The notes beneath the pieces are model-generated. The model had not been told where the DNA came from. It made no database searches and was given only the letters and a program-made list of their open reading frames with translations. From Bugula neritina (Eukaryota > Animalia > Bryozoa), in NCBI GenBank assembly GCA_964035545.1, contig OZ037770.1, forward strand, positions 15,366,642 through 15,430,641: a stretch of 64,000 bases of DNA, written 5' to 3'. Made by a program: the position numbers and the translations under genes. This document shows, in pieces, positions 1 through 64,000 of this stretch (within the stretch, counting starts at the first letter, position 1; every line of letters begins with the position of its first letter).

Positions 1-1209
1 ATTTAGATAGACACACTTTTTCGCTGCCGTTGAGGAGTGAAAGTAATTTGCCATAATTTAAACAAGGCATCATTTCAAGACCCTTTGTCAGATAACCTTT
101 TATAGGCAGCATAAATGTAAAATAATTAATGTATTAAATTTAATTTTACTTAAATGTGCATGTTATGTAATAAGTAAAGTATATTTAATTACATAATAAT
201 TATAGATTTTATAATTATATAAGTAGATTTTACATATTTTAGTTTACAAGTTAACGTTTCATTTTATGATGTTTTGTTTGTTTCTTGACTAAATTCTCAA
301 AATTCATTTTATATACTTCAATGTTGATGCATCATATTTACCATTGCACTTATATCCTGAACTGCATTATTTTATTCCATCAACATAACTATATAATATA
401 CCTGGTGAGAAGACAACTTCCTATAAGCAGCATATTGCATAAAACTTTTTGATTGACAAGATTTATTATAGGACTTGCTATATATTGCTATATTTTTTAA
501 TGTTCAAATTGACTTCTGCTATGTGATTCAAAATAATAAGTTTATTCATAGTGCTAATGTTTTAGTTTACAGATGTTTAATAATTTTAAACCTAACTTTT
601 TATTCTTTTTGTTTACCATGCTCATTATTCTTTGCTAATTGATAAAATGCATTTCTTTATTTTATTATAATATATGCAAAAGAATTTGTGGAAGAAATAT
701 TAAATAAAAGAGAAGATATTTAAAAAGTGACAATTATTTGTTGTTGAACTCATAATAATTCTTGTATAAGACACGTGTTTATCACAACTTATCTTTATCA
801 GTTCAGGTATAAATAAATACAACGTCTCAAGTGATGCAGCACTTCATCATTTTCTTTCTGAAAAGAATAACTTAATTTCTTGGCTGTGAAACAAATCATT
901 TTAGAAAATTTCAATCCTCAATTTTAAAAGCAAAGTTCATTTCACAGTCAATTAAAATTAGATGCAATCCGGGATGAGGAAATGCAAATATGAAGCATAT
1001 ATAATTTCAGAGCCAATGGTTCACATTCGTGCCATGCGTATAAATCAGTTTATTATTCATTATATCCTTGTACAGGGTCAATCTGTAATTGCGACAATCT
1101 GTGGCTATATATATAAAAGTAGCACATTCTATTCAACCATTCATATAATATTGCTTATAATAATAACTATAGCAATCAAAGATAATTTTATTATCATACC
1201 AGGAACACT

Positions 1210-1769
1210 ATGAAGTTTATAATCTTTTCTGTACTTCTTTTTGCTTTAATATGTTTACAAAGTGCTTCAGCATCATGTGAGTATAATATATTTTGTCAAA
1301 GTTTAAACATTATTATTTAACAATTTCTATTTCAATAAATTGCATTGTATTTATTTTCAGAAAACGGATTTTTTTTTTTAACGTATCTTTAGATTTTCAT
1401 GGTTTCATAATAAGTTTACAAAGCAATTTAAAACAAACACACCACTTGGCTTATCAAACTCTGTGAAAGTACAGGCTGAGAAAATCTTAAAAGATTTACT
1501 GCAGAAGATTTTAATTTCAGCTATGCATGTGTTATAACTTATACCTGCCGTCCAACTTCATGATATATAGAAGTATATTATCTGTTCCATTTAAAAAAGC
1601 GTTCTTTAAATTATTATAGCTGTGGCTCCAAACTATTTAATATCGTAATGTTTTAGGGCGGCGCATGGGCACTTCTCACTGCAAAGTTGACAGAGACTGT
1701 TTCCGAAAGGTATGCTGTGCCGGACAGTGTGTCAACGAAGGTGACTGTCCAGACAACTACATACCTTGA
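1210..1769 (+). CDS. Secreted 6-Cys peptide (C-C-CC-C-C); exons 1210-1276, 1657-1769
   Basis: MKFIIFSVLLFALICLQSASAS | phase-1 intron gtgagt..tttag | WRRMGTSHCKVDRDCFRKVCCAGQCVNEGDCPDNYIP*; TATA near 1107, AATAAA near 1864. Confidence 0.85.
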
Positions 1770-3124
1770 AAGAACTCCTTTCATGTGCTTTTATCATAGT
1801 TATAATTGATATATATACAATTTGTAGATTCAGTTTTATATATATTTGATATGTCTTGTCTATAATAAACATTTTTGAAAAGGTATATTATCAAAAACTG
1901 CATCTTCTTTATATAAAAGTTAGCTTATGCTGAATTATGGTGACACTCCAATATATTCTTGTAAATCAGCAAATATATGACTTCAAGCAGCATAAAAGAC
2001 ACACAGTTAAAAAAAGGGATATATATTTAATCTGATGTTAATAGAAAATTGTTGCGTAAAGTTCTTGGATGACTGCCTTTATATATATAGAAAGAGTATA
2101 ATTATATAGCAGTTACAATAAAATCAACATTCTAAGCTGTCATGTATGTTGTGCAATATAAGTTAACACAATTTAGCATTCACAAATATAGATTGTTTTT
2201 ACTTATTGCGAAAAATAACCTGGCTGTAATAAACAATATTATGAAAGCAGAAAATAACTGACATGTATGATAAATTGATTTTCAAAGTATGTTGTGTAAC
2301 TTCGCCTACATGACACATGTCAATTTGCATGTGTAATCGTGTTGCAATACATTTTGTAAAACTGAACTTCTGACATCAAAGTGAAATATGCATAATGTTG
2401 TATATCGCTTGTGGTTATATACGTATAGGCCATAGGTTTCAATTTATTATATAATCAGCTAAATTGTTGATACTTATTATATATGTAAATAATTTAGTAT
2501 AACAGCATAGCTGCGCTAAAATATTAGATAAATTTAACTTTATTAAATAAAATGAAATATGTCATTTTTCAATGTTATAGTAGTTTTTGCAAGCCACCAA
2601 TTTAAAGAGCTTGTGTATGTGTATATAGCTATATAATTGGAGATAATCTAAATAACATATTAGAGTCAAGATAATAAACTATACTGCTTCAGCTGTTGAC
2701 AAATTAGCACTATAAAGCTTGTGCATGTGCAGCTTATATGTATATAGCAATATCAGCAAGTCACAAAACATTTTTATATAATATCTAATTTCCACTTTCT
2801 TTTAAAAAACAAATGATGGCATAACTTCAAAAGAAAAACATTTTTCTAAAATGATTGAAGCTAATAATAATTTAGCCTTAACTTTCTTATTATAGGTTTT
2901 ACATAAACTGAATAGTAAATTTCACTAATGTCTAAAGACTTTTCAAAATTTTCTAATAAAATATTTTCAGTGCAAGTAAATAGCATATGTATGACTGGAT
3001 ATAAACATTGAAGTAAAAAGACAATAAAGGAGCTAAATTAGATTGTATTACATAATGTTTGCACGGTAGACTGCAAAACACAATGTAAGGTACATAATTG
3101 GATGACTAGAGTTTAGATGGTTTA

Positions 3125-3190
3125 ATAACCAGACATAAGGAAACAGGGTTGTTATATCTGGAGGAAATGACTAAATCATTTGGCAGATGT
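3125..3190 (+). promoter_or_regulatory. Conserved upstream motif ATAACCAGACATAAGGAAA..ATCT..GGAAAT..TTGGCAGA
   Basis: Recurs at 5794 and 8235. Confidence 0.55.
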
Positions 3191-3404
3191 TCATTTGAAC
3201 AAAAAATCAACCATTCCTCTGTGAAAACTCAAATATATCCAATTGGCTAAAACACTTATTTATCACAAAAAACTTACATCCTTATACAGAATACCCTAAC
3301 TACTAATTACCATAAACTCTACATATAAAAGTAAAAGCATATAATATATATGATTATATTTTTCATTTGTATTTTCACAACATTTTATTCTCAAAATAAA
3401 AACA

Positions 3405-3468
3405 ATGAAGTTTTTATTCATCACAATATTTCTATTTGTTTTAATCTGCTTGCAGAATATAGAAGCAG
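3405..3468 (+). CDS. Extra signal-peptide exon (alternative first exon or orphan)
   Basis: MKFLFITIFLFVLICLQNIEA+G then gtgagt donor; same 64-nt phase-1 format as paralogs; TATA near 3323; next in-frame mature exon is 4037-4188. Confidence 0.7.
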
Positions 3469-3660
3469 GTGAGTATATATAATAATGGTCAAACTTTACA
3501 AATTTCATGTTTTATACAAAAAAAATGTATGTATACACTAAAAAATTATTTTTTCATGTTTATTTTATAGAAAAATAAAATATTGAATTATTTAATTTTA
3601 ATTTTAATGGGGTTGACTGGAGATGTATTCATTGTTATGAAACGTTTCATCGAATGAAGA

Positions 3661-4188
3661 ATGAAGCTGGTAATCATGACTATGTTGGTAGTTGCTTGTG
3701 TGTTTCTACACAGTACTGATGCAGGTGAGTGTATCTAGTATATGTAGCAGTAGTAGTAGCAGTAGCAGCAGCAATAGCAGTAGCAGTATAGCAGTATAGC
3801 AGTAGCAGTAGCAGTAGCAGTAGCAGTATAGCAGTAGCAGTAGCAGTAGCAGTAGCAGTAGCAGTAGCAGTAGCAGTAGCAGTAGCAGTAGCAGTAGCAG
3901 TAGCAGTAGCAGTAGCAGTATAGCAGTATAGCAGTATAGCAGCAGCAGCTGATGAATGAAGCTGCATGCAGTGGTAGTATTATTAACTAGTGGGTATTTT
4001 AAATTGGTTATAATTGATACTAAGTGTCACTTCCAGGTCCACTTGCAGTTTGTGCTCTGCCTAAACCAGAAACCTGCAGTAACAAGTGTGTATCAGACTC
4101 AGAATGTCCCGGGATAGATAAATGCTGCTTTGTAGTCTGTGGAAACGTTTGTGTAGATCCCCGAAGCGCTGTTCCCTTATCATATTAG
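3661..4188 (+). CDS. Secreted single WAP-domain peptide; exons 3661-3724, 4037-4188
   Basis: MKLVIMTMLVVACVFLHSTDA | GPLAVCALPKPETCSNKCVSDSECPGIDKCCFVVCGNVCVDPRSAVPLSY*; 8 Cys in WAP spacing with the CxxDxECPGxxKCC motif. Confidence 0.9.
3744..3948. repeat. (GTAGCA)n microsatellite in intron
   Basis: Directly visible hexamer array. Confidence 0.95.
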
Positions 4189-4584
4189 CTTGAAGACCTG
4201 AGCAGGCTATGGTCACCTACATATCTGCAGTATACATGCAATTTTTTGTATGCTGATTTACTCTGATACCTGAAATATATTCAAATAGCAATAATTAAAT
4301 TGTTTAAAATATACAATTGTTTAAACTATTCAAAATCTCAAACTACTTGCAGTTTTTTGTCCTATTAGCAACCTTATATATAGCCACAAATTGTCATATT
4401 ATAAATGCAATATTCTGTTTCTAGCCATGTGTTACAGTATGGCTATATATTGTTATATAGAAACAATTTTAGTACCACATTTCACATGTTCATGTTATAA
4501 ATGCAATATTTCCAGGTTGATGCGGTGAGTGTTCACTATTGCATAAAATACATTATATAGTTTTATAGAAGAGTCAGCTTCCGC

Positions 4585-4840
4585 TATATGCACATATAGC
4601 TTATATAATATGCACATATAGCTTATATAATATGCACATATATAGCTTATATAATATGCACATATAGCTTATATAATATGCACATATAGCTTATATAATA
4701 TGCATATATAGCTTATATAATATGCACATATAGCTTATATAATATGCACATATAGCTTATATAATATGCATATATAGCTTATATAATATGCATATATAGC
4801 TTATATAATATGCACATATAGCTTATATAATATGCATATA
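4585..4840. repeat. 22-bp minisatellite TATGCACATATAGCTTATATAA, about 11 copies
   Basis: Directly visible tandem units. Confidence 0.9.
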
Positions 4841-6850
4841 CGTATATATAGAGAAAATATATAGAATGCCGTTTTCACTTGCTGCCAAATAATAAAACAA
4901 AGAGTGTTTAGTTGATAATAGACAGAATAAAGCAAGATAAAATTCTTATGTTTTTAAACACAAAATATGCCCTTTAAGCCACATTTTTACAATGCCTTTC
5001 AGGAAGGTATATTATAACACCTGCATTTATATTATCTATTTTAATAAACTTGGTATTTTACATAATATATGTCAGATTAATCATACTATTTGTTTACAGC
5101 TAAAGTAACAATTGATTACTAAGAAAAAGTTGTTTGAAGTCAATTTTTTATATATAAGTATCATAATCTAAAAATAAAAGAAATATCAATTCAACATCAA
5201 TTGAAATTGCATATATATAGCACAGAGTGAAGTTTGCAGTTGCAATAATACTTGATGATCACAATGTTTACACTATTGAACCTTTTACTAGCTTCTCTAT
5301 TACAAAGTATATTAATCAGGACGTAGCAGAGACTGCTTTCCATCTTTATATTGATACGTATTTGAGATCACCTTACATAAGGAAATAATTATAGTAATTC
5401 TGAGGCTGAAAGACATTTAAAGCCATGCATGCTACAAATTAAAAATGGCTGTTGCACAGTATAACATTTGAATTAAAATCAAAGACTTTAATGCATGGGT
5501 ACTGCAAATCATAAACAATATATTTAATAAAATAAACTGCAAATCTTTTAGCTGATATGAAACACTTTTGTAAAGCTTATTATAGCTATATTATTAAAGT
5601 CACACTTTCTTATGAAAATCATATAAATAAAGTATTAACATACATAATATAGGAATAGCTATAATATATATTAGCATGCAAACACAATAACAATAATATA
5701 TTTTTATATAGTAGAGTACACAATCTAGATAACATAAGATAAGGTAATCATCTTGGCTGGAGTCTAGATATGGCAATAACTGCAGATGGTACTATAACCA
5801 GACATAAGGAAAAAGGGAAGCTATCTTGAGGAAATAATCAGGACATTTGGCAGACCTTTACTTATGAAACACATAAATAAATCAATGAGTATACTCAGTA
5901 CTATAGATGAGAATCTGTTATTAAAGATATATTATATATTAAAAATCTGCAAAATAACTATATTTTTAATTATATGAATTTTAAAAAAATCTGTAATTTT
6001 AGAAATATAATTGAAATTTAGTTTATTAAGATGTTTAAGCTTTAAGTTTTAATAGTTTTTATTTCAATATTTCTGCCTAAAAAGTATTATTAAAGCAGCT
6101 GTGTTATTATTACATATACTATTGGCCTATCGCCATGAGCACATACAAATATTGTACCAATTGCAAAATATTTCAACACTTTATAATTATCATGACTTTT
6201 AATTTGTTTTCTATCTTTTCCAAAACCAAAAAAACTTAAACATTCTTTGAGGTTTTCACTGAAACATTGGATATTTAACTGTTTCAAACCATTTTAAACA
6301 AATTTGTACAAGAACTAAACATAATTTAGTTACCAGCACAAGGCATGTTATAGATTCCGGCATTAACGATCAGTTTATTGCTTATTTAGTGTCATGAAGT
6401 TACCTGCATGTATTTAGCAATTTCCATTGAAAAGCTTATTATTATATAATACAGTTATAGTAGGTATATTACGACCGTACAAGTATATTGCTTTTCATAT
6501 AGCTATTATACACAGCCGTAGTTTGATTATACAGCTTTGCTATTTAAAGACTGTTAAATAAATAAAAACTGAAATGAAAAGTTGATCAAACATAAGTGAA
6601 AGCACACCAAAGGCATTTCCAAAAGGAAACGCATTTGGCATCAACCGTGAATAAATCAAATTGGCAGTAAATGTTATTATGTTAATTGACTATCCACTGC
6701 ATTAATTTTTTACCTCCTGAAATGTAAATCCGTATGCATGCAGGTCACCTTAGAAATAGCTTACAGCAAACAGAGTAGAATCCTGCAGATATACTGTCAG
6801 TGTGTTACAAGCAGTGTAACCAGAACATTGGTAAATATCAGAAAGTAGAG

Positions 6851-7231
6851 ATGAAGTTAGTAGGTCTTGTATCACTTCTGCTGATTTTGACTTTTCTCCA
6901 CAACACTGTGACAGCACAGAGGGGTATGTGAGCTGACATCAATTTCTTTGTCTTATTAGAATTAATGGCGATGATAGTGACCTTTTTTCAAGGGATAAAA
7001 TTTAAAAATTAGTTTAAATAAATGGTAGTATATACATATATATATATATATATATGCTCGTGACTCCTAGGTGACCCCTAGAGTCACTTGAGCACTCTGG
7101 CTTGAGTTTACACACCTTTTAAATATGCTTTAGTAAAACTATAAGTTTTACTATTGCAAAGGTGTGGGCCATGGTACTCTGTTCTGTGCTGATGAGGGGA
7201 CAAATCCCGAAACAGCTGCTGTCCACAGATT

Positions 7232-7284
<53 letters not shown>

Positions 7285-7622
7285 GTATATGTATATATAC
7301 ATATATATGACTAATTACTCACAGTGCTATAAGACAATATCTATATATACTATAGTTTGTTTAAAATTGATATAGCTTATATATATAATTATTTGATATG
7401 CATGTATAAAACATCTTCGTTATTTAAACTATAACCAACTTATTGATAATTTATATTTTAAATGACCCTCTTTCAGACTGTACAAATCAAGATGGCCACC
7501 CCGGAATGGATGGACCTGACGGCCAAACCTGTGGAGGGGTAATTTGTGGTCACAATGAGATGTGCTGCCAGAGAGGAGGTAGAGATGGTGTTTGTGTCAG
7601 TCAAAGAGACCGTCAAGGATAA
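6851..7622 (+). CDS. Secreted 6-Cys peptide with short Gly-X-Y segment; exons 6851-6923, 7477-7622
   Basis: MKLVGLVSLLLILTFLHNTVTAQR | DCTNQDGHPGMDGPDGQTCGGVICGHNEMCCQRGGRDGVCVSQRDRQG*. Confidence 0.88.
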
Positions 7623-9627
7623 AGATATGATGCATTTCATATAAAAGTAGTATGTTGTAGTTATATATACTCAAACGAAAGCATGTACAGGCATGTATAA
7701 GTTGATACATTCTGATAAAAAACATATATTATTATATGTAGACATAGAATATATATTAAACTTGGGTTATTAATAAACATCTTTTTATTCTATACCACAT
7801 TCATTGATAATAAAACTGTATAAACTTTAATATATCCATTATTGGGTATGCATTGTTGTCACCTTTAATGTGTGTACTGAATAAAGTTGAATTATAACAT
7901 TATGCAGAAATATTTCTATTCTTACATATATATCACCAACAAGTATAGCAGCATCTTTGCATATACTAGTATAGCAACACCATATAAAATGTAATAAACA
8001 AAAACATTATAGCATTTTAAAAGAATGAATCAAACGAAGTCAATAAATTATACATGCACAATCAATCTCAGAGTGCAACAGTATTATGAATATATATTTG
8101 CGCCTACATTCAATTGTTTATGAAGATATACCTACTTGATGGAATGCTTATGTTTGACCAATATTCACGCACAATAACTATATATGTGTGTGACACAACA
8201 TGAAGTAATCATCATGGCTGGGGGCCAGATGGTAATAACCAGACATATAAGGAAACAGAGATTTTATCTCAAAGAAATAGTCAGGGCACCTGCCAGATTT
8301 TTACTTAAAAAATATGAATAAATCAATCAGTACTGATTTCAAAACACTTGCTTCAAAAATAAATTATTCATATATTTTTGCAACATAAAAATTCAACCTG
8401 AAAGAAAATAATTAAAATGCAACAGTGATATAATTTTGTTAGAATTATCAATTTTTACAGAGACTAAAATATACATTTAAGTTTATAGAACTATAATGAC
8501 TTTTATTAAATAGCTCTGCACGCTGACCGTAATATGTAGTATCGATTGGGTAGAGTGGAATGTGTGCTTTGTATAATAATACTTATTCTATTACTTATAG
8601 TATTCCTAATTAGGCTACAACAGAACAACGTATGTTCAAGTTCAAAGAATTCTACCAGTTTTCATTATTTAACATTTATATTGAAGAGTGAATTAAGCCA
8701 ACATATAAAAGTGCATTTTGATTTATTACAATTGATAAATAAGTTTACATATCATTTCTATGTTTTGGATGAATAATACTTATAATGTTTATATATGGTA
8801 ACAAATTGACAATTACTTGGTGCAGTATTTCACATATCATGTATAATAATAATAGCCTATACTCCTGTCTCATTGGAAGAAAGGAGCCTTAAAAAAATTA
8901 TTTCACTACTATATACTAGCTCTTATCGAAATAAAACTTATTGAACTTTTATGTGTTGAAGTTAAAATTTTTATGTAATACTGCATGAATATTATAGGCC
9001 TATGAAGTTTTGAAAGCAGGTTTAAATTTCTATTTATCTTAAAAGACTAAATGATTTTTATTCAGTAAATTATTTCCAACAGGTGTGCAATAAGCATTGT
9101 AATTTTAGTCTTCAAAGCACTGCTTTAAAAACAGTTTTAAATAGTTTCTCCAGGCATGTAGAAGGCTGCATTAATAATTAAATACATGTGCTTTAGGCAG
9201 CGACAAAAGTCTAATTTTCAAGAATAAGCATAATGTATATACTTTAATATATGTAAGGAGTATTTAATTATGTTTATATAAACTATGCCAACAAAATTAA
9301 CATATGACTGTATATTATATATAGCTAATTCAGGGTTGGGGTCAATTACAATTACAATTACTCCAACCCTGATAGCTATAAAAATATTTTGCAATAAAAA
9401 CAACTGAGATAGTGATATTAATTTTATTCCATCGGTCACGGTCCATTTTCCATGCATGTATATGGGCAAATCAATTTCCTCATAAAGGTTGCATCACCTG
9501 ATATACTTATACAAATATACTGAACTTGTTTTTGGTCATCGGCCATGTTTAGTGTAAAGTTAATATAAAAATACATGTTGGGCTTAGATGTCTACATTTC
9601 TCTGAATACTTTGATCAGTCAAGAAGA

Positions 9628-9940
9628 ATGAAGCTGATACTATTGACTTTGCTTGTCCTTGCTTGTTCGTGTTTCTACAGTGCTGATGCGCGTGAGTTTA
9701 CTAACATAATATGCAATATATTAGTGTAATACAGGCAGCAGTAATACAGTAATAGCAGCTGCAGCTTTATAAGTTTTTATTTTAAATATATTTATTATAG
9801 GTTGTGAGGCATACTCAGATCTAAAGGGGCCTCCGGGACTTAACTGGAGGCCATGCAATATAAACATCTGCTCGCCAAAAATATGCTGCATTAACGGCAA
9901 TAGTAGAATAATTTGTGTTCGCCCTGGAGATCTCTACTAA
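9628..9940 (+). CDS. Secreted 6-Cys peptide with GPPG motif; exons 9628-9691, 9801-9940
   Basis: MKLILLTLLVLACSCFYSADA | RCEAYSDLKGPPGLNWRPCNINICSPKICCINGNSRIICVRPGDLY*. Confidence 0.87.
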
Positions 9941-10880
9941 ATTTCTCATTTGTCACTGAGAACGTCGAAGACATGAAACTGTGAGAACGATTATCCGAAG
10001 TTTTCTTGCTGGATTACATATTTCTCTCAAACTATAACTCTATATAGTCTTGCCTTGAATAAACTTTCATTTCAACGCTTTTGAAAATGTGTTATATCTT
10101 TGTGTGAGATTCATATATCCAGAAATGTTATAAAGAGTGATATAAATAGCTTCAAGAATAAAAACCTAGTACACCAGTGAAAGTTATAGCTACGTCAATT
10201 CATTCAACTCTTATATATTTATTTCTAACAGCAGCTATAATACAAAAAGTTTAATAGGCAGTTGATAGTCAAGATATTTGTGCTAAAAACTGAGAAGCAA
10301 TAGAGCCATATCAGGTACTATTTTAATTATAGCATTGCTAATTTGGAAGTTTATTTTGTTTGCTTTTGTACATAAAAGAATGCAGAAACTGAATAACTAT
10401 AGCACACCAAACAGCTTACATTATGATGTTTAGTAATTGATGCAAAATGCTTCTTTTTATAAAAGTTAGTACTATAAGTTTAAGCTATGCAACCATATAT
10501 TGTACGGAATACTAAGGGATCAAAACCTGTAATAAGCACAAAGAACAAGCAAAGCTCATCCTATCTATATAGCTATATCTAGCAAAGATAACTTTCCTTG
10601 GCATAGATTAAATTATATCCTATATAGCCAACTCTGAAAAAGGAAGCATATTTGGCATTATATCATTATATACATAAAAAATGTTATTGGCATAACATAT
10701 TATTTTGTTAATTCACTGGCCATTGCAATAATTTTTTACTTCCATTAAATATGCACGCCTATTCATATGCAGCTCAATTTAAAAATACCCAACAGCCAAA
10801 CAAGGCACTCAAATACTGCCGGAGCATTATACACTATAGCAGTGTATAAGCAGGACATTGATAAACATCAGAAAGTAGAG

Positions 10881-11825
10881 ATGAAGTTAGTAGGTCCTGT
10901 ATCACTTCTGCTGATTCTGATTTGTCTCCACAACACTGTGACAGCACAGCCAGGTTTGTAATATGTTGACTTATATATTATGTTGCAGTGATAGGTTTCA
11001 TTTTCAATTTCTCAAACTTCCAATTGAGTATTTAAATTGTAGTATATTAGGTATATTATTTTATAGATATGAAATAGGGCTTAGCCATAACCATTAGCTA
11101 TAATAATATTATACTGACAGCTATATAATATGTAATATGACATGCATATTATAATATATATTATAATATGACATGCATATTATAATATATATTATAATAT
11201 GACATGCGTATTATAATATATATTATAATACAACATGTACTATAATATGTATCATTATAAATCATGTTGTATTAGAATATATATTATAATATGACATTTA
11301 TTATAATATATATCATAATATGACATATGTATTATAATATAATATATATTATAATACATATCATATTATAATATATATTATAATACATATCATATTATAA
11401 TATATATTATAATATAATACATATGTCATATTATGATATATATTATAATACATGTCATATTATAATATATATTATAATATGACATGTATTATAATATATA
11501 TCATAATATGACATATGTATTATAATATATTATTATTATACCATTAGGGAATACAATGATGCAACATTAATATAGTAGAGTTTAACCTTAATGCCATTGA
11601 CCAACTGTGTCAGTATCTTTAAATGTATGTTTCATTTTAGGCTGCCAATCAGATGCTACAGGTCACCCTGGACCAAAAGGACCAGAAGGGCAAATGTGTG
11701 GAAATACAGTCTGTGGTTCTGGGGAAAGATGCTGTCGCAGCGGATCAGGAAGTTATTGCTATGATACAACCAACAGAGAGGGCAGCGGCGGCTACAATCG
11801 AGTTTTCAATAGATATATCCACTAG
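10881..11825 (+). CDS. Secreted 6-Cys peptide with short Gly-X-Y segment; exons 10881-10953, 11641-11825
   Basis: MKLVGPVSLLLILICLHNTVTAQP | GCQSDATGHPGPKGPEGQMCGNTVCGSGERCCRSGSGSYCYDTTNREGSGGYNRVFNRYIH*; paralog of the 6851 gene. Confidence 0.88.
11413..11524. repeat. Perfect 112-bp AT-rich palindrome inside an intronic AT-rich repeat (about 11120-11540)
   Basis: Arms are exact reverse complements about the centre 11468/11469. Confidence 0.85.
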
Positions 11826-12495
11826 CATATTATAGGAACTTATTGTTTAACCTATGAGAACCAAAATAAATTGTGAAAAACCTATAAGTATGTATACATA
11901 CTGTTAAATCTGTTTGCTGGCAGATTTTATTAATGCGTTGTATAATATTTTAATAGAAATACTAAATAAAATATGCAATTCAAAAAGCAGTAGTTATCTA
12001 TAAACTTTGTGCAATCTCGCTGCAAATTTGTTGTAAGTTGTAACTCATATAGTACATAATATTCTTATTATAAGTGATGATAATATTGTTTATATGTTGT
12101 AAATAATTGCTGCTAATGATTGTTTTTGCAATACAAATTGGTTTAACTTAAGCAAAGTCTGAAACATAATATACAAACTGTTTCATGCATCAAATTATTA
12201 AATTTAGTTTGAATAAATCATCATAGGAATTTGTATGAAATGGTTCAGTCAAAATAACATTAAATATAAAAATTCCATATTTGCAGAGATATTTGACCAT
12301 TTAATCAACATATTATAATGTTAATTCACTAGCCACTGCATTGATTTTCTACTTCCATCAAATATGCATGTCTATATATATCCATATGCAGTTTAATTTA
12401 AAAACACGTAACTGCCAGACAATTGACACTAAATACTGTCAGTGCATTATATACAGTTTAAGCATAACATCGGTGAAGTATCAGATGCTTTAGAT

Positions 12496-12568
12496 ATAAA
12501 GTTAGTAGGTCTCGTATTACTTCTGCTGACTTGGATTTGTCTCCACAATGCTATGACAGCAAAGCCAG
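12496..12568 (+). pseudogene. Dead signal-peptide exon (MKLVG subfamily)
   Basis: IKLVGLVLLLLTWICLHNAMTAKP; ATG->ATA and donor GT->CT; upstream 12300-12495 resembles the promoter of the 10881 gene; no exon 2 found. Confidence 0.8.
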
Positions 12569-13400
12569 CTTTGTATGCTGACATTCATATTTCATTGCCA
12601 TATGATCTGCATTTCTTTCAGATGTTTAAAATATTTATTTCAGTTGTTTAAAGTAGTAAATTTAGCATAGATATATATAATATATGGTATATATACCATA
12701 TATTATAATATATTATCTATAATATATGCTAAAGTTGAACAAGAAACTCAAGGTATGAAATTGTCTATAGTTATAGTGATAAAAATCACATTGTATAAAT
12801 AAAAAGTCATAAATTTTTATACAAGCATAATCAGCAGCAGGAAATACAAATGGGGGCTAATCGAAATCTGTTTTAAAAAGAGAATAAAATGCTATTGCTA
12901 AATAATAAAATTGGCAACAAGCATTTATAAAAAATTATAGTAGGAAATTTTTTTATAATTTTACACCTTTTCAAACTCAATTTTTTTTCTAACTGCAAGA
13001 GATTACATAACTCAACGCTAGATATTTATGCCTAGGTACCATATCACAGTGTGTAAACAGAATATGTGGTGCGCTCACTGGTTAAAGTGCTGGCTTATAG
13101 TAAACCCGAGTTCAGTGGATTTCGTTAGAAAAAGCATATAAGGCATGGCTGCTCCCATGTATTGCCACTTTCCATCAACATTCTCACACAGAGAGCAATA
13201 AATAAGTTGCTGCTTTTGTTCCGTTTACATGGAAATGCTGACTGAATTAATGAGTCATGCATCTTATTATATAATTAGAAGTCTGCACCTGCTACCTGTA
13301 TGTGGATGCCAAATATTTAGTAAGGAAATAAAATTAGTATTTGAAATGAATATATGAATCAAACAGAATTTATAATAAATGAAACTAATAAACAATCCCA

Positions 13401-13745
13401 GAGTGCAACAGTATTATGAATATATTGTATCTACTTGTTTAAAAAATTATACACCTACCTGATTTCATAACCTTGTATACACACTCTAGCATATGTTATA
13501 AAAATATGCATCATATAAAACGGTGCACTTGTTTTCTAGAGAACATGTAGGTTGACCTAAAATGTTTCATCACATATTAAATCATCAATTTGTGCATTCA
13601 ATATTCACGGATTAAAGTACCAGAAAACAAGGAAACTTGGCAAATTATTTGCCAGAAAAAGACAGAAATGGCACAGATTTATAACAAATTGTCATTTTAA
13701 TTGAAGAAAAGATTGTGGCTAAAGACACGTGTTGTTATATAAATG
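13401..13745 (+). promoter_or_regulatory. Conserved promoter module of the collagen-WAP subfamily (representative copy)
   Basis: GAGTGCAACAGTATTATGAATAT..TACACCTACCTGAT..ACAAGGAAACTTGGC..TATATAAA; variants recur near 18161, 19831, 21921 and 25325, about 430-550 bp upstream of ATGs. Confidence 0.7.
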
Positions 13746-13834
13746 AAAGCTTATGACATCCAACACCACCACACCACTCGAACTGCAAAAATATCAGTCT
13801 TCACTAATTCAGCATATCTTTCAAGCAGATAAAG

Positions 13835-14485
13835 ATGAAGTCCCATATCTTGGCATTGTTTCTGTTTGCAGTGCTTTGTCTCTTGGCAACAGAAGCATGT
13901 AAGTATTTTTTTCTACTCTGTGTATATGCTATAAATTATTTGTAATCTATATTTAATTGTTTAGTATAAAAGAGATATGCTCACCACCTAAAAAATATCT
14001 ATGCTATATTATATTAGAGCTATAGAAGTTGATTGGATCTATTTTCATTTCAAATAATTATAGTTTAATATTTTGTCTTTATTTCTTATAAAATAGATAA
14101 TAATCACCGTTATGTAGAGTTAGTTAAAAGCCCACAGCTTAACCTAGCCATGGAAATAAAATATGTAAGCTAAGAATAATTTCCAACAATTTTATAATGC
14201 AGTTCATACTCTCAATCAAATAATATTTTGTTAGGCATTGGTCTACCAGGTTCGCCTCCATGTAGTGATGATACACGCGGTTTGCGTGGATGTCCAGAGA
14301 CGAGACTTGGCCAAAAAAGTTTAGATGGTATACCTGGGCCAACACACAAATTTAGATGTAGATGTTTCATTAGACCTGGAGCTCCTGGGTGTAGCACCCA
14401 TCATGAATGTGGAAGGCAGTATTGCTGCTATGACTATGCAGCCGGAGAGAACTTTTGTACACCTTCTGGAAGAGATCTTAATTGA
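13835..14485 (+). CDS. Secreted peptide with degenerate collagen segment plus WAP-derived domain (10 Cys); exons 13835-13898, 14235-14485
   Basis: MKSHILALFLFAVLCLLATEA | CIGLPGSPPCSDDTRGLRGCPETRLGQKSLDGIPGPTHKFRCRCFIRPGAPGCSTHHECGRQYCCYDYAAGENFCTPSGRDLN*. Confidence 0.87.
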
Positions 14486-15897
14486 ACACAATGTTCAACT
14501 CTGTTCCATAATCCCTTATGAAAATCTGTAGTATAACAACTATATATAATTATTACTTAAACATTTTAATGCATAATATTTACGTGAAATTGTATGTATT
14601 TTTCTTATCATGACAAATAAACTAGATCTTCTTAAAAACTCTCTATTTCTAAAATATGAAATCTTATGATTAGATTGTTACTATATTCTCAACAACTGCT
14701 GCGTTATTGTTTTTACCTTTTTCCAAAGACCGAAAAATTCTCAAACATTTATAGTTTCTCTATCAAAAAAGCTTAAAAATTATTACAATGTTATTAACAA
14801 GCACTAACAATTTATACATATACAGCATATAGGTATATATATGAGAATATAATATATTATAATATTGCATGATTCTTCAACCTACTAGCTGTTCATATTT
14901 AATTGTAAAAATCAAAATTATATTTACTTTGAGTGATGCAACTTTCCAAAATTTCTTTAATAAGTTGAGAATGAAAATTTAAAGCAAAAAATTTAACATT
15001 TCTTACGTTAGACCACAATATTACAACATTCAATAATGAGTTTGGGTTGAGATTTTTTGACTTTCAAATTGTTTGAGTTACGCGTCTTTATCGTATTGAT
15101 TCGTAAAGAAATTGCTCTTAAATCTTCATAAATAATAATTTGATCAAAATAATATTATGTGTAAAATTCAGATTCAGATACTGCTTACCATGCATCAACT
15201 CATATTGCATGTTTGTCTGAGATGAACTTAAATCTATAGAGAATATCAGTTGAATTAGTTAAAATCAATTAAGTTTGACCATGCAGTCCAAATTTGTTAC
15301 TCGCAAATTGTCGGGTATATGTTGATTGATTTTTGCTTGTTATATAGTTGTATATGGAAAAACAGTTAGCAAGTTTTTAAAACTAACTGGATATAAGTAT
15401 ATACCCAATTTTATCATGCATAAGGCATGAGTTGAAAGCACTGAATAAATGCACAAAAGTGTCGAAATTAAGAAAACTCATACAAACATGAAAACGATTG
15501 CAGATAAACACACAAAGAGAGATAAAATCGGAATCAACTACAACCACTGACATAAAAGCTGATGTTTTGTACAATTATAGGAGTGAATCATCAGTTATAA
15601 TAGAGTGAAAAGATTTGTAAATATTTATGCAAAGTTCATAATGAGGAAATTTAATTAGCATTTTAAATAGATAAATCAAATAGAGTTAAAAAACACATGC
15701 ATAATCTTAATCTGATATGTTACAATATTATGAATATTTCACCTACTTATGTACTTCTACAAGGAAATACACCTACATAATGGAGTTCATATCCTTGTAC
15801 TGCTTTACTCCAACCTGTACGCAGTGTTTCTACTAAATACACTTTCTTAATTGATATGATTATACTAATAATATGAGTTATATTTATTATGTGTATA

Positions 15898-15977
<80 letters not shown>

Positions 15978-15978
15978 C

Positions 15979-16033
<55 letters not shown>

Positions 16034-16311
16034 GTGCCGAATACGCTATTAACCAGAAAAGGTTTTTTTAAGAACAAGGAAAGATCGTTACTTTTTAAAA
16101 AGTTTACAGAGTTTAAAAGAAAGATACTTGCAACATTTCGTCATTCATGCATAATGTTAATATGTTCAACTGCAATCTGGACATAAATTGAGTATATAAA
16201 CAGTTGGCTCTATAGGTAATACTTAACATAATTAAATTATCTCTTGGATTACGAGAACAGATAACCACGTCCCAGTATAATATTCTTGTATTATTTTCCA
16301 GACAGATAAAA

Positions 16312-16886
16312 ATGAAGCTTTCAATTTCCGCAATGCTTTTATTTGCAGTGTTTTGTCTTTTAGCAACAAAAGCATGTAAGTATCTTTAACATATTTTAAA
16401 ATAAAAAAGTATATTTCGTAATAATTGACACTACTTTGTTAGTGTACAAAGCTTTATTTTTTAACTCGGAAGAAATTGCTATGTTATGAACAATCTCTAG
16501 AACTTTATTAAATTTATTTTTATTTCAACCAGTTTAAAATTTGCTTGTTTGTTAGCAATTTTCTGCTTTTGTTGCTATTATATTGCAGAGGTCTATATTA
16601 ATATATTATAACAAAATGAAAAAAGTTAAAACAAAATCAATATAAAAAAATGATTATCAATCACTAAAATATAAAGTCAAGTAATGCTTTACCTGGTTCA
16701 CCTGGATGTGTTGTAGCGGCCGGATGCCCAGGTCTACCTGGTTTACCCTCAGATCCCCCAGGCCCACCTGGTGCAGCTGGATGTGGTTGCAACATTAGAT
16801 TTGATAAGGATGGATGTAGAAGTCACAGTGAGTGTGGACCAGGACAACTCTGCTGCTATGAAGGGAGATTTAACGTCTGCCAGTAA
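16312..16886 (+). CDS. Collagen-like plus WAP-derived secreted peptide; exon 1 16312-16375, exon 2 start uncertain (16681 or cryptic 16717)
   Basis: MKLSISAMLLFAVFCLLATKA | (C)NALPGSPGCVVAAGCPGLPGLPSDPPGPPGAAGCGCNIRFDKDGCRSHSECGPGQLCCYEGRFNVCQ*; the homologous acceptor reads AA, not AG. Confidence 0.65.
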
Positions 16887-18654
16887 CTTAAAAAATGGAG
16901 AAATCAGCGCAATAGAACTTTGACTCTTATTTGAATAAGTTTTGCCTAATTTTCCTCTGATGTTTTTTAATAAACTTCTTATTACATTCTTTGTGAAAAG
17001 CTCTAACAGTTATGTTTCTTTACATTTATATATATATACATCATTTCATTGAAAATAAACTTGCATAGCTATAGTGACAAATATAGTTTTTGCTTTTATT
17101 TTAAAACACAAAACTTGTTATTAGCTGAGGGTATATTTTTAAAGCATAAACCACTAAAAAACATATTTGCAAATTGTTTTTTAAAAACACACTTTTGATT
17201 TAACTAATAAGCAGCTTACTACAAACTAAAGGTAGCAAATCAAAAAATGTTTACATTGTAAAAAGGTTAAATTGAAGTATACAAGTTTCTGCAGATATTA
17301 TTTAGTAATAAAAATCACATTATATAATAGAAGTAGAAAAAATTACATATATTTATATTTATACCAACACAACCAACAGTAGGAGGAGCAATTTTAATCA
17401 AATGTTTCTCAAAACAGTATTTTAAAATCAAGTTAGAAAGAGTTTTATAATTCACACCATTTCAAGTGCACATCTCTTTTCTATAAACTTCAAAACACTA
17501 GACACTAGACGCTATAGAAATTTACAACTAAACACCATACATTGTTATATGCAACAGAAATTGTTTGGTATTGATGTAAACATTTATTTATAATAATCTT
17601 ATTAATTTACTAATTTTCTGCATATAATCATAACGATCAATTGTTTCACTTATATCAAGATAATTATATTAAAATATTGTATTATATATTGTGGTAATAA
17701 AACACTCGTCAATCAACTAACTTGAACACTTTCACTTTCTTTAATGATTATAGCTAAAAGCAAGATAACATAAACTACACAAAATAACTGGGGTATATAA
17801 TATATATATGTGGCATGAAAGGTGGCTTAAAATAAACAGATGTCATGCAGTGGTTCGACATCAAACCAGATGTGATGTAAGAGCATTCAGACAAAGTTGC
17901 TCCTGTGCCACATTAAGCAGAAATACCTTTTTAATCAGAGCTCATGTTCACACTGCAGGGAGAGAAATAAATGAAATGCTATTTTTGTTCTATTCAAGTT
18001 TTGACTGAAAACTAGGCATCAGATTATATACAAAGAAGAAACACATTTTGTAAATACCACGCTTTATGTTCATCTACAAACTGCTCAGTAAGCAAATAGA
18101 ATTAACATGTTGGGTGAGTAAATAAAACCAAGTTCATTATAAAACACATATACGCATAATCAATCTTGAAGTTGAACAGCGTTATAAATAAATACTATCG
18201 TCTTGCTTATGAAAATAAACACCTACCTGATTTCATATCCGTGTACTGTTTGTCGCAAACAAAATTATACAAGATTTGCATATTATATGCCTCCCTGTCC
18301 AAAAACCATGTAGGTCAATCTAAAATGCTTCGTCACAACTGTTATATCATCATTGTGTATATTCAATATTTATGGATCACAAAAAAAGAGTTAGAAAGTT
18401 TTCTTTAAAATTATTTATAAGGAAACAAGGAAACTTAATTGGCTCACTGTTGGATGGACAAAAACAAAACCGGCAATTATTTTTAAAAAGTTGTCAAATT
18501 ACTTAACAAATAGGATATGTGTTCTGGCCAAGTGTTTATTTTACACTGTAATTAGGACGCGGTTTGGATATAAAAATGAAAGTTTTAGACATCTCACACC
18601 ATCACACTACTGGACTACGCAAATAACAGCATATCTTCCAAACAGATAATTAAG

Positions 18655-19231
18655 ATGAAGCTTTCAATCTTGGCAGTTTTTTTGTTTGCGGTGTTTTGTC
18701 TTTTGACAACGGAAGCAAGTGAGTATTATTAACATTTAACAATTTAAGTATATTTAATGTTTGATAATTACTCTATATCTTTATTTGAGTATGCTAACAA
18801 CTATTCTATTATTTCTGCCTCATTAAATTTCTTTAGCTTAAAAATCATGATTGAATATAATTGACATTAGGATGAGGTAAATCTAAAGCAGAGTTTTTCT
18901 CTACAAGTATATACAAATTAGATTGTTTACATAACTACCAACATTTAAGATGCAGTGATACCATTAAAATGGATCACCAAACATTACTTTAATTTCAGCT
19001 CCAGGTAGACCTGGAAGAGTCGGACCTCCTGGTCGACCAGGATGTCACGGAGCACCTGGACAACCAGGCCGGGATGGAATGCCTGGAAGACCTGACTCAG
19101 GCTGTGCATGCAGACCCATCAACCGTTATGCTGCCGGCTGTAAAAGTCATCGTGACTGTGGTAGAGGGAGAGGACTCTGCTGTTATAATGGCCGGTACAA
19201 TGAGTGTCGATATAATTATTATGGCAGATAA
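18655..19231 (+). CDS. Secreted peptide: 10 Gly-X-Y triplets plus WAP-derived Cys domain; exons 18655-18718, 18999-19231
   Basis: MKLSILAVFLFAVFCLLTTEA | TPGRPGRVGPPGRPGCHGAPGQPGRDGMPGRPDSGCACRPINRYAAGCKSHRDCGRGRGLCCYNGRYNECRYNYYGR*. Confidence 0.92.
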
Positions 19232-19510
19232 ATTGGACACTCTAATCTGAGAAATTTTGAACAGCATTTAATCAAATATGGCTTCTAAACTCTTCTTTTA
19301 ATGTTTTTATTACCCTTTTGTTAAAAAATCTGTTGCTCTTCTATAATTTTGATACAGAAAATTTACTTAAAATCATATAATTCATCTCATTCACACAAAT
19401 AAACATACATGCACTGAAAAAAAAAATGTTATTGTACTTTGGAAAAACAAATTATATATTTTGCTATACAAGCTTATAGTTGTATTAGTATACTAGTATA
19501 CATATGTTTG

Positions 19511-19578
<68 letters not shown>

Positions 19579-20300
19579 CCAATATATAGAAAAACTTCTT
19601 TAATCAGGATTTCTCACAGTTTGCATGGAGAGGAATTATAAATAAAATGCTACTTTTGTTCAATTCAAGTGTTGGATAAAAATTAATCATCATATATTAT
19701 ATGTAAAAACAAATATACTTGTGATTATATATTCATATTTATGCAAATATCTATTTTAAAGAAAGAAGCTATCATTTTGAATGAATTAACAACACAGAGT
19801 TTAATACACCTGCATGCATAATCAATTAGGGATTGCAACAGTATTGTGAATGTATTGTATCTATAACTTGTTTATGAAATTATACACCTACCCGATTTCA
19901 TAACCTTGTATACCTTGCATACACACTCTATAAGCATGTTATACAAATATGCATTATATAAAACTTTGCACTTATATCTCAGAGAATATGTCGGTTGACC
20001 TAAAATCTTTCATCACAGGATTATATCATCAGTTTGTGCATTCAATATTCACGGATTAAAAAGATAGTTTGATGGTTATCTTTAAAATGATTTATGAGAA
20101 CACAAGGAAACTTGGCTCACTATTCGCCAAACCAATTTTCATTATAATTGAAGATGCCGTGTACTATGGCTGTGGTTACATTTTACACTCTAATTAGGAC
20201 ATGGTTTGAGTATATAAATGAAAGTTTCAGACATCTAACACCATATCACACTACTGGAACATCAGTTTCACTTCAGTAAACTATTTTTAAATAGATAAAG

Positions 20301-20825
20301 ATGAAGGTTTCAATCTCCGCAGTGCTTTTATTTGCAGTGTTTTGTCTCTTGACAACAGAAGCATGTAAGTATTATTAACATTCGATTTAATTGTATATAT
20401 ATAATATATATTTATATTTTAGTTGAGATTGCTAAAAATTGTTCTATTGCTGCTTCATTATACCTTGTCAGCTTAAAAAATTATTTAATAATTGACATTA
20501 GAATGTTGTAAAGCAAAAATAACAGTTGTTCTCAATAAGTATATACAAGTTAGATTGTTCACTTTGACTAACATTCAGGATGCTGTAATATCAGTGTGAA
20601 TTGAATATTATTTTAATTCCAGCTGCAGGTCATCCAGGGTGTGACGGAGCACCTGGTCAACCAGGTCAAGGCGGAGCACCAGGCCGTGATGGAATGCCTG
20701 GAAGACCTGGTTACGGTTGTCCATGCAGACCTATCAACCCTTATGCTGCTGGTTGTCAGAGTCATCGTGAATGTAGATGGGGAGGATCATGCTGTTATAA
20801 TGGCCGGCACAATGTGTGTCAATAA
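20301..20825 (+). CDS. Secreted peptide: about 10 Gly-X-Y triplets plus WAP-derived Cys domain; exons 20301-20364, 20623-20825
   Basis: MKVSISAVLLFAVFCLLTTEA | SAGHPGCDGAPGQPGQGGAPGRDGMPGRPGYGCPCRPINPYAAGCQSHRECRWGGSCCYNGRHNVCQ*; TATATAAA at 20211. Confidence 0.92.
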
Positions 20826-21048
20826 TATTATGGCAGATAAATTGGACACTCTATAATTTGAGAAATTTTGAACAGCATTTAAACAAACTTTTCTTAACTT
20901 CTAAAATTTTTTTTCATATTTATTTTCCATAATAGAAGTAATACGCTTTTTACAACTATTGATTATACCTCATTGTCCAAAATAAATACATGCAAAGAAG
21001 AAAAATATTTGCTTTTATTTTTGACAAAGTTTCAACTTCTTTCAGTTT

Positions 21049-21049
<1 letters not shown>

Positions 21050-21104
<55 letters not shown>

Positions 21105-21160
21105 ACGCACACGCACACGCACACGCACACGCACACGCACACGCACACGCACAAACACAA

Positions 21161-21191
<31 letters not shown>

Positions 21192-21352
21192 CACGCGCAC
21201 AAACACAAACACACACACACACAAACACACACAAACACACACATACCACACACACACACACCACACACACACACACCACACACACACACACCACACACAC
21301 ACCACACACACACGCACACGCACACGCACACACACACGCACACACACACACA
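21050..21352. repeat. Compound (CA)n/(CACACG)n microsatellite
   Basis: Directly visible. Confidence 0.95.
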
Positions 21353-22472
21353 TGTATATTTGTAAACACATTATATATCCAAAGCAATAATTATGCAATT
21401 CTAATAAAAATTATCTCATTATTAAATAAATGTCGAATGTGAATAACAATTTACTGTGTATTTGGCAACAAGTGTATATAATTTATATTATAAACTTGAT
21501 CTTATAGTTTTATACATTTTTAAATTTATATAATATTATACTCTACATTTAATACACCAAAAACACTGGCCACAAGATTTGTATTTTTAGTTAACATATC
21601 AGAGATTAAAAAGAAGATAAATAATCAGAAGTAAACATCAGTGTAATTAAGCAGAAGGTTGGTAAAACAGCTAAACATCTGGCTGGGTATACTTGATCAG
21701 TATAATCAGCATAGTAATCGGAGAATGTGAAACGGGTGTTATTTTCAATCAAGTATACTGTTTGGAAATTGTATAATCAACATAATAGATACAGAAATAA
21801 CTGACCAGTCAATATATTGTTATGTTTATGCCAACTTTTCAATATTGAAACACAATTTGCATTTCAAGTGAATAAATCAAACAGAGTTTAATAAGCACAT
21901 GCAAAAACAATTAATTTTACAGTGAAACAGTATTATGAATGTATTGTATTAACTTGTTTATGAAAATACACCCATCTGATTAAAAAGGTACATATAACTA
22001 ATATGGATATACTTACACAACCAAATATTATATAACTTATTCTAACATGCCGCATGTAAACTGCTATATCTGCATGACCACATCTCAACACTAATTTTCA
22101 ACAAAATATCTGGTTTTATTTAAATTGCTTTTTCATATATAAAAACTTGATACAAATATAATTATTGAATTTAAAATGAATGTTTGGAACTTTTTTTAAT
22201 TATTTGTAAGGAAAAAACCTCTGCTCACTGCATTTGCCAGAAATTGAATAAAACGGCAAACATTTCTATATAAAAAGACAGTAATTTTATTCAGACGATG
22301 CACGCTTCACAGGATATGCCTAGTTTTACCATAAACTGTGATGATGACAAAGTAAGAGTATATAAATGAATTCATCAGGTATTAGATACCAGTGCATCAC
22401 ACAGACTATAGTAAACATTATAGAGTCTCAGCTCAGTAAACTTTACGCTATAAATTCTATAAACAGATAAAT

Positions 22473-23121
22473 ATGAACTTCTCAGTTTTATCAATCTTTT
22501 TGTTTGCAGTTCTTTGTTTCTGGAGGACAGAAGCAGGTAAATATCTTCTAAATCATTAAGTATATGATAACTAAATTATTTCCTGAGTTAGCTAAAAGAG
22601 CAGCCGTAGTTTGGAGGGCTAGAGCATTTGCTAGCGAAAACAAAGTCATGGGTTCGAGCCCGACAAAGATTATTAGTATATATGATGTTAGGAAAAGCAT
22701 CCGAAGTTATAATTGGACCTAGCTGCGCCCTACCTAAATAAGTCTTTATAGACTATTTTAAAAATAACGTTTTGATCAGGGTTTTCTCACAGAGATAGTG
22801 CGAATGAACTTAAGTATGAGTTAAGTAAACATTGAATATATTATAATGCTCCCTCAATTTGAGTTTATAAAATTATAGATTGTTGGGTTTGATTTAGATT
22901 TTGAGATGCTGTTAAACCTTGTCAACTGATTACTGCTATAATTCCAGGAGTTCCAGGGATAAATGGATTACCTGGTTGTGACAATGTACCGGCTCCAGAA
23001 GGTCAACGTGGTAGCTGGTTACCTGGTTGTCGGTCTGAGATTAGACGCGGTTATCCGAGACAACTCTGAATGCAGCGGGAGCTGCTGCTTCTATGGAGGC
23101 AAAAATATCTGTGTCTATTAG
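22473..23121 (+). pseudogene. Frameshifted collagen/WAP-derived peptide gene; exons 22473-22536, 22948-23121
   Basis: MNFSVLSIFLFAVLCFWRTEA | GVPGINGLPGCDNVPAPEGQRGSWLPGCRSEIRRGYPRQL* (TGA 23067-69); the Cys core continues in another frame as DNSECSGSCCFYGGKNICVY*. Confidence 0.8.
22598..22800 (+). mobile_element. tRNA-derived SINE-like insertion in intron
   Basis: Box-A-like GTAGTTTGGAGGGCTAGAGC, box-B GGTTCGAGCCC at 22651, then GATGTTAGGAAAAGCATCCG; related decayed copies near 13065-13220 and 17810-17990. Confidence 0.55.
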
Positions 23122-23553
23122 TTTAAAGAACTGCCGGAGATGCTAAAACCACATTTTTTCAAAAATTGTTATTTTGTACGACTGATAAAATTTCCTAACA
23201 ATATTCTAAAGTCTTGGCAATAGTTGTTTTTTCGAATTTATGACAATTTGTGTTGAAGATTTTAATTCAAGATTTAATAAAGTTATGCAATGATTTATAT
23301 AAAAATATGCGGTTCCATATTAATTCAGAAATAAACACATTTGAAGAAAAACAGATTTAATTTTATGAAATCATCCCAGGAAATATAATTGGCAGTTTAC
23401 TGGTAATGAATAAAATTGCCACGGCAACACCATTTATGCAAATTAAAATACATGCAGACATTTTACACCTCCTCAAATTTGTACATCCTGGTACAATGCT
23501 TTACCTGGTTATATTGAGAGTAGACATTGGAACACTGCCAGATATGTAAACAG

Positions 23554-24430
23554 ATGAAAATTATTCATGTATACGGAAGTCGTGCAGACAAATATTTGGG
23601 AGATTTATATAGGAGACCAGGGATCATCAAGTCTGTTATAGGTCTTGCATTACTTCCACTGACTTTGAGTTGTCTCCACAACGCTGTGACAGGTGAGTGA
23701 GCAGATAATTTTTACAGTATTATACAAGTTCTACTGAATGATTTGTCTTTATTATTGCAGTGGCATTCATTTATGCCTTAAATACTTTTTAAAATAATTT
23801 TTTATCTTATTTATAGAGAAAATACTAATTTTTTCATATGAAGCAATCAAAGATGTGTGCAATTATTTTAAAATGTTAGGTCTGGCAAAACCAAAACAAA
23901 CGCATGTATATTATACAAATATAAATATACACAAGTTTAAATTTTACAGAGATCACAAGGTATGTGACATATATATAATGAGCCAATATAAACTAACTTT
24001 TCAACAGTTGACTATCTTTGTTGTTTTTTTTGTATCGAACTTGTTAAACAAAAAAACTAACAAAATTGAAAGCTTTCAAAAGTGGAAAATAGATTTTAAA
24101 GCACTAATGAGTTTATCTTAATGTATATATATATATAGGCATATAGAATTTACAATAATATGTCTGTCATGGCAATAGTGCAGCAACCTATATTTTAATA
24201 TATTTATGTTTTAATTCTTTTTCCTTCTCTTTTTGTTTGTTTGTAGGGCTTCAGAAATTTTATTTCTAGTTGCTCTTATAGGCTGTGTGAACATTGATGG
24301 TAGCAGATAGAGCTGAAGGTTACTCAACAAAGAGATTTCTCTCAAAGTTGCAGAAAAAATACCTGTGAAGGGAGTAAAGTGTGCTGTACCAATGGAGTAG
24401 AAGAAATCTGTGTCTATCAAATGTATAACT
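23554..24430 (+). pseudogene. Decayed MKLVG-type gene; signal exon ends 23692, exon 2 from 24282
   Basis: ..IKSVIGLALLPLTLSCLHNAVT|gtgagt (family ATG reads ATC; in-frame ATG at 23554); exon 2 GCVNIDGSR* then, frameshifted, QSCRKNTCEGSKVCCTNGVEEICVYQ. Confidence 0.7.
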
Positions 24431-25802
24431 TACTGGCTAAAAGGGAAAGCAAGTTAAACTTGGCTTCTAGTTACAGAAAAGTGTTTTAGCTGCTTATAGT
24501 ATAGCTATAGTGTGTTACATGTTTCTAATATATTCAAATACCCATGCATTTTATTACTTCAAGCATAGCAATTTGCAAAATAAATTTTGCTTTATTTTTA
24601 GTTATTTATAATATGAATTAAGTATGATATTAATTTAATTGCATTTTATTAGTACATAATATTTTCAAAAAATTAATTAACTTTTTAAAGTACATCTACT
24701 TAATTAGGAATTTTACCGTATGCAAAATTCATTTAGAACATGTTATTTACGCAAATAACACTTAAAGTGAATTATAATTTATATACTAACAAAATTAAAA
24801 GCTTGATTATATTAGACCCAAATGACATATACAAAATCTTTGTAAACAACTACAATTTTGTTTGTCTGTTGATGTGTAAACTCGAACCACTTAAGTAGTT
24901 ATTAAAACTTTGTGTATAACCAAGGTGAATAGTAATAATCAAGAATATTCACAATAAATAACGTGTTTGCGTCTATTGACAAAGACACTTATCACATTAA
25001 TTCGTATATAATATAGATCAATTCTTACGTGATAATGGAATTGTGCAAACATATTATATTGAATTTTATGGAACCTATTATAGGTGTTCATAGCTTTACT
25101 GCAGTTTAAAAAAGATCAAAACAAATTTGATGACCATTAAAAAGATGATTAAATTTTATGGAGTAGGAAATAATTCAGTCAATAGTCAATCAACAGTCAA
25201 CTGCACACTAATATCGTAAAACAAAAGAAAATGCTAAGAAAAAGATTTTGGGGAGTAATATATTTTTGCATATCAGGTAAATAACTCAACCCTAGTTGAG
25301 TGGCAGCTTGCATAATCAATCAGGGAGTGTACAGGGCAGTACTATGAATATATTTTATCTATTTCATCATGAAAATACACCCACTTGATTGAATGCATTT
25401 CCTTGTACAATCTTACTCAAACATGTTTGTGAACTTTCATGCGTACAAAATACTGAAATCATTTTGAACAAGATACAGACTGTATTCATATACAATTTAT
25501 TGTCAAATATACAGAAAAAAGATTAAAGCTTGTTTTTGACTTTAATGTGAGAAAACAAGGAAACTTGGCCATATGCCAGACGACATGATGTAAAATGTCA
25601 CTTAAATGAGAAAACAGGATGTGCGTGTCCTTAACTACAAGTATGCCAGATACCATCTGGAACTGTAGTTAGGACGTGCATGGGATGGTATATAAATGAT
25701 ATCTTTAAGCACATTATACTCTAACTGCAATTTGAACACTTATTCTTATTTCTGTGCATCATAACAATATTATCATCTAAAATCTAAACAGCTGATATAA
25801 AG

Positions 25803-26398
25803 ATGAAATTTTCAGTCTTTGCGATTTTTTGTCTGTTTGCTGTCTTTTGTCTCTTGACAACAGAAGCACGTAAGTATTTTTTATAACTAAATACCAGTAA
25901 AAAATATAAGTGATATTTTAAGATATATTTTTTTTGAACAGTTAGCAAAATAAATAGCGTGGTACTTTAATTGTCGTATTTATTAGCCTAAGCAACAAAA
26001 GGCAGCAATGAAATATTTCAATTATACAAGCAAGAAGTTATAAGTTGCATTAGGTGAGTCTATAAAAAAACAGTATTTGTTTTAATTTGCATCTTGAGAT
26101 TGAGTTAACAAAGAAGTTTATAATCCTATAAAATAAATTATATTATATAATTCAAGTACTTCGCCACTATCCAACTGTTCGACCACCTACAAGAGAGCCT
26201 CCGTGTAAAGATATTTTTGGACCTGATGGAATACCTGTTTACCTCCATTGGTGCAAGTGCCACATCAGATACTTTGCTCTAGGGTGTAGCAGCCATGATG
26301 AATGTGAAGGAAAAGCTTTGTGCTGTTTCAATGGTCAACTTAACGCTTGCAATACTAAATATACATTAACTAAAGACATTGCAGACATTCAAAGTTGA
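25803..26398 (+). CDS. Secreted Pro-rich/degenerate-collagen plus WAP-derived peptide; exons 25803-25869, 26157-26398
   Basis: MKFSVFAIFCLFAVFCLLTTEA | LLRHYPTVRPPTREPPCKDIFGPDGIPVYLHWCKCHIRYFALGCSSHDECEGKALCCFNGQLNACNTKYTLTKDIADIQS*; AAG acceptor. Confidence 0.83.
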
Positions 26399-26450
26399 TT
26401 TTTATCTTAACAAATTTTATTCAACAAGTGCATGGTTTTCAATGAACTAT

Positions 26451-26486
<36 letters not shown>

Positions 26487-27122
26487 GCACAGGGTTACAC
26501 CATTTAGCTTAATCTAAATACTATAATATACTAATAAATCATTTACATGTTTATACATGTTACCCTATGTATATATCATTGCCTTGTATCTTGTATATCT
26601 CACCGAATTGTTTATTGTTACTAGTAACTTAAACACTAATTTTAATATAATTAAGGATAATTCTTTGTGAATAAAAATTATCTTTCAAAACAAGTTGATT
26701 CATTTTGCTTCATTAAGTTTTTCCATTTGTTCATTTAAAGGAATACAGTTGCATGAGTAAAGTTTGTATGGTTAATTTTCAGCACGTTTTTTGTGCTTAA
26801 TTATCTTGTAAATATAAGTGTGTATAGCTTATGAAGAGTAGTGGTACCGAATACAGTACTTTACAAAATTTATATTTGTTCTTCAGAAACTTTTGACAAC
26901 TAAATATAACTCTAACTGTACTAGGACTCATACTTAGACTATGAGTAATAAATTTTGGCATAAAACTATCAATTCATTTTAAACGCAGACACAGTTATTG
27001 GCAGTGGTATTCAAGTCAATAATAAACTACATTAAAGCTGTGATTTATCTCTCAATTCAGTGATTACAAAACTGGTGATTCGCTACCCACAATGCAACTT
27101 CCAGACTTTAATGTAGCCATAG

Positions 27123-27313
<191 letters not shown>

Positions 27314-28166
27314 CATCAGATACAATATCCTATATGGTGACCATTTTTTCCAAACAAAACTAATGATACTGCTTGGTCATGCTTTTCTTTTACCACGAGG
27401 ATTGAAACTGATTGTTTTCCTGCACCGTCAAAGTTTGTGTAAAAGTTTTATCAGTTATATAATTATGTATAAAAGTTTCACCAAGCAGCAACAACTTTTC
27501 AGAATACCCGGCGCCATGAAACTATAGAAAAATATAATGTCCTTTATACTTTTATCTGTTAGTTTCTAGTACTGCGTGTATATATGTTATATATAGTCAC
27601 TTAATTATATTATAGCCAGTAATTTATAGCCAGTGCAGGTATAAAAATTATCTATAGTAAGCGCATGCAGGTAAAACTTTACCCATTATACTCTCTCATA
27701 TAAACTAAATCATGCATTTTTGTGTGAACAACATAATTCTAATAGAGGTGCTACGTTTATGGTTTGCACAAAAATATCAAGTTGAAAATAAATTTATAAA
27801 TGACTTTTCTAAATTGAAAATTTGCCTCAACATAAATCATTGTTTTCACCATTAATATAAACGTTATATATTCATGCATGACTGGAAAGAGCTGCATCGC
27901 AAAGCTATTTTTAAAATTACTTTTACTTAATGCTTTGTGTTTTGACTCAACTTACTATTTTTACAGATAAAAAATAATTTTCTTTTTTATGTAAACTTAC
28001 TATTTTTAAAAACAATTTGACAGTAATTGGTCTACAGGTATGTTGCTATATAAGAGTATATAAGTACAACTTCCTATCACCTACAACAGTACACGATTAT
28101 CAGACTACCTGAGCACAGAGTATATATTTACAGAGTATTATATTTTTTTATAAACTAAGAGCTATA

Positions 28167-28660
28167 ATGAAGTTTTCAATCTTCACAATTCTCTTGCTTG
28201 CAGCCATTTGCTTTTTGACAGCTAAAACAGGTAAGTGTTTACTGTATGCATGTATAAGTCGTATATTATATGCTTATTGCATCGAAATGCCTTAAAAACT
28301 TTACGGCGTATGGTACGGCATTGTGTGAACAGGGGGTATATATGCAATGACGTGACGGCCAAATTATAGTTCACATTATAAAATAAATTTGTTGAAACAA
28401 CAAAGTACTAGAGTTTATGTGTGTCTGTTATAGGGCAGGTTGCCCACCCACCCAGCCTAATGGGAAGAGATGGACAATCTGGTTATATAGAGATGGTACC
28501 CTCTGGCAGAGACGCTAATCAAGTGCAGAAACAGTACACATTCCTTAGAGGAACTGAAACAAGCAGTTTTGATAACAATTATATTTTAATTCTTGCAAAT
28601 AGCTTTGTGGATACAAAGGTTTTTAAGCGATTGAAATGTTGTAATTTTTTTATAAAGTAA
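28167..28660 (+). CDS. Secreted peptide of the Cys-free subfamily, frameshifted past the family stop; exons 28167-28230, 28434-28660
   Basis: MKFSIFTILLLAAICFLTAKT | GQVAHPPSLMGRDGQSGYIEMVPSGRDANQ...; the paralog terminus CAGAGACGCTAA is present out of frame at 28507-28518. Confidence 0.6.
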
Positions 28661-30211
28661 TAATTTATTACATTTATATTTTTACACCTCATATACCTCA
28701 AGTTTTAGTGCTGCAGAAAATTATAGTTTGACTGGCAATTAATTTTCTAAGTTTATAGTTTTGCATATTAAATAAATTAAAAAACTGCAATTCAACAAAT
28801 TTAAAATATCATTTTGTTGATAAATTATGAACTGCCAATTGTGTAAATATACTATATAAAGTTTAATTTGACAGATTTAATAAAATGTTTTAAAACTTAC
28901 ATATAATTTTATAATTTAACGTTCCACTTTAATTAGTTTATACTTAACATATATGCTACCATAGAGACCATAAAAGTTATACTAACTAATCTTAAAATTG
29001 TTTGCTTTCTTAAATTGTTGACTTAATATCTGATGAATTGTAAAATAAAACTATAGAAAATATGGAAGTTTTATTTCGCACCAATAAATTGCCCGTAAAC
29101 TGAAGTGGTGTATATCTTGCATAATTCCTTATATATTATATATTCACTCAACGTACGTGACACAACTATAAGCTTAAGTCACCTTGAACTGGTAGCTGCT
29201 ATTGTTTTGTCCAGTTAGCTGTGCCCTGTAACTACTATAAATCCCTCTGCGTAATCATTGTAATGGTAGCTTTTAATGTAGTGAGTAGACAGCTACAACT
29301 GTTAGAACTTTCCATATGCTGTTTCATTCAAATCTTTTCAGATTTCCACTCTGGACAATGCGATACCAATTAAAAGCCAACAAAGTTACCTTTTTAAACA
29401 GAGTTTGTATAGAAAGTGAATTAGCTGTATGTAGATTATAGCTATTGTCATGTTAGACAAATTTTTGACAGATTTTCGTACTGCAAAAGTTACAAATTAA
29501 TAATGATCAAAACATAACTAACTACAATAAACAAATACGTCATTCTGCAAAGATTTGAAAATATAGTCATTGATATTAGAATGTATAGTACTGTAATTAC
29601 ATAGCATGGCCCCTGTGCAGTATATACCTGTAATGTATGCTTGCGAATCCCAGCGAGTAGGGGGTAGAGGGAGGCAACATCAGTTTTATAAGTCTTTTTT
29701 AAAATAGGTACATGTAGCTAATAGTTATCAAATTCTAGGAGATTCTATGTTTATGATTTGCACAAAAATATAATCAATATGGCAATATATTTACAAAGTG
29801 TCTTTAAGCTGAAAATTTGCTACAACATAAATCATGCTTTTTACTATTAATATACTTTATATTCATGAATGACGGAAAAGTGACATCAAAGTTATTTTTT
29901 AATGTGTAATATAACGCTTAGAACTTTTAGGTCTAAAGGTAATAAAAATGTCAGCTTTTAAATATGCTACTTTGTTATTTAAGTAAATCTGCTATTTTTA
30001 AAAACAGATCAAAAATAATTCGTCTATATCAGTCTGATTTTAGAGTGAACTTACTATTTTTAAAAAAAAACTTAAAATAATTGGTCTAGATATACGTTTC
30101 TAGGAGTATATATAAATACGACTTCCAATCATTTACAGCACATCGTATTCAGACTACCTGAGCACAGAGTATATATTTACAGAGTATTATATTTTCTCTA
30201 AACCAAGTGCT

Positions 30212-30740
30212 ATGAAGTTTTCAATCTTCACAATTTTCTTGCTTGCAGCTATTTGCTTTTTGACAGCTAAAGCAGGTAAGTGTTTTATTAGATGTATAAA
30301 AAAGATATGCTGATAGAATTATCATGCATTATTGAAGGAGGTGTTAAACACTTTTATAAAACTTCATGCATCAGGAAAATTTGAAAATCTTCTTTCAGAT
30401 TTAAATATATGATTGACCCTTTTAATTAAAATATAGTTGTTGGCAATTAGTAGACCATGCATATATATGTTGTTGTTTTATGTAATATATTATTGGCACA
30501 TGCTAAAGTATCAGTTTTAAGAAGGAATAAAACTATTATAGCTTCTGCTGTATATTGAAAACTTTTACATATATGATGTAATATGGTCCTGTAATAGTTT
30601 GTATTATGAAATAGCTTTGTTAAGAGACAACCAAGTACTAAAAGTTATGTGTACCTTCAGGTCCGGCTAGATTCACAGCCAGCCTTTTAGGAAGAGATGG
30701 TAGACCCAGCAGTGCTGGTAGTCAATCGCAGAGACACTAG
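30212..30740 (+). CDS. Secreted Cys-free 26-aa peptide; exons 30212-30275, 30661-30740
   Basis: MKFSIFTIFLLAAICFLTAKA | GPARFTASLLGRDGRPSSAGSQSQRH*. Confidence 0.8.
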
Positions 30741-31299
30741 ATGCTGTCATTATATAAGTGCAGAAGATAGCGCAAGAAGTAAAACTCGCTGCTCTGAGAA
30801 CATTATTAAGAACATGTACATGATTTTGTAAATAAAAAATAAAGAGTGTTATGCAATTGAATTTTTGTAACCATTTATAAAGCTAACTTTTTTATTGCAT
30901 TAATATTTTACTTTTCATATCTCAAAGTTTAGTTTTGCAATTAAGTTAGCGGAAGTTATAGTTTTACAGGCAGCTAATTTTTCAAGTTTATAGCTTTAGT
31001 TATATTTAATAAATTAAAGAACTGCATTGTTCGTAAATTACAAACTTATTTATACAAATACTGTTAAAGATGCTAAAGTTTGATTTGACATCAATTAAAT
31101 ATATTATAAAATGATCTACTTTATTTTGCTTATATACTAAACATGCATCTAACAAACTATATAAAAGTTACTATATATAACATTAAAATTGATTGTTCTC
31201 TTATTGTTAAAATGACAATAGTAAATACGGAGGTAAAATTTGGCGCCAATAAGTAAATTATGCATAAACTAAAGTGACCTGCATCTGACTATATCTAGG

Positions 31300-31401
31300 C
31301 AAATAGCTGCAAATAGCTGTAAATAGCTGCAAATAGCTGCAAATAGCTGCAAATAGCTGCAAATAGCTGCAAATAGCTGCAAATAGCTGCAAATAGCTGC
31401 A
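31300..31401. repeat. (AAATAGCTGC)n, about 10 copies
   Basis: Directly visible. Confidence 0.95.
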
Positions 31402-31428
31402 AGCAAGAAAATTGTGAAGCTTAAAAAC

Positions 31429-31528
<100 letters not shown>

Positions 31529-32833
31529 TTTAGGCAAAAAAGATATAACTCTATGCTCATATAGGTAGTCTGCATGAATATTGCACTGGTGTTTAGTGCA
31601 CGGAAGTTGTACTTTTATACTCATGCATGCAACAACATAATTATATATAAATAAATGATTGTACAATTCAAAAATATTAAGTTGATTTTAATTAACCATT
31701 ATATATATCTGAAAAATAAGGTTTTTGGTTTCAAGCTTGCCAATATTATTTTGCCAAAAAAATGTTAAAAATAACTTTAACGCAGCATTTTCAATTATAA
31801 ATATCATTTTTTTCAAAAAAATTATTTTATACCCGAAAATGTGACTTTTTGTTGTGGAAACTGCTCAGTTTATGTTTGTATTGAGTTTAACATTCTACAA
31901 AAGCTCTTTACGAGAAATAACATAAACCTAATGCAATGGTAATATTTTCGTGCAACTCATAAATGTAAAATCTCTCGTAATGTTGTTTATAGAAGATGTA
32001 TGATTTAGTTTGTGGTACTACAAAAGGTTAAGTTTTATCTGCACTGACTGCAAGTACAATTTACCTGCCAACTATAAATTACAGACAATTTATAGGCGCT
32101 TATGGAAACTAACAGATAACATCCACATCTTAATACATATTACACACCAAGACGTTTGAAACTATGTTGCTGCTAGGCCAAACTTTTTTAAAAGAATAGT
32201 TAGAAAAGAATGGTAATAATCAGGATGTTTGAAAAGATTTAAAATCTTTTTAATTTTCAGGTTTAGACTGAATTTATGTACTATATATACACAAGATACT
32301 ATTTATATCAGAGTAGCATTTCTTTGAGGCTTATCATTTTTTGAAAGAACTCAATCTTATTATTGTGAGATTTTATTAAGTATATTATTTTGAGCTAAGA
32401 ATAATAAAATATGATATTTTTCTCACATACCCTGAAACCGATTGAGAAAAACATGTGACAGGACAAAAACAGATGAACCAAGAAGAACACAGACTACGAG
32501 TACAGCTGTACCAAAATACATTATGCCAACATTCTAGACTTTTCAAATGGCAATAAATCATACAAGTATATATACATTCAGTATGTGTACTGGTATAGTA
32601 CTGGTTTCAAGTGCATTTATACAGAGAAAAACAAAAATGGCAATAATTCGTAACAAATTGTCATCTTAGATGAAGGAATTGATGTGTGTTCTGGCTATAA
32701 GTCTACACATTAAACTACAATTAATACATGGTATAAGTATATGAATGAAAATTTCCAATACCCAACACCATCACACCACTCAGACTACAAAAATATCAGT
32801 TTTCATTTCATCATATCTTTTTAACAAATAAAG

Positions 32834-32898
32834 ATGAAGATTTCAATCTCAGCAGCGTTTTTTGTTTTCAGTGTTTTGTTTCTTGACAACAGAAGCAT
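32834..32898 (+). pseudogene. Dead signal exon (MKxSI..TTEA subfamily)
   Basis: +1 frameshift in a T run and donor GT->CT (gcat|ctaagt); intron runs into (CA)n; no exon 2. Confidence 0.8.
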
Positions 32899-32918
32899 CT
32901 AAGTATTGTTAACATTTA

Positions 32919-33507
<589 letters not shown>

Positions 33508-34389
33508 CACATCCTAATTCACTATCATTGTTGACCACTTTTACCAAAAAAGCAATTCTCTTGGTCATGCTTTTATTTTACCATTAATTAAAACTGGTTT
33601 TTTATAAATTTTTATCAACTGTCAAAATGTTTGTGAAAATTCTATTATTAAATGTAAACATAAATTTAGCCATGCAGCTGCACAAAATTTCCCGAAAACC
33701 TGGTGTGGAATTAGTGAAATACAATATGTTTATACTTCTATACATCTATTTGGTTCTAGTATTTTATACAGAGTTACTAATTAATATAGTCTGTAATTTA
33801 TAGTCACGCATGCAGGTAAAAAGTACCTATATATATAATAAGTGCAAGTGAAACTCTACCCATTATATACTCTCTCATAAACCAAATCTTGCATTTTCAT
33901 ATAAACAACATTCTAGGAGATTCTATGTTTATGATTTGCACAAACATATAATCAATATGGCAATATATTTATAGAGTGTCTTTAAGCTGAAAATTTGCTA
34001 CAGCACAAATCATACTTTTCACTATTAATATACTTTATATTCATGAATGACGGGAAAGTGACATCAAAGTTATTTTTTATGTGTAATAAAACGCTTAGAA
34101 CTTTTAGGTCTGAAGGTAATAAAAATGTCAGTTTTTAAATATGCTACTTTGTTATTTAAGTAATTCTGCTATTTTTAAAAACAGATCAAAAATAATTCGT
34201 ATATATCAGTCTGCTTTTAGAGTGAGCTTACTATTTTAAAAAATAACCTTAAAATAATTGGTCTAGATATACCTCGCTAAGAGTATATAAATACGACTTC
34301 CAATCACCTATAACAGTACACCATTTTCACACTACCTGAGCACAGAGTATATATTTACAGAGTATTATATTTTCTCTAAACCAAGAGCT

Positions 34390-35071
34390 ATGAAGTTTTC
34401 AAACTTCACAATTTTCTTGCTTGCAGCTATTTGCTTTTTGACAGCTAAAGCAGGTAAGTGTTTAGTGTGTTTTATACGCCTATATACATTTATTCACCGT
34501 AGAAACATGCCTTAAACACTTTCATATGATTTCATCAAAGAAATTTGAAATCCTTTTTTTAGATTTAAAGATGGCCGACTTTGATATAACTAAAATTTAG
34601 TTTTTAGCAATTAGTAGACCATGCATAACATGTTGTTGCTTTATGTAATATGTTATTGGCACATGTTAAAGTATATCAGTTTTGAAGAGAAGTTATAGAG
34701 TTATAGCTAGCTTATGTTGTATTGAAAACTTTTACGTATAGTTTATGATGTGCTGGTCAAAGTATTTGCATAATGAAAAAAATTTGCTAAGAGACAAACA
34801 AATGCTTGGAACTATTCTATAAGCAGCGTCAAGTTGGGGGTGACTGCGAGTGCATTTATAGTCTAAAATTCCAAGTTACAATTTCAAACTTAAGAGCCCC
34901 ACACTACTGCACTTATGCAGTCACCCCCAACTCGCAGCTGCTTATAGACCAATTCAAATATGCTAGAGCTTATGTGTATCTTTAGGTCGGGTGGGTGACT
35001 CACCAAGCCTTAGTGAATTAAGAAATGGAAGCCCTGGAAGAGATCGCTATAACTCCCGGCAGAGACGCTAA
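34390..35071 (+). CDS. Secreted Cys-free 28-aa peptide; exons 34390-34453, 34986-35071
   Basis: MKFSNFTIFLLAAICFLTAKA | GRVGDSPSLSELRNGSPGRDRYNSRQRR*. Confidence 0.8.
34806..34960. mobile_element. MITE-like intronic insertion with imperfect TIRs of about 38 bp
   Basis: CTATAAGCAGC..AGTTGGGGGTGACTGC..AGTGCA / TGCACT..GCAGTCACCCCCAACT..GCTGCTTATAG; absent from the paralogous intron of the 30212 gene. Confidence 0.75.
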
Positions 35072-35556
35072 ATGTTGTCATTCAACAAAGAAGAAGCAAA
35101 CATTTCAATTATATAGGAACTATGTAAAAAACAAGGGTTTGATAACTATTAAGTCATGCAATTGGCTTTGTGAATATGCATCAATGAGCATTTAAGGAAT
35201 TGAAATTTTGTGTTTTTTAAAGCTTACAATTTGTTATTGCATGCGTTTTTATTTTTGCTTCTCATGCCTCAAATTTTAGTGTTGCAATAAGTTGGCAAAG
35301 ACTACAGTTTTATTGGCAAGTTTTTTCCAAGTTTATAGTTTTAGTTATTTAATAGATTAAAAAACTGCAAGTCAACAAATTTTTAAATATTGTTTTGTCT
35401 ATAAATTATGAACTCATTTGTATAAAGATACCATATATATAAAGTTTAGTTTGACATATCTATTGAAATTTTATAAAATAATCTACTTTAATTTATAGCT
35501 TATACTGCATAACATACTACCAAACCATAAAAATTACTAATTAACATTAAAATTGT

Positions 35557-35642
35557 ATAATAGCAAATATCAATAATGCTAATATGAATAATGTTTCAAT
35601 TGAAACAGTATTCATATTAGCATTATTGATATTTGCTATTAT
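35557..35642. repeat. 86-bp palindrome with one mismatched pair, centre CAATTG
   Basis: Arms are reverse complements about 35599/35600. Confidence 0.9.
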
Positions 35643-35838
35643 TCATGATACTATACAACATATAGGCCAATATATATAGCTGCAAAGAATAAGAGCTACT
35701 TAATTTCTATATAGTAAAAGCAGCTGGTAGTTTTTAAATGCATCAATCAAATAAATTTAAAGACTATATGGTTATTCTTGTGGTAATTTAAGTTGCACCT
35801 ATTTCTTCTGTTTATATAGTATTGAATGCTAAATGTAG

Positions 35839-36001
35839 GCTGTATGAATCAGGCTGATTCTGATAGGCGGAAGTAGAACCTAACATAAATCCAGGTCGTG
35901 TTTGAAGGAGCTGCAGAAGAAATATCTGCACCAGGTGGAAATTCTGCTGCACTGATGGAAAGCAGCAAATCTGTGTTGATCCTACAGAAATTCTAAACTA
36001 G
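35839..36001 (+). pseudogene. Orphan decayed exon 2 (no signal exon)
   Basis: tgtag|GCMNQADSDRRK*; shifted frame gives SCRRNICTRWKFCCTDGKQQICVDPTEILN*; paralog of the 24282 exon. Confidence 0.75.
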
Positions 36002-36363
36002 AAATAAACCTGCAACTTCCCATATGTTATATATTATACTGTCTGTTTAATGTCAAAAATGGAACCAGTTACAATTTGCAGATATAAATTCCTATGGAGC
36101 ATTAATTTCATTAAATATATGAAGAAATTTTTGCCCTTGCAGCAGTAAAATTGTTTTATTAAAACAAAAAATAAAGGTTTTCATTAGGCAACCATCACTA
36201 CTATATTGTCCAATCAAATTACTTGGAGTGAATTGTACAAGTAATACATGGCAAAGATACACTTACGTGAAAAATCAGCTATAGCATAAAGTCTCCATGC
36301 ATATATAACTGATTACATACCAGTATTATAATAGTTACTTTAAGCAACACACCAAGAGCAAAC

Positions 36364-37124
36364 ATGAAGTTTACTATTTTCACTCTGCTTATATCTGTGC
36401 TGCTTTGTGTCTTCATTTCTGGTAAGCCTACAGACATTATAATTTTATTTAATACCGTTGTGTGTTCTTTATATTTCATAAGATGAAAAGGTAGAGCCTC
36501 TTTAATGAGCTATGCTAGCCATGTTCTCAAGTTCAAATCTATTTTATTTCTCTTATTGGAAACCTAACTCTGTAGAGGCTTTGCTCATTATATGCTTATT
36601 ACTATTTAAAAGTATGAAACTCTTAAATTATGCATTGTTATATATCGCTAAAAAGATTTTTTCAAGTATCTCACTCGGTCATTCTTTAGTGCCATAAAAC
36701 TTATAATATATTTAACTAATTTAATTAGAAGGTATTCAAGTACGTAGACACATAATATATAACTTAAGGGCTTTATTCAAAGTTATTTGAGCTATCCAAT
36801 CTATAAGCAAAGCTTTATTATAGTCACGGCCTTATCTTAATTATAATTAGACCTAAATATTTTATTATTCTTGTGAGTCTATACTACACTTATGTATACT
36901 GCAGAGTGTAGCAATGTTTTACTTCAGTTTAACTTCCTTAAACAGCATATTTCGTCAGCAAAAACTGCTTTTAATACAAGTGTTTGATTGTATGCTTTCT
37001 TCTTTCAGGGTCGGTTGGAGTCTGTCCGGCAGGAGTTTGTGCCTCTGACTGCACAAGTGATCTACCAAAATGCCTGAACGGTCTGGACTGCTGCTTCAGC
37101 ATCTGCGGCTACACCTGCATGTGA
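36364..37124 (+). CDS. Secreted compact WAP-domain peptide; exons 36364-36421, 37009-37124
   Basis: MKFTIFTLLISVLLCVFIS | GSVGVCPAGVCASDCTSDLPKCLNGLDCCFSICGYTCM*; 8 Cys. Confidence 0.87.
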
Positions 37125-37738
37125 CCACAACTCCAACATAAAAAGTCAAACTCTCTTAAATTAAATAAATGAACATTGCTTTAAAGTCTTTGTGTGAACG
37201 TGTAGAATTTTGACTATATCTGCGCTTTTATAAAAAAAGGATTTAGTTATAATAAATTTGTTCATCCATAAACAAGTCTAATTTGCACTTTTATAAATAG
37301 CAGGCTGCACAATATATCACGTACAGTACCCAATTGTGATACATTTGAAGTTAATAAACAACTTGGGCTATCACAGGTAAATGTGCAGCAAATGCACTTC
37401 TTATAGTAGCAAAACTAAAAATATTTAAACTATAAATAACATAAGTAAATAATTTACCTATATATTCTTTTGTTCTTCTCAAAATATATGTACTACAAAG
37501 TATTCTAGAACCAGTAGAAAATAAAATTTGAGATGTGATACAAATATTTACGCAGTTCATTGTTTAATCTCCGCTGCTTTAAATATAATACACATCTCAT
37601 GCTAGCTTTCTACATGTCTGCTAAGAAACAGCTTCATATAGCTGATAATTTCTGTTATATATAGCTCACAAAACTAATGATCTAATACCCATTTTTATAC
37701 AATATATAATATCACTTGTAGTTATAATATAAGTTTAA

Positions 37739-37833
37739 AAGTAGTGGCTATAATTAATTGGTATAAGCAACTGCAGTTGCTTACCAATTAATTATAGCCA
37801 CTACTTAAGTCTTAGCATGCTAAGACTTAAGTA
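37739..37833. repeat. Two overlapping palindromes (68 bp with a 2-nt bulge; 32 bp perfect)
   Basis: 37739-37806 centred on CTGCAG; 37802-37833 centred on GCATGC. Confidence 0.88.
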
Positions 37834-40377
37834 TAACTGTAATTCTGATGGTATGACTTGTCCTTGTGATAAGATTGTTTGCCTGTCTATATAGTTGTCT
37901 ACTTAGTTGAGTGTTGCAACTATATTAAAACAGTCTATTGCATTCCAGTCATATTACTTCATAAGTACATTAATTTTACCCTTAAAAATGAGACTTCAAA
38001 AATTTGGCACTTCTCTGTACTAAACGCAGTGAATGCAGCTGTTGTGTCTCGCATGGGAAATAGTTTGGCTACAGGTTGATTGATCATGATTGACTAGTGA
38101 GAACTAATACCTGGAAAAAGCTTTTACCATTTTGTTACATAATTTCATAGAGCAAAAACTCATATACATTAGCAGCTAAATTGTGAAAAATAGCTAAAGA
38201 CTAAAGCTTTCAAATATGTATAATACTAAATTAAGTAAAATGACTTATATAATATCCAATTTACTTCATTTCTATTGTTAGTGATCTTTTTCAAAGAATA
38301 ACTAATATTATTGATCACGCCTTTATGTTACCATCATATAAAGTTAAAGGTTTTTATGAAAACATTCTCTGTCCAAATTTGTAAAGCCCTGTTGGTATCA
38401 CGTTTAGAGCTATAGGAAGCTTTATACATCCGCATGGTGTGCAATAAGTTAAAAGATATAAAGTGTTAACTGTAACATTATATATCTGTTAGTTTCCAGT
38501 ATTATATTATATATACATGCAGATTCACTTGATATAGTCTGTAACTTATATAGTCAGCATCTATATAATATTTATAATGCGAGCACATGTACATTCCTCA
38601 ATACCTAATGGATTCTCATCACATAAATCATGCAATGATGTCTAATTGATATTTTAATATATTCTATAATATTAATGATAATATTCCGCAAAAGTATTAA
38701 CATATGGCATCAGTTTTTGTAAATTATTTTCATACTTGCTGAAAATCTTTCACAACATAAATCTTGCTTTAATTGTCATGCAATGTCAAAATTTCAAATT
38801 ATGCAAGGCTAAAAAAGTGCCTGAAATTTATATTTTTTATAACTGTTTTTATAAAATCTTGGCACTCTCAAAACTTGAAAGTAATAAAAATTTCATTTTT
38901 TCAAATGTGTCACCTTTATTTTAAAGGGAAATTGCTATTTTCAAAGGAATTTATAAGTAATTTGCATGGCCTATATGCATGTATGTTGCAATTATATTTT
39001 TCAAATTTATTGTAAAATTTTATAAAAGAAAAATATTCAGTGGCTCTGTATCACAGCCTATACTTTGTGTTGCTTACACCAATATTTAGATAATAAGAAT
39101 TTCTGTATTTATTTACAATAATTTATATTAAAGTGATATAACTGAATCAGTTTCTAATTCTACCTGAACTATAGCTAAAATAACTATCTGCAATATGTCA
39201 TGGAAACCACTTGACTAATAATTATATAATTTTCTTTCTGAATAATATTAATGAAACAAAGCTATAGCTCAGGTTTTGCTACTTTTCATAGAGTAGTATA
39301 GCTTGCTAAAGATTATGATGAATAAAGAATTATGCAGCATCACCCAAATTACTAAGAAATTAGTATAAAACATAAGAAAGCAAGCAAAAGTGGAGAAAAC
39401 CTCTCTTATTTAGTTGTATTTGTTAATATTTTCTTAGTTTAAGTCACGAAACTATATAATTATACAAATTAGTAGCCGACTTGTGAAAATAGCTATAGAA
39501 CTAGAGATATATATTATATAGAGTAATGACCCTATCTAGCTAATAGGAACTTTCTTTTGTCCCAAAAATATAATTATTTTCAACTATATATATTATAGTG
39601 TTCTTCTATGAAAAATAAAAGTCTAGCCATCATCAGAAGTAAATATTTTGGAGTTGCTTTCTTAGTGGATTATAATACAATTATGCTACTACAAACGTAA
39701 GTTGTGTTCTCCTGCTATTCCATCTTATAAAATCTAGGACTATTCCTAAATTGAGATTTACATGAGAATTCCATTTTCAAACTCTTAAAAGTAATATATT
39801 TTATGTTAATACTTTTTATGGAGATTCAAACTGAAAAATTGTCTTACAGTTATACCATGTTACAAATTTCCAATTCACAATTATAGGCACTACAGAAAAG
39901 CAAAAAATCAGACATTATAACCAAAGACTTCGCACTTTAAACACAAGTTAAAACAAAATCAAATTATAATGATTAAGATACCTGGTAAATTTTAATATCA
40001 GTTTTTAAATATATGTGCAAGTAAAACATTTTTGCATTTGGCATCAAAATTATGGATTGTAATTGTCGGGGCTAAATGCTTAATATAACTATTTTTGAAT
40101 AAAAATATTTCCGAAAAAACTGGTGAATAAATATTGAAAATAAATTTAGATCTTATTGGCCACCTATCAATTTTATGCATGTCCAATCACATTACCTGTA
40201 GCTGTAAATAGTTCACCATATGCATAAAGGCTCTTCTATACAGCTAGTATAAAGCTACCAGATCAAACTGCAGCACACTATTATACTAACTTGAGATCAG
40301 TATATATATACAACTATTCACACGGAGCTAAAAGCCAACTATCCACACGGATCGAGACCAAACATGAAGGACCAAAC

Positions 40378-41237
40378 ATGAAGTCTGTTGTTTTTACCCT
40401 GCTGATGCTTGTGTTTATTTGCTCTTTCACTTCTCAAGCTGGTACGTATGTTGTTAGACTGAATGCATATACTATTTTACGTATTATATATAGTATAGTA
40501 TTTTATATAGTGTTTTTTATATAAATAAAATTAATATTGTGCTCTTTAATAACATAATATACCAGCCGTTTATTTATTATATATGTATCATATGATATTT
40601 TATTATAGTTATTGAAATCTTAATTTCTGTACGATTTTCTCTCATTTTGTTCATCATTATATAACAATCAATATACGTTTTTTATCAGAAAGTTTTTTCA
40701 AATGTGTTACTTTTATATTTATTAAGTGTCAAATAAACAAAAATTTTAGAATTAATTTAGAAAGTGCATGCTGTAAGTGCGGTCCATTTTTATGCAACAT
40801 ATCATAGTGGCCGGTTTAATTAATGTAGCTTTAAGTTTTATGCTTCTTGCATGAAAATAGTAATTTGAAATACATGACTATAATGACTCCAATTTAAAGT
40901 TTAAAAAACCAGCATTTATTAAAAAGTCTTTTTGCTGTAGTTGCAGCACATTCTATATCAGATTTAAAAATAAAAAAAAGATGCTGCATATTTCGGCAAT
41001 TTTTTACCTGAATTCAACATTTTAAACAAATTTCTGCTATATTGTACCATGTAAATGTTTATAATACACAGACTTACTATAAGTTTAATCTTTTCTTTAG
41101 CTTACCATAGATCTCGATGTCCATCATCTAAAACAGGAACTTGTGCTATCGAATGTATCCGTGATAAGAGCTGCTCAGGACACAGGATCTGCTGCCATAA
41201 TGGCTGTGGGTATAGCTGCGTATCTCCCACTCGCTAA
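40378..41237 (+). CDS. Secreted single WAP-domain peptide; exons 40378-40441, 41101-41237
   Basis: MKSVVFTLLMLVFICSFTSQA | AYHRSRCPSSKTGTCAIECIRDKSCSGHRICCHNGCGYSCVSPTR*. Confidence 0.92.
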
Positions 41238-44044
41238 CAAACTTCCTTTCACCAGTCAAGTTTGAACATGTCTTCAAAACCTGCGTCTAAGATGGTTACA
41301 TTTCGCAAACAAAATATTATGTGTCTTTAGATTGTTTTGAAGATGTTAATAAATTGTTTCGAGTACACAACATAGTCTGGTGTTTGAAGTTAATTGGAAA
41401 TTTTCAGCTGAATTTTAGATAACTTTATTAACATGCAATTATAACTGACAGCTAAATCATATATAGAGAGTACGGTGAGATATAGCATAAGAAATTGAAC
41501 ATAAAATTATATACTCAGTTGTCCTTTAGAAATGTCTTTAGATATTTGATGACATATATAAATAACTAAAAATGTTTTATCTGCCTATAATATATGATTG
41601 TAAAACAAACAAAAACTTAACAAAAAACTGCTATACTTCTTTAAAGTATAATTTGTGTGTTTTTAATAAACTCTGGTTTTAAGCAGACATTGGGTTAAAA
41701 CATATAAAACTCATGTCTCTATATATTTCGTTTAAAAAAAACATGCATAATCTATAAACATTATTATATAAACTTCACTGCATGAATTCATTTAATTTCA
41801 ACCAAGTTTTATACCATCAAAAGTTGTAGTTAGAAATTTAGTTTATGTAAGATAAAAATTTTTAAATTACATTGTTAGTTATTTTTAACTTTCAGCTATA
41901 CATATCACAGACTAGGTTACAAGATTTATATCAAGTTATATATGGTATAATATAATAAATATATAAACATAGCTGGTGTAATGCAGTATCATAATATATA
42001 GCATATAACAACACACAATGTAATATAATGTAGTAAAATAAGTTACATAACAACCTTGTATTATGATATAATATGTAACATAATATAGTTTGATATGGAA
42101 TAATAATATTATATACTACAATACAGTAAACTGTATTTTAATTGATACTATATATAATATAATACAGTGTAACATAATCTTATATTCAAGCCGTTTGTCC
42201 ATGTGCACTTATTCTGGTAGTTTTCCATAGTTTGTTATAGCGGCTGTCGTTTACTGACAGTAACATTTACACAGGCAAAGTAATTATTTTGTAAGCCTAA
42301 ATCATTACAAAATAAAAAATTGTAAAAGTCTTTACTTGGATTATCAAATTACAATTTATAGTCTCATAAATTTCTACTCAGCCAGGTTTTGCTTTATTCT
42401 GTCCAGATGTGAGCTCATTATATTCTAATTATGTAAGAAGCAGACATTTTGTTTTTACGAACCAACACCAAAAGTCGTTGGTTGACCTGCGCCTTGCAAA
42501 AAATGATGCAGCTGCCCAATCGGTCAACTGAATTTTGATTATATATATATTTGATTTATGAGGTAGAAGCTCTCATTGTTCTATTTCAAAATACTCGTAG
42601 CTATAGGTCTCTGTCACTAAAAAGCTTATTTTGAAAACTATATAAAGTAATTGTGATGCTTAAAAGATTCTCCCTTCTGTTCACTAAAGCAACTCATATA
42701 ATTTAGAATCCAAACTCTAAGCGTGCCAGAAGACAACTGCTTCAATATGTTTCTGGCCTACAGTGTGAAGCTGAGATTGTTAAACAAATCTAGTGTGACA
42801 ACTCAATCATGCAAAAGTATCACAAATTGTAAATTCTGCATCAAATTTAGCCAAAAATATCTCCTAGTTTGATTTTGAAAATAGCGCATTCTTCTCTACT
42901 TATTTAATTTACCTTCACGACGTCCTCCTTCTTAGGGTGGGGGTTGAGTTGATTGTTTAAGCCTCAGGTTTTTTGCTTTTGAAGTACGGTTTCATTTTTA
43001 TAATCACATTGAGTGCATTTCTAAAGTTACAGAGATTAGTAACACCTCAATGGTTGACAATTGACAGATGGTTGCAGGTGCTTGAGAGTAATCCTATACA
43101 CATAGCTATAAGCGATAAAACCTGCTGCTATATATACATTTATCGGTTTCCTTTTGATTGAAAGCCGATATAGTGTAAATTAGGCATGGTGTGGGTACGA
43201 TTGATTGGATTGTTAAAATTATATTAAATTAATTAGTGACGCAGCAAATAATTCTTATATGTGTTTTCAAAAGATATAATACGTTTTTATTATAAAGAGG
43301 CAGTGCATTGCTTCAGCTAAGCCTTGGTTTTTGTACCACTTGATTAGAATTGCTAGAATTTTCTAAACTGTAGTAGAATAATTGAAAGTGGCTAAACTGA
43401 TGTACTAATGGTAATATATACAAGTAGTTTTAATACAGTATAATAAACTTGAAGTATCACGATGCATTGCACTTAAAATAGTAAACAGTTCACAGAGTAC
43501 ATTAGTGTGACAACTCCTTTATAGGCTAAGTTGTGAAATATAGTGGTTTTACTCCTTGTTGTACTATATGCAGCATTACAAAATTTTCACCCTATATTTC
43601 ACCTTATATATAGTAAAATTACTACAATGGTGACTATATGTCACTGGAGTGTTTTTGATATAAAAGAATTAAAAAGTGCAGCAATGCATATACCCCATGT
43701 CATAAGGTTTATAGCTGGCAGCAATCCTTCATGCTAAATTAGTAACAAACTAAAATAGAATATTGCTCACTTAGGTTGCTCAAATACCAATAATAACTTA
43801 TGTATCAGTGTGCATGTAAGCTTTAGGTTTTGTCAAAGAGCATACCTTTGTACTCTTTGCTCAAGATAATAAAATAGATCAAATCTAAGCATATTAGAAG
43901 TTGTTTTTCTCAAGGAGAGACAACTCTCAAAGAGTTGCTACTGTGTACTGAGCAATGCTAACGTGACACTCTATCATTGCTCAGCAACCAAAGCCACAAA
44001 AATGAGTTCAAGTCTATTTTGCTTCACAATTTTATTATAGGAGA

Positions 44045-44297
44045 CAACAACTCTTAATGTAAGAGAGGACATTGCAGCTAGGGGACCGCAACTCTTAATG
44101 TGAGAGAGGGACATTGCAGCTAGGGGACCACAACTCTTAAGGTGAGAGAGGGACATTGCAGCTAGGAGACCACAACTCCTAATGTAAGAGAGGGACATTG
44201 CAGCTAGGGGACCACAACTCTTAATGTAAGAGAGGGACATTGCAGCTAGGGGACCACAACTCTTAATGTAAGAGAGGGACATTGCAGCTAGGGGACC
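44045..44297. repeat. 42-bp minisatellite, about 6 copies
   Basis: Unit ACAACTCTTAATGTAAGAGAGGGACATTGCAGCTAGGGGACC. Confidence 0.92.
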
Positions 44298-44514
44298 TCT
44301 GAAAAAAGTTTATTATAGATGATGAATGCCTATTTCTGCAAACTTGATAAATGGCAGGTCGTGGAAACTAAAACTACAAACATTAAATGCTATAGCAGCT
44401 TACTATATAATGCTAAGACCTGTAAAACTAAATCAACGTATTTTAATTAAGTCTTATTCAAGTTCATTTCGAATTGGTGAAAAATGCCAAAAATAGGCTG
44501 CATCATAATATGTA

Positions 44515-45843
44515 GGGGTAACGGGGGCACAACGGTCATAGGGGTACAAAAAGCCGACCAAATTGTGAGAGAACTTATTGACTTAGAGTTGTGATTTTTT
44601 TTCATAAAAAGATATTGACAAAATTATTTGGTCTTTGTAGTTTCAACACTTGCTGAATATAAATGTTGAAAAGGCGAGTAAAAAACTGTTTTTACCTACT
44701 TTTTGTAAATTTTTTAGGATGTCATTAAAGCTTTATAACTTTTTACACCCAAAAGCAAGAAGCCTATATTTTACCAATATTGTTGCCATTGCTTGTCTCT
44801 ACATTGCTTAACTAATATAACAGCAAACACTGAAATAAATTTTTCTTGAGGCACATTTATTTTCAATTTGGCCACACGGGGCACAATGGGCCACGCTGAC
44901 CGAGGCACAATGGGCCACCTGATTATTGCACCCTGACTACTGTTATTAGTTTGTTTGCCAAAAAAGTTGGTTGAAATGTTACTAAAATTTATAGATATAG
45001 CCATTTCTGACCTTTTTGTAAAATATTAAAGACATCATGGTAAGACTACAAAACTACAAGTTGAAGCTCCCTTAATATATATACATCTGGTGAGGTTAAA
45101 GCTTTGCCATTTTATACATAATACAAAACACTCTGCTGTTGCTACTAGTAGATAGTTATAATAATCATTATATATTACACCATTGAAAGAATATACATGT
45201 ATTTGGCTAAAATAAATTGTGATTTGCTCATTCGCTCCCCCCTCTCCCTTCCGTTCTCCAGTCACCAACCTCAGCCATGCATGCTCCTTATAGCTATACA
45301 GTTCATAGAAAAAAGTCCACTCGGAATTTTGTAGTACATGTTACTAAAGTTTTTTTTTAATAAACGTTCCTCTGAGGTAAAAATAACAGAATATATTTAG
45401 TTCTAAACAGTAATGATAATGGCACTGCAGAACCGAGTGACGTGCGTTTGATTTTGCCTTCTTCTGCTATCTGTAGTGGCACAAACTGTACAGCTAAAAC
45501 ATGAATTTTGCTGTAGATCTGAAAGAGTATCTGTATTTATTTGTAATATTAAATAAATAAAGATCAGATGTAACAAAATACCAAAAATTTCAATATATTT
45601 GTTGTGTCCCACCCAGTGGCCCATATTGTACCCCGGTACCGGGGCACAATGGGCCAATTTTTTCGTCATGAATATTTCATTATTCTGAAAGTTGTGAGAG
45701 ACCGAGATAGAAACAACAAACTGGTACCTGTAACAGACAACAGATGCAGCATTAAGACTAGAGATTATTGAACTAGTAACTTAAAAAGCAGACAAATGAG
45801 AGCAACAAATGCAAAATTCGGCCCGTTGTGCCCCCGTTACCCC
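44515..45843. mobile_element. Non-autonomous Tc1/mariner-superfamily (pogo-like) DNA transposon, 1329 bp
   Basis: Perfect 21-bp TIR GGGGTAACGGGGGCACAACGG; TA on both flanks; internal GGCACAATGGGCCA repeats near 44880, 44905 and 45643; no transposase ORF. Confidence 0.88.
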
Positions 45844-45930
45844 TATAGTCGAACAGTGCACGCTTACGCGTGTACCGGTGCGTTGCTATATACCAGCTTT
45901 TATTCAAAATAATGAGCTTTGTGGCCTAAG

Positions 45931-46252
45931 ATTGGCAAACCTTATAGTTCTAAAGCCTTGAAACATATTTTGGTGAATTTTTAAGGACAGCTATAATTCT
46001 GCAGATTCAGGTGTATATCTTGATTCAAATTAGTCTGTCTTAGAAATTTTTTCATTGCAACATTAGCAAGTGGCAGATAAAAGCTATAAGACCTTATAGC
46101 TTTTATCTGCCACTTGCTAATGTTGCAATGAGAGAAATTCTAAAACAGACTAATTTGAATCAAGATATACACCTGAATCTGCAGAATTATAGCTGTCCTT
46201 AAAAATTCATTAAAATATGTTTCAAGGCTTTATACAACTATAAGGTTAGCCA
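45931..46252. repeat. Fold-back inverted duplication of about 320 bp (arms about 160 bp, 2-nt spacer at 46091-46092)
   Basis: Arms are near-identical reverse complements; the right arm resembles 59873-60040 in direct orientation. Confidence 0.9.
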
Positions 46253-49220
46253 GTTTTCATACTTTCTCCCTGTTTTTAAAAAACTAAACAGAAAACTAAA
46301 CGTCGTTAGTATAAACAACTTTATTTTTTAATGCACCTTATCACTATATAATTGTCAAGTATAAAAGTACCAGCTTATATTATTTTAGATTTTTTTTTAT
46401 ACATTAATAGCAGCAATTTGTAGATAACATTACGTAATTATGTTGGTTATAGAAATGCATTTATAGTTATATTATTATAGAAGCGATAGTATATATGGTG
46501 TTTTATCAACCTTAATTTTTTATTTGCTTACAATCACTGCTACTTTGAATAAATTTAATTGTAATATAATGTAAATATTATCATTGTGAGTAATCCTGCT
46601 GCGAAACATTAGTTGGATTTTTTTGTTATGCTTCTAATGAAAAACTAGATTTACATTTTCAGTCTGATATATACAGTCACAAGCATCTAGTAATTACTGT
46701 TATAGTAGTAGTATAGTCACTAATCACTTAAGGCTAAAAGAAAAAAAGTAACTATATACTTTAGTTAGTGACATTAAAGTTGATGATCGTATAAACAACA
46801 ACTCATTTATTGGTTTACAAAATTAATATTTTATTTTGACTTTGAAAAATGTTGTAATTGCATATTTTTAATTACAAATAAATTATTGAATTTACCAATT
46901 TTAATCTATAACAGTACCTAATCATAACAATATTAGGGTTTTTATTAATTGATTTCATTTATTTCAACAGCATGTATCAGGTTAGAAGTATTATGAAAGG
47001 AATTCTCTATGATGCATCAACATTTATGTTATAACTGTTATTTGATACTAATTTTAAAAAATAATATAGAAATATTTCATGCATGCTTTAGTAAATTTTT
47101 GTTTCACTATGATTATATTATTTAAGTAGAATATTTGAGTTTTAGAAATGACAAAATTTTTTATGAAGCATAACGGCTTTTGACACTTTATAATATTTAA
47201 AAAACAATAAAATAGAGTCGAAACGGCTATATCTAATATTTTATTTTAGCACCCAGCATCACCAAGTGTTAATTATATTAAACTACCAGCTTATTTACAA
47301 CCTGTTTTATATATAACTAAATGACAGTAATATAAATAACATTGTATTATATTATTTTGCTGGTTGAAGGGTGCAGTAATTAAAGACACGTGCTGGTACG
47401 CAAATTGAAAAATTTATTCTGTCTGATATATTAATAATTGAATCAGTCGTGACATTAGAGGATATGGGTGAGCAATGGGTGCAAAAAATAGCAATACTGT
47501 TGATAATTATTTTTGGGATGTTGTGCTCAATATTTATATAAAATACTATCATTATATAAACTTTAGAGGTTAAACAAATTAAGTTTACTTACTTTTCCTT
47601 AGCCAAAACTAAGTTGCTCTTACCACACATTGCATCTATTAGAAATCGTCACCATGTATGTATGTATGCATGTATAGAGTTGCATGGCTGACTTACAAAT
47701 TCAATCAATATCTACAAAATAAAATATTAAAAACAGTATTTTTAAAAAAAAAACATTGAATCATGAAAACGGCTGTATGTGTATTTGCAATAATTTACAT
47801 CAAAATCACAAGTGATTCAATTTACTTATCATTCGTCAGTACAGTAAGTATTTGTAATATTTTGAAACCATTTCATAAATTCTCTACTCACAGCTGAATA
47901 ATATTATTAAAAGTCAAACTAATATATATGTTATAACTCTTTACAACCTGCAACATTTCTATAGATGGAAGTTGCTAAAATTTGTGAAAAAAGTTTTTTA
48001 AAAACCAGACAAAAAAAGTTGTACCAATTAGAACCAATTCACAAAAAGTACAATATTATAGCCATTTTTAAACTTCTTAAATAATCAGCTTTATATAAAG
48101 AAATGCTGACAATATTGTGATTATCATATTATTAAGATGGCACATGTTAGGCATCACAACTATATTCTCTTTTCACAAATAAACATGTCTCAATATATAA
48201 AAACTAACACACTGTACCTCAACGCCACATAGATCAGGCTTGGCACTCTCGATCTCTTTGGTTTTTGAAAAAGCCAAAAATATAATTGAATTAGCCATGA
48301 AGTTTTTTATTTTTAGTAGAGTGCATCACAAAGTGTCAAGTTTAAAATTACTGTTTTTTTCGCACTTCATTTCATAAATAGGTGGCAATCGTATGAATAG
48401 CAATATAGAAGTTTGCTAATGGACATATTCAGTGGTTATTTAAATGTACTGATATAAAATTATAACTTTTGTTCGGCTTTGTATTATTGGATTATAGTTT
48501 AAACAGCTATAAAGTACATTTTGACTTTAGACAATTACACAGTTCTGTAAATAACAATAATTAATAATTATCACTATATTCTATAAGCATGGCTTCTTTC
48601 ATGACCATGATGTAACTTTCAATAAACTTTCTATACATTTTGCAACAGCTTAGATATGTATAACACAGAAGAATCTTTCTAATAGCTTAAATACTTTCAA
48701 TAAAGACAGGTTACAGCTAGTTTACACATACGTATATGGTAAAAGTTCATATCTTTTAAAAAAATCAAACATTTGTACAAACATGAAATTATAGTGCTTC
48801 AAAATATTCAGAAGTTTTGATGATAGCATATAATGTTATTTAAATTAGAGTAAAAGCTCATTTCTGCTAACTTGATGGCAGGTCATGGAAACTAAAACTA
48901 GAAACATGAATCATTATTATAGCAGCATATTACATAGCAAATAGTGCTGCGTAAAGTCAATTTAACATTTTTCAATTAATTCTTTAGTTCTATTTTAAAT
49001 TAGTAAAAACCTACCAAAGAATAGGCTACAAGGTTACACAGCAGACACTTGCCACGTGTACTGGTGTGTTGCTACCAGCTTTCAATTAAAATACTGTTTC
49101 CTTTTATAGAAATGTCCTCACCACGGGTATAGTATATAAAGGGGAGAGTTGATTACACAAAATCATAACAGTTATATCATACAGATTATCAGTATCTGAT
49201 TTTATACAAAGAGAAACAAT

Positions 49221-49708
49221 ATGAAGCTCGCAATCTTTACTCTGTTTGTTTTAGCATTAGCTTATCTTCATCCATCTGAAGCTGGTGAGTATATACCATG
49301 TTTACTGACTGTTAATTAGGTGTAATGTTTGTTTTTCATTTCAAAATATTTCAACTTTGTCTCTCAAGAACAACACACGCATTTTTTTCATCCCATATCG
49401 TGTGATATTAAAATTTACGAACTCTGCTAGACAAGTATGAAACATTATCAAAGCACAAATATAGACTGGATAACAAAAAGTGTTTTTCACATATATAATT
49501 GTGCACATTAATATAATTATCATATTATATTATTATATATAATTATCTGCTGTTGATTTCAGGATCATTTGGAACTTGCCCACCACCAGATTCTCTTCCT
49601 AGAATCTGTCAGTCAGATTGTGCCAGTCACCTTCATTGCCGTCCAGGAAATCTATGCTGCTTCAATGGTTGTGCGCATATTTGCGTAGATCCCACTGGCA
49701 TTTATTAG
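49221..49708 (+). CDS. Secreted single WAP-domain peptide; exons 49221-49284, 49563-49708
   Basis: MKLAIFTLFVLALAYLHPSEA | GSFGTCPPPDSLPRICQSDCASHLHCRPGNLCCFNGCAHICVDPTGIY*. Confidence 0.92.
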
Positions 49709-50037
49709 AGAGAAACACAGCAATTGTGTCTGGAATATTTGTGCTCTTGTTTTTTCAAAATTATTGTAATAATTTTGTAAAATCCTAGAGCTATAAATAA
49801 AACATATTCAGTGACTCTGCATATCAGCCTACTCTCTGTTGCTTACTCCAACATTTAAATCACAGACAGCAACTGTATATATATATTGATAAAGTCATAC
49901 ATTAAAGTGATAACTGATTCAGTCTATTATAGCTCTCTGTGGTACCTTTGAACCACTTGACAGAGCATTACTTAAGTGCTGAATAATGATAATACAATAC
50001 AAGCTTATACCCCAACTGTTAATGAGCTACACAGTGC

Positions 50038-50190
50038 AGATTGATTGATTGATTGATTGATTTATTACATATCACAAACATGAAGACACGTTGCAAAATT
50101 CAGTGTTCACTAGGTTCCTCTTGGCGGCGAGAAACCTTCCACCAAATATTCCAATGACTGAAGTCCTTCTGCTTGTTGGGAAATCTAAAT
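50038..50190 (-). mobile_element. Possible LINE/SINE 3' tail
   Basis: Minus strand ends AATAAAT(CAAT)n, a tail form typical of L2/CR1-type retroposons; no ORF support. Confidence 0.35.
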
Positions 50191-52607
50191 AAAAATTACT
50201 GCAGTAGCTAAAATTATTTACAAACTGATATGTTATGCTTTATCAATGGTGCAACCTATTTAATCTTTAAAAAGTTTAGACTCTTAGGCAACAGTAAAAT
50301 CTAACATCAATCAACAGAAGATTTTCAATATTTATGAAAGATAAAGCAGATATAAAGCAGGGCAAAAAAAACAAAGTTCAAAAGTGAGATTCACTCAATC
50401 GAAATAATGGACGACCTTCTCAATTTTCCCTGCCAGAATTCTGGCATGTTCCGGCTCACAAAGCCAATCGGCAACGAGGTTACATTACAAAGTGCACCTT
50501 TACCCATTCCAATTAATATTATTGAGCTCATTGGTTATATGTGTGAAATGTAATTAGGTCAAGTGTAACATAAGGTGTTATTATGAAATATTTCCCCTTC
50601 AATTTTGCCTTCCAATGCAAGTAGGATAATGTACATCGGAGTTATGACCTCCTGATAGAATTAGAGTTAGTTTTTTACTGGTGCATCTGTGCACGTGGTG
50701 TGTGCACGTGGTGTGTGCATGTGGTGTGTGCACGTGGTGTGTGCATGTGTGTATTCATCTGATTTATTGTATATATGACATAGGTCTTTCAAGCAATACA
50801 ATAGGATGTTAAACTAATTGAAATAGCACAATCTTTTAAAAAGTTTCCTCTCCTTTGCTGAATTTACACAGGGAATATGGCTGAATTCTGTGAAATGGTT
50901 TAGGATTTTATAATACAATTAAGTAGCGTAATTTATATATTTATATTCAGTTTTTGCAATGCAGGTTTTCTAAACTCTACATTTGCACTGCAAATACACC
51001 AGTGCACTGCTTTTTTTAAAATTCTGAATGAATAAAGTTATCCTCCAAAACATGTTCCAACCTTTCATCTGCGATGCATATATAAATTTTACCTCTCAAA
51101 AAAAGACCCAAACAGATTTGCCAACATACAAAATCAAAATTCAACAAAAGCAAATAGTGTCTATCTTAACTTCAAAACATGCTTGTTCACAACATTATAT
51201 TGACATAAACTCCAAAAAACATGTAATTCCAAAACCACAAGGTATTACTTCTGAAAGCCTTGAAAGCATCCTGAGATTCTGATGCTTTGGAAACTTTTTT
51301 GACTTTTAATTGCAACTTTTGTAAATTAAAGGTTATTGAGTGATATATATATATATATATACTAGGTGTCATCCCAGATAGACCGTGCCCAGTTATAGAT
51401 GCTACGCTAAATTTCCCACTTGGACGCTTAACCCAGATATATGGCCAATATTTATTTATTTTGGCGCAACATATAATATATTATATGTGCAATTTATTTG
51501 AATAATATTGAAATATATTATGTAAGTTTAAACAAAGTTAGATCAATTGTTTGTTATCTTATAGCACATGAGTAAATTCCTGTGATCAGCTTTGACTTAT
51601 CAATTTTGCATACTCTATACCTCTTGTTGTTTGCAAAATGTTTCGTTAACAAGTATATATGCATTAAAAACAATGTCTATTACCAACTTATATTACTGTT
51701 TTTGCCCCAAGCAATTCTGAGAAAAGTGGACTATTATTCTAGATACGCTATATTAGCTATTATAGCTATTAGCATATTAGCTAGTTAGCAATCAATCTTT
51801 AGCTTTTATATACATTATTATGGTACCAAATTAAAAAATAATGTCTAACTGGGAAGCTACTATCTTGGATGAAACCATATACTACAGTTTTAAAAGAAAA
51901 GTGCCAAGTACCATATATTCCCCTTAAGTGCAACCCCAAATCTGCACTCCTTCACCCTTCACCCAAACCTCTTAAATAGCCCCCTATTTCTCCCATTACA
52001 AACCCCAATATTACAGACTTTTCCAAATTTGCTATTATCATGCACCTGAACCATTATTACCTGTGACATTTTTACCTGCGGGAACTTTATCTGCACAATG
52101 TTTACCATTATATACTCACGGCACTATTTTATTCAATGACTGCTTCATATAAAATACCACTTATTATACTATAAGTTAATATAGCACTTTATTTATAATG
52201 TTACAATAATTATCTTTCAGCTGATATGCTTTCAGCTAATGCTGAAGAGATTCAACATAATAAATAACTTAATCATCAGCATATAATCACTTAACATACT
52301 TGCTAATTGACAATTATATAAGTATCAGTTTACTATACTATCATTATATGAGATCATAGCAAAGTATGCAACTTTTATTTGAAAATATTCAAGGTATTGA
52401 GGTAAAATATGTATAAAAATGTGTAAGTATAAATAGCTGAACGTCTGATTTGACCAAAAAAATATAACTAAAACTTAATAGTTTGTTATTCAACTTATAC
52501 CATCAGTGATTCAAAGTTTAGGCTACAGCAGCTATCATTAATAGGAATGAGCTGGGCTTATACCAATGCCTTGGTGAGTGCAAAGAAAGATTATATCAAA
52601 GAGCTAT

Positions 52608-52733
52608 ATTGTGGGGGTGCCAACATGCAAAAAGGAGATTAGTAGAATGTTGGCTTCGCAGTGATATATAGCGACAAAGGTTAGTATTGATGTAATCCAC
52701 CCGCCCATTTTTCCATGTTGGCACCCTCACAAT
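52608..52733. mobile_element. MITE-like element in promoter; partial copy at 54318-54410
   Basis: ATTGTGGGGGTGCCAACATG...CATGTTGGCACCCTCACAAT inverted ends; absent from the paralogous promoter near 56435; TSD not clean. Confidence 0.65.
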
Positions 52734-52895
52734 TAGGGTTGTTATGATCAAATTGTTCAAAGATTTTAGTCAGCTTAGCTGTTATTGAAAAAGAACTGCA
52801 ACAAGTATATTATATAAAGAAACGGTTCGTCTATACACAAGCATTACTAGCAAACAAGTGGTTTAAGTATCAGCTGTTAAACAGAAAGAATTAAA

Positions 52896-53600
52896 ATGAA
52901 GCTCACAATCTTCACTCTGCTTGTCTTTGCATTTGCTTGTCTTTACACATCTGAAGTTTGTGAGTATATATACAATGTTACGTGTTAAGTTATTTTTTAA
53001 GATGAAGCTTTACTACAAAATAGTTTAAGTATCTATAGCAATGACGGTCAACATAGGATTTGTATAACATGTCTATTCATGCATGGCAATTTTAAAACTC
53101 ACTCAATCTTTTTTGTATATTTTTATATGCAAAACAGAAAAAAACAACTTTGTCATAGAAACAAATATGTCTATTTTTCTACCAAACACTTTATCTAGTA
53201 TATTTGCAAAACAAAACTTGATTGAGTAGATTAGGTAAGCTGCAAGCTTTCTATGATTTACAAGCAACAAACCTTGGTAGAACTTTATAGCAACATGTTT
53301 GTGAAAAAATATTTCCACATCTCCAGGGAGTTTTGCTGAAAAGATGATTATTTGTTGAATATTTAATTTTATTTCACATACAAGAACAAACCAGTTTTGT
53401 CAAATGAGGCATTTGTTAGCCGTGTCACTATAGTTTCTCAAAAATGACATCTGCTTTTGATTTTAGATTCTGGTGGAAACAGCAAAATCGGAATATCTTT
53501 TCCCGGATATTGTGGAGATAGATGTAGAGATAGCTCTGACTGTATTGATGGACGTCCCTGCCGTAATACAGACACCTGCTGGAGAAAGACATGCGTATAG
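52896..53600 (+). CDS. Secreted 6-Cys WAP variant lacking C1 and C6; exons 52896-52959, 53467-53600
   Basis: MKLTIFTLLVFAFACLYTSEV | YSGGNSKIGISFPGYCGDRCRDSSDCIDGRPCRNTDTCWRKTCV*. Confidence 0.85.
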
Positions 53601-54002
53601 GAGAGCGTTAATGGATAAATAGAAACATCAAGCTATAATCATGCAGCTGTAATTTGAATATTTCTCTCACTAATTTGTTAAAAAATGGAGTACTGGTTTT
53701 GCAAATTGAAAAAGTTAAATAAATAGAATTAAACTTTATTAGGCATAACTCTAAGTTGTTGCATGTTATCTATACAATTATTTGATACATAGAAATTGCT
53801 GTATGTATATATTTACAATGTGCTACATTAAAATGGTATTTGACTTTTGAATGGTTTTCGTTTTACCTCTTGTTTTATTAAACCATTTCTAAGTTAATTT
53901 AAAGCTGTCTTGTTATAGCATCTTACAGTCTGAGTTCTTATTGGCTGTTAGAATAATTCTACAAACTTTTTGCAATAAACTAACTACAAATTAAACCAAC
54001 TG

Positions 54003-54186
54003 AACTTAAACCAACATATGCAACAAACTGCTATATAGTTACTACCTGTTCACGCGGCTCAGTGATGTACAGAAACACATCAAAGAAAATGCTAGTGTAA
54101 ACTGAATATATATGGCAAACTACGTTTCGCACTTAATTAGCTCAGCTCAGGTTCTTGATACCCTCATAACAAGTTTGGCTGGCAAA
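54003..54186. mobile_element. Dispersed repeat of about 185 bp; inverted copy at 58770-58951
   Basis: GAAACACATCAAAGAAAATGCTAGTGTAAACTGAAT.. matches the reverse complement of the 58770-58951 segment. Confidence 0.75.
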
Positions 54187-54567
54187 TCAAATATTTAGAG
54201 TTTCATTGTCTTCATTGAAAAATGCTAAACCCATGTATATCCACCCCTCTCTCGAGAAACCCCTCCCCTCCCCCCCCTCCCCCAGATACAAAAAACGTAC
54301 TCACAGATCTGAAATTCAGTAGAATGTTGGCTTCGCAGTGATATATAGCAACAAAGGTTAGTATTGATGTGCTCCACCCGCCCATTTTTCCATGTTGGCA
54401 CCCCCACAATTAGGGTTGTTATGATCAAATTCTTCAAAGATTTTAATCAGTTTAGTTTTTATGGGAAAAGTACCAGCAAGTATATATAAAGAAAGGATTT
54501 GTCTATACACTAGCATTACTAGCAAACAAGTGGTTTAAGTATCAGCTGTTATACAGAAAGAATTAAA

Positions 54568-55300
54568 ATGAAGCTCACAATCTTCACTCTGCTTGTCTTT
54601 GCATTTGCTTGTCTTTACACATCTGAAGTTTGTGAGTATATATACAATGTTACGTGTTAAGTTATTTTTTAAGATGAAGCTTTACTACAAAATAGTTTAA
54701 GTATCTATAGCAATCACAGTCAACATAAGGTTTGTATATAATATGTCTGTTCATGCATGGCAATTTTAAAACTCACTCAATCTGTGTTGTATATTTTAAT
54801 ATGAAAAACAGAAAAAATGAACTTTGTCATAGAAAAGCTGGCATCGGTTACCTATGTTTTTATCAAAAACGATATATATATAGTACGAGTATATTTGCAA
54901 AACAAAACTTTATTGAGTAGATTAGGTAAGCTGCAAGCTTTCTATATAGTTTAAAAGCAACAAACCTTATCAGAACTTTATAGCAACATGTTTTTAAAAA
55001 AAAATTATACATCTCCAAAAAGTTTTGCTCAACAGATAACTATTCATTGAATATTTACTTTTATTTCACATACAAAAAAAATCAGTTTTGTCAAATAATA
55101 TATTTGTTAGCCGTGTATTTATAGTTTCTCAAAAATGACATCTGCTGTTGATTTTAGATTCTGTATATAAAAGGGGCTTCGGAACACATTTTTTCGAATT
55201 GTGTAGCCATGAATGTAAAGGTAAACAGGACTGTAGTCTAGAACAGTTCTGCACCTATACAAGCATGCTGAAGGCAAAAGACATGCCTCCCAGACCATAA
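54568..55300 (+). CDS. Duplicate of the 52896 gene with a frameshifted C-terminus (4 Cys; possible pseudogene); exons 54568-54631, 55158-55300
   Basis: Identical signal exon | YSVYKRGFGTHFFELCSHECKGKQDCSLEQFCTYTSMLKAKDMPPRP*; the ancestral ..C..KTC lies in another frame that also has a TGA. Confidence 0.65.
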
Positions 55301-56598
55301 CCTTTAACGCAAATATAAGAGATAGAAACATCAAGCTATAATCATGCAGTTGTAATTTGAATATTTCTGTCACTATTTTTTTTAAAAAATGAAGTACTGG
55401 TTTTGCAAATCAAAAGAGTTAAATAAATAAAATTACACTATATATTAGGCATAACTCCAAGCTGTGATGCTTATACCAATATTTGATGCATAGAAATTGC
55501 TGCTTGTATATTTACAATATGTTACATTAAAATGGTATTTAACTTTTGATTTGTCTTCTTTTTAACTCTTGTTTTAAACCATCCCTAAATTAATTTGAAG
55601 CTGTCTTGTTATAGCATCTTACAGTCTGAGTTTTTATTGGTTGTTAGAATAATTTTACAAACTTTTTGCAATAAACTAACTTAAAAAATTAAACCAAATA
55701 CCTGTTCTTAACTTTTTATGAATTATTTACAAAATATGTCACTGTTTAATTGAAAACAGTTACAAAACATTATAAAATATACACAACGTTTTCGTTTTGC
55801 TAAATAATATAATATATTGCACACCTTTGATTAGAATCTGAGGCAATATATTACAGATTCCATTGCATTTCTGGGCATTGTATTGCAACACAATAGCAAA
55901 TTAAAGTTTTAGTGACTGGGAATTGCAATCAAAAAGCAATATGAATTATTTACAAAAATTAATGTTAAAACGAAAAACAACTGGTTTAATGCTGTTTCAA
56001 CAAAATGCTACAAGCTAAAGCAGCTTTCACCGTTTATATAAATATTTATTTGTTTATATTATTGCGATATTAATTCGTTGAAAAGCAAAAGTGTTTTGAA
56101 TGATAAATAGTCACAATATAATATTTTCAAGGCCATGACTATTATCATTGCTATAACTCATAGTTGTTTTTGACAGTAAGTTTATTTTATGATACTTATT
56201 GACGTATAGAGTATATAGGATGTTTTGTTAATATGCTTTACATATATTATATGTCTTCATATATATGAAAATTTAAATAAATAAAATGTAGCAGCATGCA
56301 GAGTGTTGTAAGAATAAATTGCCAAACTTGAAGCTTTTTTTAGGTTCTTTTTTGATTAATTAATAAATTCAAGACAAGCTTCACCTAATTACTCAGTATA
56401 AAAATATTCCTTATATATTATAGCTTTTATTTATTTTAGGGTTGTTATGATCAATTAGTTTGAAGTTTTTAGCCAATTATAGAACTGTTATGGGAAAAGT
56501 ACCAGCAAGTATATATAAATGAATGAGTTAACCATACACAAGCATTACATGTAAAACTTTGGTTTCAGTAGCAGCTGCCATATACAGAGGGAATTAAA

Positions 56599-57335
56599 AT
56601 GAAGTTCGCAATCATTGCTCTGTTTGTTTTAGCATTTGCTTGCTTTTATGCATCTGGAACAGGTAAGTTTATACATACAATCAATGCATGTTAATTCATT
56701 TTAAGATAAAATGCATAGTTTTGAAATAGTAATTTAAATGTGGAAATCAAGGTCAACATATATATAGAGCTTTTATGTATTTATATAACAACTTCAAAAT
56801 TTGCTCAATGTTTTTTGTATGAAAATGTGCAATACAAGAAAAGATCAATTTTGGCATAGAAAATCTGCAATAATTTGTCAAAACAAATCTGCTTCTTATT
56901 ATCTACCAATATCTATATATAATAGTTGCACGATAATATATTTTATTGAGTATAAATTCTGCAAGCTGTACGCTTTCTATAATTTAAAAGCACTTACTAG
57001 ATATAGCTTTAATCCATTTTGAAAAAAACACACAGATTACAAAAGAATTTTGCCCAACAGATGATTATTATTTGAGTATTTAATTTCATTTAGCATGCAA
57101 AAACTAAAACGAGGTATATTTGTTAGCTATGCTTATTTTATTTTTCAAAAACTAAAATATTCTGTTTAATATAGTTTTTCCTTATTATGTGTACGGGACC
57201 TGCCCAGGACCAGATGCCTTTGGATTCTGTCGGCTGAACTGTACAGATCACTCTGACTGTGGTGTGGCAATGCTATGCTGCTACAACAGGTGCGGGCGCA
57301 AGACATGCGTCCCATCACTTCCCTTCGATTTATAA
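56599..57335 (+). CDS. Secreted single WAP-domain peptide; exons 56599-56662, 57175-57335
   Basis: MKFAIIALFVLAFACFYASGT | VFPYYVYGTCPGPDAFGFCRLNCTDHSDCGVAMLCCYNRCGRKTCVPSLPFDL*. Confidence 0.9.
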
Positions 57336-58769
57336 AAGATGAAGACACATTGCTATATCAATTGTATAATTGGAATATTTCTCCTATTATGGTTTTAAAC
57401 ATCATTATGGTACTAATTTAACAAATTAAAAGAGTTAAATGAATGGAATTGAGTCTGACCTTTGTCATTTGAAGCATATATATTATAAAAATTGCCAAAT
57501 GTATATTTAAAATAAGTTGCATTAAAGTGGTATTAAACTTTTGATTTGTCTTCTTTTTTTTCCTTTGTTTTAGACCATCTCTGAGCTAAATTTAGCTTTT
57601 CACAAATATCTTTTCATGACATCTTACATCCTGAGCTTTTATTACAGCTGCTGAATAATTCTAAAATTGTTGTAATAAACCAACAGCAAGATAAACCAAG
57701 TGCTTATTTTTAATTTTTATAAAATATTTACAAAGAATGTTACTCCTTATTTGAGAATATAGTATATTTGTATCGGTTTGTGTTTGTGTCTGGTTGCAAG
57801 ATATGCTTTAACTGCTAGCCAACTTGGCAACGGGTTTTCGAGTTTATTAACTGTCAAATCGTACCCTATAAAATGGGAAACATTAGAAATTGTATAAATA
57901 AGTAGTCACAATATAAATCAAAATTCAGAGGAACACTATGAATATTACAGAACCAAAAAATTGACATGAACTATTATAATTCTAATAAACTTACAATATT
58001 GATGCGTGGATAAAAATCTTAGCCATCACAATGCTGAAACCGATAGTTTATTCATACAAAGAGTGTAAATATGGCGGTTTGATCATGATACACTGACTCA
58101 TGCAGTACAGTGAATGAACTAGCTCTGCCAGCTAATAGTAGCTTTGGTGAAAGCTTTTGAAGCTTGAAAGCTTTAATGATTGGCTGCCTGCCAATACATC
58201 TGGGTGGCATACCAATACAATATTACTTTACAAAATACATACTTGCGCTTTGCAAAATAATAATATAATATTGCAAAACTTTGATTATAATATGTGAAGC
58301 AACATCACGTATTTCACTGCATGGTACTGCAACACAATACCAGTGAAGCAGTAAGAATGGGCATTGAGGTCAAAGGGCAATCTGTATTCCTTAGAAATTA
58401 CTAGCTGCTATACGCTCAATAATGCAGCTTTAATAACATGTTGCAAACTATAAACAATTTATACCATATTTTATAAAAATATTTATTTATTTATTATTGC
58501 AATATCACTTTATTAAAAATAAGTAGAATTTCTTAAATAATGAATAATCAATATTAGTTCCAAGGCCAACTGTATATATTGTTTTTGAAGGAAGATAAGT
58601 TTATAAATCATGGCATGATGCAATATGGTTGCCAAATCATGATAAGAGTAGTGCTACATGCTCTGATAATATTGATTATAGCAAAACTGAGTATATGCAT
58701 AAATGCATATATATTCACACAAGCTATATATAGAGTGGAAATCTTGTAAACAAATATCATTAGCAGAGT

Positions 58770-58951
58770 TTTGCCAGCCAAACTTGTTGAGGGTATCAAG
58801 AACCTAAGCTGATCGAGCTAATTAAGTGAGAAATGTAGTTTGCCATACATTCAGTTTACACTAGCATTTTCTTTGATGTGTTTTTGTACGTCCCTGAGCC
58901 GTGTGAACAGCTACTAACTTATATAACAGTTTATTGCATGTTGGTTTAAGT
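58770..58951. mobile_element. Inverted copy of the 54003-54186 repeat
   Basis: Reverse-complement similarity over about 185 bp. Confidence 0.75.
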
Positions 58952-59347
58952 TTGGTTTTCACCTGCTATCTTATAATATTAATATTAACAAACGTTTTGC
59001 AAATTAAACCATGCATATAATTTGGTTTTGTTCTAAATATAAAAATATATTTTGCCTAGATTTTCATTTGAGCAAGAGTTTTTACAAGCAAGCTTATGAT
59101 AATAACATGCAAGAGCTCTAAATTAGTGTTCAAAAATATGATACTGGTTTTTCACAAACTAAGTTAATGTATGAAAATGGAATTCATTTGGTAATGTTGA
59201 ATAGGTATTGGCATGCCGGGTTACTGCTATTATTGCCATTACCAAGATACTATATATAGGATATAACATTTCCATTACTAATTGATATCAAAATGAGATG
59301 CAACTGATACTACGAATGTGGGACTGTGGTAAACTTTCATCATATCT

Positions 59348-59440
59348 GCCTTTGGGCATGTGGGTGAACATGTGATATAGTAACTCAGACCACAGGATAA
59401 ACTGGAAATGCTGTTATAATAGATGCAGTTACACTCGTTC
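59348..59440 (+). pseudogene. Relic WAP exon
   Basis: GCCTTTGGG..TGT..ACATGT.. then, in another frame, KCCYNRCSYT, resembling AFGFC..CCYNRCG of the 56599 gene; contains stops and frameshifts. Confidence 0.5.
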
Positions 59441-60502
59441 CTCTATACGGAACCTAATATTTAGTATAGCTGAAGTTGCAGAGCTCTTGAAGATTATTTA
59501 TTTCATACAGTGACTTTTGATTAAATTAGTTTTTCAGACTGGTATTTTAATATAATTATATTAGCTATAACGAGTTATTTTCATTTTTCTTAGAATACTT
59601 CACAAAGTGTCAAGTATATGTAGAAGAACCAGCTTGTTTCACATTATGCTTTATAAATAAGTGACAAGAGTATAAATAACATTATATCTAAATGTTACCG
59701 CAATTGACACGTATGTGTATTCATATATATATTCAAATAGTCATACAATAAACTGTGAGCTACTGATTCAGTATTATAGTCCTCTGTGATATACCTTTGA
59801 ACCACTTTGCACAGACTCACTTTTTTGCTGAATATAACATGATAATACAATACAAGTTAATATGTAAAGGTATAGGATTTTATCTGCCGTTTACTAAAAG
59901 GTTACAATGAGATATTATCTAAAACAGACTAATTTGAATCAATAAGTAATTCTAAATTAACATAAATATAGTTGCCCTTAAACATTTACCAAATAATTTT
60001 TTCAAGGCTTTAAACCTTATAGGTTCGGCATTTTTTCATACTTGACCTAGTTTTCAAACATCTAAATAAAAACCTAAACTTTGGCACTATATATATAGTT
60101 ATATAGCAACTTTATTTTTGAATGCAAAATATGGCATCACTGAGTGTCAAGATATAAAAGTATACCAGCTTAATTTAGATCGTTTTTATAAATAAATGAT
60201 ATTATGCAATTTTGGTTATATAATGTTATATACATGCATGCAGTAATTAAAAGTGCTGGTATACATTAATTACAAATAATATTCTGTTTAGTATTTTCAA
60301 ACTAGTTTCTACAGCCATTCACCTTCCTTTTGAAATTACATAATGCAGTGAGTATTTAGTATTTAAGTTTATTTATAGAAACATTGCTTTGTTTAGGATA
60401 GTTTGCTCTCAGAAATTCAAATTTTTAAGTTTGAATTTAAATTATATTTAAAAGAAAATTTTTCGAACATTCAACATTAAAAAAGTTTGAAAATCTAAGC
60501 TC

Positions 60503-60546
<44 letters not shown>

Positions 60547-60631
60547 ATTACTTTACCTAATAAAGTAATAAATCAACAATTTTTCTCGTATACCTATTTA
60601 TAATCAAATTGCTAGCTCGTAAAGATATATT

Positions 60632-60693
<62 letters not shown>

Positions 60694-60980
60694 AAAGCAT
60701 TTCAATGCCGCATATCAGTTTACTTTGCCGTGTATTCATTGAAGGAAATAAGGAAAAGGCTGCTAAATCATATTGTACTAACACAACATACACTCGCTGC
60801 ATTTCCTGGTACACTGTTATAACGAGATGTTTATTAATATGTCATTTCCTTTTATAGTAGTATATAGCTAGTATACCATGCAGCAAATATATATATATAT
60901 AAAGAAAGGGTTCGCCTATACACTAGCATTACTAGTACACAAGTGGTTTGAATATCAGCTGTTATACAGAAAGAATTAAA

Positions 60981-61744
60981 ATGAAGTTCACAATCTTCAC
61001 TCTGTTTGTCTTTGCGTTTGCTTGTCTTTACACATCTGAGGCTGGTAAGTTTATGTATAATGTCAACCATAAATTTTAATTTATTCTAAGATAAAATGTA
61101 ATACTTGAATATAATATAGCTCAAGTGTGATATTCACAGTCACAGCATTTCATTAGCAAGCTTTAAACTCATATAATTTGTTCTGCATATATAGACATCC
61201 ACAACAGTGAAATACATTGTGTAATAGAATTAAGGTTTTTATGTACATTATCCTTTTTCACCACAAAATTGTGCCTATTTATCCTGAACCTGTCTATATA
61301 AAATCTTACAAAAGAAATTGTACAAAATATAAAGGCCGTCGTCATATTCTATTTTAAGAGAATGATATTAGTCAAGCAAATATTTTTTAAAATGACCAAC
61401 TTTTAAAAATTTTATATGCAGCAGTGGAATAATTATTTTTAAATATATTTTGATTTTATTTTATATAATGTAAATACAAACAGCCATGCATGCATGGGAT
61501 CACATATAACCAAATTTTGTCAAGTGACACATTTATTAGCTCTTTTAAGCCACAATATGAAAAGGAAAAGTTATAACAGCTGCTGGTAATTTCAGGTGTG
61601 GTTGGAGTTTGCCCTCCATCTAGTGACTTTGGAATCTGTCTGCAAGAATGTACAAGTCACCTTCAGTGTAGTGGAGGACAGCTATGTTGCTACAACGGTT
61701 GCGGGCGAACATGCACTCCTCCCGACGCCATATATAAGAGATAA
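60981..61744 (+). CDS. Secreted single WAP-domain peptide; exons 60981-61044, 61596-61744
   Basis: MKFTIFTLFVFAFACLYTSEA | GVVGVCPPSSDFGICLQECTSHLQCSGGQLCCYNGCGRTCTPPDAIYKR*. Confidence 0.92.
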
Positions 61745-62211
61745 AGGCACCCGGCTATTAATTGTGTTTAAAAATTGTATGCTCATTAAATTAATTTTTT
61801 GAAGCAATAGCAATATTTTGCAAAGTTCGAAAGCTATAAATAAATTCAATTCAATATATTATACTCTGCATGGTGCTTACAGAAACAATTAAAGCATAGA
61901 AAACTGCTTTATGTAGCCAGGATAATTTAAATCAAATTGATAACTAATTCAATTTAATTCTCTCTCATCAAGACAATAGTTGTCTGTAATATGTTGAAAC
62001 CACTAATTGACAAATATTCACAATGCTGCTGCATGATGGGTAGAAATCAAACTAGCACATGCTATGGCTCTTCATAGTCTGAGTGTTGACATTTGCTAAG
62101 GCTACACTGACAAGAACTCAAACAGGCATATGAATTATTCAGGAAATCCTAATTTACAGAAAGTCCAAATAATATAACTACCTTTGAAACTCTATAACCT
62201 ACATACTCCAG

Positions 62212-62350
62212 GTACAGCCACACCTTGTCCATCAGTCCTTGCAGACTCTGCAAGAATTGTGGGAGAAAATGTCACAAAGATTCTGATTGCAAACGAGACA
62301 AGAGTAGTTGCTCCACCGAGTTTGGAGTTCTCTGTAGAGTTAGTTTCTTG
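62212..62350 (+). pseudogene. Orphan frameshifted WAP exon
   Basis: ccag|GTATPCPSVLADSAR then shifted NCGRKCHKDSDCKRDKSSCSTEFGVLCRV; no signal exon of its own. Confidence 0.7.
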
Positions 62351-62926
62351 GGAAATAAATCAATTTTTATTATTAAGTTTCACAGCTATTAAATAAAATA
62401 TATGTCTGTTGTACAAGACTTCATGATTTCACAATATAAATGATTGAAATCATTACATATAACATTCTTATACAATTTTATTTAGTTTTTTTACCTAAAG
62501 TTTGGCATCTAACTGCCTGTATCTAAATATATCCTGCCATCATGTTACATATATCAGCTCTCCCAGAGCACCATACTAATTATTATACTTATAAAAGTAC
62601 ATCCAACCTGTTGACAAGAAAAGTGCATCACCATTTGGGTGTGGATTAAAAAATATGGGCTCATACCATCTTTGTACAATCATTAGGTATGTTGTAACAA
62701 GGTTGTCATAGTTACTGATTGCATATCTAGTATAATGGTGGTTGTGGAATGTCTGGCATATTCATGTATGCCCACATATAGAAAAATCTCTTTATAAAGT
62801 TCTACGGAAGGGATTATATATATCTAAGCATATTAAGTAGTGAACTTTAGGTAGTGAAAGTTGTGTTGAACATACAGAAGCACTGCTAGTTAAACTCGAT
62901 CTCTTTATACAACAGCAACTGCAACA

Positions 62927-63576
62927 ATGAAATTCTTCGCTTTTACTTTGTTTCTACTTGCTTTCCTTTGGGTTCAAGGCACCGAGTCCTGTAAGTATAT
63001 GTAACGCAGCTCATAGGACTTCAGGCTAAATATAAAATCTAAGTCACAAAACTAAACACTCAATTGGTAAATAACCTGTTCATCATTAGTTTAACTTTAA
63101 TTTGTTTTGGCTAGTAGTTTGAGTAAATCTGTACTTTATTGCAGCTATAGTATAGCATGCTTACTATTAGTAATTGAGAAAAAACTTAAGACGTGTTTTG
63201 AAATGTTTTCATAATATAAAGTGCTCAACAATCTACTTAAATATTTTGACAGTCATTCATCGCCATTGAAATTAAAACTTTGTCTAAAAGCAGCACCATG
63301 CAGATAGAAAACTAAAAGTTGCTGGGTTTTCATTTTTGTTGAATTAACCTAACTGTAACCTATAACACACAGAATGATACTCATGTCATGTGCTTCTGTA
63401 TGTGTCTATGAAATATAAATTGAATTTTAGAAGTATTAAAGGGTTGTCCCCCTCCTACTCAGCACGGGATTTGTGCAGAAACGTGTGACGATGACCTGGA
63501 TTGCCCAGGAAATTAAATTTGCTGCAGAAGTGGCTGCTGGAGCAGTTGCGAGCGCCCCCAACTATCGCAAGGATAG
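62927..63576 (+). pseudogene. WAP gene with a premature stop; exons 62927-62990, 63434-63576
   Basis: MKFFAFTLFLLAFLWVQGTES | LLKGCPPPTQHGICAETCDDDLDCPGN*ICCRSGCWSSCERPQLSQG*; TAA at 63514-63516, all 8 Cys retained. Confidence 0.85.
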
Positions 63577-64000
63577 ACTGCTGAGGCTAAATAGATGCTC
63601 ATATTGTATACTATTATACTTGTATAAGAGTTGTGCTGATAATATATCTTCATTTTGAGAACTTGTATTGACTTTCTACAATAAAAACACACACAGCTGT
63701 TGTGTACTAAAATAACAATATTTAAACATGATTATAATAATATAATATAAAGAATAAAATATAATATAATATTGTAATGACTATAATGTAGCATAATATT
63801 ATAATGAATATAATGTAATATAATAATATAATGAATATAATATAATATAATAATATCATGAATATAATATAATATAATAGTATAATTAATATAATATAAT
63901 ATAATAATATAATGAAAAAAATATAACATATAGGAGCAAATGTCGGACTTGTCAAAATGATAAAGAATTTTCTTAAATCATTCAAACTAAGACCTCTCCA

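Follow-up and report, generated by a model that had tools for sequence, protein, structure and literature searches.

The mammalian WFDC locus (SLPI, elafin/PI3 and others, on human chromosome 20) is a cluster of small WAP genes in which signal peptide and WAP domain occupy separate exons, and some of its members reportedly evolve rapidly. Waprins (nawaprin, 1UDK; omwaprin, 3NGG) are secreted single WAP four-disulfide-core peptides of about 50 residues that occur as snake-venom components. Crustins, the secreted WAP antimicrobial peptides of crustaceans, are encoded by a large multigene family particular to their lineage; their WAP domain lies at the C-terminus and in type II crustins is preceded by a Gly-rich region and extra cysteines (PMC9680087, PMC7401287, PMC5793079). 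In conotoxin superfamilies the signal is conserved and accelerated nucleotide substitution is limited to the mature-peptide region (PMC10561478).

Here we describe an array of about 29 units in a Bugula-like bryozoan, found in a 64,000-nucleotide stretch of DNA (the window). Its small WAP genes are clustered and divided between signal and WAP exons as at the WFDC locus; that locus, however, has far fewer single-domain genes and lacks collagen-like or Cys-free derivatives, and SLPI and elafin possess a long Cys2-Cys3 protease-binding loop that is missing from the array units. With the waprins the array shares the ~50-aa secreted single WAP core and an identical cysteine spacing, including the short Cys2-x3-Cys3 loop (profile E 4.5e-8 and 6e-6), but it is a multi-unit array with derived non-WAP frameworks, known from sequence. 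The layout of type II crustins is broadly analogous to that of class B, one of the peptide classes of the array, although crustins belong to another phylum and descend independently, class B carries a regular Gly-X-Y repeat inside the domain (after Cys1) and has lost Cys7 and gained CxC, and the array peptides are mostly not cationic. A conotoxin-like mode of divergence is seen in the group of unit 52896 and, more weakly, elsewhere, where exon 1 stays conserved between paralogs that cannot otherwise be aligned; conotoxin precursors contain a propeptide and typically three exons, whereas the array units have two exons, no propeptide, a WAP-derived fold and mostly conserved canonical members. 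Class B also resembles cnidarian minicollagens and C1q-type stalks in its short Gly-X-Y run adjoining a Cys-rich module, a possible trimer lock, but it has only ~10 triplets, and a WAP-derived head replaces the minicollagen CRD or gC1q domain. A sequence search of the PDB yields a single match for class B, to a C1q collagen stalk, which at E 0.37 is not significant, and the Pfam Collagen score of the class is 22 bits against a threshold of 27.2.

A motif scan combined with an nhmmer profile of the window recovers 26 copies of the signal exon on the + strand, beginning at the exon 1 starts listed in Table 1; the sole copy on the - strand is one inverted fragment (31445-31381), so that the placement of all units on the + strand in the first-pass annotation is very nearly correct. 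Exon 1 is usually 64 nt long (range 58-73 nt) and invariably phase 1; it has donors of the GTAAGT/GTGAGT type and an ungapped identity among paralogs of 65%, compared with 29 ± 6% in random 64-mers. Second exons comprise 23 that can be assigned and two orphan relics (35909-35995 and ~59406-59459); 20 units have a phase-1 acceptor followed by a Cys-rich open reading frame, and three have short Cys-free second exons. The mature exons encode peptides of 25-82 aa. Unit-like elements, arranged as head-to-tail two-exon mini-genes with related copies grouped in blocks along the array, total ~29, the number originally proposed. We score ~14-16 as intact and 5-7 as questionable, with 6-8 dead or relic, which is close to the 17, 3 and 8 given before. 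Since a search of the 20 kb upstream of 1210 yielded no units, the array starts at 1210, as first placed; its end lies beyond the 63576 initially assigned, because the array overruns the window by ~6.3 kb and three more units (L003 2497, ~3995 and 6234). The whole array lies on one chromosome of the window's assembly (G000 C6:15.367-15.437 Mb).

Table 1. Units, relics and fragments of the array (window coordinates).
Element	Exon 1	Exon 2	Strand	Product	Status and remarks
Unit 1210	1210-1276 (67 nt, GTGAGT)	1657-1769	+	36 aa, 6 Cys, C-5-C-4-CC-3-C-5-C; only sub-threshold Pfam matches (conotoxin_I2/haemadin)	intact
Orphan signal exon	3405-3468 (ATG and GTGAGT donor intact)		+		193 nt 5' of next signal exon; relic or alternative first exon of unit 3661, because its own second exon is absent
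Unit 3661	3661-3724	~4037-4188 (acceptor candidates 4025, 4037, 4049)	+	canonical WAP, 8 Cys, Pfam WAP 41.5 bits	intact
Unit 6851	6851-6923 (73 nt, GTATGT)	7477-7622	+	class C, 6 Cys, Gly-X-Y stretch of 4 triplets	intact
Unit 9628	9628-9691 (intron 109 nt)	9801-9940	+	class C, 6 Cys	intact
Unit 10881	10881-10953 (73 nt; weak donor GTTTGT)	11641-11825	+	class C, 6 Cys	probably intact
Signal exon	12492-12565	not found	+		dead; ATA at start codon, CT at donor
Unit 13835	13835-13898	14235-14485	+	class B head with CxC, odd Cys number (9)	questionable; collagen repeat decayed
Unit 16312	16312-16375	16717-16886	+	class B, 8 Cys	intact
Unit 18655	18655-18718	18999-19231	+	class B, (Gly-X-Y)10, CxC, WAP-derived head; net charge +10; Pfam Collagen 22 bits, sub-threshold	intact
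Unit 20301	20301-20364	20623-20825	+	class B, (Gly-X-Y)10	intact
Unit 22473 (22473-23121)	22473-22536 (intact)	from ~22948	+		pseudogene in the window's lineage
Unit 23637-24489	~23637-23700 (ATC for start codon)	relic 24311-24489	+	5 Cys	dead
Unit 25803	25803-25869 (67 nt)	~26157-26398 (weak acceptor)	+	class B head, 8 Cys	questionable; collagen repeat gone
Unit 28167	28167-28230	28434-28660	+	class F, essentially Cys-free; GRDG remnant kept	questionable
Unit 30212	30212-30275	30661-30740	+	class F, 25 aa, Cys-free	questionable
Partial class-F signal exon	31381-31445		-		inverted; continues into the tandem repeat (GCAAATAGCT)n (10-nt period, 31279-31418)
Signal exon	32826-32911 (copy start 32835)	not found	+		dead; 1-nt insertion, CT at donor
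Unit 34390	34390-34453	34986-35071	+	class F, 27-aa basic Cys-free peptide	questionable
Orphan exon 2	absent	35909-35998	+	class-C-like, C-4-C-5-CC-8-C	dead; in-frame stop immediately 5'
Unit 36364	36364-36421 (58 nt)	37009-37124	+	canonical WAP, 8 Cys, Pfam WAP 22.1 bits	intact
Unit 40378	40378-40441 (GTACGT)	41101-41237	+	canonical WAP, Pfam WAP 39.7 bits; net charge +5	intact
Unit 49221	49221-49284	49563-49708	+	canonical WAP, Pfam WAP 35.3 bits	intact
Unit 52896	52896-52959	53467-53600	+	6 Cys, CC motif gone	young duplicate of pair 52896/54568
Unit 54568	54568-54631	55158-55300	+	4 Cys	questionable; 1-nt indel close to 3' end puts last Cys codon off frame
Unit 56599	56599-56662	57175-57335	+	canonical WAP, Pfam WAP 28.9 bits	intact
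WAP exon-2 relic		59406-59459	+	remnant CC-x3-C	old relic
Unit 60981	60981-61044 (intron 61045-61595)	61596-61744	+	canonical WAP, Pfam WAP 44.6 bits	intact
Unit 62927	62927-62990	63431-63576	+		single in-frame stop, 63514-63516

In the predicted plan every unit is driven by a TATA-type promoter of its own; exon 1 corresponds exactly to the signal peptide, and exon 2, beyond an intron of 0.1-0.7 kb in phase 1, encodes the entire mature peptide. TATA-like motifs accompany 17 of 23 units, compared with 31% of random positions (p = 3e-5). A contig of run X1, which is RNA-like and only presumed to be RNA, joins 61044|61596 across an intron with GT..AG ends, and this joint is absent from the DNA-like run. 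Because at 18 of 18 variants the spliced contig carries the allele of the B. neritina draft, it documents the ortholog and not the window's copy, so that the one predicted junction found spliced is spliced on a sister-lineage allele only. At unit 56599 an X1 contig covers exon 2 and the 3' UTR. Two annotated B. neritina proteins (70 and 69 aa) consist of a 64-nt exon and a WAP exon. The two-exon model, which agrees with the signal exon of 58-73 nt, phase-1 intron and single mature exon first put forward, is thus supported by one spliced ortholog junction and two B. neritina proteins of identical structure.

Seven units exceed the gathering threshold of Pfam WAP (PF00095), and the classes that do not match Pfam have the signal exon, the phase-1 intron and a C-5-C-x-CC core in common with them. 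The canonical class comprises 8-Cys WAP peptides of waprin-type spacing; class B carries (Gly-X-Y)n between Cys1 and the head, with a gained CxC motif and Cys7 replaced in place, its CC-7-C equaling CC-3-C-3-C; the remaining classes are 6-Cys forms and the short Cys-free peptides of class F. Aligned with hhalign, class B matches the canonical class at a probability of 91% (E 1.2e-6), whereas class C matches WAP at 11%, weak at the peptide level, and is tied to WAP because exon 1 and intron phase are shared. Among the matches of the profile are anosmin-1, nawaprin, omwaprin, SLPI and elafin, as well as a P-superfamily conotoxin; the Cys2-x3-Cys3 segment aligns without gaps to the waprins, while SLPI requires a 5-residue insertion. 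Structure prediction gives models of low quality (pLDDT 42 in class B, 65 in the canonical class), and WAP structures take the top Foldseek ranks, but at E of at least 0.88. Classes B and C are restricted to the array locus, and no interleaved signal exons were found in other WAP clusters. The proposed WAP ancestor is borne out by the Pfam matches, the class B alignment and the signal exon and phase-1 intron present in all classes, and these sequence features support descent of all units from one single-WAP-domain gene via repeated tandem duplication.

Modeled as a trimer, class B scores 0.48, compared with 0.02 for the best control, with an interface formed by residues 1-32, contact agreement between runs of at least 77% and a partner pLDDT of at least 64. 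Of 30 proteins solved as pairs of one chain, 21 attain that mark, compared with 0 of 23 known as single chains, a calibration made on two copies, not three, and the trimer pass may echo the model's memory of solved collagens. On this prediction class-B peptides would form disulfide-linked trimers via their collagen-like stalk.

The array is collinear with the draft of B. neritina, the sister lineage, at a noncoding identity of 80-88%. The first-pass annotation had considered that orthologs of the whole set might already be described; at least seven units do have one-to-one orthologs there, but only two of these are annotated, both as hypothetical proteins, and a literature search found no paper describing them. 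Within the collinear 20 kb the B. neritina annotation calls two of six complete units, in keeping with the expectation that gene predictors miss most of them. Against one-to-one orthologs the canonical WAP units have dN/dS values of 0.14 (unit 56599), 0.22 (unit 60981, ortholog EB796_003257), 0.33 (unit 62927) and 0.42, which indicate purifying selection. As unit 62927 is otherwise conserved and its B. neritina ortholog is open, its stop codon marks either recent pseudogenization or a polymorphism. Unit 16312 of class B, in which exon-2 identity to the ortholog (L009/P0002) equals intron identity and dN/dS is 0.62, evolves almost as fast as neutral sequence. Compared with its counterpart in the sister lineage (P0004/L011), which is intact, unit 22473 has an 8-nt gap near 23053 that shifts its frame; it is therefore a pseudogene in the window's lineage. 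Turnover by birth and death, as originally proposed, is supported by comparison of the two lineages: the pseudogenes 22473 and 62927 and the duplication 52896/54568 are lineage-specific, and the relic at 59406 is present in both (collinear B. neritina place L008 8466-8546).

In the 52896 group the mature exon outpaces the introns beside it in divergence by a factor of 2.5-3.6 (Fisher p from 6e-9 to 2e-15). Units 52896 and 54568 are 92% identical upstream, 100% in exon 1, 88% in the intron, 58% in exon 2 and 88% downstream, and exon-restricted excess divergence, as far as the alignments show, is limited to this group. 'Rapidly diversifying', the description first applied to the whole locus, consequently holds for the 52896 group and fails as a general statement; judged from divergence, the regime is mixed across units: conserved, near-neutral and fast. 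Exon 2 of the pair has a pairwise dN/dS of 2.0, but its dS of 0.47, compared with ~0.12 in the intron, is raised too, so that positive selection alone is insufficient. A non-adaptive origin, through relaxed constraint with local mutation or through an old duplication with converted flanks, is somewhat unlikely. It would account for the high exon-2 dS, for the missing cysteines and frame-changing indel of 54568, and, by 5' module conversion, for an identical exon 1 (dS 0); a dS lower in exon 1 than in exon 2 recurs in further pairs (6851/10881: exon 1 dS 0.14, exon 2 ~2.0). The exon-2 excess recurs between species, however, at 2.5-2.8 times against the ortholog, where conversion is unable to homogenize flanks, and under relaxed constraint the neutral (intron) rate is a ceiling. 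No donor copy for this exon 2 was found in the array or genome, Cys codons are preferentially retained inside the diverged stretch, and the dN/dS itself argues against a non-adaptive origin. The likeness of signal exons among paralogs even at synonymous sites would reflect constraint or 5' module conversion.

A defense role of the peptides is plausible; they would act more in the manner of antibacterial waprins and crustins than as protease inhibitors of the elafin/SLPI type. Mollusc shell matrices contain WAP-domain proteins, and the products could instead serve in structures or matrices (cuticle/ectocyst, larval adhesive, biomineral matrix), with class B as a very small extracellular collagen that bears a Cys-knot head, and with WAP units similar to the WAP proteins of shell matrix. 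The (Gly-X-Y)10 runs, to which the predicted trimer interface is confined, would fit such a role, as would a net charge near zero in most mature peptides, unlike typical cationic antimicrobial peptides; the two papers found to name bryozoans and WAP together are biomineralization studies. We nevertheless consider a matrix role unlikely, given that the peptides are tiny, encoded one gene per unit and subject to fast turnover while matrix proteins are mostly bigger and repetitive, and that the canonical units are built on the waprin framework.

It is more doubtful still that only a few canonical WAP genes function, with classes B, C and F and the 6-Cys forms as decaying duplicate debris. No fewer than 6-8 elements are plainly dead, class F has been stripped of Cys and unit 16312 is near-neutral, yet in class B the reading frames stay open, the splice signals are intact and an even 8-Cys pattern is conserved in five paralogs and two lineages (P0002-P0004), the three class-F paralogs have a common conserved acceptor and open frames, and TATA-like motifs are kept. 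Venom-like toxins or injected effectors against other organisms are very improbable: bryozoans are not known to possess a venom apparatus, and the terms 'effector' and 'toxin' used at first find no support, since the top matches are WAP proteins, conotoxin matches fall under curated thresholds and canonical units are conserved, not hypervariable. What speaks for toxins is the conserved-signal, variable-mature pattern known from conotoxins (PMC10561478), together with the weak Pfam conotoxin_I2 matches and the P-superfamily conotoxin at E 0.002.

We therefore return to defense as the preferred reading. The locus is probably a single tandem array of independent mini-genes derived from one WAP-domain gene, and its products would be secreted defense peptides that work on the surface of the colony or in its body fluids. 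Its evolution is modular, the mature exon ranging from strongly constrained to faster than the introns.

The window (G000:C6:15366642-15430641, in a 216-Mb, 321-contig assembly) is eukaryotic DNA with a composition of 29% G+C and without long ORFs. A scan for ATGAA followed by an open hydrophobic frame and a GT donor 49-84 nt further on returns matches almost only on the + strand, and a nucleotide profile built from the signal exons recovers 26 + strand copies (E < 1e-6) and one - strand fragment. Exon length is 64 nt in almost every copy (range 58-73), and the phase is 1. Exon-1 paralogues share 65% identity in ungapped comparison versus 29 +/- 6% for random 64-mers of the same window; identities were measured ungapped and by MAFFT, and a permissive global aligner that gives about 75% on random AT-rich DNA was set aside. 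In twenty units a phase-1 acceptor lies downstream and opens into an ORF of 4-9 Cys; three Cys-free units (class F) have a conserved acceptor in common, followed by short ORFs that retain a GRDG remnant. The exon-2 acceptors of units 3661 and 25803 are ambiguous. A six-frame profile search also detects two orphan exon-2 relics, and reveals that the exon-2 frame of unit 62927 resumes beyond a single stop. In total, about 29 unit-like elements are present, close to the count proposed in the first-pass annotation.

The array begins at position 1210, with 20 kb of unit-free DNA upstream, and ends beyond the window, where three further units are followed by none. Of these three, one is a canonical WAP unit and two are 6-Cys derivatives with the CC pair cut to a single Cys; the first two have clear B. 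neritina orthologues. The classes occupy physical blocks along the chromosome, as local tandem duplication predicts. An 8-kb stretch within the array is free of units and contains a 42-nt tandem repeat and several - strand ORFs of 60-100 aa; Pfam yields no match for five ORFs of this gap, nor for two ORFs elsewhere in the window. The 10-nt repeat next to the inverted signal-exon fragment apparently grew from that fragment, its unit being the reverse complement of the signal exon's AGCTATTTGC motif.

Coordinates of the array units, relics and neighbouring features (window positions unless a locus is named; units by exon-1 start)
Feature	Position	Remark
Second exons passing Pfam WAP	3661, 36364, 40378, 49221, 56599, 60981, 62927	62927 in truncated form
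Class B (collagen-like)	13835, 16312, 18655, 20301, 25803	dead relative 22473
Class C (6 Cys)	6851, 9628, 10881	2-4 Gly-X-Y triplets
Cys-free units	28167, 30212, 34390	GRDG remnant
Other reduced frameworks	1210, 52896, 54568	also last two units beyond the window
Units beyond the window	L003:2497-6707	in the 10 kb after the window
Dead signal exon	12492	ATA at start, CT at donor
Dead signal exon	23637	start reads ATC
Dead signal exon	32835	1-nt insertion and CT donor
strand fragment	31445-31381 (- strand)	inverted piece of class-F signal exon, running into 10-nt tandem repeat
Orphan exon-2 relic	35909-35995
Orphan exon-2 relic	about 59406-59459
Unit-free stretch	41300-49200
42-nt tandem repeat	44025-44339	in unit-free stretch
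ORFs of the unit-free stretch	43974-44282, 44771-45004, 45035-45268, 45403-45669, 47352-47552	no Pfam match
Other ORFs	962-1213, 31258-31575	no Pfam match
10-nt tandem repeat	31279-31418	(GCAAATAGCT)n
(TAGCAG/CAG)n repeat	3737-3940	occupies much of unit 3661 intron; gives spurious 95-aa - strand ORF (3680-3967)
AT-rich 29/31-nt palindromic repeat array	11133-11562	in unit 10881 intron
Long (AC)n microsatellites	21027-21390; 32913-33500	one directly 3' of dead signal exon 32835
High-copy repeat or mobile element	57590-58390	between units 56599 and 60981
Dispersed paralogue	L012:2249-2961	G000:C3:10084249-10084961
Other WAP cluster	C9:1927542-1933572	L005
Other WAP cluster	C2:32764733-32775587	L006
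Other WAP cluster	C3:29486979-29496035	L007

Exon 1 encodes M-K-x, a hydrophobic core of at least 12 residues and small residues at -3/-1 (e.g. S-E-A, T-E-A). With spliced models searched exon by exon, each unit is predicted to be able to yield a putative signal peptide of about 21 aa followed, across a split codon, by a single small peptide, disulfide-rich or linear. In 17/23 units TATA-like motifs stand 40-110 nt before the ATG, versus 31% of random positions (p = 3e-5), an excess that makes the units look like separate transcription units. Poly(A) signals occur 36-167 nt after every stop and are given no weight, because the DNA is 29% GC and a contig from sequencing run X1 runs on for over 330 nt beyond the unit 60981 stop. 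This 644-nt contig (depth 148; X1 counts as RNA only by software guess) covers 60963-61043 and resumes at 61595 after a 551-nt skip bounded by GT..AG, and its joint is the predicted junction 61044/61596 of unit 60981. The joint is absent from X2, a DNA-like run in which all bins are covered. All 18 of the 18 listed variants of the spliced contig carry the B. neritina draft base, and the contig thus documents splicing of the orthologue and not of the window's copy. A second X1 contig, at 57198-57464, spans exon 2 and the 3' UTR of unit 56599; only 6/12 of its variants agree with the B. neritina draft, and it may come from a third allele or a paralogue. Between units 56599 and 60981, X2 contig depth climbs from about 100 to a maximum of 20,800 over a high-copy repeat or mobile element; X2 also contains a form without 57768-58249, and the element may be polymorphic.

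The closest public protein relative, and the sole close one, is the 70-aa 'hypothetical protein EB796_003257 [Bugula neritina]'. Its contig (GCA_010799875.2) and the 3' third of the array are collinear, with a noncoding identity of only 80-88%, indicating that the window derives from a related Bugula-group lineage distinct from that draft. Two annotated genes of this contig (70 and 69 aa) consist of a 64-nt exon and a WAP exon in a phase-1 join. The B. neritina annotation captures only two of the six complete units in the collinear 20 kb; this supports the expectation that predictors miss most units, and such families are therefore under-counted systematically in invertebrate genomes.

Seven second exons pass the gathering threshold of Pfam WAP PF00095 (20.8 bits), scoring 21.1-44.6 bits; classes B, C and F and units 1210, 52896 and 54568 fall short of it (at most 13.6 bits, or nothing). 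Six canonical units contain the full eight Cys of the pattern C1..C2..C3-x5-C4-x5-C5C6-x3-5-C7-x3-4-C8, with the spacing C-x4-9-C-3-C-5-C-5-CC-3-C-3/4-C. Searched against solved structures, the canonical profile matches anosmin-1, nawaprin, omwaprin, SLPI and elafin. The AF2 model of a canonical unit has a pLDDT of 65, and Foldseek places nawaprin, anosmin-1, SLPI and elafin on top, without significance (E >=0.88, TM about 0.4). SLPI and elafin possess an extended Cys2-Cys3 loop with the P1-P1' reactive site, whereas the canonical units have only Cys2-x3-Cys3; aligning SLPI to them needs a 5-residue insertion at Cys2-Cys3, which is the SLPI protease-binding loop. In contrast, waprins and anosmin align with this short segment free of gaps, which places the canonical units with the waprins and apart from the elafin/SLPI type.

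Class B departs from this framework. Its pattern, C-(15-25)-C-1-C-8/9-C-5-C-5-CC-7-C, retains C3-5-C4-5-CC and C8 at exact spacing and is missing C7; the 7-residue gap equals 3+1+3, so Cys7 has been replaced in place. A CxC motif is present upstream. Alignment by hhalign to the canonical units covers the Cys3-Cys8 half (91%, E 1.2e-6). Units 18655 and 20301 carry an uninterrupted (Gly-X-Y)10 after Cys1, the longest run in the array, which scores 22.0 and 19.9 bits against Pfam Collagen PF01391, below the gathering threshold of 27.2. A homologous-protein search with the collagen-like exon gives no match, an exhaustive profile search finds only three relatives, all in sister-lineage DNA, and a sequence search of solved structures finds no relative of class B. 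Class C connects only weakly by hhalign to canonical units or class B, so its membership rests on the common signal exon and intron phase. The 6-Cys forms have lost more of the WAP Cys pattern than class B has. Genome-wide, classes B and C are confined to the array, bar one dispersed two-exon paralogue on C3. In this paralogue the signal exon is 67 nt long and phase 1 (E 1.3e-5 with the exon-1 profile), and the second exon encodes a KRR site, what is left of a short Gly-X-Y stretch, and a head of the form C-9-C-5-C-5-CC-7-C. In the other genomic WAP clusters, WAP exons follow each other uninterrupted by signal exons; these clusters probably encode large multi-WAP proteins with a gene structure unrelated to the array.

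The AF2 model of class B is unusable (pLDDT 42). In a three-copy model, the chains meet in a staggered interface made of residues 1-32 of each, which are exactly the Gly-X-Y stalk, with a score of 0.48 versus 0.02 for the best of three controls, at least 77% of contacts agreeing between runs and a partner pLDDT of at least 64. The mark used is reached by 21/30 proteins solved as one-chain pairs and by 0/23 solved as single chains, a calibration on two copies, not three, and the pass is possibly memory of solved collagens. The model supports the view that the stalk would work like collagen, as distinct from membership in the collagen family. The CxC, directly after the stalk, could form interchain disulfides.

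What these peptides do can be approached through their likenesses. The products would be secreted, and the canonical ones may act like waprins or crustins, as antibacterial, membrane- or surface-directed peptides and not as elafin-type inhibitors. Crustins are crustacean cationic antimicrobial peptides whose WAP domain is C-terminal and may be accompanied by Gly-rich and Cys-rich regions (PMC9680087). The present units differ in their bryozoan host and in their mostly near-neutral charge (net about -2 to +2 in most units; exceptions 18655 at +10 and 40378 at +5), and their architecture is analogous only. The main rival assigns the peptides a structural or matrix role. No result speaks for a toxin, as considered in the first-pass annotation, or for an injected effector. 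Our literature searches found nothing relevant on bryozoan or Bugula WAP peptides and no description of bryozoan host-defence or secreted-peptide gene families.

Comparison with the sister lineage separates several evolutionary regimes. Exon-2 dN/dS against the orthologue, estimated like the other values from 43-66 codons, is 0.14 for unit 56599, 0.22 for 60981, 0.33 for 62927 (stop aside) and 0.42 for the first unit beyond the window, and introns of the canonical pairs are 85-88% identical. Judged from these alignments, the canonical-end pairs are under purifying selection. Class-B unit 16312 and its orthologue (L009/P0002) are 84.4% identical in exon 2 and 84.3% in the intron (dN/dS 0.62). 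A candidate orthologue of unit 20301 (L010:102-332, P0003) is uncertain, with saturated dS and unalignable flanks, and was left out of the rates. The description of the locus as rapidly diversifying thus needs correcting: it does not suit the canonical units or 16312, where exon equals intron, and only the group of units 52896 and 54568 shows an exon-2 excess. Among older paralogues, exon 1 forms a similarity island (78-91%) within otherwise unalignable DNA, and its dS is much below the exon-2 dS of the same genes; conotoxins show this combination of a conserved signal with a variable mature region (PMC10561478). Birth and death, also proposed from the first reading, is documented four ways: in unit 22473 an 8-nt gap shifts the frame of an 8-Cys class-B exon that is intact in the sister lineage; unit 62927 is interrupted by one stop that its open orthologue lacks; the 52896/54568 pair is a single unit in B. 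neritina; and the relic at about 59.4 kb is common to both lineages.

Units 52896 and 54568 have the same exon 1 (100% identity); they are 92% identical upstream, 88% in both the intron and the downstream flank, and 58% in exon 2. Divergence starts a few bases past the acceptor and stops at the stop codon, and mainly Cys codons are conserved. Against the single B. neritina orthologue, intron identity is 83-84% and exon-2 identity 50-59%. In this group exon 2 has diverged 2.5-3.6 times as far as the flanks (Fisher p 6e-9 to 2e-15), versus a ratio of 1.0 in the 16312 control.

Several explanations of this pattern can be weighed. Gene conversion from an extant donor predicts a second copy of exon 2, and for neither unit does exon 2 match a second site in the array or elsewhere in the 216-Mb genome; replacement by an extant donor is thus excluded. 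Conversion of the flanks could homogenize the surrounding DNA, but it cannot produce the between-species exon-2 excess. Pairwise exon-2 dN/dS is 2.0, yet dS is 0.47, above the intron level, and selection alone is therefore not a full account of the divergence. A more ambitious joint reading, which we regard as unlikely, takes class B to be a new miniature collagen, with a (Gly-X-Y)10 stalk inside a WAP domain and a disulfide core rewired (Cys7 lost, CxC gained) as a trimer lock, combined with an exon-targeted acceleration in some units that would be conotoxin-like, synonymous as well as non-synonymous, and bounded by splice acceptor and stop. If true, this joint reading would mean that a lophotrochozoan immune-type gene family has a mechanism of diversification focused on exons. 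The 52896/54568 pair is an unusually clean case of single-exon divergence and lends itself well to weighing selection against mutational causes.

WAP peptides as such are already known, as are WAP gene clusters (WFDC, crustins) and the mode of evolution with a conserved signal and a variable mature part. What appears to be new is the scale and purity of the array, with its roughly 29 single-domain mini-genes; the succession of remodelled frameworks inside one locus, among them a collagen-stalked WAP derivative without a solved or annotated relative; and the sharply exon-bounded hyper-divergence of one young pair. The array is a compact natural experiment in disulfide-rich domain remodelling: within 70 kb it passes from canonical WAP, through loss of one Cys and gain of two together with a collagen stalk, to 6-Cys and Cys-free forms, a series with dated orthologues in the sister lineage. 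Bugula is a model for defensive bacterial symbiosis and a major fouling organism, and a large, fast-turnover family of secreted peptides is therefore an obvious candidate for controlling its surface and symbiotic microbes.

Follow-up and report, generated by a model that had tools for sequence, protein, structure and literature searches.

The window, the whole stretch of 64,000 nucleotides analysed here, contains two intact and previously unannotated genes, g18655 and g20301, in a tandem array of WAP-type small secreted peptide genes. Each encodes exactly ten unbroken Gly-X-Y triplets ahead of a 7-Cys head. For this layout, a collagen-like tract joined to a remodelled WAP core, we found no description, and the formation of a triple helix is a model prediction. 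Our best explanation, held with a little less than even confidence, is that the genes are an offshoot of the WAP array whose tract grew in place, and that their products are secreted defence peptides, monomeric and with four intrachain disulfides. The genes and their relatives are the following.

18655 to 18718, + strand: g18655 exon 1, a 64-nt signal-peptide exon with a phase-1 GTGAGT donor
18999 to 19231, + strand: g18655 exon 2, mature peptide, 76 codons and a split codon; ten Gly-X-Y triplets 19004-19093, 7-Cys head 19094-19228, stop 19229-19231
20301 to 20364, + strand: g20301 exon 1, a signal-peptide exon with a phase-1 GTAAGT donor
20623 to 20825, + strand: g20301 exon 2, mature peptide, 66 codons; ten Gly-X-Y triplets 20628-20717, head 20709-20822
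13835 to 14485, + strand: g13835, exon 1 13835-13898, exon 2 14235-14485; degenerate tract, 10 Cys including the split codon
16312 to 16886, + strand: g16312, exon 1 16312-16375, exon 2 16717-16886, acceptor ttgtag
22473 to 23121, + strand: g22473, exon 1 22473-22536, exon 2 from 22948; four regular triplets
25803 to 26398, + strand: g25803, exon 1 25803-25869, exon 2 26157-26398
6866 to 7622, + strand: sister-subfamily gene 1, own signal exon near 6866, exon 2 7477-7622; four Gly-X-Y triplets bracketed by Cys, 6 Cys in total
10896 to 11825, + strand: sister-subfamily gene 2, signal exon near 10896, exon 2 11641-11825; four Gly-X-Y triplets, 6 Cys
36364 to 61744, + strand: single-WAP paralogues of the same array, genuine WAP (Pfam WAP E-values 2e-6 to 2e-11, above the cut-off); exon 2 at 37009-37124, 41055-41237, 49563-49708, 57175-57335 and 61596-61744
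23645 to 24450 and 32826 to 32906: further array relics

Both genes have two exons, GT/AG splice sites and a phase-1 intron. Exon 1 of g18655 is matched by an exon-1 profile in nhmmer (E-value 4.5e-18), with a TATA box at -86, and an AATAAA signal lies 167 nt 3' of the stop codon. The TATA box, the 64-nt signal exon and the phase-1 intron are common to all of the approximately 22 array genes, and the single-WAP paralogues have the same promoter, signal exon and intron phase as the genes with the collagen-like tract. The array gene models are backed by the AATAAA signals, the conserved TATA box and the canonical splice sites. An earlier note on this DNA had placed the related genes between 13835 and 26398. 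Six copies are indeed located there, but the sister genes, in which two Cys of a WAP-like frame with 6 Cys enclose the four-triplet tract, lie outside that range. A search of sequencing runs found the locus in one DNA-type run and in no RNA run. Exon 2, or parts of it, was the query in the profile and word searches and in the folds.

The earlier note had described about ten unbroken triplets rich in Y-position proline and with one Cys, and this description holds: proline occupies Y in 7 of 10 triplets in g18655 and in 6 of 10 in g20301, and a single Cys is found at an X position within each tract. These are the only Gly-X-Y runs longer than five in the six frames of the window, while the longest run in 100 block-shuffles was five. 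The Pfam Collagen model (PF01391) scores 22.0 bits in g18655 (E-value 1.4e-4) and 19.9 bits in g20301 (E-value 6e-4), both below the gathering cut-off of 27.2 bits, and the tract spans only half of the model's 60 positions. The ESM Atlas feature matches were all collagen fragments, at 0.89, which we take as a lead only. The mature products have about 66-77 residues and net charges of +10 (g18655) and +3 (g20301); the composition of g18655 (13 Arg, 1 Lys, 3 Asp, 1 Glu) is the one counted before.

The head follows the spacing CxC-x9-C-x5-C-x5/6-CC-x7-C, where the segment before CC is x6 in g18655 and x5 in g20301, and not x5/7 as had been noted. Against the neighbouring WAPs, C3, C4, C5C6 and C8 align and C7 is replaced (GR instead of GC). 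The upstream Cys are the CxC and the one in the tract, so that the full 8-Cys C1-C8 WAP spacing is absent. Aligning the head profile with the local WAP profile in hhalign gives 95.5% and a score of 39.7 over 28 columns, compared with at most 24% and 19.3 in 200 column shuffles. By these profiles the head and the genuine WAP domains of the array are homologues, in agreement with the alignment first proposed. Pfam WAP (PF00095) gives 13.2 bits for g20301 (E-value 0.11), 9.8 for g16312 and 15.4 for g25803 (E-value 0.023), and no match for g18655; all four are below the gathering cut-off of 20.8 bits, whereas the neighbouring WAPs reach 28-44 bits. The AF2 model of the head has a pLDDT of 84.7, and only three PDB representatives match it with a Z-score of at least 2. 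Two are clear WAP chains, SLPI (Z 2.7, rmsd 2.9 Å, 33 aligned residues) and omwaprin (Z 2.3), and the third is a cystine-dense peptide made by design. These Z-scores are low, and the fold match is not independent because 9 of the 15 rows (60%) in the model alignment are WAPs. A PDB sequence search with the head profile returned nothing, and no sign of a gC1q, C-type lectin, fibrinogen-like or coiled-coil domain was found.

Another origin of the tracts would be replication slippage in GGN-CCN-rich DNA of a birth-and-death array, with both genes unexpressed or becoming pseudogenes. This would fit the relics listed above, the lack of the locus in RNA runs, and the four of six copies (13835, 16312, 22473, 25803) that are degenerate or broken; in the orthologue pair of g16312 omega is 0.62 and the exon is as identical as the intron (84%). 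However, open reading frames, splice sites and promoters are intact in g18655 and g20301, and their divergence is that of constrained genes. At a dS of about 0.4, omega is 0.26 in the stalk and 0.37 in the head (Fisher p = 0.003 for the combined synonymous and non-synonymous changes), and identity is 80% in exon 2 against 73-75% in non-coding DNA. All eight Cys are retained, as are 20 of 20 Gly codons, for a neutral expectation of 0.0003-0.013. The stalk indels, 27 and 18 nt long, are whole triplets. The substitution pattern indicates that purifying selection acts on both stalk and head, and we consider a mere slippage by-product highly improbable.

The four remaining copies were said to show a decaying stalk, which is supported in part: homologous remnants are present in them, and these may reflect either decay or expansion by 9-nt units. 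In g16312, which has 8 Cys and an interrupted Pro/Gly tract with three regular triplets, the ancestral acceptor is lost and the mature peptide is shorter because the only in-phase acceptor ends at 16716. This shorter model is confirmed by the sole relative that a search of 1.84 billion proteins produced. On the orthologous contig, L021, the exon structure is preserved and a stop codon lies 5' of the same acceptor, and we therefore rejected the frame upstream of 16717 as coding. g22473 is a probable pseudogene, since it has an in-frame stop at 23067-23069 and a head remnant in another frame. g25803 requires a weak AAG acceptor at 26154-26156 and has no Gly-X-Y periodicity, yet its eight Cys form the same skeleton, with the N-terminal one still in place. 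Capture of an exon from a collagen gene was rejected: a DNA-level search of the genome found no donor collagen exon elsewhere, and the paralogues keep homologous tract remnants.

According to our best explanation, g18655 and g20301 would be a lineage-restricted offshoot of the single-WAP peptide genes, in which the Pro-rich N-terminal segment, or first loop, of a WAP grew in place into the collagen-like tract by duplication of 9-nt units. Meanwhile the WAP Cys7 would have been lost and other Cys gained, keeping the total at eight. The cationic products, directed by a signal peptide, are most likely secreted host-defence peptides of the WAP/crustin kind. Their most likely state would be a monomer with four intrachain disulfides, a map derived from Cys parity only. 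One disulfide would tie the tract Cys to the CxC motif or the core and close the tract into a loop, and the Gly-X-Pro tract would form an extended, Arg-rich loop or arm of polyproline-II type that adds charge and reach. The Cys count is even in every framework of the array (8, 8, 8, 8, 10, 6, 6, 6); together with the N-terminal Cys kept in g25803, which has no Gly-X-Y, and the lack of a trimerisation domain, this favours the monomer. Several observations run against this explanation. A Gly in every third position is not required of a plain loop or linker, yet no Gly codon has been lost, and each gene independently reached ten triplets. The head scores below the Pfam WAP cut-off and has no PDB sequence match, no orthologue of either ten-triplet gene was found, the locus is in no RNA run, and the predicted trimer described below passes its controls.

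The earlier note had proposed tiny trimerising 'defence collagens'. The tract and the WAP-derived head are real, but the trimer is a model prediction and a trimerisation domain is absent. In such a molecule the hydroxylated ten-triplet tracts would form a triple helix locked by the tract Cys and the CxC, displaying three cationic heads multivalently as in C1q, collectins and ficolins. The suggested homotrimer model passes its controls in ESMFold2, with an ipSAE of 0.48 against 0.02 for the best control, a run agreement of at least 77% and a partner pLDDT of at least 64. In all copies the interface is formed by residues 1-32, with the chains staggered by one residue. Of the proteins solved as pairs of one chain, 21 of 30 attained the mark used, and none of the 23 solved as single chains did; this calibration was made on two copies and not three. 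The AF2 monomer of the whole mature exon was unusable (pLDDT 41.7).

The unbroken, Pro-rich triplets of both paralogues, the indels of whole triplets and the retention of every Gly codon also favour a helix. Collagen prolyl-4-hydroxylase is encoded in the genome, with P4Ha_N matches above the cut-off at three to four loci. The C-terminal end of the tract coincides exactly with the CxC, and interchain knots are found at the C-terminal helix end in type III and FACIT collagens. The tract also aligns weakly with the N-terminal Cys-plus-collagen segment of the C1q C-chain (E-value 0.4). However, the ESMFold2 result may be a recall of collagen, as any run of ten triplets probably passes. The stability of ten triplets by themselves is marginal, a domain that could nucleate or trimerise the chains is missing, and WAP domains are monomers. 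Each helix end would have an odd number of spare Cys (three), paralogues that are unable to form a helix also conserve the tract Cys, and, unlike in typical stalks, conservation between the two genes is as high at X and Y as at Gly. We regard the trimer as possible but doubtful. Equally tentative is the wider proposal that these could be the smallest natural 'defence collagens', self-assembling trimers of about 70 residues with three heads, or six if two trimers are joined through spare Cys, as in C1q, whose tract was born de novo in a WAP gene by 9-nt slippage and not by exon shuffling.

The products might also be structural instead of soluble effectors: disulfide exchange between their Cys-rich ends could cross-link them into a cuticle, cocoon, adhesive, mucus or similar matrix. 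Minicollagens, with 12-16 triplets and Cys-rich domains, work in this way (PMC4863159), and here too a short tract has Cys on either side, with spare Cys at both putative helix ends favouring links between trimers. The genome encodes giant Gly-X-Y open frames, and therefore collagen-rich matrices exist. On the other hand, the Cys pattern is WAP-derived and not CX3CX3CX3CX3CC, polyproline flanks are absent, a regular tract is present in two copies only, the paralogues belong to the classic soluble WAP peptides and the copies diverge fast, as immune effectors typically do. We think such a role very unlikely.

Whichever state is correct, unannotated genes are added to the genome. If the triple helix is true, a collagen domain can arise in the gene of a small Cys-rich peptide without a borrowed exon, the multivalent 'stalk plus head' immune architecture is reachable at miniature scale from a WAP scaffold, and the peptides are a minimal natural model of triple-helix nucleation without a trimerisation domain. 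If the products are monomers, they illustrate rapid framework remodelling in a birth-and-death defence-peptide array, in which one disulfide is lost, another gained and a loop expanded into a periodic repeat.

The earlier note did not recognise the architecture, and likewise no named family combining Gly-X-Y with a WAP-derived head appeared in a profile search of 1.84 billion proteins, a word-index search or the literature. The word-index search with g18655 exon 2 had no match, the one with P0002 returned only P0002 itself, and a metagenome scan with Gly-X-Y patterns gave only generic collagens.

The defence collagens (C1q, collectins, ficolins) are likewise secreted and run from an N-terminal Cys through a collagen-like tract to a globular head at the C-terminus. 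They are far longer, with roughly 15-60 triplets in the helix against ten here, and their own heads (gC1q, neck plus C-type lectin domain, fibrinogen-like) self-trimerise. g18655 and g20301 have none of these, and the WAP-derived head is neither a self-trimerising C-terminal domain nor a coiled-coil neck.

Closest in the head are the single-WAP peptides (type III crustins/SWD, waprins such as omwaprin, SLPI/elafin), which are likewise small and secreted, with a signal peptide before the mature region, and share the C-terminal core C-x5-C-x5/6-CC-x7-C; SLPI and omwaprin are the best structural matches. In some SWDs and type III crustins a Pro/Arg-rich N-terminal region is needed for or contributes to antibacterial action (PMC9680087), and the proposed Arg-rich arm resembles this region. 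The two genes differ in lacking WAP Cys7, in having the CxC and one Cys inside a strict ten-triplet tract, in scoring below the Pfam WAP cut-off and in their host, which is not an arthropod. An arthropod (crustin) or nematode origin was rejected because arthropod R&R cuticle-protein and Col_cuticle_N domains are missing from the genome. Type II crustins also place a repetitive Gly-rich region ahead of a WAP-type core in a defence peptide, but that region is hydrophobic and built of tetra- and pentapeptide repeats (GGLG, GVPG, VGGGLG), not collagen triplets (PMC9680087). Crustins are crustacean and have a complete 8-Cys C-terminal WAP, with a further 4-Cys region in types I and II and a 12-Cys signature, and the review describing them does not mention collagen (PMC9680087). 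With 7 Cys and no C7, the head falls outside the crustin definition.

Cnidarian minicollagens also have a very short collagen tract beside Cys-rich sequence and are among the few natural collagens of such size, with CX3CX3CX3CX3CC domains at both ends and polyproline flanks (PMC4863159). They are nematocyst-specific with two Cys-rich ends, whereas g18655 and g20301 have one WAP-derived head and no polyproline run, in a bilaterian host with the invertebrate mitochondrial code and about 22 mt-tRNAs. This tRNA count and the reading of AGR as Ser led us to reject a tunicate or cnidarian origin.

In the literature, the only co-occurrence of WAP and collagen triple-helix repeats that we found is in the cnidarian fibrillar procollagens Hcol2/Hcol3 and NvCol2 (PMC12549020, PMC9966395). 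In these the WAP is N-terminal in the propeptide of a protein of more than 1000 residues with a C-terminal trimerisation domain, while in g18655 and g20301 the order is reversed, the product has about 70 residues and the tract would have arisen inside a WAP gene.

The host genome is 216 Mb with a G+C content of about 29%. About 22 genes of two exons each form a tandem array on the plus strand of the window. In these genes, a TATA box is located 86-119 nt upstream of the ATG, the signal-peptide exon, 64 nt long in nearly all copies, has its GT donor in phase 1, and the mature peptide occupies one exon, with AATAAA after it. Genuine single-WAP peptides are encoded in the right half of the array (36-62 kb), where the Pfam WAP E-values run from 2e-6 to 2e-11. 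For three near-identical signal-peptide exons (28167-28230, 30212-30275 and 34390-34453) no Cys-rich second exon was found, and they may be orphans or belong to another mature peptide. A reverse-strand signal-exon relic lies at 31389-31434. The collagen-head type has a seventh signal exon at 32826-32906, with one extra T in its T-run and a dead donor (CT for GT). Downstream of it no mature exon could be recognised, and the following 1 kb is a strongly C/A-skewed simple repeat.

Two intact genes of the array, g18655 and g20301 (named by their start), combine a Gly-X-Y tract with a Cys-rich head. Their mature-peptide exons, and those of a sister subfamily, are:

18999-19231, plus strand: exon 2 of g18655
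20623-20825, plus strand: exon 2 of g20301
7477-7622 and 11641-11825: exon 2 of the two sister-subfamily genes, with four Gly-X-Y triplets (GHPG...) between two Cys

The input to every search and fold was exon 2, whole or in part. The roughly ten uninterrupted triplets reported in the earlier note are exactly ten in each gene, and these are the only runs of more than five triplets in the six frames of the window; in the block-shuffled window the runs reach at most five. Proline occupies the Y position in seven of ten triplets in g18655 and six of ten in g20301, and each tract has a single Cys, at an X position. Both mature peptides are cationic (net charge +10 and +3, respectively). The head follows the pattern CxC-x9-C-x5-C-x6 (or x5)-CC-x7-C, i.e. 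the spacing described earlier is correct except before the CC, where x5/7 had been given.

The head of the collagen-type genes is derived from WAP over its C-terminal two thirds, as had been proposed. Compared as profiles, the five heads and six local WAPs align over 28 columns, from the third to the eighth WAP cysteine (C3 to C8), with a probability of 95.5% and a score of 39.7, while 200 column-shuffled controls reach at most 19.3 and 24%. Single head sequences score below the Pfam WAP cut-off, and a PDB sequence search with the head gave no match. The AF2 model of the g20301 head has a pLDDT of 84.7, and only three of 48,161 PDB representatives match it with Z >= 2: SLPI domain 2 (Z 2.7, rmsd 2.9 A, 33 aligned residues), omwaprin (Z 2.3) and a cystine-dense peptide. 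Omwaprin is also the top Foldseek match (E 1.1). These fold matches are weak, and they are not independent because nine of the 15 rows in the model's alignment are WAPs. C7 is replaced in the collagen-type heads; MAFFT pairs C2 with the second Cys of the CxC, and the upstream counterparts of C1 and C2 are ambiguous.

The four further copies reported earlier do contain tract remnants, resembling G-x-D-G-(M/I)-P-G, that align among copies, so the tracts are homologous; the gene models of g16312, g22473 and g25803 needed correcting. In g16312 the ancestral acceptor is lost through a 9-nt gap, and the sole in-phase acceptor ends at 16716. An in-frame stop interrupts g22473 at 23067-23069, with the head remnant in another frame, the tract of g13835 is degenerate and its Cys number ten, and g25803 lacks Gly-X-Y periodicity and requires an AAG acceptor. 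The sister-subfamily genes (6866-7622 and 10896-11825) start from a diverged signal exon of their own. Their four triplets, bracketed by Cys, are followed by C-x4-C-x5-CC-x8-C, and the whole is a 6-Cys WAP-like frame without C2 and C7. A degraded sister copy at 23645-24450, inside the span of the g13835-g25803 copies, consists of an ATG-less signal-exon relic (23645-23698) and a head remnant (about 24330-24420) with stop codons upstream.

When 1.84 billion representatives were searched with a profile of the head alone, a single member of the family was returned, P0002 (55 aa, E 5e-11), encoded on a 1.8-kb JGI metagenome contig (L021 1-1803, JGI sample 3300003318). Despite its label, this contig is host DNA from a close relative of the animal studied, with a non-coding identity of about 85%, and P0002 is the orthologue of g16312. 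The two genes agree in signal exon, donor and ttgtag acceptor, and the short gene model of g16312 is confirmed by a stop codon that the P0002 gene has directly before this acceptor. All eight Cys are retained, omega is 0.62, and exons and introns are equally conserved (84% identity). Regular triplets number five in the P0002 tract and three in that of g16312, hence the periodicity is not maintained in that lineage. No other public trace of the family was found in the databases searched, nor any orthologue of the ten-triplet genes in the protein databases. Among the sequencing runs searched, no RNA run matched the locus.

Between g18655 and g20301, dS is about 0.4, and identity is 80% in exon 2 and 73-75% in the non-coding flanks. 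When the tracts are aligned in register the Cys is homologous and seven triplets are common, with in-register additions of 27 nt at the N-terminus in g18655 and 18 nt internally in g20301. The tract has an omega of 0.26 and the head one of 0.37 (combined synonymous versus non-synonymous test, p = 0.003), and the neutral probability that all 14-20 Gly codons survive is 0.0003-0.013; that the two genes are non-functional slippage products we regard as improbable. At the DNA level no tract-like collagen exon was found elsewhere in the genome, which together with the constraint indicates that the tract grew in place.

Elsewhere in the genome (G000:C4:17046132-17079836), two giant, apparently intronless open frames, 3466 and 2994 residues long, are filled with Gly-X-Y and encode collagens of great length that recall the cuticle collagens of the annelid type. 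The host genome yielded neither an arthropod R&R domain nor the N domain of nematode cuticle collagens. Mitochondrial COX1 reads TGA as Trp and AGR as Ser, with about 22 mt-tRNAs. Together these features make the host a bilaterian invertebrate outside the arthropods and nematodes. On the window's own chromosome, at G000:C6:11174072-11175412, an almost complete copy of mitochondrial COX1 (433 bits, nine TGA) reflects either a misassembly or the insertion of a large piece of mitochondrial DNA into the nuclear genome. Another COX1 match, G000:C17:12213-13505 (389 bits), has no TGA stops and is therefore bacterial-type; its contig is possibly a symbiont or contaminant.

The earlier note proposed trimerising "defence collagens". 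In the ESMFold2 prediction three copies lie alongside one another, in contact through residues 1-32 and staggered by one residue, scoring 0.48 against 0.02 for the best control (run agreement at least 77%, partner pLDDT at least 64), but the pass may reflect memorised collagen, according to the tool's own warning, and the mark, reached by 21 of 30 proteins whose solved structure is a pair of one chain and by none of 23 solved as single chains, was calibrated on two copies and not three. The genome also encodes a prolyl-4-hydroxylase. Against a collagen helix, there is no trimerising domain, and ten triplets alone are only marginal for helix stability. Further, the Cys number is even in every array framework (8, 8, 8, 8, 10, 6, 6 and 6), g25803 retains the N-terminal Cys without Gly-X-Y, and the four triplets of the sister genes sit between two Cys of a WAP-like frame. 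If the tract Cys were bonded within its own chain, the tract would be closed into a loop, which is incompatible with a straight helix. For these reasons, we tentatively favour a WAP-type defence peptide that is monomeric and has an extended Gly-X-Pro arm, and consider trimerisation through a collagen helix rather unlikely, with a matrix cross-linker having a still smaller chance.

The g18655 and g20301 peptides are a variant of the WAP type with a layout not described before in the literature searched; in agreement with the earlier impression, no family with a Gly-X-Y tract and a WAP-derived head was found in the literature or databases. Type II and type III crustins resemble them in joining a WAP to Gly-rich or Pro/Arg-rich regions, but these never contain collagen triplets (PMC9680087). 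The Cys domains of minicollagens differ from the g18655/g20301 head (PMC4863159). Cnidarian procollagens share the co-occurrence of WAP and collagen; however, their WAPs are N-terminal and their chains exceed 1000 residues (PMC12549020, PMC9966395).

Follow-up and report, generated by a model that had tools for sequence, protein, structure and literature searches.

A tandem array of bryozoan WAP genes includes a subfamily of predicted secreted peptides with an altered cysteine framework and a collagen-like pair

We analyzed a window of 64,000 nucleotides, the whole stretch of DNA under study, and found that it is an array of fast-evolving two-exon WAP genes of a Bugula neritina-group bryozoan. 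Within this array, five genes (G1–G5, with G5 being the 25803 gene) form a subfamily whose Cys-rich heads lack the seventh Cys of the WAP framework, and two of them, G3 and G4, constitute a collagen-like pair. The overall explanation that we favor, with moderate confidence, is that the subfamily encodes WAP-derived secreted peptides with a remodeled Cys framework, and that G3 and G4 are young tandem duplicates within it whose stalk has become regular. Below, we describe the genes, the ancestry of the heads, the fate of the missing disulfide and the probable architecture of the products.

The gene array and its collagen-like pair

The window consists of AT-rich animal DNA (~29% GC) and carries ~20 plus-strand genes of one design in tandem: a 64-nt signal-peptide exon 1 with a phase-1 end and a GT donor, then an intron 0.25–0.6 kb long and a small Cys-rich exon 2. 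Six exon 2s scored above the cut-off for the Pfam WAP family (PF00095) and are treated here as canonical, and genome-wide we counted at least 50 WAP matches.

4049-4187, plus strand: canonical WAP exon 2 (PF00095)
37009-37123, plus strand: canonical WAP exon 2 (PF00095)
41100-41234, plus strand: canonical WAP exon 2 (PF00095)
49563-49707, plus strand: canonical WAP exon 2 (PF00095)
57175-57334, plus strand: canonical WAP exon 2 (PF00095)
61596-61743, plus strand: canonical 8-Cys WAP exon 2 (PF00095, over cut-off), the reference for homology

The canonical gene at 61598-61741 shares 90% identity with the NCBI protein EB796_003257 from Bugula neritina. The contig encoding this protein in NCBI is colinear with the window from 52.5 to 63.9 kb at a nucleotide identity of only 80–85%, so that the source of the window belongs to the B. 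neritina group but is clearly diverged from the draft assembly. The canonical neighbor is annotated in NCBI, whereas word searches of public proteins found no product like those of G3 or G4. Orphan signal exons and degenerate heads are also present in the array, for example at 3405, 28167, 30212 and 22473. The NCBI contig VXIV02000416.1 appears to end ~15 kb upstream of the locus L046.

The collagen-like pair has the following structure.

18655-19231, plus strand: G3, whole gene, two exons
18655..18718, plus strand: G3 exon 1, signal peptide; 21 codons plus 1 base, phase 1, donor GTGAGT, in the 64-nt layout common to the ~20 genes
18999..19231, plus strand: G3 exon 2; acceptor AG at 18997-18998, stop at 19229-19231
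19004-19093, plus strand: G3 Gly-X-Y run of ten triplets, with an X-position Cys at 19043
19103/19109, plus strand: Cys codons of the G3 CxC at the stalk/head junction
19127 and 19193, plus strand: G3 codons read out as Tyr (TAT) at the C2 place and Arg (CGG) at the C7 place
20301-20825, plus strand: G4, whole gene, two exons
20301..20364, plus strand: G4 exon 1, signal peptide; phase 1, donor GTAAGT
20623..20825, plus strand: G4 exon 2; stop at 20823-20825
20628-20717, plus strand: G4 Gly-X-Y run of ten triplets, with an X-position Cys at 20640
20718-20726, plus strand: CPC, the G4 CxC at the stalk/head junction
20742 and 20805, plus strand: G4 codons read out as Tyr (TAT) at the C2 place and Arg (CGG) at the C7 place

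Both genes keep open frames and GT-AG splice sites in phase 1, with a TATA-like box ~85 nt upstream of the ATG and an AATAAA ~150 nt past the stop. They are 81% identical in exon 2, 78% in the intron and 79% in the 5′ flank. Their products are predicted to be secreted peptides of ~66–76 residues, that of G3 ending in ..YYGR. Each exon 2 encodes eight Cys, at residues 15, 35, 37, 47, 53, 60, 61 and 69 in G3 (counted from codon 19001) and at residues 6, 32, 34, 44, 50, 56, 57 and 65 in G4 (counted from codon 20625). The heads follow the pattern C-x-C-x9-C-x5-C-x5/6-CC-x7-C. Three Cys precede C3: one within the Gly-X-Y run, at an X position, and two that form the CxC where stalk and head meet; an earlier note on this DNA had described a Cys in the run and a CxC. 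The run is unbroken in both genes, with Pro in the Y position of seven of the ten triplets in G3 and six of ten in G4. All indels that separate the two genes here are whole triplets, and each gene finishes with ten.

The other three members share this framework and differ in the stalk.

13835..14485, plus strand: G1; framework Cys as in the others and one further pair, for a total of 10 Cys with the junction codon included; stalk not regularly Gly-X-Y
16312..16886, plus strand: G2; likely acceptor 16716/16717, giving 8 Cys; Gly-X-Y interrupted
25803..26398, plus strand: G5; 8 Cys, with Phe (TTT, 26273) at the C2 place and Gln (CAA, 26336) at the C7 place; no collagen run

G2 has no in-frame phase-1 acceptor at the position equivalent to that in G3 and G4. 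Its acceptor is likely to be 16716/16717, because this site is in phase, yields 8 Cys and is kept in the orthologue L041, whose upstream frame contains a stop. An unbroken Gly-X-Y run rich in Y-position Pro was found in G3 and G4 and not in G1, G2 or G5; regular collagen periodicity is thus confined to the pair, with G1 and G5 merely Pro/Gly-rich and the G2 run interrupted. The heads had been called collagen-fused, a description that fits G3 and G4 and not G1, G2 or G5, in which Gly-X-Y is broken or absent. The Pfam Collagen profile (PF01391) gave 19.9 bits for G4 (E = 6e-4), under its 27.2-bit cut-off, and no match for G3. In whole-genome searches, the sequences closest to G4 and to the family profile were G1–G5 themselves, with nothing nearer.

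Ancestry of the Cys-rich head

The WAP domain pairs its eight Cys as C1-C6, C2-C7, C3-C5 and C4-C8. BLASTP of G4 against the canonical neighbor at 61598-61741 returned 10/17 identities (E = 2e-5), and a profile-profile comparison by hhalign, with the five heads on one side and 16 canonical WAPs from the same genome on the other, gave a probability of 95.6% (E = 1.3e-8), a resemblance beyond chance. The latter alignment is gapless from two residues before C3 to one residue past C8 and sets Arg in the C7 column. The heads and the neighbors at 49563 and 61596 also have the motifs SH and CC[YF]NG in common.

Pfam scores for WAP all fell under the gathering cut-off of 20.8 bits: 13.2 bits for G4 (E = 0.11), 15.9 for G5 and 9.8 for G2, with no match for G1 or G3 in this profile. 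Canonical neighbors scored 26.7–44.7 bits. Among Pfam families other than collagen, WAP was the top or sole match for G2, G4, G5 and L045, a six-Cys relative on contig C3, although under the cut-off.

We next consider predicted structure. AlphaFold modeled the G4 head with a pLDDT of 84 from an alignment that included canonical WAPs; a model built from the five family members alone was poor (pLDDT 47.7) and was set aside. Compared with 48,161 PDB chains, the first model, whose alignment held canonical WAPs, reached Z ≥ 2 with only four: the WAP domains of SLPI, omwaprin and nawaprin (Z 2.0–2.7) and 6atu, a cystine-dense peptide whose entry title names no fold. Foldseek likewise ranked waprins at the top, with scores that are non-significant at such a size. 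A search of solved-structure sequences with the family profile found no WAP chain, and in the ESM Atlas the whole peptide matched collagens, whereas the head gave no match.

Gene structure with related signal peptides, BLASTP, hhalign and the AlphaFold model thus form four lines of evidence for the descent of the heads from WAP. The earlier note had proposed this ancestry and had pointed to structure prediction as a check, and both the array context and the WAP-dominated matches agree with it. Overall, the G1–G5 heads are well supported as WAP derivatives, although by Pfam's own cut-off they are not WAP members.

Fate of the C2–C7 disulfide

The loss of C7 from the subfamily is secure. In G3, G4 and G5, the places of C3, C4, C5, C6 and C8 are occupied, C7 is replaced, and no Cys lies four residues before C3. 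The codon read-outs listed above, together with hhalign for the retained Cys, bear out the earlier description of these sites, namely Tyr or Phe at the C2 place, Arg or Gln at the C7 place and Cys at the other five. The residue at the C7 place varies by member (Arg, Gln, Gly or Ala). With no C7, a C2-C7 bridge is impossible.

The assignment of C2 is less secure, because the stretch N-terminal of C3 aligns unreliably: four alignments give three placements of the three N-terminal Cys. The Pfam profile takes G4 residues 32–66 onto its positions 5–39 without a gap, so that C1 falls on the first Cys of CxC and C2 on Tyr. An HMM built from canonical WAPs of the same genome instead sets the CxC pair on C1 and C2, with a one-residue loop between them and an 8–9-residue C2-C3 loop, and a 22-row MAFFT alignment gives the same placement. 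An 11-row MAFFT alignment makes the stalk Cys C1. The hhalign alignment covers C3 to C8 only and leaves the N-terminal Cys outside.

On balance, we regard the paired loss of C2 and C7 as the likelier reading, with reasonable but not full confidence; that exactly this pair was lost is not proven. Three observations favor it. First, the spacing of G4 from the first CxC Cys to the last Cys, 7/3/5/5/0/3/3, equals without gaps that of the canonical exon 2s at 4049-4187 and 41100-41234, as well as Pfam WAP positions 5–39. Second, a missing C7 always comes with a C2 place that has no Cys: each complete gene without C7 also lacks Cys four residues before C3, and its number of Cys is even (8 in G2–G5, 10 in G1, and 6 in L045 and in the genes with exon 2 at 7428, 9801 and 11641). 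If C2 and C7 are both gone, the six Cys that remain keep three native pairs, and no rewiring is needed. Third, the loss occurred at least twice in the array, since a tree of signal exons and flanks, resolved at this node only, makes the six-Cys gene at 9628 and the canonical gene at 3661 sisters (support 100/99).

The four six-Cys relatives, which lack C2 and C7, also bear on the identity of the stalk Cys. In the three that lie in the window, the single N-terminal Cys is exon-2 residue 2, and a Gly-X-Y-like piece separates it from C3; in G1 and G2, Pro comes directly after the stalk Cys, as it does after C1 in canonical WAPs. From the six-Cys layout and this Cys-Pro, the stalk Cys could be C1 and the stalk an expanded C1-C3 loop. 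L045, which has a KRR site, three triplets and the pattern C-x8-C-x5-C-x5-CC-x7-C, differs in that its single N-terminal Cys aligns with the second Cys of CxC.

The main alternative is that only C7 was lost. The CxC would then be the old C1 and C2, brought together by shrinkage of their loop to one residue while the C2-C3 loop grew to 8–9, and the stalk Cys would be the single new Cys, replacing C7 as the partner of C2, with no paired loss at all. This agrees with the HMM from 17 canonical WAPs of this genome, in which C2 falls, for G2 and G3, on the second Cys of CxC with an insert of 5–6 residues, and with the 22-row MAFFT alignment, in which both CxC Cys lie beneath C1 and C2. Long C2-C3 gaps also have precedents: 6–7 residues in the canonical L023, L033, L034 and L036 of this genome, and 8 residues in SLPI and elafin. 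Nevertheless, G3 and G4 would need a 6-residue deletion and a 6-residue insertion that cancel exactly, whereas G4 is colinear without indels with two canonical neighbors and the Pfam profile. Six-Cys relatives with one N-terminal Cys and no C7 would furthermore have to rewire an orphan C2 to C6, and, as weak evidence, TAT (Tyr) and TTT (Phe) are each one step from TGT. We therefore judge the loss of C7 alone unlikely, although it deserves to be taken seriously.

These results qualify several points of the earlier note. Its claim that exactly the C2-C7 pair was lost holds insofar as C7 has been lost and the canonical C2 place is without a Cys, while the alignments dispute whether C2 was lost or shifted; alignments that place the Cys differently, which it had named as counting against its reading, do exist (the genome HMM and the 22-row and 11-row MAFFT). 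Three N-terminal Cys are present, and the alignments disagree on which are new, where it had counted two. A total staying at 8 describes G2 (with acceptor 16716/16717), G3, G4 and G5, and not G1, which has 10.

Within 64 kb, the array shows one small disulfide domain in several neighboring states: the canonical form with 8 Cys, a form without C2 and C7 that arose at least twice, and a form with a regained fourth Cys pair and a collagen-like run. On the favored reading of paired loss, the array offers a compact natural series on the loss and rebuilding of disulfide frameworks. The subfamily is a lineage-restricted WAP variant and a useful example of disulfide remodeling, tidy but not surprising. 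Its value is that of a model case and not of a new kind of system, because paired Cys loss is a well-known principle in other families rich in Cys, there is one outside orthologue only, and the genes are known from DNA alone.

Probable architecture, selection and known counterparts

In the architecture that we propose, the C-terminal 22 residues, from C3 to C8, would be a WAP core retaining C3, C4, C5, C6 and C8, presumably with the C3-C5 and C4-C8 bridges and the central hairpin. C7 is replaced in this arrangement, no Cys occupies the array's C2 place, and three Cys lie N-terminal of C3. One of these is most likely the old C1, probably still bonded to C6; the other two may form a new fourth intrachain disulfide that staples the stalk to the head or closes the stalk as a loop. 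Four intrachain disulfides are suggested by the even Cys count of every member and by the retention of the stalk Cys where collagen periodicity is missing: G1 and G5 keep it without regular Gly-X-Y, as would be expected of an intrachain bond more than of a function requiring a triple helix. In G3 and G4, the stalk would have been regularized to ten Gly-X-Y triplets through in-phase gains and losses of triplets.

Alternatively, G3 and G4 may form trimers in which a ten-triplet collagen helix displays three WAP-derived heads as a miniature defense collagen, and the stalk Cys and one CxC Cys bond between chains or trimers. The ten unbroken triplets of both genes, their Y-position Pro and their whole-triplet indels, which leave ten in each, would all suit such a helix, as would the stronger constraint on the stalk (see below). 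The CxC also sits exactly at the helix/head junction, a type of junction at which interchain cystine knots occur in fibrillar type III and FACIT collagens. On the other hand, G1, G2 and G5 share the three N-terminal Cys without regular Gly-X-Y. Ten triplets are near the lower limit for a stable helix, no trimerization domain is recognizable, and the Pfam Collagen score of G4 is under the cut-off. Three copies of a single Cys cannot all pair inside one trimer, and in designed collagen peptides strands within one helix are not easily bridged by an X-position Cys. A separate DNA data set, moreover, has a P-to-L difference at a Y-position Pro. We consider both the trimer and its interchain bonds doubtful, slightly more so than the loss of C7 alone. 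If true, the trimer would represent a defense-collagen-like architecture with a head type not described for any collagen, a recent invention in a bryozoan WAP array. In literature searches that covered collagen with WAP, WAP in bryozoans and WAP with six Cys, no account of this family, of a collagen-WAP peptide or of WAP genes in bryozoans was found. The array lets one ask whether a short Gly-X-Y run turns a monomeric defense peptide multivalent.

Returning to the subfamily as a set of WAP-derived secreted peptides, we examined selection on its genes. Among G1–G5, pairwise dS exceeds 1.6 (saturated) and dN is 0.47–0.74, with 8/8 framework Cys invariant. Between G3 and G4, exon 2 has a pN/pS of 0.40 (one-sided p = 0.011; Cys-consistent alignment). 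The stalk alone is the more constrained part, at 0.27 (p = 0.010) with 8/9 aligned Gly kept, and the head alone gives a non-significant 0.58. The invariant Cys and the pN/pS of G3 and G4 support selection on the Cys framework; the earlier note had proposed selection on a folded product.

An exhaustive profile search of 1.84 billion representatives yielded one true relative, P0001, the orthologue of G2, which forms a singleton cluster and comes from a 1.8-kb contig of the JGI metagenome 3300003318. Two repetitive proteins from the same search were taken as unrelated. G2 and its orthologue are 86.1% identical in exon 2 and 85.8% in the intron, with a non-significant pN/pS of ~0.65; all eight Cys, the frame, the donor and the acceptor are kept, and the orthologue has Gly at the C7 place and Asp at the C2 place. 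Orthologues of the array's canonical WAPs show 93–96% identity in exon 2 and a pN/pS of 0.15–0.19. Scaffold Cys thus appear to be conserved while the loops drift or diversify. This combination is usual for defense-type Cys-rich peptides, and early decay would look alike. Other small WAP peptides provide the analogy for function: the products, with a conserved Cys scaffold and loops that change fast, are probably of the defense or protease-inhibitor type.

The genes could instead be non-functional, as unexpressed or decaying birth-and-death duplicates whose Cys pattern is inherited and not yet eroded. A search for RNA runs found none with the stretch, the sole run containing it being DNA. Queried with G4 exon 2 and the 50-aa frame of G3, word searches across 5.8 billion public proteins found no G3- or G4-like product. 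A metagenome scan with G3 and G4, that is, with the collagen peptides only, returned unrelated collagen-like loci. The divergence of G2 exon 2 at the rate of its intron and the orphan signal exons and degenerate heads elsewhere in the array would also be expected from decay. Against this stand the open frames, phase-1 GT-AG sites, TATA-like box and AATAAA of G3 and G4, the eight Cys that are invariant over five paralogs at saturated dS, the reduced pN/pS of G3 and G4, and the retention of frame, donor, acceptor and all Cys in the G2 orthologue. Taken together, we find it improbable that the genes are non-functional.

Among known systems, the closest is the WAP domain itself (PF00095; SLPI, elafin, snake waprins and the crustin WAP), which supplies the best profile-profile and structural matches of the G3 and G4 heads. 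The two genes share with it the spacing C3-x5-C4-x5-CC-x7-C8, a predicted central hairpin, a small product predicted to be secreted and membership of a tandem WAP array. They differ in that the C7 place and the array's C2 place are both without Cys, three other Cys lie N-terminally, Pfam scores stay below the cut-off and a Pro/Gly-rich or collagen-like N-terminal extension is present. That the head is an unrelated Cys-rich fold whose WAP-like spacing arose by convergence is very improbable, since the sub-threshold Pfam scores, the family-profile search that found no solved WAP chain and the poor family-only model, which speak for it, are outweighed by the same exon structure and phase, related signal peptides, interleaving among canonical WAP genes, the hhalign probability, the SH and CC[YF]NG motifs also seen in the neighbors, and structural matches that are mostly WAP domains.

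Cnidarian minicollagens carry ~12–16 Gly-X-Y triplets. They and the defense collagens (collectins, C1q and ficolins) resemble G3 and G4 in placing a short Gly-X-Y run beside small heads that are Cys-rich or globular, and in having Cys where the helix ends. In G3 and G4, however, the head is WAP-derived, there are only ten triplets and no neck or trimerization domain, the collagen run is not conserved across G1–G5, and a trimer is only a candidate. Type II crustins of decapod crustaceans consist of a signal peptide, a Gly-rich region, a Cys-rich region and a WAP domain. In these secreted defense peptides, as in G3 and G4, a low-complexity Gly-rich segment precedes extra Cys and a WAP-type head, but the Gly-rich region of crustins is not Gly-X-Y and they keep all eight WAP Cys; as they belong to an unrelated phylum, the likeness is one of analogy and not of membership. 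Trappins, such as the elafin precursor, join N-terminal transglutaminase-substrate repeats to a WAP domain. These GQDPVK-like repeats and an intact four-disulfide core set trappins apart from G3 and G4, with which they share a repetitive N-terminal anchoring or extension module on one WAP head.

Six-cysteine heads lacking C2 and C7

We found heads that lack the canonical WAP cysteines C2 and C7 in several genes of the window and in a relative on another contig, which are listed here with the canonical gene relevant to their origin.

Six-cysteine genes and a canonical sister gene
Window 3661-4187: canonical WAP gene, sister to the gene at 9628-9939 by signal exon and flanks
Window 9628-9939: six-cysteine gene lacking C2 and C7, sister to the canonical gene at 3661-4187
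Window 6851-7622 and 10881-11824: both genes encode six-cysteine heads and have a signal peptide (MKLVG...) unlike the others
G000, contig C3, 10084842-10084958 (L045:1435-1620): lone two-exon, phase-1 relative, on a contig other than that of the window

The signal exons and flanks of the genes at 3661-4187 and 9628-9939 grouped together with a support of 100/99. Because a six-cysteine gene is thereby sister to a canonical WAP gene, the sequences point to a second, independent loss of C2 and C7 in the gene at 9628-9939. In the genes at 6851-7622 and 10881-11824, the N-terminal cysteine is residue 2 of exon 2, and a Gly-X-Y piece of four triplets (GHPG...) separates it from C3. The relative on contig C3 encodes a propeptide ending in KRR, followed by three Gly-X-Y triplets and a six-cysteine head, which lacks C2 and C7, carries Gln at the C7 place and matches Pfam WAP with an E-value of 0.005.

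An exhaustive search with the family profile also matched a 638-residue protein of the public set (P0002) containing 11 near-identical repeats of ~56 residues, each with a CC-x7-C-x5-C motif; the match (E = 2.5e-8) covers the CC-to-C8 part of the profile.

Probable gene turnover and assembly divergence

At four sites, a signal exon of the family has no Cys-rich second exon recognisable downstream of it. These exons are likely leftovers of birth-and-death turnover within the array.

Orphan signal exons
Window 3405-3468
Window 28167-28230
Window 30212-30275
Window about 32824-32917

Non-coding DNA differs by 15-20% between the window's genome and the NCBI Bugula neritina draft (window 52500-63900 versus L046, VXIV02000416.1), and identity across canonical WAP exons is 93-96%. 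The pair of assemblies would seem to represent separate lineages within the species complex.

Exon 2 of the collagen-tailed genes and of G2

In G2, a paralogue with interrupted Gly-X-Y, the reading frame is also open for 16 codons before the likely acceptor (window 16668-16716), and this piece includes one more cysteine. Since the orthologue has a TAA in the corresponding piece (L041:700-735), this stretch is probably intron.

The stop codon of the collagen-tailed gene G4 lies eight codons before that of its paralogue G3 (window 20817-20850 versus 19205-19231). Because the G4 3′ UTR, past the earlier stop, still carries sequence homologous to the G3 tail, the difference is, judging by these sequences, a recent gain or loss of the C-terminal tail. 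The G3 C-terminus, ..YYGR (19205-19231), resembles an amidation signal.

The single public DNA run containing this stretch differs from the window at just two positions in 2.3 kb, both nonsynonymous and both inside G4 exon 2.

Differences of the public run from the window
Window 20698: C>T, Y-position Pro to Leu
Window 20769: G>A, Glu preceding C4 to Lys
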